Source: Eledone cirrhosa (taxonomy: Eukaryota). Taken from it: a stretch of 64,000 nt of DNA. The position numbers and the translations under genes are program-made. The notes below the pieces were generated by a model that saw nothing but the letters and a program-made list of their open reading frames with translations, was not told the origin of the DNA and did not search any database. The stretch covers positions 82,646,001 through 82,710,000 of the forward strand of contig OZ024740.1 of NCBI GenBank assembly GCA_964016885.1. Direction: 5' to 3'. Below are positions 1 to 64,000 of the stretch, one piece after another. Position 1 is the stretch's first letter; each line of letters begins with the position of its first letter.

Positions 1-1555
1 GAATATCAAGGTGACACGCCAATATCATTATATATATACAAAGATATATATATATATGTATCTGTGTATGTGTGTGTGCGTATATGTGTGCGTGTGTGTG
101 TGTGTGTGTGTCTGTGTGTGTGTGTGTTTGTAAAAAGTACACAGAAATAACACAGCAGACCACACAGTACAATGAAGAAATGTAATATGCTTCATATAAT
201 ATCAAAAGTTTCTTAAAATGTCAGCCAATAGTCCTTCGACAGTAGATAAAAAAGAGGAATAAATGATGAAATAGAAAAGATACAGAGTGAGAAGGGGAAA
301 GAACGGCAAAAAATACAAGTGCCTATTGAATCAGCCACTTTGTAAAGATGCGTTGGAGCGGTTGATGGCTGATTGTGGTTAGGATGTAGAGGTGTGAACA
401 AGTGGACACACGTAAACTGACAAACGTAGGGAAATGTATAAATATGTATTTGAATTTCTGCGTATGCATACACATACATAGAAGTAATTTAAAGGAGCTG
501 TATAGAAAAAGAGTCAGAGGTGAATATGATCATTGCATTTACATTTTATTTCGTTGTATACTCATAAGAGAAGCTGCTAGGATTCGGGTTCGGTGATATG
601 GTGGTAGAACCGCACACGGCAAAACTACGAACAGGGGTAAATGTTAGGAAACATTCATCATCGACGGCGCCACAGCCATGGTATGAGCACCATCTGAACA
701 TAGACGCATACGCAAGGGATACAACCACACATGGACACTCAAGCGTGAGCCCATGTGTGTCGGTGATGTCTGCGGGCGTGTGCACATAGTGATCAACCAT
801 CGGGATGTTTAGGATTTTTAGGTTTATGTGTGTGCAGATCTAGATTTTTTGTGGATGTCTTTGTGCGTGTGATAGTGTGTGGGAGAGCGACGGCTGTGCT
901 TTTACCTAGTTCAGCAGTTGTTTTGCTAACCGGTCCGTCAATGTTTTTGTGCATGTTTCAATAGTTATGTTGTTAGGGCATTCATGTGTATATATTTATA
1001 TTGAGAGACATGTAAGTAAACTATGGTTTAGTTTGAATAATATTATATTTATGCCTTTTTAGGGACTGGTACCTGGAGCAGACAATCTAGGCTACACAGT
1101 TATTGGTCTAGTTCTCTGATCAACATTACCATATATATCGTTTATTTGTGGGTGACATAATCAACCAGAACAAGGTATTTGATTGTCAAAATTGTTGGCG
1201 CATCACTAGCAAATATTTTGTGGAAATATTTCGTGCAATTTGCGTCAGAATGAAACCTAACCCATCCTTATTTCAACGGCTCAATAGACGAGGCTTACAA
1301 GGAATCATGAATCTGTGTTAAATGCTATGAGAGCTAGCCCGCTTCGAGTGTGCTACGAAGTTCGATTTCCTGCAGTTGTCCATGTCCATCTTATACATTT
1401 GATCTTTTTATAGATTTGTTCAATTACTTTTTAACAAACAATTAATATTTCGTTGCCTACATTGTAGAGTGTACATATATAAATGCACACTCACACAAAC
1501 ACACACTCACACATATATACACATACACACGCACATACACTCACACACACACACA

Positions 1556-1586
<31 letters not shown>

Positions 1587-2610
1587 TCACACACACATAT
1601 ATATATATAAATATATATATATATGTGTGTGTGTGTGTGGCTTGAGGGAAATTGAGTAGAAATTGTACGCTTTATCCGATAATGTTGTCAATGGGAGAGA
1701 TGTGACGTTGGCCTTTAAAGAATAAAGAAAAACAAACAGACAAAAATATCAAATTTTAGGATTAAAATAAGGAACATAAAGAGTAGTAGCAATCTCTGCT
1801 TTTATCCTTAGATGGATTGTTTTACTTGTAGGTTATTTGTCTTATCGTTTATTTGGAGCTGATATCATTTATTATTCATTTCATCTCAAGAGACGAGAAA
1901 TGATACGAAAATGCTCACATCTGTCCGAACATTTACATTTATAAATGGCAAATACTGTTTTCAGTTTTAAAAGAAATAATGTATCTAAAGTGAGTAATCA
2001 CGATTTGGTGTCCCCAATAAAATTAAACTATACATCGTTTTGTTGTATAATAATGTCTGCATATTGTATTCAAAATGCGTGTGATATGTAATTTGCTTGC
2101 TGAAACATTCATTTTTAATTGATTTTGTAGTAGCTTGAAATGGGATATAATGCATATAGATTGATATTTCTTGAAGAGTGCACAAATGTTTGCTATGTTA
2201 CTTAAACAGATATAGATTTATGACTGTTTGAGCGTTATTCAAATTGTCGTAGGAATTCAGAATTAAATGTGGCAGGAGTAAATAACATATGATAGCCGTA
2301 ACATAGGATAGCCCTTGGGGATTTGGAGATAGACATTAAAAGAAACGTATGTTAATATATTTTTCATAGTAGATTTAATGGTAGGTTGTATCACACCTGT
2401 GTACAAAAATGTAAATAAGATTATATTGGTAACATTTAATAAAAGGAATAAGAAAACAATGTATCAGTAAAGAAGTATAACATGAATTGTGAAAGAGATC
2501 AATATACCAATGGCTGTTATAGTGATGATTTTCACGATAACATCACACATCAAAATGAATAATAATTGTTATAATACTTTAATGTAAAACTATACATCAC
2601 GTGACGCTTT

Positions 2611-2803
2611 GGTGAGGTGAATTGGCAGTATCGGTAGAGGGTTAGACACCATGCTTTCTAGCATAGTTACGTCCCTTTACGGTCTGAGTTCAAATCCCGC
2701 CGAGGTTAACTTTGCCTTTCATCCTTACGGTCGATAAAATAAAGTACCAGTAATGTACTGGCTAAGTGCTGGCCTTGTGCCAAAAGTAAAAACAATTATT
2801 ATT
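2611..2803 (+). mobile_element. tRNA-derived SINE (family S1) with Nin/Deu-like core and (ATT)n tail
   Basis: A-box-like TGGCAGTATCGG, B-box GAGTTCAAATCC, core GCCTTTCATCCTTACGGTCGATAAAATAAAGTACCAG, tail AAACAATTATTATT. Four more copies occur in the window. Confidence 0.85.
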
Positions 2804-3594
2804 ATATATATGAATAGTAATAATAATAAATGTGAAGACTAAACTCCAAAGAAGGTTCGATAAGGATACATATCTATCAAATATATTAGAACCACAGAGC
2901 AAATATTTATTAAAATAATAGATTCAAGTTTAAGCAAAGAATCGCTGGTTTCACCTTTAACGGGATCTTCTGAACGCAAAAGAAAATATTTCGAAAAACA
3001 TTGCAGCCGAAGGAAAACAGGAAGACGATACTTTGGTTCGTGAAGACGTTCCCTGACAATGAACGGAAAAAGCGAAGATTATACGTCGTTATATGGAGCG
3101 GTGAGAATAATTACAGGCAAAGAGAAAACTGCGTTTATGGTATAAATGGAGTCATTAGACTAATATTCTATTTAGGAAACCGAATGATCCTCGGCTTCGG
3201 AGTTAAGAATAATGTAAATAAATTTGTTGAACGAAAATGACGAAGGTTATTAAAATCGTAAAAGTAATACAAATTAAATATATACATACACCCATCTATA
3301 TACATACATACAAGTGCATACGCGAAAACGCACATTGTACACATAGCTACACGTAAATATTCAACAAACGTACATATACCAAAACCTATGTACACATATC
3401 CACAACATACATACGTGCAAACACACGTACACACTCATACATACCCATATATACACATATACATTCATACATATATTTTTATATGAAAAAAATACCAACA
3501 TACATATATACATGTATACATATACACATACACCCGCATATACACTCCCCTGCATATACAAAAATACAGCAACTTTTAAACATACATAAATATA

Positions 3595-3632
<38 letters not shown>

Positions 3633-3687
3633 TAAATACATATGTATAGACACACAAATACACAGGCACACACACACACACATGCAC

Positions 3688-3739
<52 letters not shown>

Positions 3740-3744
3740 TAAAG

Positions 3745-3960
3745 GATCGATCAACTTTCGTCAAATTGGACCGTGGAAACAACGTTTCCGTTGCGGTGGG
3801 CTTTCAAGTTGCTAGTACTATCTATCGGTTGCAACACCAGGTAAGGAGCAATGTGAAATTGTGTCTTCCTCAAGGACATAACGCATCGTCCGGTCCAGGA
3901 ATCGAACTCACAACCTCAGATTGCGAATCCAATTCTCTAACCACTCACCCACACGTCTTC
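3745..3960 (-). mobile_element. second tRNA-derived SINE family
   Basis: Minus strand reads GTGGGTGAGTGGTTAGAG (A box) ... GAGTTCGATTCC (B box), followed by a TGTCCTTGAGGAAGACAC core. Confidence 0.65.
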
Positions 3961-4011
3961 ACACACACACACTCACACACACACACTCATACAGACACAA
4001 ACCCACATACG

Positions 4012-4065
<54 letters not shown>

Positions 4066-4104
4066 CGCAAATATAAACAATCCATATTACACGTACATAC
4101 ATAT

Positions 4105-4136
4105 ACTAGCAGAAGGGCCCGGCGTTGCTCGGGATT
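4105..4136 (-). mobile_element. Helitron-like 3' end
   Basis: Minus strand has a GC hairpin CCCGAGCAACGCCGGG shortly before terminal CTAGT, next to a TA tract. Confidence 0.5.
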
Positions 4137-4514
4137 CTAAACATAGATTGGTATGCGTATCCCTCCTTTCTGAAACAGTTTGTTCGTATGTTCACCAATT
4201 GATGCAGAAGTAGTAATAAAAAGTGAAGTCGCCTTGGGTGAAAAGGCAAATCATTTTCCATTAAGATTTTTCTTTTGTGTTGTTGTTTGTTGCTGCTGTT
4301 GGTGTGAAGCGATCGTTGGTCGGACTACTAACACATTCTCGTCCTTCATCAGCCAATCGTGTATATCAACTTCTGCCTCGTCAGTAATGAGAACAATATT
4401 TACTCTAGGGTGCTATATATTTGATATATAGTTATCCTTATCGAGTCCCATGAAGTAAATACGTTTGTTTATATTTTGTTATTGTGTATGCAGAAGTATC
4501 TGTAAACGAATATA

Positions 4515-4573
<59 letters not shown>

Positions 4574-4704
4574 TTATGTGTGTGTGTGTATGTGTGTGTG
4601 TGTGTGTGTGTATTAACATAACAGATTACAGTTTAAGGATCTCCTGAAACTAAAAAAAATCAATCTGTAAACGCAGAAGTAAATGTTTCGAAAGATGTTA
4701 CACA

Positions 4705-4783
<79 letters not shown>

Positions 4784-5036
4784 ATACATATACATATACA
4801 CACACACACACAGATCGTGTCATCATGTCGTTACGCAGACAACCAGGCATACAGACAGATATTATAAGGGCGCGACGTTATAGCTATCTAATGCGGTCCC
4901 TAGGGTATTGAACATTTGAAATATGTTTTGCTCAAACAACTCACACTACAATAAGTATTACATGTGTAAAATTTGAAAAAATTCGGTTGGGTGGTTGCCG
5001 AGTTTTAGGGAGTCAGACAGACATACTTACATTCTT

Positions 5037-5907
<871 letters not shown>

Positions 5908-5934
5908 TATATATATATAGTTAACACATATATA

Positions 5935-6033
<99 letters not shown>

Positions 6034-6424
6034 TAATGTGGCACTGATGTAAATACCACCAGTAGAATTAGCACAAGTTTGCAACATATAGTAATTGTTT
6101 CCTAAATCATACATTCAGAACCTTTATTCATACCTTCAATATAAACCTATTTTTAGCTTCACATATTACATTCCTCAATACTGTTATTACTACTTTCAAC
6201 ATTAATAGCTATATATTTCAATATGATTATTCAACCATTAAATTCCCTCATATTTGTGTTTTTTTATATCTTCATTCCATACACAGGCATGTTTCTGTTA
6301 TTTTACATCAAAATCTCCTTATCTAATAAACGTTTATGAATGGCATTTTTCGTTTGTCTCTTTCATACTATTTTTGTCATTCAGTTTATGATTTGAAAAA
6401 AAAAAAATAATATAATAATAATAA

Positions 6425-6548
6425 TTGTTTCTACTTTTGGCACAAGGCCAGCAATTTTCCTAGTGTATTCCTGGTACTTTATTTTATCGACCTCGTAAGG
6501 ATGAAAGGCAAAGTTAACCTCGGCGGGATTTGAACTCAGTCTGTAAAA
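6425..6548 (-). mobile_element. SINE S1, 5'-truncated, between (AAT)n tracts
   Basis: Reverse complement of the B box, core and tail of the 2611 copy. Confidence 0.8.
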
Positions 6549-6645
6549 TAATAATAATAATAATAATAATATATATATATATATAGGTGCCCCAGCATGG
6601 CCTCAGCCGGATGGCTGAAACAGGTAAAAGAGTAAAAGAGTAATA

Positions 6646-6690
<45 letters not shown>

Positions 6691-6728
6691 ATATACATGT
6701 GTGTGTGTGTGTGGGTGTGTGTGTGTGT

Positions 6729-6771
<43 letters not shown>

Positions 6772-7148
6772 TGTATGTGTGTGTGTGTGCGTGTGTGTAA
6801 TATATATTTTACGCTAACATTTATTTTACAATTCACTTAAATATATTTCCATGACAATATTTTTATTTTATATTTCATACTTGTCTTTAGATACTCAGTT
6901 TTCTTCATATTCTTAATCTATCACATGAGAATATTTTTCTTTTATTTATACTCTCATATTACCTCAAATATATTTCATAGCATACTATTGTCTATTTTCA
7001 TATTCTTTTCCTATTTCATTGCCACTGTTACAAGCCTCGATTTCTCTCAAAACTCAATCTATTTTGTCTGTCATTATGCCGAAAAAGAGATAGATATCGA
7101 AAAGGCAAAACGTTATATGTGGTTCATGAAGAAGATTTATTTATATAT

Positions 7149-7231
<83 letters not shown>

Positions 7232-7237
7232 CATACA

Positions 7238-7361
<124 letters not shown>

Positions 7362-7411
7362 TGTGTGTGTATATCTATAAATACTAGCGCACTGCATCAT
7401 GTACACATATC

Positions 7412-7521
7412 CGTATTCTGATGGTTTGGTCGTTTATCAACGGTAATTAAAGTCGAGTAACGTAGCTTCTGGCTATCAGTGATTTTAGAGACACCAGACT
7501 AATGAAACAATTGTTAATACG
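7412..7521 (+). ncRNA. degenerate hammerhead-like motif with long helix II
   Basis: Helix I CGTATT/AATACG, core CTGATGG (A9 altered), GTTTGGT/ACCAGAC pairing, GAAAC-AATT-GTT palindromic helix III. Confidence 0.35.
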
Positions 7522-7688
7522 TTGAATAAACCTACTGAACACCAGACTATTTTATTCTTCTCTCATTTACTACATATATATATATAAAGCTTGTAACATC
7601 CAGTTACTGTAGGTTCACCAGAGTGAGTACTTGATGCGTATATTCCAGTAGGTATATTGATGTAGTACGAAGAAAAGTGTAATAATAA

Positions 7689-7868
7689 TTGTTTCTAATT
7701 TTGGCACAAGGCCATCAATTACCCAGTACATTACTGGTATTTATTTTATCGACCCCGTAAGGATGAAAGGCAAAGTTAACCTCGGCAGGATTTGAACTAA
7801 GACCGTAAAGGGACGTAACTATGCTGGAAAGCATGGCGTCCGACTCTCTACCGATACTGACAATCCAC
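7689..7868 (-). mobile_element. SINE S1, near full length
   Basis: Reverse complement of the 2611-2803 copy, with an (AAT)n tail at 7681. Confidence 0.85.
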
Positions 7869-8451
7869 AAAGAAGAAAGACCACATGGATCTTCATTACG
7901 ATTCTGGATTCAAAAGCTTGTAGGAATTCTGTTATCGTAATGACATCATAGAATGGCTCTCTTAGGGCTTTTAAAAGCGCTAGTAGTTTCAGTCTCTAAG
8001 GGCTTTTAAAATCCCTATGACGTTCATGCTGTTATTACCATATCAGGAGTCCGACGAGCATTTTATTGGCTTCTTGACCGCCATCTCAGTTTGTTTGTCC
8101 TTTATAAACTGTGTTTATTGCTCTAGTCTTTATTTGGTCCATGGAGCGCTTGCCAGCATAACTCTGATATTGCGTTTCGCTATGTTTTCGACCACAGCTA
8201 AAATACGAATCTTGCTGAAATTATATTTGTATTAATCTCCCAGGTCTAGCAATTAATCAGTTAATTTGTTTAGATAATTCTATTGACTGATTAATTGCTT
8301 AAGTCTATTTAAAAACTACCGGTCGAGAGCTTAATTCGATTTGTGCAGTTTTTGCAATTATTGCATTAATTTTACACTTACTGAATTCATCTGCCAAAAT
8401 CTGGGGTTTTCTCCCTTGAAGAGTTGCACACGTGGTTTTACTACTACATAC

Positions 8452-8612
8452 TGGTATATCTGGAAGATTTGTTTTACTGTTTTTTGTATCACACAGACAC
8501 CAGGGACTCGCCTCATACTGTAACCAGACAAACATATAATACAGTCATTTTCTCTTTTACCTGTCTTCTCTTATCATATGTTTACCCGGGCCAAGCTGGG
8601 TACGTCAGCTAG

Positions 8613-8613
<1 letters not shown>
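8452..8613 (+). mobile_element. non-autonomous Helitron-like 3' portion
   Basis: Hairpin ACCCGG-GCCAAG-CTGGGT followed by CTAGT. An inverted copy lies at 8825-8986. Confidence 0.6.
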
Positions 8614-8650
<37 letters not shown>

Positions 8651-8666
8651 TACATATATATATGTA

Positions 8667-9174
<508 letters not shown>

Positions 9175-9967
9175 ATAGATTTAGATAATTAATATAAAAG
9201 ATGTCTTTCAATGTAAAAAAGGTCCCTATTTACTTGAAATTGTTTATACAAATGCCAAATTAATATGGATATGGATAACATGCTTATCATAAGTGGTCAG
9301 CTATAATAATAAAACAACAAATTATATGACACAAACATTTATTCAGTAATTTTCAGGCTCTTAGTCACTTAGTAATTGACAGACAATGTTGCCCAGATTT
9401 CAACTCGGAGAGGTGGCCTGGTTTGAACTCCAAATGGCAGATCCTTCTACTTCTAAAATAGAATCGTTTTTCAATATTACTCTAGCCTTGGCCGGCCATA
9501 GGATCCAAACTATTGCCAGACTCAGCATATGATGAGGTTTTATTACCACCGCAATCATAAGCGACGCACGCAAACTTACAAATGCACCCGTTCACTTACA
9601 CACACGCCCACACTCACACATGTTGATAGTTTTTACTTTCTGTGGAACGCGGCACGAACGCACACACACATACACACATGCGCATGTACATACACACACA
9701 CACATGTTAATAGTTATTGCTTTCCTTCCCCTCTTATTTCCACACACATCAGACACACGCATGTCTCTACACTGACACATGTACATAGTGTAAACAACAC
9801 AGCGTTCACTTTGCCTCTCTGTTTCTTACTCTCCCCTCTCACTCCCTCATTGACATTATGCATATTAATTTAAGTTTGGAGTCGTTGAGGTGGGCGGAGT
9901 CGTTTGAAACCTATGAACCAATGATAATCGAGAATTATGACACACGGAATACTGACATTGTTGAAAT

Positions 9968-10003
<36 letters not shown>

Positions 10004-10235
10004 ATAAAGAATGAGGAATCAGGAAAAGCATCAAACCACAATTTATTATTATATTACATATGTTTTTCCGTTGGTCAGCTCGAGACAGGATCTGTTACAG
10101 ATCGAACCCGACTCTGCATAAATTGTGGTTCGATGCATTACTAATTCTTCTTCTTTATAATAGTATACTCTGCTCTGCGCGAGCATCGAGTGCCCAACCG
10201 GCATACCGCCTACGGACGCATTTAGCTGCAACCCT

Positions 10236-10317
<82 letters not shown>

Positions 10318-10738
10318 ACGAGAGAGAGAGAGAGGGAGAGAGAGAGCAAGAGCGAGACAAATAGATACAGGAATTGAAATATATTAAAACATACGATGTT
10401 AAAACGTGCGAAATTGCTACACAAACAAAATTTTATTGTGACTAAACTCATGAAGTATTTAAAATAAACAATATTTAATTACGATGTTATATAAGAATAA
10501 CGATGCGAACATGAAAATATATACACTCGTTGAAATTAAGAGTGTCATTGAACAAAGACAGTGGAAAAACAATCAAAAGACGGACAGTCTCATCTCCTCA
10601 GTGAAGCTCTATGAATCACTATTGTTGTACTGGCTGATACGGTTCATTCCAGTGCACATTGGAACACACACAAATACACACACATTCACACACACATACA
10701 CACACGCACGCACGCACGCACACACACACACACACACA

Positions 10739-10928
<190 letters not shown>

Positions 10929-11908
10929 TATTTAGGTTCGCAGTCAATGTTGAAATTCAAGTTAGATGATGAAGCAACGAAAACATGCACTTTTTAATGT
11001 TGCAAATAATTGACAAGTAGTGAGTAGGAAATATTAAATTATATATTTGGAATATGGAAGGGGAATAAAGTTAAGAGTTTGAAAGATCACCTAAAAAAAT
11101 ACACAATATTAAATAACTTTTATGCTTCAAATAAATGGAGGTACACTGGGATTATACTTAGATATCCCAGAGCTGGGAATAAAAAAAACGAACGCAGCAA
11201 AAGAAAGGTAATGGAAAGAAGGAACCAATATTGTTTCATAACTAGAAATAATAAAGCAACAGATAGAGAGTTACATATTATTAATACACACACACACGCA
11301 CACACACACACACACACTCGTGCGCGCGCATCTAAATAGATATAGATAGGCAAACAAGGATTTTGAGAGAAAATATGTCATTATTGGAACGGAAACTACT
11401 TTGGCAGTATGGGAGAGTATTTAGAACGAATGACTATGAATCTCGGGAGGAAATAGGGGAAAAAACTATATTAAATTGAATTAGAGATTGTAGAGAAATA
11501 GTAAAAAATAAAACTGTGTATTAGAGAGAATGTGTGCAGATGATATTATCTGTAAATAAAAAAGGAAGACAGCGAGGAAAATAAATAAACATCAAACCGG
11601 AAATATTTACATAAAAGGATCACACAAAATTCCGAATATATATAAGTGTACCTAAATCAGTGCAGTAGTTACAAGCGATGACGCATGAGAATGTAAAAAG
11701 TACAAAATAATAATAATAAAAATAAAAATTATAATAATAATAATAATGATTTCTTTATTAACCACAAGGGTTTACATAAAGTAGACATTAAGGACAGTGC
11801 AGGACAATACCGGCCGGTACAAATGGGCATTTCTACGTGTAAAAAACAAAAACAGAGGATGTAACAAAAAAATAACAATGAAAAATTCCCCAATAGGGGG
11901 GATCCGTC

Positions 11909-14900
11909 CTACACGCGACAGCAGGTGTTCGACATAAACCAACAAGTCAGAAATTTTCGGACACTGGATGAGTGAGGGCAGGACGGTTTCGTCGCCCTGC
12001 ACGCATCTCGGACATGCCCGGCGGACGGCACCTCCATGATGTAGGGTTTATTCCGAACTTGCAAGGCTCGTCGGTAGCACTGCCAGGACAGGGATTTCTG
12101 GAAGTTGTCCATAGGCCCCGGCCCGAAAGTTCTTCCGAAGAGATTGGCTAGTTTATTTTCGTCGACGCCTAGAGTTTCCCCAAGTACGTCGTCGCTCTTC
12201 CTCTCCACTAATCCTTTATAGAACGCGCAGGTGGAGTTTCCACCGATCACATTGCCCGATTGGTCGAGGGCTGTGAGCGCCTGAAGACATTCCAGTCTCC
12301 AGGCGCTCCCTCTCGGTCTTCGCTTGATCCAGGACTGCAGCTCCGTCAAGGAAACGAGCTGGGGAAATACGTGTCTAGCAAACGGCGACCACACCTGATC
12401 ACCGTCGAGGAAGAGGTGCAGATGTAACCTGAGCGCGAGTCTGCGCATCATCAGCCACGGCATGCCCAGCCCTCCACGTAGCGGGTGTTGACAACAGATG
12501 GAACGCCTGACCATCGGAGCGCGTCCCTTCCACAAAAAGCGAAAGAGGAAACGCTCCACCGCAGTCAGGCGGGGCTTAGGGCAAGGTACGACGGTCAGGC
12601 GGTAGCAGATGACAGACGTGCTGTACGCGTTAGCCACCTCCGCTCGACCTTTCAGGGATAGCTTCCTCTCCGCCCATTTCTGGGTGAGAGAAGCCACCGT
12701 GCTCGTCACCTCGTACCAATTTTTGTCCGTCTGAAGGTCCGGACCGAACAAGACCCCTAGCAATTTAACCGGTCTGTCCGTCCAGCGCCCGACGACGCTG
12801 TTGGACGGCATGGACCTGCCTCTCCAGGTGCCGAGCTGCAGGCCCACTGACATTTCCTGGTTGATCATTGCTCCTGTCACCGCTTCGTATTCTCTTAGTG
12901 TAGTGCCGATCGCCTCGATGTGTTTGGCGTTCGACACCACTACGGTGACATCGTCCGCATATGCTGACACGGATCTTCCGCATCCTAGTTCGCGCGGGAC
13001 GCCCCTCACAGTCTCCAGTTTGTGCAGTAATGGCTCGAGAGTCAATACGTACAAGAGGGACGAGAGGGGACATCCTTGGCGGACCGAACGCATGATGTTG
13101 AACGGTTCGAAAAGGTGACCGTTCACTCTCACCACAGAGCAGATGTCGCTGTGCATAGCAGCGATCCAGCCTCTTAAGGGCCCAAAGCCAGCGGCCCTCA
13201 GGACTGCCGCTAGGTAACTATGGTCGACCCTATCGAAAGCTTTCGACTGATCTAAATTGATCAAGGACCCACCCGTTCCAGGTTCCCAAGCTACCCTCTA
13301 CGATGTATCGCATTAGGTGGAGGTTGTCGTGGATAGATCTGTCGAGAATGGCGCACGTCTGCGCCTCGCCCATCAGACCACCAACGACAAGCGCGAACCT
13401 CTTTGCTAGCACCTTGGCCAAAATCTTCAACTCTGTGTTTAGCAGGGTTATGGGCCTGAAATGATCTGTGTTATCCCCCTTGTTCGGATCCTTTCTCAGC
13501 AGCGTCACAGCTTCGCGGCTGACAGAGCTGGGAATTCTCCCGTTCTGTTGCCAGTTGCAGTAGACGTCCGCCAAAAGGCCTCCGAACAAGTCTGATATCT
13601 GTACGTAAAGTTCATAAGGCAGACTATCAAAACCAGGCGATCTACCACTTGTGCAGCCAGTCATTTCCTCCCGTACTTCAACGGCTTTTATCGGCCTTTC
13701 GCAACACTCCGCCTCAGTGGCCGAGAGCCGCGGCAGACCGTCGAGGTAGACACTAAAGTCCATCCCTCGATCCGGACCGCCGCAGCCACCGAATAGCTGT
13801 GCGAAGTGTCGCTGAAAAGCATCACACATTTGCCCGGGATCGAGTAGCATGCGGCCGTCGTGGTCCACCAAAGACCGGATCGTGGTTTTGTTGCCACGAT
13901 GCGCTTCCGTCACTCGGGCCCATTGAACGGCCTTCGTCCCCTCATTTCTGAGAGCACGCACCCAAGCTCTGACAACGAAGCCTTCGTACCTTGCATTGAA
14001 GAATTGGTCCAGGGCCAATTTCGCCGCAAGTACGTCGGTCGCGATGCCTTTGCTAAGCGCCTCGTCTAATTTTCTAACTAATTCTCCCTCTGCTCTATTT
14101 TTCTCTATTGCCAAAGCCTTACTAAACCTAATGGACTCTATTCTAATTGCTCTTTTCAGAGCAAACCACCCCTTGTTGTTGACGATGGCCCCCGTCAACG
14201 TCCGCTTAACTAGTTCGCTAATCACGTCTCTGTAGGCCTTGCGCGCTGGTAAGGACGCGTTTAGCTTCTAGTAGCCGGGTCCTCGTCTATGAATCCTATC
14301 TAAGTCAAGCGCACAGATCACGAATTTGTGGTCCGTGTAGCTGACTATCTTGAATTGTGGATAGCCTATGCTAGACCTATCTATTTCCCTACAAAATACT
14401 CTATCTAGATATGATCTGGATGACCCTATGCGATTTGTCCCAGTCCACATTGGCACATTCGGGAAATCCAATCGGTACCTGTCAGACAGTCAAAACGCCT
14501 GAGCAGGTTGGTGAGGCTCTTGCACCCTCCTCCCCTATCTGGTGATCCCGCACAATCCCAGCGTGCATCTAAGATCCCGTTCCAGTCGCCCACTAACACT
14601 AAAGAGCGGGTCGTTCCAAGAAAGGTTTCCAGACGCCCGAAGAAATCAGGCCGCCCTGCTCCTGTCGGGGCATAGACGGCTACTAGCCTGAAAGCTTGCC
14701 CGTCTCCGCTGGTCACGTCTAGCACCACCAACTTACCTTCTGGGTCCAGGAAGATGGCCCGTATGGCGAGATCCAAAACTCTCCGAAAAAGCACAGCAAC
14801 TCCCCCCCCCCCCCCCGATCACGGACGGCTGGGAGCTGCGTACACATCGTAGCCGCCGAAGATTGGTGCGAAAGCCCGTATTCGGAGATTCTGGTCTCGC

Positions 14901-15012
14901 TGATGGCCACTACATCTATGTTTAGTGACCTGAGGTCGTTGAGCAGGTGGCCCTGCTTCCATGACGACCCCAAGCCACGCGCATTTATGCTGCCTATTCA
15001 GAGTGAGGTCAT
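11909..15012 (-). pseudogene. T1 ORF2 (APE endonuclease-RT), disrupted
   Basis: ORF pieces 11909-13264, 13230-14225, 14268-14471, 14426-14794 and 14719-14973 are collinear with the intact 1139-aa ORF2 at 25966-29385. Confidence 0.9.
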
Positions 15013-15299
15013 GTTGAAATTGAGTGGAAAAGATGGGAAAGACAACGTATCTTACTTCTCGTAGAGGAACGACGGTTTCTCCATCCTTTTCACTGCTTGT
15101 GGCCACCTGCGGAAGGATTGCCTTATAAATCCTCCTAGAGAGTGTTAGTCGGAAGTCTCCGATGTTTTGGGGGAATTTTTGTTTTAGTGTCGTGTACGTT
15201 TTCTGTGTGATGCGAGTGATTTGTAAGTGTGGTGGTGGTGTGAACTTTTGGGTTGTTGTGTAGTCTTTTTCTGTGATGCTGGTGTTGTTCAAATTTAAT

Positions 15300-15484
15300 T
15301 GTTTCTCCACTAGGCACAAGGCCAGCAAATTCACCAGTGCATTACTGGTACTTTATCTTATCGACCCCGTAAGGATGAAAGGCAAAGTCAACCTCGGCGG
15401 GATCTGAACTCAGATCGTAAAGGGACGTAACTATGCTGGAAAGCATGGCGTCCGACCCTCTACCGATACAGCCAATCCACCGCC
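15300..15484 (-). mobile_element. SINE S1 inserted into T1 ORF1 with a 17-bp TSD
   Basis: TGTTGTTCAAATTTAAT is duplicated at 15283-15299 and 15488-15504. A box TGGCTGTATCGG, B box GAGTTCAGATCC. Confidence 0.9.
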
Positions 15485-17362
15485 GGTTGTTGTTCAAATT
15501 TAATGATGTGTAGTGTGTATCGTTTTGGTTGTTTTGTTTCGTTTGCGTTTGTTGTGGGTTTGTTTCTGTTTCGCTTTTTGGTGACTTTTGTGGTGTTGGT
15601 GATGGTGGTGTTAGGGTTAATGATGGTGATAGTGTTGGTGTCTGTGGGGATGGGGTTGGCGATGCTGGTGTGGATGGTGGCATATCTGTCCTAACTTTTT
15701 TGTTTGATAGATTATTTGTTTCCCTCTGTATTTTGTTTTTAGGGGGTGAGGGAAGAGAATTTTTTGGGGGAGGTTTCTTTTTTTCGTTTTCCCACTCCTC
15801 GTCGTCACAATCTGTCTCCAGTTGCGATAAGCCGGGGAGTGGAAAATCCTCCACAGGCGTTGGTTTTGGTTGTGGCGTGGTGGATGGTGTAGGCGCAGGT
15901 GCTAGTTCTGGCGCGTTGGGTGGTGGTGGTGTTGGTTTTGCTACTGTTGCTGGGGTTGTTGCTGTTACAGTTGCTTCTGTTGTTGCTGCTACAGTTGTTG
16001 CTGCCATCTCTGCTGCTGGTGGTGTTAATGGTTGAGTCACTGGGGTGGGTAAGAGAGGTGGCCTCAACCTTTTAGCCTGAGGGCAGAAAGCCCTTAGGTG
16101 GGTTCCTTCACCACAAACGACACACATAGGCCTTATTCTCTCGACGATTACGGTGAGGTGGCTGTCGTCAGTGAGGTCTATTACCTCTGGGATCTCCTCA
16201 ATGCATTTTTGGTCCGCTTGGATCAGGAGCTCCATCCCAGATCCGGACTAGTTCTCCTGCTTTTCTTTCGCTATTTCTATTATTTTGGTGTTGGCTTCGA
16301 TGCCGGCGAGGACGGCAGGCATTAACCAGGGAATTTCGATGGCCGGTGAAACGTGGGTCACACTGATCTTCACGAGCTTCTGGCCACAATAGCTCGGGAC
16401 GAGTGTTAAGTCGTCACTTCTTAATGGGGCCATGGAATTTTCTCTGGCCTCCTGTGGTGTTTCAAAGAACACCTCCACGGTTCTATATTTCTGCCCACGT
16501 CTGATGTGGGGTTTTATTTGCCCACAAATGTCCCAAAGCTTTTTGGATTTGGGACTCGGATGCCCGTTCCACTCGGCGCGATTTTATATTAATTGTTCGA
16601 AAAGACACGGTGCATAGGCGCCGATGCTCCATTTTATTAGGTGGGGGAGGTGAGGCTGACTCTGTACCCATCTTTCTTTACCATTTTTTTGGCTTCTTCT
16701 AATTCCTCCTGAGTTACCTGAAATGCTTCGCACTGTTTTGCTACGCTGGCAAAACTCAGGGTGGTTTTCTTAATGTCATTGTTGCTGTTGTTGTTATCGT
16801 TATTTTTGTTATTAATTTTAGTTTCAGGTCTGATGGTGGTGGTGGCGTCAGTGGTGTTCGATGTGGAAGAGTTCATTTTGCTTGAATTCATTTCGATATC
16901 ACGAGTTAATGTATTTTTTCTTTTGTTTCTGTTGTCGCGGTGGTGGTGGTGGGGGTGGCGGCTTCAACACCTGCAGTCATTGGTAATGGCGGGAAATGAA
17001 TGTCTGGCTGAGTCAAATTTAAAATATTGCTACTGCTTACATTTTTAGTGTTGGTAAACGTAGTAATACTTACAATGGTGGTGTCGGTGTGAGGTGTTAG
17101 TTTGTGAGGAAAGGCTCTCAGCTGCTTGGTGTAACTGTGAGTCGTCCATGATTTTTTCAAAGAAATTCTTTGTTTGATAATCATAAAAGTTTAAATTTTG
17201 GGCTCAAGGCCCCAATCTTTTTGAGTGTCCTTTTCAGAAAGCAATGAATGTGCACTTATAAACAGTTAACAATAACATTTTCCATAAATGGCAATTTTAA
17301 ACAACTGAAAATAACAAACCTTTGCGGAGGTCACGATAATACGATTTCCTACATACGTCGCC

Positions 17363-17417
<55 letters not shown>

Positions 17418-17419
<2 letters not shown>

Positions 17420-20400
17420 GATTTCATTTATTGGCCACAAGGGCCGACATATAGGGGACAATACAAAAGACTGGGACAGTGGGGTTTTACAGAAAAATCG
17501 AGTAAACAATATGAATAAACAAAAGTAACAATAACAAAGTAACATTAAAGTAACAAGAAAATTACAACAAGAAAAAATTCCCCAATAGGGGGGATGACCA
17601 CCTAGGGTTCGCTCAGGTACCCCACCAGTCCTGAACGATCCGACGATTCGAGAGCACCCTGGAAGGACACCCCTCTCCTCTTCAAATTTACCTACCTACA
17701 GCCGCATGACCAGAGTAGACCCACTCACACGGGCCATTCTCGCCACATTCACCCACCTCTCAGCAAATGTACTGGGGAGCAGCACTTCTCTCTCCACCCT
17801 CACCTTCCTTTCCAAGTGAAACTTGAAAAAGTTGATGAGGGATTGGCCGAAGAGAAAGTGTCTGTCTTCAGTCCTTTCAACCTCGTCCACCATACAACCT
17901 CTTTCGCTACTGCCACCAGACAGAGGAACATTGCCTGCCCTTCCTGGCCAAAAGAAGGCGGCGGGTCGATCTTCACTATGGACTCGGCCGATAGCCGGAT
18001 CCGTTCTACAGGCGGCAACAACTGTTCAACATATTTCCACAAGTCAGTAATGCACGGACACTGGACGAGTGCGTGAAGAACGGTTTCGTCGCTCTGCGCG
18101 CATCTCGGGCAGGTCCGTCTGACAGCACTTCCGTGCCTGTAGAGTTTATCTCGAAGAGGCAGTGCCCCACGGTAGCACTGCCAAGCGAGGGATTTTTAGA
18201 AATTATTCATCGTCCCCGGCTCGAAAGTCCTCCGGTACAGACTGGTTAGTTCGACTTCGTTGACTCCCTGAGCCTCTCCGAGTAGGTCGTCGCACTTGCC
18301 ACCACTAATCCTCTATAGAACTCGAGAGTGGAAGTTCCACTGACCGCATTTCCCACCTGGTAGAGGGCAGTGAGTGCCTGGCAACATTCCAGATGCCAGT
18401 CACCCAGTCTCGGTCTCTTCTTGACCCAGGACTGCAACTCAGTCAAAGAAACGAGCTGCGGAAAGGCCCGTCTGACAAACGGCGACCACACCTGTTCACT
18501 GTTTAGGCAGAATATCTGGAGATGCCGCAGCCTCAGCGCGTGCCTGCGCATCATTAGCCACTGCTTGCCCAGCCCTCCGCGTACAGGGTGCTGGCAGCAG
18601 ATGGACCGCCTCACCAGCGGAACCTGACCCCTCCACAAGAATTTGAAGAGGAGCCGCTCCAAGATGGCGAGGCGCGAACGGGGGCAAGGGACGACAGTCA
18701 GACGGTAGTAGATGACAGACGCGACGTACGCGTTTGCCACCTCCCCTCGACCTTTCAGTAATAGCTTCATCCCAGCCCATTTCTGGGTGAGACTGACTAC
18801 CCTGCCCGTCACCTCGTCAAAATTCTTATCCACCTGGAGGTCTGGCCCGAACCAAACTCTTACCAACTTTACCGGTCCGTCCGTCCAGCGCCTAACGACG
18901 CTGTTGGACGGCATGGACTTGCATCTCCAGGTGCCGAGTTGCAAGCCTACTGACTTTCCGGGTTAGGTTTTGTTCCCGTCAACCTTTCATACTCCTCCAA
19001 TAAGTTTCCGACCACCTCGATCTCTGAGGTGTCCGACACCATCACGGTGATGTCGTCCGCATAAGCCGACACAGCCTTTCCGCGTTGCGGTTCGAGCGGG
19101 ATGCCCTGTAACAGCTCCAGCTTCCTCAGTAAAGGCTCGAGAGTCAATACGTACAGAAGGGAGGAGAGAGGGCACCCTTGACGGACCGATAGGGAGACCT
19201 GAAACGGTTCCGAGAGGTGGCCATTAATTTTGACCAGCGAGCAGGTGCTGCTGTGCATTGCAGCGATCCATCTTCTGAAGATGGGGCCGAAGCCAGGTTT
19301 ACACCCTACCCTCTCTATGATGTATCGCAATAAGTGGAGGTTGTCGTGTATGGACCTGGTTGGGATTGCGCATGTTTGCGCCTCTCCAACCAAATCCCCG
19401 ACGACAAGCGCCAACCTCTTCGCTAACACCCTGGCCAAAATCTTAAACTCTGTGTTGAGCAGAGTTATGGGCCTGATATTGTTTAATGTTTCCCTCTTGT
19501 TCTCGTCTTTCCTTATCAGCGTCACTACGCCCCGGCTCACAGAACTGGGAATACTCCCGTTTTGCTGCCAGTTGCAGTAGCGCTTCGAGGAGATTGGAGA
19601 ACAAGTCTGGCATATTTACGTAAAGCTCGTAGGGCAGACCATCCAAACCGAGTGACTTGCGCCTCATGCAGCCTACAAGGGCATCCTGAATCTCGGCTGA
19701 AGTAATTGGCCTTTCGCAGCGCCCAGCGTCAACCGTCGAGAGTTGCGGCAAGCCATCGATGTAGGGACTGAAGTCCGCCACTATCTCTGACTCGCCACTT
19801 CCCCCGAACAACCGAGCATAATGTTGGCGAAAGGCCTCACACATCCTCTTGCAATCGTTCAGCTCTTGCCCGTCTCGGTCCGTCAAAGACCGAATCGTGG
19901 TTTTATTACCACGCTGCGCCTCTATCATCGGGCCTATCGAACAGCTTTGGTTCCCTCGTTTCTTAGAGTAAGCGCCTTAGCTCTGACAATGCAACCTTTG
20001 TTTCGCATTGAAGAAATGGTCTAATGCCATTCTAGCCGCTAGCACACCAGTTGCAATGCCACTACCAATAGCCTCGTCTAACTTATCTACAACACCCCCT
20101 CCTTTCTATTTTTCTCTAATGCTACTTCTTTGCTAAACTCTATCGACATTACTCTAATCTCTCTTCTGAGAGCCCCCCGCCATCTATTGTTGACGACTCC
20201 CCATGTCAACTTTTTCTTAACTAAATTGTTGACCTGGTCCCTGTAAGCCTTACGTGCCGGAAATGAGATGTTTAGCTTCCAGTAAAAAGGTCCTAACCTA
20301 CGCGTCTTATCTAGGTCGACCATACAGATCACAAACTTGTGATCTGAATAGGCGACCGTTTCAAAACGTGAACAGCTTACACTATTTCTATCTATTTTCC

Positions 20401-23167
20401 TAATGAATATCTTGTCTATATACGATCTACATGACCCTATGCGGTTAGCCCAGGTCCACACTGGCGCATTAGGGAAATCTAGTCGGTACCTGTCAGACAG
20501 TTGGAACTGGCTGATCAGGTTCTTGAGGCTTTTGCACTCCCCGCTCCTATCGGATACTCCCACACAGTCCCAGCATTCGTCTAGGATGCCATTCCAGTCC
20601 CCCGCTAACAGTAAAGGGCGAGACGTACCCAGAAAGGCTTCCAGGCGCCTAAAGAACTCAGGCCGTCCTGCCCCTGTAGGAGATAGACGGCCACCAGTCT
20701 AAAGGCACCACCTTCATTATTGTTCATGTCCAGGACCACCAACTTCCCGTCCGTGTCCCGGAAGATAGGACCTTACCTCGAGATCCAGGCTTTTCCTAAA
20801 CAGCACTGCCACCCCGCCTCCCATTCCCGGCCGGCTAACAGATGCAAAGATCTGATAGTCGTCGAAAATGGGGGCTAGTGCGCACGTGTCTGAAATCCTG
20901 GTCTCGCTGACTGCAATTACATCCATTTCTATAGACCTGAGGTATTTGAGCAGGTGACCCTGCTTCCAGGACGATCCCAGGCCTCGAACATTTAAACATC
21001 CTACTCTTAATACGGCCATGTTGGCAGGTTAAACAGAGAGAGAGGAAGGTTTACTTACCATCCGGGCTCTTGTGAAGATCGGGTTGTTCAACCTCCATAG
21101 TTAGTGAGGTTTCTTTTGGGAACCCCTTTAACAGTCTTGAAGTGGGTTTTACGTTCGAGGTTCCCACGTCCCGAGGAAAGCTGTCTCGTATTTCTTTGAA
21201 TATGTCGAGCGACATTCGCACCAGAACCAAATCTTCCGGCACGCGAAATGTGCTCGATTTAAAAATGTCCCACTCTTTTTGTATATTTTCACTTCGAGCT
21301 ACGAGGGCCATCAGTTCCTTGTTGCCCCTCCTGACGAGCACGAAGTTTTGTATGTTTTGTTGGTGTGATTTTATTTGTTTGCGGGCTGTGGTGGTGATGG
21401 TTTTGGTGGTGTTGTTTCGGTTGTATCTGTGTTTGTTGTGAGTGCGGTGTCTGTGGTTTCAGATGTTTGTGTGTATATTTGTTCTTGCGTCTGTTTCGTT
21501 TGTTTGCGTTTGGGGGATTCTGGTGATGGTGATGGTGGTGTTGATGTTGGTGTTATTGGAAATATGTTTGCATGGGTGGTTATCTGCGTTTTTTATTGTG
21601 GGTGCTTTTGTGCTTTGTTGAGTTTTTTTTTTCTCTTTGTGTTTCCTTTTTTGTATTTTGGGGGATTTTGGATTTCCCTCATTTTCACTACTGGTAGATG
21701 AGGGGTCTGTGTCTGTAAGTGTGTCTTTATGTATGTTTAACGTTTTATTGGTGTGTGTATTTTTTGGGGGGAGGGGAAATTTGACAGCTTCCCTCATTTC
21801 CCCCCTGGGTGGTCAATGTTGATGGTGGTCTTTCTATTGGTGTTGTTGGTGGTTTTGCCGGTGCAGGTGTTGGTTGTGGTCCTCGCCCCGGCGTCGGCAG
21901 CAGTGGAGCCTTTCGACCCCTTTCCCCTTTCAGCAGTTGAGGGCAGAAGGCTCGCAAATGGGTTTTTTCCCCACAAAAAAACACTGCCTTCGGTCATAAT
22001 GTGAAGGCGGATGTGGTCTGGGATTGTCTTCACATTCTCGGGCCTGATCTGGAGACGGATCTCCAGGTCAACCCCGGACCAGTCCTCACTGGCCGTTCTG
22101 GTCACTTCTATAGGGACTGTATCCGTCCCCTCCGCAATCACACATCCCAGAAGCCACCACATGTCAAGTCCTGGTGGGATTCTGGGAATGCGGAGACGGG
22201 CCGTGCTTGTTCCCATTTGGGAGGGGTACATTATGACCTTGCTGGTTTTGCAAGGAGTCATAGCGTGTTTTATAGCGAGGGCTTCTGACTTGAACAACAC
22301 CGAAATGGTGCCGTACTGTCTGCCCCTCTCTATGTACTGGGTGTCTTCTCTGATGCACCTCAGCGCGACTTCGACATCTTCTTGTGGGATTAACGCTGCC
22401 CTTTTGATTTGTGCTGAGATGCAACTATAATGCACGGTTTTGCGCTCCACTGCGCTCTACCGGGACAGTTAAGTTGGCCCAAGTTTGCTCTTACTTGATG
22501 AGCTTCCATGCCTGGGCCAACTTTTCATCTTTGTTTGAGAGGTCCATGTTGAAGCATGGCCTCTTTCTTGTTGTTGCCGCACCGAAAGTGGTCTTGTTTT
22601 CGTTGGGGGTGTTGTTGACGTTGTTCTTGTTGGTGTTAGCACTGTCGCTGTTATCATTGTTGTCTTTGTTGCCACCGTTGTTCTCGGTGCAGTTGGTATT
22701 GTTGCTGTTGGTGTTGTCGCTATTTGTTTTCATGTTAGTGGTGTTGATATTGTTGTTGTATTTATTATTTTTTATTGTTGTTATCTGTATTTTCGTTGTC
22801 GCTGTTAGTGTCATTTTTTTCAAAATTAGAGTTCTTATTGATATCATTGGTGTCTTTGTTTACCTTGTTTGTGGTGGTGTTTGTCTTATCAATGTGTGTT
22901 AATTTCGCTGTAGCGTTCCTCTCAACCTCTACGTTGGTGTCGCACGACAGCCAACATATCGCTGGGGGGCGTGGCTCAGCCATGTTTTTTTTTTTTCGTA
23001 AATTTTTTAACATGTAAAAAAAAGTTCAAATATTATACTTTCCCCTTCAAGGGGCAAAGTCTAAGGGCTTATATCCCTTACACAACGAGAAATATTTAAC
23101 AACAAATAATTTAAACATGCAAATAAAGCGACTTAATGTGAGCGAGCAAAATACGTCCACTTAGACC
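17418..23167 (-). mobile_element. Tx1-clade element T2, full span, frameshifted (divergent family)
   Basis: ORF1 pieces at 21051-22983 have an Asn-rich N-terminus. ORF2 pieces at 17696-21019 start MAVLRVGCLNVRGL. Flanked by (AAT)n at 17363-17417 and 23168-23200. Confidence 0.92.
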
Positions 23168-23169
23168 AA

Positions 23170-23200
<31 letters not shown>

Positions 23201-25580
23201 GATTTCTTTATTGGCCACAAGGGCTGACATCAAGAAAAACATCACAGACGGAACAGGACGGTACGATGTGGGTTTTGTGCGTGTAAATATTTTTATTATT
23301 TATATAAGAAAAGAAAAAAAACATAAAACATATATATATATATATAAACAATAAAATGAAAATTGAAACAATGAAAGATTCCCCAATAGGGGGGAAACCT
23401 CCGAGGGTTACTCGTGGCGAAAACCACACAAAAGACCACGGCTACCCTGACGACCAGGACAAGCGCCCTCTCTCAATTGTTCCATCTCTCAAACTACAGA
23501 CGTATATTCAGAATGGTCCCGTTTACTCGGACCATTCTCGCTACATTCACCCACCTTTCAACAAACTTGCTAGAAAGCAGCACTTGCCTCTCCACCCTGA
23601 TGTTCCTCTTCAAGTGAAACTTGAAAAAGTTAATCAGGGATTCGCCGAAGAGGAAAGTGTTTGTCTTTAATCCTTTTAACCTTGTCCACCACACAATCTC
23701 TTCGACATGGCCACCAGGCAGATGAGAACCGCCTGCCCTTCCTCCCCAAAGGAAGACGGCGAGACCATCTGCACAATGGACTCAGTCGACAACCGGATCA
23801 GTCCCACAGGTGACAGCAACTGTCCGACATAGCTCCACAAGTCAGCAATGCTCGGGCACTGAACCAGTGCGTGCACAACGGTTTCGTCGCTATGCGCGCA
23901 TCTCGGACAGGCTCGGCTGACGGCACTTCCGTGCCTGTAGAGCTTATCTCGAACCGGCAGCGCCCCCGGTAGCACTGCCAGGCCAGGGATTTTTGGAAGT
24001 TATCCATAGGCCCCGGGCTGAAAGTTCTCCGGAAGAGAGCAAGCAGCTGATCTTCTTCGACGCCCAGGATCTCTCCGAGAACGTCGTCGCTCTTCCCCTC
24101 CACTAGTCCTCTATTGAACGCCGAGGTGGATGTTCCACCATACTGGTGCCCAACTGGGAGAGGGCAGTGAGCGCCTGGAGACATTCCAGTTTCCAAGCGC
24201 TATCCCTCGGTCTTTTTCTGACCCAGGACTGCAGCTCCGTCAAGGAGACGAGCTGTGGGAAAATGTGCCTGGCGAACGGCGACCACACCCGTTCACCATC
24301 AAGGAAGCACCAGAGATGTCGCAGCCTCAGCGCATGTTTGCGCATCATCAGCCAAGGCATGCCCAGTCCTCCACGCAACGGGTGTTGACAGCAGATGGAT
24401 CGTCTGACCCTGGGAGCGCGTCCCTTCCACAAAAAGCGGAAGAGGAGGCGCTCCATTTTGGTGAGAGTTGGGCTGTAGCAAGGGACGACGGGAGGCGGTA
24501 GCAGATGACGGATGCGATGTACGCATTCGACACTTCCGCCCTGCCTTTCAGGGACAGCTTCCTCCCACCCCATTTCTGGGTGAGGGAGGCCACCCTGCTC
24601 GTCACCTCGTTCCAGTTTTTCTCTACCTGGAGGTCCGGTTTGAACCAGACCCCGGGCAATTTGAACCGGTCCGTCCGTCCAACGCCCCACAACGCTGTCG
24701 GACGGCATGGACTAGCCTCTCCAGGTGCCTAGCTGCAAGCCCACCGACTTTTCCAGGTTTATATTTGCTCCTGTCACCGTTTCGTATTGCTTGAGAGAGG
24801 TGCCGAGCATCTGAACGTGTCTGGTGCTCGACACCACCACAGTGACGTCGACAGCGTAAGCCGACTCGAATTTCCCGCATCCTAGTTCGCGTGGGACGCC
24901 CCTCATCGCCCCCAGTTTGTGCAGTAACGCCTCGAGAGCCAATACGTACAAGAGGGACGAGAGGGGAAAACCTTGGCGGACTGAGCGCATGATGCTGAAC
25001 GGCTGCGACAGGTCACCGTTCACCCTCACAACTGAGCAGATGTCGCTGTACATTGCTGCGATCCAACGCCTGAAAACGGGCCCGAAACCAGCTGCCTCGA
25101 GGACCGCAGCCAGGTACCGATGGTCGACCCTATCGAATGCTTTGGATTGATCCAAGTTGATCAGGGCCCCACCCTTGCCAGGATCCTTAACCACCCTCTC
25201 TATGATGTATCGCATGAGGTGGAGGTTGTCGTGTATGGATCTGTCCGGGATGGCGCATTTCTGCGCCTCTCCCGCCAGACCCTTGCCAAACAAGCGCCAA
25301 CCTCGTTGTTAACACCTTGGCGAAAATCTTGACGCAGAGATATGGGCCTAAAATTATCAATAACATCCCCCTTGTTCGGGTCTCTTCTCAGCAGCGCCAC
25401 TGCTCCCCGGCTTACACAACTGGGAATGCTCCCATTCTGCTGCCAGTTGCAGTAGACGCCTGCCAAGAGGTCACCGAACAAGTCTGGCATAAATGCATAA
25501 AGCTCGTAAGGCAGACCCTCTAAACCTGGCGATTTACGCATTGTGGAGTTAGCCATCGCTTCCAGTATTTCACTGCCTGT
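23201..25580 (-). mobile_element. Tx1-clade element T3 (family B), 5'-truncated
   Basis: RT fragments (LDQSKAFDRVDH; YAVD), a C-terminal CPRC...H...C zinc finger and an AATAAAGAAATC(ATT)n end. Its 3' UTR is shared with T6. Confidence 0.9.
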
Positions 25581-25662
25581 TAATAATAATAATACAACAA
25601 ATAATTTAAACAGGCAAATAAAGCGACTTACTGTGAGCGAGCAATATACGTCCGCTTAGACC

Positions 25663-25706
<44 letters not shown>

Positions 25707-25965
25707 TTTCTTTATTAACCACAAGGGTTTACATAAAGTAGACATTAAGGACAGTGCAGGACAATGCAGGACGGTACAAATGGGCATTTCTGCGTGTAAA
25801 CAAACAAAAACAGAGGATGTAACAAAAATAACAATGAAAATAACAATGAAAAATTCCCCAATAGGGGGAGACTTCGGAGGGACATTTGTGGAGAAAGCCC
25901 AGTAAAAAGCCACAATGACCCTGACCACCAAGGCAAGTGCCCTCTCCCAGTTTTCCACCTTTAGT

Positions 25966-28900
25966 TTACAGATATATACTCAGAGTCGGCCCATTTACTC
26001 GGGCCATTCTTGCTTCTCTCACCCATCTTTCAACAAAATGCTGGGAAGAGAGCACTTCCTTCTCTACTCTGATTTTCGTTTTCAAATGAAATTTGAAAAA
26101 GTCAATCAGAGCATCACCGAAGAGGTAAGTGCTCGTCTTCAGCCCTTTCAAACGTGTCCACCATACTATCTCTTTCGCCATGGCCACCAGACAGATAAAA
26201 ACTGCCTGCCCTTCCCGGCTAAAGGAGGAGGGCGGGGCAATCCTCACGATAGACTCAGATGATAGCTGGATCCGTCCTAAACGCGACAGCAGGTGTTCGA
26301 CATAAACCCACAAGTCAGCAATTTTCGGACACTGGACGAGTGCGTGCAGGACGGTTTCGTCGCCCTGCGCGCATCTCGGACATGCCCGTCTGACGGCACC
26401 TCCATGCCTGTAGAGTTTATCCCGAACTGGCAAGGCTCCTCGGTAGCACTGCCAGGCCAGAGATTTCTGGAAGTTGTCCATAGGCCCTGGCCCGAAAGTT
26501 CTTCCGAAGAGATTGGCTAGTTGATTTTCGTCGACGCCTAGAGTTTCCCCAAGTACGTCGTCGCTCTTCCCCTCCACTAATCCTCTATAGAACGCCGAGG
26601 TGGAGTTTCCACCGATCACATTGCCCGATTGGTCGAGGGCTGTGAGCGCCTGAAGACATTCCAGTCTCCAGGCGCTCCCTCTCGGTCTTCGCTTGACCGA
26701 GGACTGCAGCTCCGTCAAGGAAACGAGCTGGGGAAAAACGCGTCTAGCAAACGGCGACCACACCTGATCACCGTCGAGGAAGAGGTGGAGATGTCGTAGC
26801 CTGAGCGCGTGCCTGCGCATCATCAGCCACGGCATGCCCAGCCCTCCACGTAGCGGGTGTTGACAACAGATGGACCGCCTGACCATCGGAGCACGTCCCT
26901 TCCACAAAAAGCGAAAGAGCAAACGCTCCAGCGCAGTCAGGCGAGGCTTAGGACAAGGTACGACGGTTAGGCGGTAGCAGATGACAGACGCGATGTACGC
27001 GTTAGCCACCTCCGCTCGACCTTTCAGGGATAGCTTCCTCTCCGCCCATTTCTGGGTGAGAGAAGCCACCCTGCTCGTCACCTCGTCCCAGTTTTTGTCC
27101 GTCTGGAGGTCCGGACCGAACCAGGCCCCTAGCAATTTAACCGGTCCGTCCGTCCAGCGCCCGACGACGCTGTTGGACGGCATGGACCTGCCTCTCCAGG
27201 TGCCGAGCTGCAGGCCCACTGACTTTTCCTGGTTGATCATTGCTCCTGTCACCGCTTCGTATTCTCTTAGTGTAGTGCCGATCGCCTCGATGTGTTTGGC
27301 GTTCGACACCAATACGGTGACATCGTCCGCATATGCTGACACGGATCTTCCGCATCCTAGTTCGCGCGGGACTCCCCTCAACGTCTTCAGTGTGTGCAGT
27401 AATGGCTCGAGAGTCAATACGTACAAGAGGGACGAGAGGGGACATCCTTGGCGGACCGAGCGCATGATGTTGAACGGTTCCGAGAGGTGACCGTTCACTC
27501 TCACCACAGAGCAGATGTCGCTGTGCATGGCAGCGATCCAGCCTCTGAAGACGGGCCCAAAGCCAGCCGCCCTCAGGACTGCCGCTAGGTAACGATGGTC
27601 GACCCTATCGAAAGCTTTCGACTGATCTAAATTGATCAAGGACCCACCCGTGCCAGGTTCCCTAGCTACCCTCTCTACGATGTATCGCATGAGGTGGAGG
27701 TTGTCGTGGATGGATCTGTCGGGAATGGCGCATGTCTGCGCCTCTCCCACCAGACCACCAACGACAAGCGCCAACCTCTTTGCTAGCACCTTGGCCAAAA
27801 TCTTAAACTCTGTGTTTAGCAGAGTTATGGGCCGGAAATTGTCTATGTTATCCCCCTTGTTCGGATCCTTTCTCAGCAGTGCCACCGCTCCTCGGCTCAC
27901 AGAACTGGGAATTCTCCCGTTCTGTTGCCAGTTGCAGTAGACGTCCGCCAAGAGGCCTCCGAACAAGTCTGGCATCTGTACGTAAAGCTCATAGGGCAGA
28001 CCATCCAAACCAGGCGATTTACCCCTTGTGCAGCCAGTCATTGCCTCCCGTACTTCAGCGGCTGTTATCGGCTTTTCGCAACACTTCGCCTCAGTGGCCG
28101 AGAGCCGCGGCAGTCCGTCGAGGTAGACACTAAAGTCCATCCCTCTACCCGGCCCCCCGCTTCCCCCGAACAGCTGAGCGAAGTGTCGCTGAAAGGCTTC
28201 ACACATTTGCCCGGGATCGAGTAGCATGCGCCCGTCGTGGTCCACCAAAGACCGGATCGTGGCTTTGTTTCCACGACGCGCCTCCGCCACTCGGGCCCAT
28301 TGAACGGCTTTCGTCCCCTCGTGTCTGAGAGCACGCACCCTAGCTCTGACAACGCAGCCTTCGTGCTTTGCATTGAAGAATTGGTCAAGGGCCAATTTCG
28401 CCGCAAGCACGTCGGTCGCAATGCCTTTGCTAAGCGCCTCGTCTAATTTTCTAACTAGTTCTCCCTCTGCTCTATTTTTCTCTATTGCTAAAGCCTTACT
28501 AAACCTAATCGATTCTATTCTAATCGCTCTTTTCAGAGCAAACCACCACTTGTTGTTGACGATGGCCCCCGTCAACGCCCGCTTAACTAGTTCGCTAATC
28601 CGGTCTCTGTAGGCCTTGCGCGCTGGTAAGGACGCGTTTAGCTTCCAGTAGCCGGGTCCTCGTCTATGAAGCCTATCTAAGTCAAGCACACAGATCACGA
28701 ATTTGTGGTCCGTGTAGCTGACTATCTTGAATTGTGGACAGCCTATGCTAGACCTATCTATTTCCCTACAAAATACTCTATCTAGATATGATCTGGATGA
28801 CCCTATGCGGTTTGTCCAAGTCCACATTGGCACATTCGGGAAATCCAATCGGTACCTGTCAGACAGTTCAAAACGCCTGAGCAGGTTGGTGAGGCTCTTG

Positions 28901-29385
28901 CACCCTCCACCCCTATCCGCTAATCCCACACAGTCCCAGCGTGCATCTAAGATCCCGTTCCAGTCGCCCACTAACACTAAAGAGCGGGACGTTCCAAGAA
29001 AGGTCTCCAGACGCCGGAAGAAATCAGGCCGCCCTGCTCCTGTCGGGGCATAGACGGCCACTAGCCTGAAAGCTTGCCCGTCTCCGCTGGTCACGTCCAG
29101 CACCACCAGCTTACCCTCTGGGTCCAGGAAGATGGCCCGTATGGCGAGATCCAAACCTCTCCGAAAAAGGACAGCAACTCCTCCACCCGATCCAGGACGG
29201 CTGGGAGATGCGTACACATCGTAGCCGCCGAAGATCGGTGCGAAGGCCCGTGCTTCGGAGATTCTGGTCTCGCTGATGGCCACTACATCTATGTTTAGTG
29301 ACCTGAGGTCGTTGAGCAGGTGACCCTGCTTCCATGACGACCCCAAGCCACGCGCATTTATGCTGCCTATTCTGAGTGAGGTCAT
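25966..29385 (-). CDS. ORF2p: apurinic endonuclease + reverse transcriptase + C-terminal CCHC zinc finger (1139 aa)
   Basis: Uninterrupted ORF with motifs NARGL, SET, YAP, GDWN, TDH; KSPGLDG, FRPITLLN, DQSKAFD, QGCPLS, YADD; CPRC-H-C. Confidence 0.95.
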   Translation of the reverse strand: MTSLRIGSINARGLGSSWKQGHLLNDLRSLNIDVVAISETRISEARAFAPIFGGYDVYASPSRPGSGGGVAVLFRRGLDLAIRAIFLDPEGKLVVLDVTSGDGQAFRLVAVYAPTGAGRPDFFRRLETFLGTSRSLVLVGDWNGILDARWDCVGLADRGGGCKSLTNLLRRFELSDRYRLDFPNVPMWTWTNRIGSSRSYLDRVFCREIDRSSIGCPQFKIVSYTDHKFVICVLDLDRLHRRGPGYWKLNASLPARKAYRDRISELVKRALTGAIVNNKWWFALKRAIRIESIRFSKALAIEKNRAEGELVRKLDEALSKGIATDVLAAKLALDQFFNAKHEGCVVRARVRALRHEGTKAVQWARVAEARRGNKATIRSLVDHDGRMLLDPGQMCEAFQRHFAQLFGGSGGPGRGMDFSVYLDGLPRLSATEAKCCEKPITAAEVREAMTGCTRGKSPGLDGLPYELYVQMPDLFGGLLADVYCNWQQNGRIPSSVSRGAVALLRKDPNKGDNIDNFRPITLLNTEFKILAKVLAKRLALVVGGLVGEAQTCAIPDRSIHDNLHLMRYIVERVAREPGTGGSLINLDQSKAFDRVDHRYLAAVLRAAGFGPVFRGWIAAMHSDICSVVRVNGHLSEPFNIMRSVRQGCPLSSLLYVLTLEPLLHTLKTLRGVPRELGCGRSVSAYADDVTVLVSNAKHIEAIGTTLREYEAVTGAMINQEKSVGLQLGTWRGRSMPSNSVVGRWTDGPVKLLGAWFGPDLQTDKNWDEVTSRVASLTQKWAERKLSLKGRAEVANAYIASVICYRLTVVPCPKPRLTALERLLFRFLWKGRAPMVRRSICCQHPLRGGLGMPWLMMRRHALRLRHLHLFLDGDQVWSPFARRVFPQLVSLTELQSSVKRRPRGSAWRLECLQALTALDQSGNVIGGNSTSAFYRGLVEGKSDDVLGETLGVDENQLANLFGRTFGPGPMDNFQKSLAWQCYRGALPVRDKLYRHGGAVRRACPRCAQGDETVLHALVQCPKIADLWVYVEHLLSRLGRIQLSSESIVRIAPPSSFSREGQAVFICLVAMAKEIVWWTRLKGLKTSTYLFGDALIDFFKFHLKTKIRVEKEVLSSQHFVERWVREARMARVNGPTLSIYL

Positions 29386-29419
29386 GTTTAAATAGAGTGG
29401 AAAAGATGGGAAAGACCAC

Positions 29420-31514
29420 TTACCGTACTTTTGGTAGAGGAGGGATGGTTTTTACATCCCTTTTCACTTGATCGTCTGGTGAAGGGACCGTTGAATCGTC
29501 CCTTCGGCTGGTCGTCGGCTCTTCTAAGAGAATGTCTGAATATACTCTTCGATTGATGGTTCCTCCTAGGTCCCTGAAATCACCAACTGCGTTGGGGAAT
29601 TTCGTTTTAATGTTTGTGTATTGTTTCTGTGCTATTTTTAGCAGTCTTATGTTAGTTGGCGTTTTGATTGGTGCTGGTATTATGTAGTCCTGTTGTGAAA
29701 TGTCTGTGTGTTCAATTATGTAAGTCATTAGTTTCTTGTTGTGTGTGTTTATTGCCGTGCATTTGTTTTTCTGGGGGTGGGGTGTGGTTCTGCTATTTTC
29801 TTGTCGTTGTTGCTGGGTGTGTGTGTTTTGTTGTTGTGTTTGCGATGTTGGTGCTTGTGGTGGTGGTGTTGAAGGTGTTGTTGGCGGTGGGGTTGTCGCC
29901 GGTGGTGATGGTGGTGCTGGTGTGGGTGGTGATGGTGTTGGTGGTGTTGCTGCTGTGGGTCTCTTTGCAGTAGACTTTACCCTTTTCTCATTTCTTTCCC
30001 CCCTTTTCAAAGGCGACGATGCGCTGCTTCTGCGTTTGTGCCTTCTTGCGACCTTTTGCCATCCCTCTCCCACCTCACACTCCATGTCTGATTCTGTAAG
30101 GTCGGGGAGGGGTACCAGCTCCACTCTTTCACTTGTTGTTGTTGGTGATGTTTGCACTGGAGTCTCTGTTGCAGCTGCATTTGGTATTGCTGTTGTTGTT
30201 GTTAATATTTCCACTGCTGCTGCTGTCTTTGATTTCCGTGGAGTGGGTATGGGTGCCACGGACCGATCGTTCCTGGTTGCCGCTTGTCCTGTTGCTGGTA
30301 GCCGTGGAGCCGGATTCGGAAGGGGGGGGGGGTTTCTCCTTTCTCAGGGTCTTCTCGTTGCAGAAGGCCCTGAGGTGAGTCTTCGATCCACAGCGAAAGC
30401 ATTTCGGGCGTTTGCCCTCAACACTTATGGGCAGTTGAGTGCCGTTATCGAAGTCTATCACATCCGGGATAGCTTCGATGCACTCCTGGTTGGTTTGGAT
30501 TAGCATCTCAATGGAGGAGCCGACCCAATCTTCTCTTACTTTTTTCTGTACTTGCAGTACAGTTGTTTTGTCCTCGATTCCGACGAGGACAGACGCGGCC
30601 AGCCAAGAAGGGGTCATTCCGGGGGGGACGTGGGTCAGTTTGACCCTCACAATTTTTTGCCCGCAGTAGGAGGGCACCAACACCATTTCCTCGCTCCTTA
30701 GGGTCACTACTGATTGGGCCTTTGCCTCCTGGGGTGTGGCAAAAAGTACGTCTACGGTGGCGTATTTTTTGCCTCGGGTGATGTGCGTTTTCCTCTGCCA
30801 CACAGACCCCAAGGCTTTTTGTATTTGGGCCTCTGTGGCTCTTTCCACCCTACGGGATTTTGTACTTACTGTACGGTACGTGACCGTACAGTGCTCTTGG
30901 GTTTCGAAAAAATTTTTCGCTGCCTTGCAGATTGCTCGGTGTCCGTTCTTTGTCACCATCTTCTTCGCTTCCTCTAATTCCTCATTTGTTATGAGGATTA
31001 TTTCCAAGTTTTTCGCAATACCTGCAAATGAGATTGGTTTTTCTCTGCTGTTGTTGTTGTCGTCAGAGCTGCTGGTACTTTTGTTGCTGCAGGTACTACG
31101 ACTACTGCCTCCGCCGCTGTTGCTGTGGTTGTTGTTGGTGTTGCTGCTGCTAATGCTGTTGTTGTTTATGCTGCTGGTGATGCTGTTGCGGCTGCTACTG
31201 TTGTTTTCATTGTCACTGTTGCTGTTGTTATTACGGCTGCTACTGCTATTATTCCTGACGTCAGACGAATGAACTGGGTTTTCGTATTTCCCGCACACCT
31301 GTTTCGTCGCTGTCGTCGTCGTCGTGGAGAAACCTTGCACGGTTTGCAGGAGACTTTTCTTTTCTTTCGTCGCTTGCGAAAGAGAAGGGAGGGAGAGAGA
31401 CACATTTAAAGAAGGGAGGGAGAGCGACAATCTTCTCTCTGCTGTAGTGATGATTGAGGAAGAAGAAGACGGAATGAGTGGGAGTGACGTATGAAATTTC
31501 TTTTTGGTAGCCAT
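29420..31514 (-). CDS. T4 ORF1p (gag-like zinc knuckle CFRCGSKTHLRAFC), split by one frameshift at a G run near 30322-30332
   Basis: ORFs 30129-31547 and 29420-30259 join at a homopolymer. CX2CX4HX4C knuckle, Asn/Ser-rich N-terminus and Pro/Thr-rich C-terminus. Confidence 0.8.
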
Positions 31515-31745
31515 GTTTTTTTGTTTAAAATGAAATTTTGGGTACAAAACCCCAATAACTGGTTATTTAACCCCGAAGGGCCAAATAACGGACAGAAAGA
31601 CCCCTCTCACGAGGAGGAGGGTGTCTTTATCAACAATTTGGTTCAAGTTTTAAACAATTTACAATTGTTTTAACGGTTAAAAATTACTATACCTTACAGA
31701 GCCGAACCTCCGTCAACCATGGCATTCAATAATAATAATAATAAT

Positions 31746-34700
31746 GATTTCTTTATTAACCACATGGGTTTACATAAAGTAGACATTAAGGACAGTGCAG
31801 GACAATGCAGGACGGTACAAATGGGCATTTCTGCGTGTAAAAAACAAAAACAGAGGATGTAACAAAAAATAACGATGAAAATAACAATGAAAAATTCCCC
31901 AAAAGGGGGGAGACTTCGGAGGGACATTTGTGGAGAAAGCCCAGTAAAAAGCCACAATGACCCTGACCACCAAGGCAAGTGCCCTCTCCCAGTTTTCCAC
32001 CTTTAATTTACAGATATATGCTCAGAGTAGGCCCATTCACTCGGGCCATTCTTGCTTCTCTCACCCATCTTTCAACAAAATGCTGGGAAGAGAGCACTTC
32101 CCTCTCTACTCTGATTTTCCTTTTCAAATGAAATTTGAAAAAGTCAATCAGAGCATCACCGAAGAGGTAAGTGCTCGTCTTCAGCCCTTTCAAACGTGTC
32201 CACCATACTATCTTTCGCCATGGCCACCAGACAGATAAACACTGCCTGCCCTTCCCGGCTAAAGGAGGAGGGCGGGGCAATCCTCACGATGGACTCAGAT
32301 GATAGCTGGATCCGTCCTAAACGCGACAGCAGGTGTTCGACATAAACCCACAAGTCAGCAATGATCGGACACTGGACGAGTGCGTGCAGGACGGTTTCGT
32401 CGCCCTGCGCGCATCTCGGACATGCCCGGCTGACGGCACCTCCATGCCTGTAGAGTTTATCCCGAACTGGCAAGGCTCCTCGGTAGCACTGCCAGGCCAG
32501 AGATTTCTGGAAGTTGTCCATAGGCCCCGGCCCGAAAGTCCTTCCGAAGAGATTGGCTAGTTGATTTTCGTCGACGCCTAGAGTTTCCCCAAGTACGTCG
32601 TCGCTCTTACCCTCCACTAATCCTCTATAGAACGCCGAGGTGGAGTTTCCACCGATCACATTGCCCGATTGGTCGAGGGCTGTGAGCGCCTGAAGACATT
32701 CCAGTCTCCAGGCGCTCCATCTCGGTCTTCGCTTGACCCAGGACTGCAGCTCCGTCAAGGAAACGAGATGGGGAAATACGCACCTAGCAAACGGTGACCA
32801 CACCTGATCACCGTCGAGGAAGAGGTGGAGATGTCGTAGCCTGAGCGCGTGCCTGCGCATCATCAGCCACGGCATGCCCAGCCCTCCACGTAGCGGGTGT
32901 TGACAACAGATGGACCGCCTGACCATCGGAGCACGTCCCTTCCACAAAAAGCGAAAGAGCAAACGCTCCAGCGCAGTCAGGCGAGGCTTAGGACAAGGTA
33001 CGACGGTCAGGCGGTAGCAGATGACAGACGCGATGTACTCGTTAGCCACCTCCGCTCGACCTTTCAGGGATAGTTCCTCTCGGCCCATTTCTGGGTGAGA
33101 GAAGCCACCCTGCTCGTCACCTCGTCCCAGTTTTTGTCCGTCTGGAGGTCCGGACCGAACCAGACCCCTAGCAATTTAACCGGTCCGTCCGTCCAGCGTC
33201 CGACGACGCTGTTGGACGGCATGGACCTGCCTCTCCAGGTGCCGAGCTGCAGGCCCACTGACTTTTCCTGGTTGATCATTGCTCCTGTCACCGCTTCGTA
33301 TTCTCTTAGTGTAGTGCCGATCGCCTCGATGTGTTTGGCGTTCGACACCACTACGGTGACATCGTCCGCATATGCTGACACGGATCTTCCGCATCCTAGT
33401 TCGCGCGGGACTCCGCTCAACGTCTCCAGTTTGTGCAGTAATGGCTCGAGAGTCAATACGTACAAGAGGGACGAGGGGGGACAACCTTGGCGGACCGAGC
33501 GCATGATGTTGAACGGTTCCGACAGGTGACCGTTCACTCTCACCACAGAGCAGATGTCGCTGTGCATGGCAGCGTTCCAGCCTCTGAAGACGGGCCCAAA
33601 GCCAGCCGCCGTCAGGACTGCCGCTAGGTAACGATGGTCGACCCTATCGAAGGCTTTCGACTGATCTAAATTAATCAAAGACCCACCCGTGCCAGTTCCC
33701 TAGCTACCCTCTCTACGATGTATCGTATGAGGTGGAGGTTGTCGTGGATGGATCTGTCGGGAATGGCGCATGTCTGCGCCTCTCCCACCAGACCACCAAC
33801 GACAAGCGCCAAACTCTTTGCTAGCACCTTGGCCAAAATCTTAAACTCTGTGTTTAGCAGTGTTATGGGCCGGAAATTTTCTATGTTATCCCCCTTGTTC
33901 GGATCCTTTCTCAGCAGTGCCACCGCTCCTCGGCTCACAGACCTGGGAATTCTCCCGTTCTGTTGCCAGTTGCAGTAGACGTCCGCCAAGAGGCCTCCTA
34001 ACAAGTCTGGCATCTGTACGTAAAGTTCATAGGGCAGACCATCCAAACCAGGTAAATACCCCTTGTGCAGCCAGTCATTGCCTCCCTTACTTCAGCGGCT
34101 GTTATCGGCTTTTCGCAACACTTCGCCTCAGTGGCCGAGAGCCGCGGCAGTCCGTCGAGGTAGACACTAAAGTCCATCCCTCGATCCGGCCCACCGCTGC
34201 CCCCGAACAGCTGAGCGAAGTGTCGCTGAAAAGCTTCACACACTTGCCCCGGATCGAGTAGCATGCGCCCGTCGTGGTCCACCAAAGACCGGATCGTGGC
34301 TTTGTTGCCACGACGCGCCTCCGCCACTCGGGCCCATTGAACGGCTTTCGTCCCCTCGTGTCTGAGAGCACGCACCCTTGCTCTGACAACGCAGCCTTCG
34401 TGCTTTGCATTGAAGAATTGGTCAAGGGCTAATTTCGCCGCAAGCACGTCGGTCGCAATGCCTTTGCTAAGCGCCTCGTCTAATTTTCTAACTAGTTCTC
34501 CCTCTGCTCTATTTGTCTCTATTGCTAAAGCCTTACTAAACCTAATCGATTCTATTCTAATCGCTCTTTTCAGAGCAAACCACCACTTGTTGTTGACGAT
34601 GGCCCCCGTCAACGCCCGCTTAACTAGTTCGCTAATCCGGTCTCTGTAGGCCTTGCGCGCTGGTAAGGACGCGTTTAGCTTCCAGTAGCCGGGTCCTCGT

Positions 34701-34785
34701 CTATGAAGCCTATCTAAGTCAAGCACACAGATCACGAATTTGTGGTCCGTGTAGCTGACTATCTTGAATTGTGGACTGCCTATGC

Positions 34786-34787
<2 letters not shown>
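31746..34787 (-). mobile_element. Tx1 family A element T5, 5'-truncated within APE domain
   Basis: Near-identical to T4 25705-28750 with a few frameshifts. It stops at (TAA)n 34788-34823. Confidence 0.93.
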
Positions 34788-34825
<38 letters not shown>

Positions 34826-35585
34826 CAACAAAAAATTACCAAGCCAACATAATAAAAAATGGATGCAGCCCATTATGCCGTGTGTGCAAAAAACAACCAG
34901 AGACCATTGACCATATAATTTCAATGTGCGGTCCTATAGCTCCAACCGAATACCTAAACAGGCATGACAGAGCTGCACAATACATACATTGGATAATGTG
35001 TAAGCATTTTGACCTGCCCATCAAAAGAATTGGTGGGAGCATCAACCACCTCCCATACTTGATAAAGATCACATCTCAATCTTGTGGAACTTTAGCATCC
35101 AAACAGACCGAAAAATAGATGCATATAGACCTGATATAATACTGAAGGACTTTAAAAAGAGGGTATGCCTGCTAATTGATATGTCTGTTCCAATAGACAA
35201 GAATGTGTCTATAAAAACATTTGAAAAATTGAGCAAGTATAAGGACCTGGAGATAGAAATTGGAAAAATGTGGAAATTGAGAACTAAAACAATACCAGTG
35301 GTTGTAGGCGCTCTGGGAATGATACCTAAGGGATCTAATGATTACTTATCGCAAATCACAGGAAACCCGCGTATAGGAGAAATACAAAAGATAGTACTAA
35401 TTGGAACTGCCCATATACTAAGGAAGATTCTGTCAGTATAAGTACATCACAAGTCTAAACACTAAAGATGCATGTGTGAGTATGTATGCTCTTTCTTGAA
35501 CATGGCGGACCTTGTTGTCTCTTGAGGTCACTGGTTGTGACTTGGTGATAACTCGTATGAACATAAAGCAAGATAAATGCAACTG
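34826..35585 (+). mobile_element. Dong/R4-like RLE non-LTR element D1, 3' fragment
   Basis: CRVC...HIISMC zinc finger, RHD, RPD...D...K..KY restriction-like endonuclease, and (TAA)n tail at 35586-35603. Near-identical to 39710-40470. Confidence 0.9.
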
Positions 35586-36515
35586 TAATAATAATAATAA
35601 TAAATCAATTGTGAAATAACAATTCTTAGTACAAATGTTGCATAAACCAACGAATCAAGTCCCATAAAATTTCGGATCCATATTATATTGTTATATCGCT
35701 CAAATTTTTCAATTTTGTATTATATATTTTGTATTCAAAAAAGAAAATGGTTATAAATGGAAGAAAACACCCTCTGTCTACACCATATAGAACAGCCAAA
35801 TAACAGCAATTTCACCAACACCAGAATCTTGATACACCACCTACCCAATCACACTAAATATAACAGCCAGATAACGGCAATTTCACCACCACCCCCACCA
35901 ATCCCAGCATCATAATAATAATTACTATTATTATTGTCTCAAGTTTAACAAAATGTTTAATTCCAATTTTACGGGAATATGTCAACACAATATATAATAA
36001 ACATACGCGACACACACTCATAGATACTACATATCACAAAACTCAGTAACGACAACGCCACCGCCGCCACCACTTCATCCATCATTGCTACCACTATCCC
36101 ATCACCGCCGCCACTACTCCTTCATTGCTACCACCACTATTCCCCTGTTAACTTGAGAGAGAAAGGGGAAGGTGGCGGTATCACTAGACAAGGGAGAAGC
36201 TAGCAAAAGATATAAATAGATTGACTTAGTGACCTGGCCACCGGCCAAACGTCAACATCAACAACTATCGCACTGCTGGCTCACCCCTTCCTCACCAACA
36301 ATATAAACATCCCCAGAACCACCACCGACCTAGCCAACAACAATAACAGGCAACTTCAGCAAAAAGTATATTATATTATTGTAATGCACTGGGTGATTGC
36401 TGGGCTTGTGCCTGGAGTGGAGACAATTATTAATAATTTCATTCTTAAACCACGCAATGCTGACATTAAGGAACCACTCATGATAATAACAATTTAAATA
36501 AAACAACAAAAAGAA

Positions 36516-39500
36516 AACCCCGTGACAAAGAAATACCTGGATGGCGGCCGGCGGGGAATAGCCGTGTCTCTAGGGGAGAACGACCCCTCTAGTCTTGGTT
36601 GACACTCGTTCTAGAAGTGGTAACACGAAATGATTACCCCTTGGCGGATAAGGATAAAACGCGACAAAATAAAGTAAATGTCTAATGATAAAATCTCATA
36701 CGGATCGGCCGTCACCCGGGTAAAAAAGGGCCGCGTCCCTCAGAGAGGAACCAGACTGGGGTCGAATAATCAGCTAATGGTTCAAACCTTCCCATCACTT
36801 CGGAGCTGGAGACCACCCATATCCGGAATACTCCTACTGTTGGCCCTCCATGCTCACCACCAAGAAATCCAAAGTAAAAGAGAGAAAAATGGTCAAGGGA
36901 AGATAATAAATAAGTCCTTGAGGCTTTCTACACTGCCATGTACTACCCATCAAATACATCGAATACAGAACAGACATATATCAACTGGAAAAAGAAACAT
37001 CCCGAAAACAGAGGCTATATTGACAGCAACAAACTAGCCAATATACGAAGAAATATTGTAAGAAAAAAGTTACTAACTGATATAGAAATTGATCAGATCA
37101 AGCTATTAGCACAAAGTCAGCGAAGGGAAAATGAAACACGTGTCAGTGAAAACGAGGTAAATTGTAACACTTCGAATCCCAGGGTTGGGGCGGAATCACT
37201 GGCAACAGAACAAATTAAAGACAGGAGCGAAAAAGTGGAGGGAGTGCATGCTCAAGATGAAACTCCAAATGAAAATAATGAGATCGTAAATGATAAAGAA
37301 ATGAATGAGAAAAAACTTGCCAATTTGACGGATGAAATTATGATCGAATGGATGAAAATGAAAGAATCTGACATGGGGCAACGAGACACCCTCCCTAAGA
37401 TCCAGAACTCCAAACAGAACCAAAAGATAATACACAAGACTAACATAATTCTCAAAAACATTATCATCACAAACAAACTAAATATTACTGATTTAAATCA
37501 TCTCTATTATGCATCGGCTAAAGTCACCACTCACTTGTGTGGAGTGAAGATGAAAAAACAAAGGAATTCCCACAAGAAATCTACTTGGCAAGAGAACATC
37601 AATCGCCAAATAAACCTTCTCCGATCTGACATAGACATTTTAACAAACTATAAAATAGGTAAACATGTTAAACAAACAAAACTTAGAAAATTGAAAAAAA
37701 AGTACAGTATAAAATCAACAAGTGACATAGACATGCGATAGAAATAATCAAGCAACAAGTTGCGGCCAAAGCTGCTCGTATAAGGCGCTTTGAAAAACGA
37801 TCTAGATTCTATAAGGACAATAATATGTTCAAAAACAACCAAAGAAACTTCTACAGAAAAATTGGTAAGTCAACAATAACTGCTAAATCAATACCACCCA
37901 AGGAGGAAGTGCAAGAATTCTGGGAAAAGATCTGGGCCGAAGAAAAAGTTCATAACATACATGCCCCATGGATAGACAGACAAATGAAAGATACAGCTCA
38001 CCTTGAGGAACAAATATGGGAAAATATAACAGTTGAACAGTTGCGCTTGACTCTAAAAAAACCCACCAAATGGAAATCCCCAGGAAAAGACAAAATACAA
38101 ATCTTTTGGATAAATGCCTTCACAGCATCTCATGAGCTGTTAGGCCAACTTTACAATGAAATAGTTAAGGAGCCAGAAAAGATACCATCATGGCTAGTTA
38201 ACGGCATTATATTCCTGCTTCCGAAGAATGATGAAACAAACAATCCCAAAAATTACAGACCGATAACTTGCTTGACCACAATGTATAAAATTTTAACATC
38301 AGTCCTAACTGAATACACATATGACCACCTGATAACAAATGACCTATTTCCCATTGAGCAGAAAGGGTGTAAACGGGGCTCATATGGCTGTAAGGATCAG
38401 CTTCTGGTTAACAAAATGATACTGGAAGATTGTCATAATAGACACAAAAATCTATTGATTGCTTGGATAGATTATAAAAAAGCATTCGATAGTTTGCCAC
38501 ACAGTTGGATTGAAAAATGTTTAGAGATTTTCAAAATATCCCCCGTTGTCAGGAGGTTTTTGTCATTCAGTATGAAGACATGGAAAACGACACTCCTTTT
38601 GAATAGTGAAACAAAATCACTGGAAGCTGGAGAAGTTAATATTATAATTTTGGAATGTTTCAGGGTGACTCTTTATCACCGCTTTTATTCTGCATCGCAC
38701 TTATACCATTAAGTAAAATGCTCAATGAAACAAAACATGGATATAAAGTCTATGACAAAACCATTAATCACTTGTTATACATGGATGACCTGAACTATTT
38801 CCAAAAAATGATGAACAATTGCAAGGGCTATTATCCACTGTGGAGCAGTTCAGTGATGACATTAAAATGGAGTTTGGACTAGATAAATGCGCCAAAGCAA
38901 CGTTCACCAGAGGAAAGCTGCTGAAGAGTTCAGACATTAATCTTGATCGGGTGAACGTGATAAGAGAACTTGATCAAGAAAAAACTTACAAATATCTAGG
39001 TGTTTGTGAAGGAGACGGAATCAAGCACTCGACAATGAGGGAAAGGATAAGGAAGGAATGTTACCGCAGAGTAAGAGCAATCTTAAGAACGGAATTGAAT
39101 GCAAGGAATAGGATCGATGCCATAAACACGCTTGCCATACCAGTAGTAACCTACAGTTACAATGCATCAACTGGTCAAGCACAGAGATCCGTAGATTCGA
39201 TACAAAAATTCGAAAACTCTTAACCATGCACAGAATGCATCACCTTAAGGCAGATACAGATATAATATATCTCCCTAGGAAAGAAGGAGGACGTGGGTTA
39301 ATTCAGTTAGATATTGCGTTGAAAACTGCAACAATTAGATTATCTACATATCTAAGGGAATCACATGATTGGATGATCAAACTCGTTTTGAAACACGAAA
39401 GCATCAAAAGATCATATTCCATTACAAAAGATGCACAAAGATACAGTAATGGACTACAAATTTCAGAAGTCCCATTTACTGCTGCAATGGAAAACACAGA

Positions 39501-40470
39501 AAAAGCAAAGCAGGTAAAAGTAACTGCAAAGAAAGAACTGCTACAGAAACTGGCTAAGAAATGGCAAGAAAAGCCTCTGTATGGAAAATACCCAGAGCGA
39601 GCTAACAATCCTGATGTTGACAACATTTTAACCCATCAGTGGTTGGCATCCTCGGGACTGAAATCGGAGACTGAAGGACTGATTATATCAGCACAAGATC
39701 AGTGTCTGCCAACAAAAAATTACCAAGCCAACATAATAAAAAATGGATGCAGCCCATTATGCCGTGTATGCAAAAAACAACCAGAGACCATTGACCATAT
39801 AATTTCAATGTGCAGTCCTATAGCTCCAACCGAATACCTAAACAGGCATGACAGAGCTGCACAATACATACATTGGATAATGTATAAGCATTTTGACCTG
39901 CCCATCAAAAGAATTGGTGTGAGCATCAACCACCTCCCATACTTGAAAAAGATCACATCACAAACTTGTGGAACTTTAGCATCCAAACAGACCGAAAAAT
40001 AGATGCAAATAGACCTGATATAATATTGAAGGACTTTAAAAATAGGGTATGCCTGCTAATTGATATGTCTGTTCCAATAGACAAGAATGTATCTATAAAA
40101 ACACTTGAAAAATTGAGCAAGTATAAGGACCTGGAGATAGAAATTGGAAAAATGTGGAAATTGAGAACTAAAACAATACCAGTAGTTGTAGGCGCTCTGG
40201 GAATGATACCTAAGGGATCTAATGATTACTTATCGCAAATCACAGGAAACCCGCGTATAGGAGAAATACAAAAGATAGTACTAATGGGGACTGCCCATAT
40301 ACTAAGGAAGATTCTGTCAGTGTAAGTACATCACAAGTCTAAACACTAAAGATGCATGTGTGAGTATGTATGTTCTTTCTTGAACATGGCGGACCTTGTT
40401 ATCTCTTGAGGCCACTGGTTGTGACTTGGTGATAACTCGTATGAACATAAAGCAAGATAAATGCAACTCT
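36516..40470 (+). mobile_element. Dong/R4-like RLE non-LTR element D2, near full length, frameshifted
   Basis: Single-ORF layout in pieces at 36678-40325, with motifs WKSPGKD, YRPITCL, DYKKAFDS, FQGDSLSP, YMDD, CCHC finger and RPD RLE, plus an (AAT)n tail at 40471-40488. The 5' boundary is approximate. Confidence 0.9.
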
Positions 40471-40488
40471 AATAATAATAATAATAAT

Positions 40489-43450
40489 GCTGACGGGCTA
40501 GGACAAGATTTGGTTGATATCCTAAATTGAGTGGTAGATGAATTGAACAATGATAGTGGGAGACCTATGAACCTAAGGTTTGTAGACAGGAAAAGGTTAA
40601 AAGAAACAACAGCTAAGGTAAACAAAGTCATCCCATACCTTGAGGCGAGGAGCCTTCACCAGTGCAACAATATCCTCAAACCAACAGCAAATACGGTGAG
40701 GAAACTAGTTGGTATAAAAGCGAGAGGAAACAACATACAAGAAAGAGCAGAGCCTTGGTGGAAGAAACGACTGAGTGGTCAAATCAGGGAAATGAGAAAT
40801 GACATTGGAAAGCTTGAGTCCCTACTGAATGGGAAACTAAAAAACATAGACACTAAAAATAGACTGGAAATAAAGTACAAAACTAGGAGGAAAATGCTTA
40901 ATATTATCATAGAGGAACTGAAGCAACGCATTGTAGCAAAGAGTGCAAAAATCAGGCGATACGAGAACAGAGTCAGTCAGTATAAACAGAACCGCATGTT
41001 CGACAACAACCAGAAGATGCTGTTTGGACAGCTTGAAGGGAAAGACAGAGGCAACGACTTGATCCCTGAGGCGGAACAAACTAAAACATTCTGGAGAGGA
41101 ATATGGGAGCAGGATGTTAAACATAATGATCAGGCAGTGTGGATTGAGACAGTACAGAAGGAGATCAGTGAACAGGCACACCAACAAACTGATTTGAGTA
41201 TCACAGTTGAAACTCTTAAGGGGCAGGCCAAAAAACTAACCAACTGGAAATCACCAGGCCCAGATGGTGTGCAGGGGTATTGGATTAAAAATATAACATC
41301 CCTCAACCCGAAAATGACAACCATGTTCAATGACTGCTTGATGTCAGGTGAGGTACCGGAGTGGTTGACAAAAGGTAACACAGTTCTGATAATGAAAAAC
41401 CGAATCAAGGGTAATGATGTTACCAACTATAGACCTATCACATTTCTGTCCGTAATGTGGAAACTGTTGACGAGCATTATGTCTGAGGAAATCTACCATC
41501 ACCTCCACACAAACAACTTGTTACCGGACGAACAGAAAGGATGCCGAAAGAAGTCACGTGGTACAAAGGACCAGTTACTTATTGATAAGATGGTAATGGG
41601 GAATTGCAAGAGGAGACATACTGATCTTGCCATGGGATGGATAGACTACAGAAAGGCATTTGACATGGTGCCTCATTCTTGGATCACCAAAGGCCTGGAG
41701 ATCTTCAAGGTGGCAGATAACATCAGACAGTTGTTGGGCAAAAGTATGAGGTCCTGGGAAACAGAGTTGACATCAACTGGAGAATCCTTGGGAAGCGTGA
41801 AGATCAAGAGAGTTATCTTCCATGGAGATAGTCTATCCCCTCTGTTGTTTGTCCTTGCCCTGATGCCCCTGACCAGTGTACTGCGAAAAGTGAGAGCAGG
41901 ATACAGGTTGGGAAAGGGAGGGCTTACCATCAATCACCTCCCCTTCATGGATGATTTTAAGCTCTTCGGGAAGAGTGAAAAGGAGTTGGATGTGCTTGTT
42001 GACACTGTCCGTATTTTCAGCAGTGATATATGTATGAGGTTTGGTATTGGTAAATGTGGAGTAATTGTGATGAAGAGGGGTAGGTTGAGCAGAAGTAACG
42101 GGATCCAGATACCAACAGGTGAGATGATAAAGGAAATTGACTCTGAGGAAGTATACAAGTATTTGGGCGTTCTGGAGGCTGATGGCATAAAGAACAAAAA
42201 AATGAAGGAATTGTTAAGAACTGAATACATTCGGAGAGAAAGGAGCATATTGAAGTCACATCTGAACAGCAGAAATACCATAAGCGCAGTAAATTACCGA
42301 GCTGTGTCTATTATTAGGTACAGTGCTGGAATTCTTAGATGGAATGTGGCTGAACAAAAAGAAATGGATAGGAAGACTAGGAAGCTATTGACTATCTACA
42401 ACATGTTCCACAAGAGGAGTGATGTCGATAGACTCTACTTAAGGAGATTTGAGGGTGGAAGAGGTCTTATCAGCATAGAGGACTGTGTTCAGATGGAGAA
42501 AAACAACCTACACAAATACGTGACTGATAGTAAGGAGCCAATGCTCAGAACTGTACTGAAGGAGGGGAGAATAGGCCAGGGGATGTCCAAAGAGGAAATA
42601 ACATCAAGGAGAAAGAGCAGCCTTAAGGAAAAATCCCTTCATAGTACATTCTTTGAGAAAACTGAATTTAGAGATCCACAGACATGGAACTGGTTGAAAA
42701 GAGGAGACCTTAAAAAGGCTCAGAAGGAATGTTAATAGCTGCGCAGGAGTAGGCCCTCAAAACGAAGTGGTTGAAACACCATATTTACAAGGAGTAGGCT
42801 AGCCCACTGTGCAGGATCTGTGGAGAGAGAGAGGAGACTGTGGCTCACATTGTATCCGAGTGTAAACACCTAGCCCAGACCCACTATAAGAGCTGGAGAC
42901 ATGATGAGATGAGCAGGGTGATCCACTGGCACCTGTGCAAAGTAAACATTCTGAGAAATGGTATGAGCATAAGCCAGAGGCGCTGATAGCGAACGATCAG
43001 GTGAAGGTGCTGTGGGATTTTAGGATACAGACGGACAAGAAACTGGAACACAATAGACCTGACCTGGTGGTTGTGGACAAAGAAAAAACATCGTGCCTGA
43101 TTGTGGATGTGGCCTGCCCATTCGACACGAGAGTGCAAGAGAAGGAGAGGGAGAAAATTAACCGATACCAGGACTTAAAGTGGGAGGTAAAAAGGATTTG
43201 GAACTGCCATGAAGTCAAAATGATCCCGATTGTCATAGGCGCACTAGGGACTATCTCCAAAAGTTTCCAGGGATGGTTAAAGAAAATCGGCCCCTGCACG
43301 CTTTTTGGAACGCTTCAAAAGGCATGCTTGCTGGGAACAATAAAGGACCCTCCGATACGTCCTAAATATCTGAGGCTGCAGGTAGTGGCTTGATATTCAT
43401 TTTAACAAACTTTCCAGTTAACTAACATCAATGACTGAAACTCAAAGAAC
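40489..43450 (+). mobile_element. second Dong/R4-like RLE family D3, 5'-truncated
   Basis: 734-aa RT ORF at 40531-42735 (WKSPGPDG, DYRKAFD, FMDD), then stop codons and an RLE piece at 42935-43393 (RPDLVV..DVACP). (AAT)n tail at 43451-43471. Confidence 0.9.
40531..42735 (+). pseudogene. D3 reverse transcriptase ORF fragment
   Basis: Non-LTR RT motifs as above. A frameshift and stop codons precede the zinc finger/RLE region. Confidence 0.85.
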
Positions 43451-43471
43451 AATAATAATAATAATAATAAT

Positions 43472-43530
43472 GCTTTCTTTATTAACCACAAGGGTTTACA
43501 TAAAGTAGACATTAAGGACAGTACAGGACA
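43472..43530 (-). mobile_element. 59-bp Tx1 family A 3' tip
   Basis: Matches the T4/T5 3' terminus and sits between two (AAT)n tracts. Confidence 0.85.
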
Positions 43531-43547
43531 TAATAATAATAATATAA

Positions 43548-43586
<39 letters not shown>

Positions 43587-43770
43587 GTGTATCTACTTTT
43601 GTCACAAGGCCAGCAATTATCCAATGCATTACTGGTACTTTATTCTATCGACCTCGGTAGGATGAAATGCAAAGTTAACCTCGGCGGGATATGAACTCAG
43701 TTCATACAGGGAGGTAACTCTATGTTTCAAAGCATGGCATCCGACCCTCTACCGATACTGCCAATCCACC
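43587..43770 (-). mobile_element. SINE S1 within (AAT)n
   Basis: Homologous to the other S1 copies, with (AAT)n on both sides. Confidence 0.85.
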
Positions 43771-43789
43771 AATAATAATAATAATAATA

Positions 43790-44400
43790 CCGCTACTGGT
43801 CTTACTGATGGTGCTGAGATCGCTGTTACTGGTATCGATGTCATTGTTGATGTTTTGTTGATACTGTTCCTACTATTATTGTTGTTGTGGCTGTTGTTAT
43901 TGTCATTGTTATTGTCGTTCTCGACCCTACCGCTGTTATTTTTGTTATTGTCGTTCTCGACTTTAGCGCTGTTATTTCTGTTGTTGCTGTTGTTATTGAT
44001 GGTGTTATTGTTGGTTTTGTTGTTAGTGTTATTGTTGTTATTGTTTGTGTTAGAAATATTTGGTAATTTTAAATCTGTAACAATCCTCTTTTCCTTTGTA
44101 ATATTTTTGTTTATATATACCTCCGCTGGAACGCTGTCGTGTTGACATGCTGATAACGTCTCCCTCTCTCTCTGTTGTCTGACAGCGCTCTCTCTCTTTC
44201 TCGTGTTATCCATGTTGAAATTTGTTTTCAAAAAATATTTTTACACAAATGCGATACCCCGTAAAGGGGTGCCGTATTATTTACGAGTGAACCCCTGTAA
44301 AGGTGGGTAACTTCTTCTAAACTTTTATCAAATTTAAAACTTGAATAAAAGGTTTAGAACGGTTGAAAACGAGGAAAAACGTTGAAAAAAACTGGAGGCG
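43790..44400 (-). mobile_element. probable 5' UTR and Asn-rich ORF1 start of another Tx1-like element
   Basis: ORF 43749-44231 has an Asn-rich N-terminus like the T1/T2/T4 ORF1s, and the UTR has hairpins. No diagnostic domain is visible. Confidence 0.5.
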
Positions 44401-44405
44401 ATAAG

Positions 44406-45607
44406 AAGGGCTGACATAAAAAAAAAAACATTACAGATGGCACAGCAAGGTGCAGGAATGTACGATGTCGGATTTGTGCGTGTAAATATTGTTATTATTT
44501 ATATAAGAAAAGAAAAAAAAGACATAGAAACATATATATATATAAACAATAAAAATGAAAATTGAAATAATGAAAAATTCCCCAATACGGGGGCAACCTC
44601 CGAGGGTTACTCGTGGCGAAAACCACGGCCATCCTGACCACCAGGGCAAGCGCCTTCTTTCAATTTTTCCATTTCTCAAACTACAGACGTATATTCAGAG
44701 CGGTCCCGTTCACTCGGACCATTCTCTCTACATTCACCCACCTTTCAACAAACTTGCTAGAAGGCAGTACTTGCCTCTCCACCCTGATTTTCCTCTCCAA
44801 GTGAAACTTGTAAAAGCTAATTAGGGATTTGCCGAAGAGGAAAGTGTCTCTCTTTAACTCTTTCAACCTTGTCCACCACACAATCTCTTTCGCCATGGCC
44901 ACCAGGCAGATGAAAACCGCATGCCCTTCCTCCACGAAAGAAGACGCCGAGACCATCTGCACAATGGACTCAGTCGATAACCGGATCAGTCCTACACGTG
45001 ACAGCAGCTGTTCGACATAGCTCCACAAGTCAGCAATGCTTGGGCACTGCGTCTTCGACTGTTTCGTCGCTCTGCGCGCATCTCGGACAGGCACAGCTGA
45101 CGGCACTTCCGTACCTGTAGAGCTTATCTCGAACCGGCAGCGCTCCCCGGTAGCACTGCCGGGCCAGGGATTTTTGGATGTTATCAATAGGCCCTGGGCT
45201 GAAAGTTCTCCGGAAGGGAGCAAACAGCTCATCTTCTTCAACGCCCAGGATCTTCCCCTCCACTACTCCTCTATAGAACGCCGAGGTGGATGTTCCACCG
45301 ATACTGGTGCCCAGCTAGCAGAGGGCAGTGAGCGCCTGGAGACATTCCAGTTTCCAAGCGCTATCCCTCGGTCTTTTTCTGACCCAGGACTGCAGCTCCG
45401 TCAAGGAGACGAGCTGTGGGAAAACGTGCCAGGCGAACGGCGACCACACCCGTTCACCGTCAAGGAAGCACCAGAGATGTCGAAGCCTCAGCGCATGATT
45501 GTGCATCATCAGCCATGGCATGCCCAGTCCTCCACGCAACGAGTGGTGACAGCAGATGGATCGTCTGACCATGGATGCGCGTTGCTTCCATAAAAAAGTG
45601 GAAGAGG
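44406..45607 (-). mobile_element. Tx1 family B element T6, 3' fragment
   Basis: Collinear with T3 23219-24446, including the 3' UTR. Confidence 0.88.
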
Positions 45608-45986
45608 TGTAATGATAAATGTATAAATAAATAAATATAAAACTAGAAAATCAATATTCACTCTTCTGAAGATCTGTATTCTTGCCAGATGTATTATGGA
45701 AGCAGAAACTTGGGTTATATTTTTCGAACAGCCTTCAAAGTCAACACTGACAAAGGCAAGCTAATATAAGTTAATACATTCTAGAGTTCAACAAAGTACA
45801 TACAGTGACGAGATTTATAACAGTACATTTAAACAGTACGTATATATTTGAACCAGCCCAATTTTAAAGAAGTTATCATTCTCGGATAATTTATATATGG
45901 TTGTGTACTGTAAACTTAGGTATCTAAATTCGCATAAGTGTGACGGACTCCGTGTGTGTGTGCCCGTGCTTGTTCAAGATTTCAAG

Positions 45987-46023
<37 letters not shown>

Positions 46024-46032
46024 GTATTAATA

Positions 46033-46353
46033 AAAGGAATTCCAGCTTTGTGATATTTACTCGTTTTATTTACAATCCTTTAAAATTATAATATTATAAT
46101 GAAATAGTATGGTAGAATATTAACTATTACATCTTAATTGAACAAGTATATTCATACTTTCGCGATGTTCAGGTTCATATTCAGTGGTGTGCAAACTTGA
46201 CTGTCACCACTGAATATGAATCTGAAGATTGCGAAAACATGAAAGTACTTGTTCAATTAACATTTAACAGTTAATATTCTACCATACTATTTCATTATAA
46301 TTTTAAAGGATTGTTAATAAGACGAGTAAATCAGACAAAGTTGGAATTCCTTT
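46033..46353. repeat. imperfect ~320-bp fold-back palindrome with a hammerhead-like motif
   Basis: Arms AAAGGAATTCC.../...GGAATTCCTTT. The right arm 46217-46255 reads TGAAT CTGAAGA ... GAAA GTAC TT GTTCA. Confidence 0.75.
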
Positions 46354-46415
46354 CAATATAATCTTCTCTACACAATCATACACACCCGTATATATTTATT
46401 TATATATATATATAT

Positions 46416-46457
<42 letters not shown>

Positions 46458-46463
46458 AATATA

Positions 46464-46558
<95 letters not shown>

Positions 46559-46580
46559 GTGTGTGTGTGTGTGTATATAT

Positions 46581-46618
<38 letters not shown>

Positions 46619-46788
46619 TTATTAAAATAACAGATTAAAGTTTAAGCAAAGAATCATTATATATATATATATATAAATGGAATAAATGAAACGAAATTTC
46701 ATTTCTCACACTTAGTACGCACTTATATTTATATATATATTTATACTTACATTTATATATATATATATATATATTTATACTTACATTT

Positions 46789-46827
<39 letters not shown>

Positions 46828-47030
46828 GCGAGAATAGCATTTCGGTAGGTGGAAAGAGCGAAACGAAACGCAGGATCAGAGTTATGCTGGCAAGCGCTCA
46901 AAAGTTGAAATGCCAGAGCTAAACATATGTTAAAACGCCATACACACTGAAAAAGCGGTCAAAAATGCATTAACCATCTAAACCAAAATAAAAATTGAAG
47001 CTAAACAGGTCAGACAATATAAATGATAAA

Positions 47031-47678
<648 letters not shown>

Positions 47679-47679
47679 C

Positions 47680-49830
47680 AACTGCTTAGCTAAAAATGTA
47701 GTTTATAATTGTAATGTTAAAACTAATTTAAATTCATTTAATTATGTCGGTTCTACCTCCACAGTGTTTATATCCCGCTTCAATAATCATAAAAATTATT
47801 TTACGGATCCAAACAAAACATCTTCAACTTCGCTATCTTTCCTATTATGGGACCTAAAACGAGATAATGTTGAATATTCGCTGATTTGGAATATTATTTC
47901 ATAAGCTACTCCTTTTAATTCCTCTTCAGAAAATTGCGATCTTTGTATAGAGGAAATATTCTTTATATTAAAGACCAAAAATTCCCTGATTTAAGGAATA
48001 ATTTATTCAGTTGCTGCAGACATAGATTGAACTCAACGTTTAAATATAAATATAAATTTAAAATATAGTATAATTAATTAAGTAATTTGGTTAATATATG
48101 GAACCTGTCAATATATCATTAGATTCCTTCACCTTTTTCATTTTCTTTGGTTAAGTACTCAAGTATGAATAAATTTTCTTCCTAAATATAAATATAAATA
48201 TAATAAACTATTCTAGAAAAGTTTATCCTTTCAATATCTTGAGTAAAATATACATAAGATAAATTTCTATACTAAATATATTAAACATATTATTTTAATT
48301 TAAAATATTCTATAATATTTTAAAATATTCTATAATATTTTGATATCTGTAGAATTCTTGTTTTTGTTAAGTTATATTGATATAATATTTTATTTATTTT
48401 TTATTAGGTTTGTTTTTATTCTGACAGCTTCTCATCATTTTCAAAAGTTTATCCTTTCAATATCTTGATTAAAATATACGTAAGATAAATTTCTATACTA
48501 AATCTATTAAACATATTATTTTAACTTAAAATATTCTATAATATTTTAAAATATTTTATTATTTTGATATTTGTAGAATTCCTTTGTTTTTAAGTTATAT
48601 CGATATAATATTATTTCCAAAATATAATCCTTTTGTATTTTATATACTCAATTGTACTATGCAACATATTGATATATACTTATTTCTATACGACTATGTA
48701 TGTATATGTGTGTATTAACATACATATACATGTGTTATATGCTTTTTTATGAGTGTATGTCTGTCTGTATATATGCATGAGTGACGCGTGTCTACCAATT
48801 GGGTGAAGATGCACACATATATTTATATATGTATATCTAAGTATTGTGTGTGTACATGTAAATGGTTACCCATGCAGTTTTGATTGCAGATATGCATAAT
48901 TTAACAGCCATAAATGCATGAAAGTTAATCCTATATATTTATATATATATACTAAAAATGTTTATTTAATAACACAAGGAATGTATAGCAGTAATAAAAA
49001 AATCACTTATGCTTTGTATGTATATATTATATGCGGGAGTAGATATAATGTGTATTTTCTGAGTGTGTGTGTGTATATATATATTTATGTATCTTTGCCT
49101 ATATGTACGTGCTATATGATAGGTTATTTCTCTAGCAATATATATATTTCGTAATCTTTAAATTACAATTTTTAATATATTGATCTCAATTTTTAAACTA
49201 AATATCTAATCATAATTAAACAATGATTAATTTCTCATATTATATATGTATATTCCATTCATGAATATTAGTATTTCTAATTTTATTTATTCATTTCATC
49301 TCAATTGTTAACTCACCTTAATATTTTGGTTCTTAAGGTGTTCGTTCTCTCCCCCTCTCTCTATCTCTATATTTCTCTCTCTTGAATTTTTTCTTTCTAT
49401 CTGGTGGTTTGATATCTCTCTGTTGTGTTCCTCTGTTTTCTTTTGTTCTTTCTTCTTTTTATTTATTTATCTCTCCCTTTCTTTTCTCCACGTGTCTCTC
49501 TCTCTCCGTCTTTTTACTTCTCCTTAACGCAACGACTTACTAAAATAAACAAACCACTATCCTGATATCTTCCAAAAGTAACGGTTGCATTTTGAAAGAG
49601 TACGTCAATGTTTATTTATAAAACTAGTATATATTGTATTTTGTCTGCGGAAGACATACCATAATGTAACTTGGTATCCTTGAAATATGTATAATGAAAT
49701 AAATATGGTTTTATAAATATAGTTTCCATTTGTTAATATCCTATATCTACTCCAAATACTTGTCGAGTGCTTTATATCAGTTATAAAAGTATTTGCTTGT
49801 TGTATCCCAACAATTTAAATAGAACGTTTG
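47680..49830 (+). mobile_element. 5'-truncated Penelope-like element (GIY-YIG remnant, long AT-rich 3' region, degenerate hammerhead)
   Basis: 47680-48026 translates as [11 protein letters not shown]...YVGST...FISRFNNH...W...CDLCIEE...CCRHR with stops. Hammerhead-like 49639-49698 reads CTGCGGA...GAAATATGTATA. Internal duplication at 48217-48388/48443-48612. Confidence 0.7.
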
Positions 49831-50575
49831 CATATATATATATATATATATATATAAATGAATGAAAGGTATAGAAAGTATTGTAGCAAGAACAGTATTC
49901 CATAATATATATATATATATATCCAGGGGGTGTAACTTGGAGTTACTGCAGGTTCACTCGGGAGAGCACTCGATGTTTAGGTTCACTTCTGTGATGAGGT
50001 TTAGAGCTATAGGTGTCAATTGCAGACACGCCAGGTTGAACACATTTTCCGCACAAACATTCGGTGCAGGGCCGCACACAGCATAATAATAACCACCTCT
50101 GCCTCGTCTCACCATAGCCCATCTCAGTGAATTTATTTTATTGTATTACGTGTAACCATTTCTAAACCGTATTTTGTATATCATGCCACATACATCACCC
50201 CTACAAAAAATCACCCCTCATCGCCATAGACCGCTCATCCTTGCAACAATGTGTTCTAGCTGCCCTCTCTGTCAGGTTTTACCTTGCAAACAATAGTAAC
50301 ATCTGATCCTGTAAATATAATATCGACCATATCACACCATTGCCACCACCACCACCACAACAGACATCGTCATATATCTACCATCCACACCTGCAACCCC
50401 ATTCCCCCATGTTCCCTCTGTTTACCCTACCCTACAACCCCACGCTAAATTCGACCCTATAAATGTACTGTCGCACATGCCACCACCGCCACCACTAGAT
50501 ACATCCACATACTTCAACAATCATTTCCATCCTTAACATCATCAACACATATCATGCCTCCTTCTGGATGACACA

Positions 50576-50966
50576 GTCACCCAAACACGAACACACATCA
50601 AACAAAACACTATACACACACGCAAACGCATGCGCAGAGAAGACAACAAGAAAAAAAATAAACAAATAAATAAATAAATAAACAGACTAAATAAAGATGG
50701 CATAGGCATACAATGCAACGGGAGGAAACATAATAGCACTACTGACGATGTTGCAGATGTGCAATGAAAGAACTTTGTTAGACTATATATATGTGTTTGT
50801 GTCTATATTATATCTGTATTGTTGACCGTTTGTCAGTCAATGGTAATATTGAGGACGGAATAAATGAAATGAACCGATATAAAGGGCACAGAAGCGAAAA
50901 CCAACCAAACAGTCAGTGTGTTCACTTATTAATTCTGGCAATATTATTACACAAATATGACCCTCC

Positions 50967-50969
<3 letters not shown>
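50576..50969 (+). mobile_element. diverged copy of the 3' end of the Penelope-like element at 57420-58965
   Basis: Inverted homology to 57440-57812. Contains a hammerhead-like core CTGACGA-T-GTTGCA-GATG-TGCAAT-GAAA. Confidence 0.7.
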
Positions 50970-51007
<38 letters not shown>

Positions 51008-51098
51008 GGAGGTGAGTTTTATTGTAGTACAATAAAGCAATGCAGATATCGGATAAGAAGCACTCTACAGTTTGTAGGACTGGAGTATACATAATATC

Positions 51099-51418
51099 AG
51101 ATCAAAAGATGGTTAAAGGAGTTCCATGTATTTTATTATGCGCATTTCAAAAACAAACATCATCATGCAATAATATTTGTGTTTTCATCAGATAAAACAG
51201 GAGAACATGATATGAAGGCTAAAAAACATTTGTGGATAGTGCAGTTTTAAATCAACATATGTTGATTTAAAACTGCACTATCCACAAGTGTTTTTTAGCC
51301 TTCATATCATGTTCTCCTGTTTTATCTGATGAAAACACAAATATTATTGCATGATGATGTTTGTTTTTGAAATGCGCATAATAAAATACATGGAACTCCT
51401 TTAACCATCTTTTGATCT
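51099..51418. repeat. near-perfect 320-bp palindrome without spacer
   Basis: Centre is CAACAT|ATGTTG at 51258/51259. The arms are 160 bp with one mismatch that I could see. Confidence 0.95.
51320..51386 (+). ncRNA. type I hammerhead ribozyme (mirror copy on minus strand at 51131-51197)
   Basis: Helix I TTTTAT/ATAAAA, core CTGATGA, ~16-bp helix II with G-U pairs and a GCAT loop, GAAA, palindromic helix III ATGCGCAT, AUA cleavage after 51380. Confidence 0.85.
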
Positions 51419-51506
<88 letters not shown>

Positions 51507-51525
51507 TATATATATATATATATAC

Positions 51526-51566
<41 letters not shown>

Positions 51567-51702
51567 AGTGTAATTTTCTACACAAAACGAAGGTTATAGA
51601 GAAAATTGAGGTTGGTAATGGCACATGGAATATATAAGAGACATAATACTTTTTTGTGAAAAAACATAATTTTATAAGGTAAGGAAATAATAAAGGGTAT
51701 AA

Positions 51703-51750
51703 AAAATGACCGGTTTCGATGGGTCTGCAAAAGCCATCTTTTCAAATGTT
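51703..51750 (-). ncRNA. minimal hammerhead with U3-A8 core variant (inverted copy 55172-55219, + strand)
   Basis: Reads AACAT TTGAAAA GATGG-loop-CCATC GAAA CCGG TC ATTTT, with a palindromic helix III, in the 3' repeat of the Penelope-like element. Confidence 0.65.
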
Positions 51751-52100
51751 GATTAATATTAAGAAAAATTAATAATACGAAGAGTTAAAATTTGAGACTT
51801 GAAAATTCAAGTATAAAATTCATTGTGGGATTTCATAGCAGTTTTCATCTAGGTAGCAACAACAGGTTGACTGCTGTGTCCCTTTCTGGTAGTGAATGAG
51901 AAGTTATTTGGGGTGTGGGTTATTTTATAAAGGTCAGATTTAGCAATCGCCAGCTGCTGGTCAGTGAGGGGGTGGAAGTAATATACACACACATATATCT
52001 TCCTGTGATGGGTAGGAGAGTGGAGCGTGATAGAAAAGGATTTAGTGCACTTACACCTATATATACACACATACCTTCATCCACACATACATACATATAC

Positions 52101-52139
<39 letters not shown>

Positions 52140-52208
52140 CACACATACATACACACACACATACATATACATACACACATACACACACACACACATATAT
52201 ATACACAT

Positions 52209-52261
<53 letters not shown>

Positions 52262-52334
52262 TATATATACATACACATACATCCAGATACACACATACAT
52301 ACACACACACACAGACACACATATATATATATAT

Positions 52335-52374
<40 letters not shown>

Positions 52375-52992
52375 ACACACCCCCACACATACATACACAC
52401 ACACATATATATATACATACACACATACAAACATACACACACACACACACACACATATATATACACACATACACACACATATATATACACACACACACAC
52501 ACACACGCATATATATATATATATACACATACGCATACATCCAGATACCCACATACATACACACACACACACACACACACGCACACACAATACATACATC
52601 CACATGCACACACATACTCACACACACACACACACACATACATACACCCACACACAGAGAAATGGCCTTCAAATATATATATATATATATATACATACAG
52701 ACACATATATTTTTTCCATAATATAAGAAGTTGGGGCAGTGAAATTAAAATACAAGTCATTCTGATCACATTGAGTTCTTCATGTAGATTGGGCCCCGCA
52801 ACCGACAGTGGTGAATTCTGTGTGCGCATATATATATAGATATATGTGTGTGCACGTGCAGGGTTTAACATGGATGTGTTGGTCACACAAAGGCATGGTC
52901 TGTCAATGAATAAACCTGATTCTACAGAATTGGTCTCTGGTCTTTAATAGTAGTGATTTCGTGCGTATGTGTGTTTATATTTTATGACAATT

Positions 52993-64000: not shown

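Follow-up and report, generated by a model that had tools for sequence, protein, structure and literature searches.

How do retroelements with two classes of endonuclease come to be stacked on one another, each class confined to its own strand and both joined by the same microsatellite? The window, that is, the whole 64,000-nt stretch analyzed here (Eledone cirrhosa GCA_964016885.1, contig OZ024740.1, 82,646,001–82,710,000, forward strand), contains 14 retroelement pieces joined by (AAT)n at positions 11706–45607, as delimited by self-BLAST, ORFs, and Pfam. On the minus strand lie APE-RT (Tx1-like) families and a SINE, presumably of tRNA type according to its box motifs; on the plus strand lie RT-RLE (Dong/R4-like) families. 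The explanation favored here, with a probability of roughly 85%, is that the Tx1-like families, the Dong-like families, and the SINE insert into (AAT)n in fixed opposite orientations genome-wide, likely via nicks on different strands, each priming on its own tail. The strand nicks would follow from what was observed: the orientation, the tails, the two-sided flanks, and the polarity across the genome.

All 12 tracts listed by a preceding sequence-only reading were found within 2 bases, and all read (AAT)n on the plus strand. Self-BLAST, ORFs, and Pfam also bore out that the Tx1-like copies all lie on the minus strand and form at least three families (ORF2 types A, C, and D, 73–80% identical to one another at the DNA level, with four different 5′ ends among the copies), and that the Dong-like copies form two families, both on the plus strand. 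Tracts of at least three units number 18 between 11706 and 45607, 17 AAT and one ATT; the lone ATT (35927) and one AAT (35914) are inside the DongA 5′ UTR, off any junction. Four points of the earlier account required correction. The two SINEs do lie on the minus strand, but a SINE-derived piece (∼36375–36430) is on the plus strand, as a constant component of the 5′ UTR of DongA, present in 30/30 top copies. Only one of the SINEs sits within the AAT array, the other being in an ORF1. The pieces are AAT-separated at most junctions, not always: the tract is lost at 44405/44406 and there is none at 45607. Other copies with the same 5′ end as at 44405/44406 continue for ∼16 nt and then reach AAT. 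Two pieces are 5′-only fragments (25594–25662 and 43789–44408).

Table 1. Retroelement pieces and (AAT)n tracts in the window (window coordinates).
Position	Strand	Feature	Remarks
11706..11747	+	Imperfect (AAT)n	Left boundary; belongs to the first Tx1-like element as its tail
11748..17362	-	Tx1-like, full length	ORFs broken; A-type ORF2, 93–94% to the 25705–31727 copy; ORF1 and 5′ end differ (type B)
15296..15481	-	tRNA-type SINE	Within ORF1 of first element; 16–17 bp target duplication; without AAT array
17363..17416	+	(AAT)18	Junction tract
17420..23167	-	Tx1-like family C, full length	ORFs broken
23168..23200	+	(AAT)n	Junction tract
23201..25581	-	Tx1-like family D, 5′-truncated	AAT at both sides
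25594..25662	-	Family C 5′-only fragment, 70 bp	Between (AAT)4 and (AAT)14
25705..31727	-	Tx1-like family A, full length	ORF2 frame of 1161 aa, intact, at 25966–29451, with APE, RT, and zf-RVT; ORF1 with CCHC knuckle, frameshift-split
31746..34787	-	Tx1-like family A, 5′-truncated	97.7% to left-hand copy
34789..34821	+	(AAT)11	Between truncated Tx1-like and Dong-like 5′ ends, head to head
34826..35586	+	DongA 3′ fragment	(TAA)n tail
35604..40470	+	DongA, near full length	RT-CCHC-RLE ORF frameshifted; SINE-derived piece in 5′ UTR
40489..43450	+	DongB, 5′-truncated	RT-CCHC-RLE; (AAT)7 tail
43472..43531	-	A-type Tx1-like 3′ stub, 60 bp	Between AAT tracts
43585..43770	-	tRNA-type SINE	AAT tracts both sides
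43789..44408	-	Tx1-like 5′-only part	5′ end type E, which goes with D-type ORF2; 5′ AAT tract deleted
44406..45607	-	Tx1-like family D, 5′-truncated	Decayed; both ends without AAT

(AAT)n is rare in this genome, with 10 tracts in 400 kb against 444 for (AT)n. When 40 arbitrarily chosen 10-kb stretches were sampled at 20,000 random positions, none started with (AAT)5, and 268 had (AAT)2 within 28 nt. Full-length Tx1-like 5′ ends elsewhere in the genome adjoined (AAT)2 or more in 87/87 best matches (29/29 in each of three 5′-end types), at least four units being present in 29, 27, and 25 of 29, respectively. AAT was found on both sides of full-length TxA in 28/28 scorable copies (37 loci, nine without a scorable 5′ end), with at least five units (median 8) on the 5′ side. 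Each homology search returned the best 30–40 matches, so these counts favor young, full-length copies. The association was weaker for 5′-truncated Tx1-like copies, only 10/33 of whose alignment ends were followed by AAT; among the 23 negative ends, 11 could be traced to a deletion or inversion within the element or to a switch of family, and ∼4 more were judged so by eye, which leaves roughly 10/18 (a count made partly by eye).

Polarity was kept at 313/323 de-duplicated AAT junctions between elements (360 loci); by eye, the 10 exceptions comprise four scoring artefacts, two internal inversions, and four real or unclear cases. At 58 of the polarity-keeping junctions, a Tx1-like and a Dong-like element meet head to head, so that the tract has no 3′ tail as its source; in the window, (AAT)11 at 34789 joins two truncated 5′ ends, and again no tail accounts for it. 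Mapping the flanks and orientation of genomic copies, the test proposed beforehand, thus upheld microsatellite 5′ flanks and fixed orientation, and across the genome the Tx1-like families proved, as proposed, specific for (ATT)n and opposite in polarity to the Dong-like ones. Regeneration of the target on both sides was likewise supported, by the 5′ flanks of TxA and by 14–19 bp SINE duplications. As the same flanks and polarity recur elsewhere, the window array is one case of a genome-wide rule. An AAT junction between elements occurs in 1/40 arbitrary 10-kb stretches, a TxA array of 57 kb is present at another place on this contig, and the target is dispersed over many contigs. The idea of a self-amplifying landing pad therefore holds as to target regeneration but not as to a special locus, a notion discarded because arrays are common elsewhere in the genome.

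The SINE behaves differently from a strict array-targeter, a role ruled out by its flanks: an AAT array started the 5′ flank in 0/16 full-length copies from arbitrary stretches. Eleven of these 16 have 14–19 bp duplications, 10 of which end in AATAA on the tail side; ending in AATAAT, the duplications point to the nick site. The SINE requires a short AATAAT only, and no array. Its 3′ end matches those of the Tx1-like families C, D, and G (2/10,000 shuffles reach the score) and, less closely, that of family A (261/10,000), whereas for the Dong families 8,365 and 9,785 of 10,000 shuffles do so.

A separate sister Tx1-like lineage (family G; ORF2 69% identical) targets a different repeat and builds its own (GATA)n arrays without Dong. 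Its 5′ ends were followed by (GATA)2 or more in 27/29 cases and by AAT in 0/29, and 21/21 GATA junctions link two of its members. This lineage, which is new here, differs in the hairpin loop of the endonuclease; across families the loop changes with the target (Ile/Met-Gly-Ser vs Ser/Asn-Gly-Thr/Gln between the ATT and TATC guilds). RNA tail and target always agree in both lineages. The ATT families group together in an APE tree (FastTree, nine rows), and in an RT tree (19 rows) the TATC lineage is nested inside them. At slightly less than even odds, we tentatively propose an undescribed microsatellite-specific Tx1-like radiation of two exclusive guilds, one on (ATT)n with opposite-strand Dong and a client SINE, the other on (TATC)n, which may have arisen from among the ATT families through a change of target, with hairpin loop and RNA tail as its marks. 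If this is true, APE and RLE elements build safe landing sites for one another genome-wide, and the young, intact, 69%-identical pair lets loop, tail, or both be tested as determinants of APE target choice.

Given the tails, target-primed reverse transcription would place the first nicks of the two classes on opposite strands. The Tx1-like RNA would end in AUU repeats, so that the cDNA primer would be the AAT strand, nicked by the Tx1-like enzyme after AATAAT; a second cut ∼15–19 bp off would duplicate five to six units. Target site duplications in the Tx1 clade are ∼15–25 bp; for the Tx1-like elements here the length is masked by the perfect repeats, with a 5′ flank minimum of five units and 14–19 bp in the SINE. 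The Dong-like RNA would end in AAU repeats and hence be primed by the ATT strand, nicked by the Dong-like enzyme. Because each insertion would leave a tract on both sides, the number of targets would rise, and newcomers from any part of the guild could settle between existing elements, leaving them unbroken. The SINE would use the Tx1-like machinery by means of the 3′ end that the two have in common, though with a less strict choice of site, and new tracts may arise from SINE tails. Unequal exchange (or read-through copying) between neighboring like copies would duplicate whole units. The sister lineage would follow the same insertion scheme on (GATA)n, and it does not mix with the AAT guild.

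Alternatively, the endonuclease might be loosely specific, site and orientation being set mainly by pairing of the repeat-tail RNA with a microsatellite strand that has been nicked or has frayed. The constant match of tail and target in both lineages is consistent with this, as is the insertion of the SINE, apparently by the same machinery, wherever AATAAT closes the duplication; moreover, L1 loop grafts failed to move target choice, and integration was subject to constraints beyond nicking (PMC1950540, in excerpt). We nevertheless consider it unlikely, given that the five or more 5′ units in 28/28 full-length TxA copies are far above the 6 nt needed for priming, and that the hairpin loop varies with the target across families. 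The strand logic is the same as in the main reading; only the site selector differs.

A 5′ tract carried in the element RNA, through an upstream start in the repeat, would make the flanks a product of copying rather than of targeting. In assay constructs, silkworm Dong was indeed transcribed together with the TAA lying upstream of it (PMC3774820, in excerpt), and full-length copies are AAT-flanked in 100% of cases, truncated Tx1-like copies less so. However, AAT also precedes 5′-truncated Dong copies (32/41 and 37/50, 69/91 in total) and adjoins truncated Tx1-like copies in the window (25582 and 34789), and beyond the tract lie further members of the guild whose orientation is fixed, a pattern that flank copying cannot yield; this makes the explanation very improbable. 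That the arrays are mainly tandem duplications or misassemblies of near-identical repeats is scarcely credible, even though identical spacers and composite units occur in tandem at some loci and the contigs of the public runs (∼60-nt pieces) are too short to span the array, since the window copies reach at most 97.7% identity (none is identical), differ in truncation points, and alternate among seven families, and the same junction types are present at hundreds of loci, with joints of this kind between a DongA 3′ end and a truncated Dong also occurring in the raw reads from a different sample. Arrays do grow by whole-unit duplication too, one composite unit being duplicated in tandem with 100% identity over 300 nt at a spacing of 6,914.

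Returning to opposite-strand insertion into (AAT)n, the clade names of the partners are provisional. The 1161-aa frame contains PF03372, PF00078, and PF13966, and the CCHC knuckle of ORF1 was recognized by eye. Among solved structures, the Tx1-like endonuclease best matches, with weak scores (E 5e-6 to 2e-5), that of L1 and the loop chimeras made from it; the nearest named match is an Argonauta protein (73%), and one relative was automatically named TX1 (27%). The Tx1-like placement is suggested by domain set and target-specific insertion. Intact 1141-aa frames elsewhere, kin of DongB, consist of a single ORF with RT, CCHC, and restriction-like endonuclease motifs and no N-terminal C2H2 finger, as judged by eye; R2 proteins are the best solved-structure matches of the Dong-like protein (E 3e-31). 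Homologue and protein-atlas searches gave no informative clade names for either group, nor was a named R4-clade reference among the 120 listed homologues, and domain order together with (TAA)n insertion is what points to Dong/R4.

If these elements act as proposed, one target serves clades of the APE and the RLE type on opposite strands, and LINEs have a route to stack in harmless places and become long tandem arrays in a 3-Gb genome. In L1, specificity did not follow the grafted loop (PMC1950540, in excerpt). The two sister lineages here are young, have intact ORF2, and differ cleanly in target, tail, and loop, so that exchanging loops and tails between them would directly test how APE-type elements choose their targets. 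Elements confined to (AAT)n or to (GATA)n are candidate safe-harbor insertion tools.

The literature outside Repbase and most subscription papers yielded neither an ATT- or TATC-specific Tx1 nor a Tx1 and a Dong sharing a target. Dong-R4 and L1-Tx1 have been listed as recently active in one octopus genome (PMC13282606, in excerpt), insertion targets not being reported in the excerpts of the octopus genome papers. Tx1 families with microsatellite targets include Kibi (TC)n, Koshi (TTC)n, and a crocodilian (TTCC)n/(TTTC)n group; these are APE-RT elements as here, and (ATT)n and (TATC)n are not among the targets named in the excerpted text (PMC4494074). Crocodilian SINEU has the target preference of its Tx1-Mar partner, and tandem insertions sandwich the duplication (same source, in excerpt); the SINE here is of presumed tRNA type, shares its 3′ end with its partner, and has a microsatellite target. 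Like the Dong-like families, Bombyx mori Dong (R4 clade) has a single ORF with RT, CCHC, and RLE, and its 5′ junction shows TAA repeats (PMC3774820, in excerpt). For the HDV-like ribozyme expected at the 5′ end in the Dong/R4 clade, Rfam, whose models can miss divergent HDV-like folds, gave no credible match in the array or at two full Dong 5′ ends at E up to 1–5. In R1 arrays, site preference gives dimers around the duplication and unequal exchange expands them (McGurk and Barbash, 2018, PMC5932611, in excerpt), whereas the present arrays are mixed-family, two-stranded, and dispersed. A close parallel in function may be silkworm SART/TRAS, two non-LTR groups that form arrays in telomeric (TTAGG)n in opposite orientations (PMC10088271, in excerpt). 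SART and TRAS both belong to the R1 elements of APE type and reside at the ends of chromosomes, whereas APE and RLE partners and a SINE share a dispersed microsatellite here; the present guild would therefore function like SART/TRAS without being a member.

The array lies on contig C1 of the 3.0-Gb genome and consists of 14 pieces, as delineated by self-comparison, ORFs and Pfam (see the table). All 12 tracts listed in the sequence-only reading were found, at most 2 bases off and each reading (AAT)n on the plus strand; the claim that such a tract separates all elements held there, but not at two joints lacking AAT. As that reading had stated, Tx1-like copies (APE-RT elements of ORF2 types A, C and D) and two SINEs occupy the minus strand, and the Dong-like copies (two families, DongA and DongB, each with a single RT-CCHC-RLE frame) the plus strand. 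The minus-strand APE-RT elements comprise three ORF2 types and four different 5′ ends, and one retains an intact 1161-aa frame with endonuclease, RT and zf-RVT domains (Pfam). The closest named ORF2 homologue is an Argonauta protein (73%), which points to an octopod host; Tx1 and Dong membership is probable, judged by architecture and target. One SINE lies within a Tx1-like ORF1, with a 16–17 bp duplication, and a SINE-derived piece on the plus strand is a constant part of the DongA 5′ UTR (30/30 of the best-matching copies), where the captured SINE 3′ piece is in sense orientation. ORF1 modules appear to have been exchanged between Tx1-like families, and the 5′-only fragments could stem from deletion or from internal priming at GUU/AUU-rich RNA. 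The flanks of the array are seas of (TA)n, which the elements of the array leave unused.

Coordinates of the array, its surroundings and comparable loci (L-numbers, loci elsewhere in the genome)
Feature	Position	Remarks
Array	window 11706-45607	
A-type ORF2 with different ORF1 and 5′ UTR (type B)	window 11748-17362; L102, L232	
5′-only Tx1-like fragments	window 25594-25662, 43789-44408	terminate in ATT tract
Related 5′ UTR starts of DongA and DongB	window 35604-36430; L208, L213	70-86%; ORFs divergent
Joints without AAT	window 44405/44406, 45607	
AT-rich flanks	window 1-11700, 45990-64000	(TA)n/(CA)n arrays by the dozen (among them ~3.1 kb at 60685-63803); several SINE copies; long ORFs are repeat artefacts
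Head-to-tail TxA (family A) array	G000:C1:441086500-441143100	~57 kb; nine TxA 5′ ends, eight ~6.06 kb apart; imperfect 51-bp spacer recurs
GATA-joined tandem arrays	L246, L259, L351-L370 (e.g. G000:C3:320000001-320010000)	several families
Tx1-like 3′ ends adjoining (ACT)n or (AAC)n grading into AAT	L238:5500-5610; L012, L015, L016, L024	
Internal inversions in Tx1-like copies	L097, L154, L215	

Because a 3′ repeat tail alone does not demonstrate targeting, 5′ junctions elsewhere in the genome were scored, excluding the window's own copies and using the best matches listed per 5′-end type. Two or more AAT units lay beyond the 5′ end in 29/29 A-type, 29/29 C-type and 29/29 E-type copies, and at least four in 29, 27 and 25 of each 29 listed. 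Mostly non-microsatellite 5′ flanks, named beforehand as the outcome that would speak against targeting, were not seen (87/87 full-length Tx1-like 5′ ends with (AAT)2 or more). Both ends were scorable in 28 of the 37 longer TxA loci; all 28 were AAT-flanked on both sides, with a minimum of 5 units on the 5′ side. AAT also preceded 5′-truncated Dong copies (32/41 and 37/50 in the two families). For truncated Tx1-like ends automatic scoring gave only 10/33; 11 of the 23 negatives were internal breaks, as were ∼4 further ones by eye, and after removing such breaks (partly by eye) roughly 10/18 had AAT (chance, 268/20000). In 40 arbitrary 10-kb stretches, 10 AAT tracts were counted versus 444 of AT. 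The (ACT)n or (AAC)n beside some Tx1-like 3′ ends could reflect another variant of the target, or else tracts in which trinucleotides are mixed.

The fixed opposite orientation proposed for the window extends genome-wide. In 360 loci, a non-random sample since they are the best matches to young copies, 383 junctions with a tract were found (39 duplicates included), and 313/323 AAT junctions had both neighbors oriented as in the window; at 58 of the 323, Tx1 and Dong stand head-to-head and neither tail explains the tract. By eye, the 10 exceptions were four scoring artefacts, two internal inversions and four real or unclear cases. Internal inversions of Tx1-like copies look like the twin-priming inversions of L1. 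One of the 40 arbitrary stretches contained a Tx1-AAT-Dong junction; with this and the ∼57-kb TxA array on C1, the window array is a typical example and no record. Orientation, tails, two-sided flanks and polarity are direct observations, and the microsatellite guild is a real, genome-wide and well-supported pattern.

If insertion proceeds as is established for L1 and R2, by target-primed reverse transcription, Tx1-like and Dong-like elements would make their first nicks on opposite strands, the target would be duplicated at insertion, and the SINE would be a client of the Tx1-like machinery. The last 25 nt of the SINE align to Tx1-like 3′ ends and not to Dong (shuffles of 10000 reaching the score: 2, 2, 2 and 261 for Tx1-like families, 8365 and 9785 for Dong). 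Among 16 full-length SINE copies in arbitrary stretches, 11 carried 14–19 bp duplications, 10 of these terminating in AATAA beside the tail, and none of the 16 had an AAT array at the start of its 5′ flank. Judging from these sequences, the SINE probably uses the Tx1-like enzyme, which may cut first after AATAAT on the AAT strand; LINE insertion would then duplicate 5–6 AAT units, in agreement with the shortest TxA 5′ flanks.

The main rival, a loose nuclease with the site chosen by tail pairing, follows the same strand logic and is rather improbable. Related Tx1-like elements are joined by (GATA)n in two arbitrary stretches (L246 and L259); the main GATA family has an intact 1150-aa ORF2 (69% identity to A) and a (TATC)n tail. 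Among the matches listed, (GATA)2 or more lay beyond 27/29 5′ ends of this lineage and AAT beyond 0/29; 21/21 GATA junctions joined its own members, with no Dong neighbor among the 21. The usual reading of the endonuclease hairpin loop, the one grafted in L1 chimeras (PMC1950540), is Arg-Ile-Gly-Ser for ATT families A, C and D; for TATC families it is Arg-Ser-Gly-Thr, Arg-Ser-Gly-Gln or Arg-Asn-Gly-Gln. Loop and target correlate across families that are related, and these are not independent events. The RT tree places the TATC lineage (96/98) sister to family C (96/99), nested within the ATT group; in the smaller APE tree the ATT families group together instead. That a loop-and-tail switch of target both holds and is unrecorded has slightly less than an even chance; if so, it would raise the significance of the finding.

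Elsewhere, a composite unit comprising a TxA 5′ end, a tract and a fragment of Dong is repeated at a spacing of 6914 bp, with 100% identity across 300 nt. Imperfect spacers likewise recur between tandem copies. The simplest reading of this second growth route is unequal exchange, with read-through copying a possible one; a route of double insertion and then unequal exchange is known (PMC5932611). In the window, no two copies exceed 97.7% identity (self-comparison), which favors a putative history of serial insertion. That the 5′ tract was copied along with the element is quite unlikely. Duplication or misassembly is more unlikely still, given the same kind of Dong-to-Dong joints in raw reads of another sample, none of which spans the array.

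Nowhere in the literature searched (Repbase and Kojima and Fujiwara 2004 outside its scope) was a Tx1 element specific for ATT or TATC found, or a target common to Tx1 and Dong. The TAA target of Dong was already known (PMC3774820), as were Tx1 families targeting TC, TTC, TTCC and TTTC microsatellites (PMC4494074), and octopus repeat surveys count Dong-R4 and L1-Tx1 among the abundant or recently active groups, with no targets given in their available portions (PMC13282606, PMC8967140, PMC9115989). In the telomeric repeats of the silkworm, SART and TRAS insert in opposite orientations (PMC10088271); the guild reported here works alike, but is not a member of that system.
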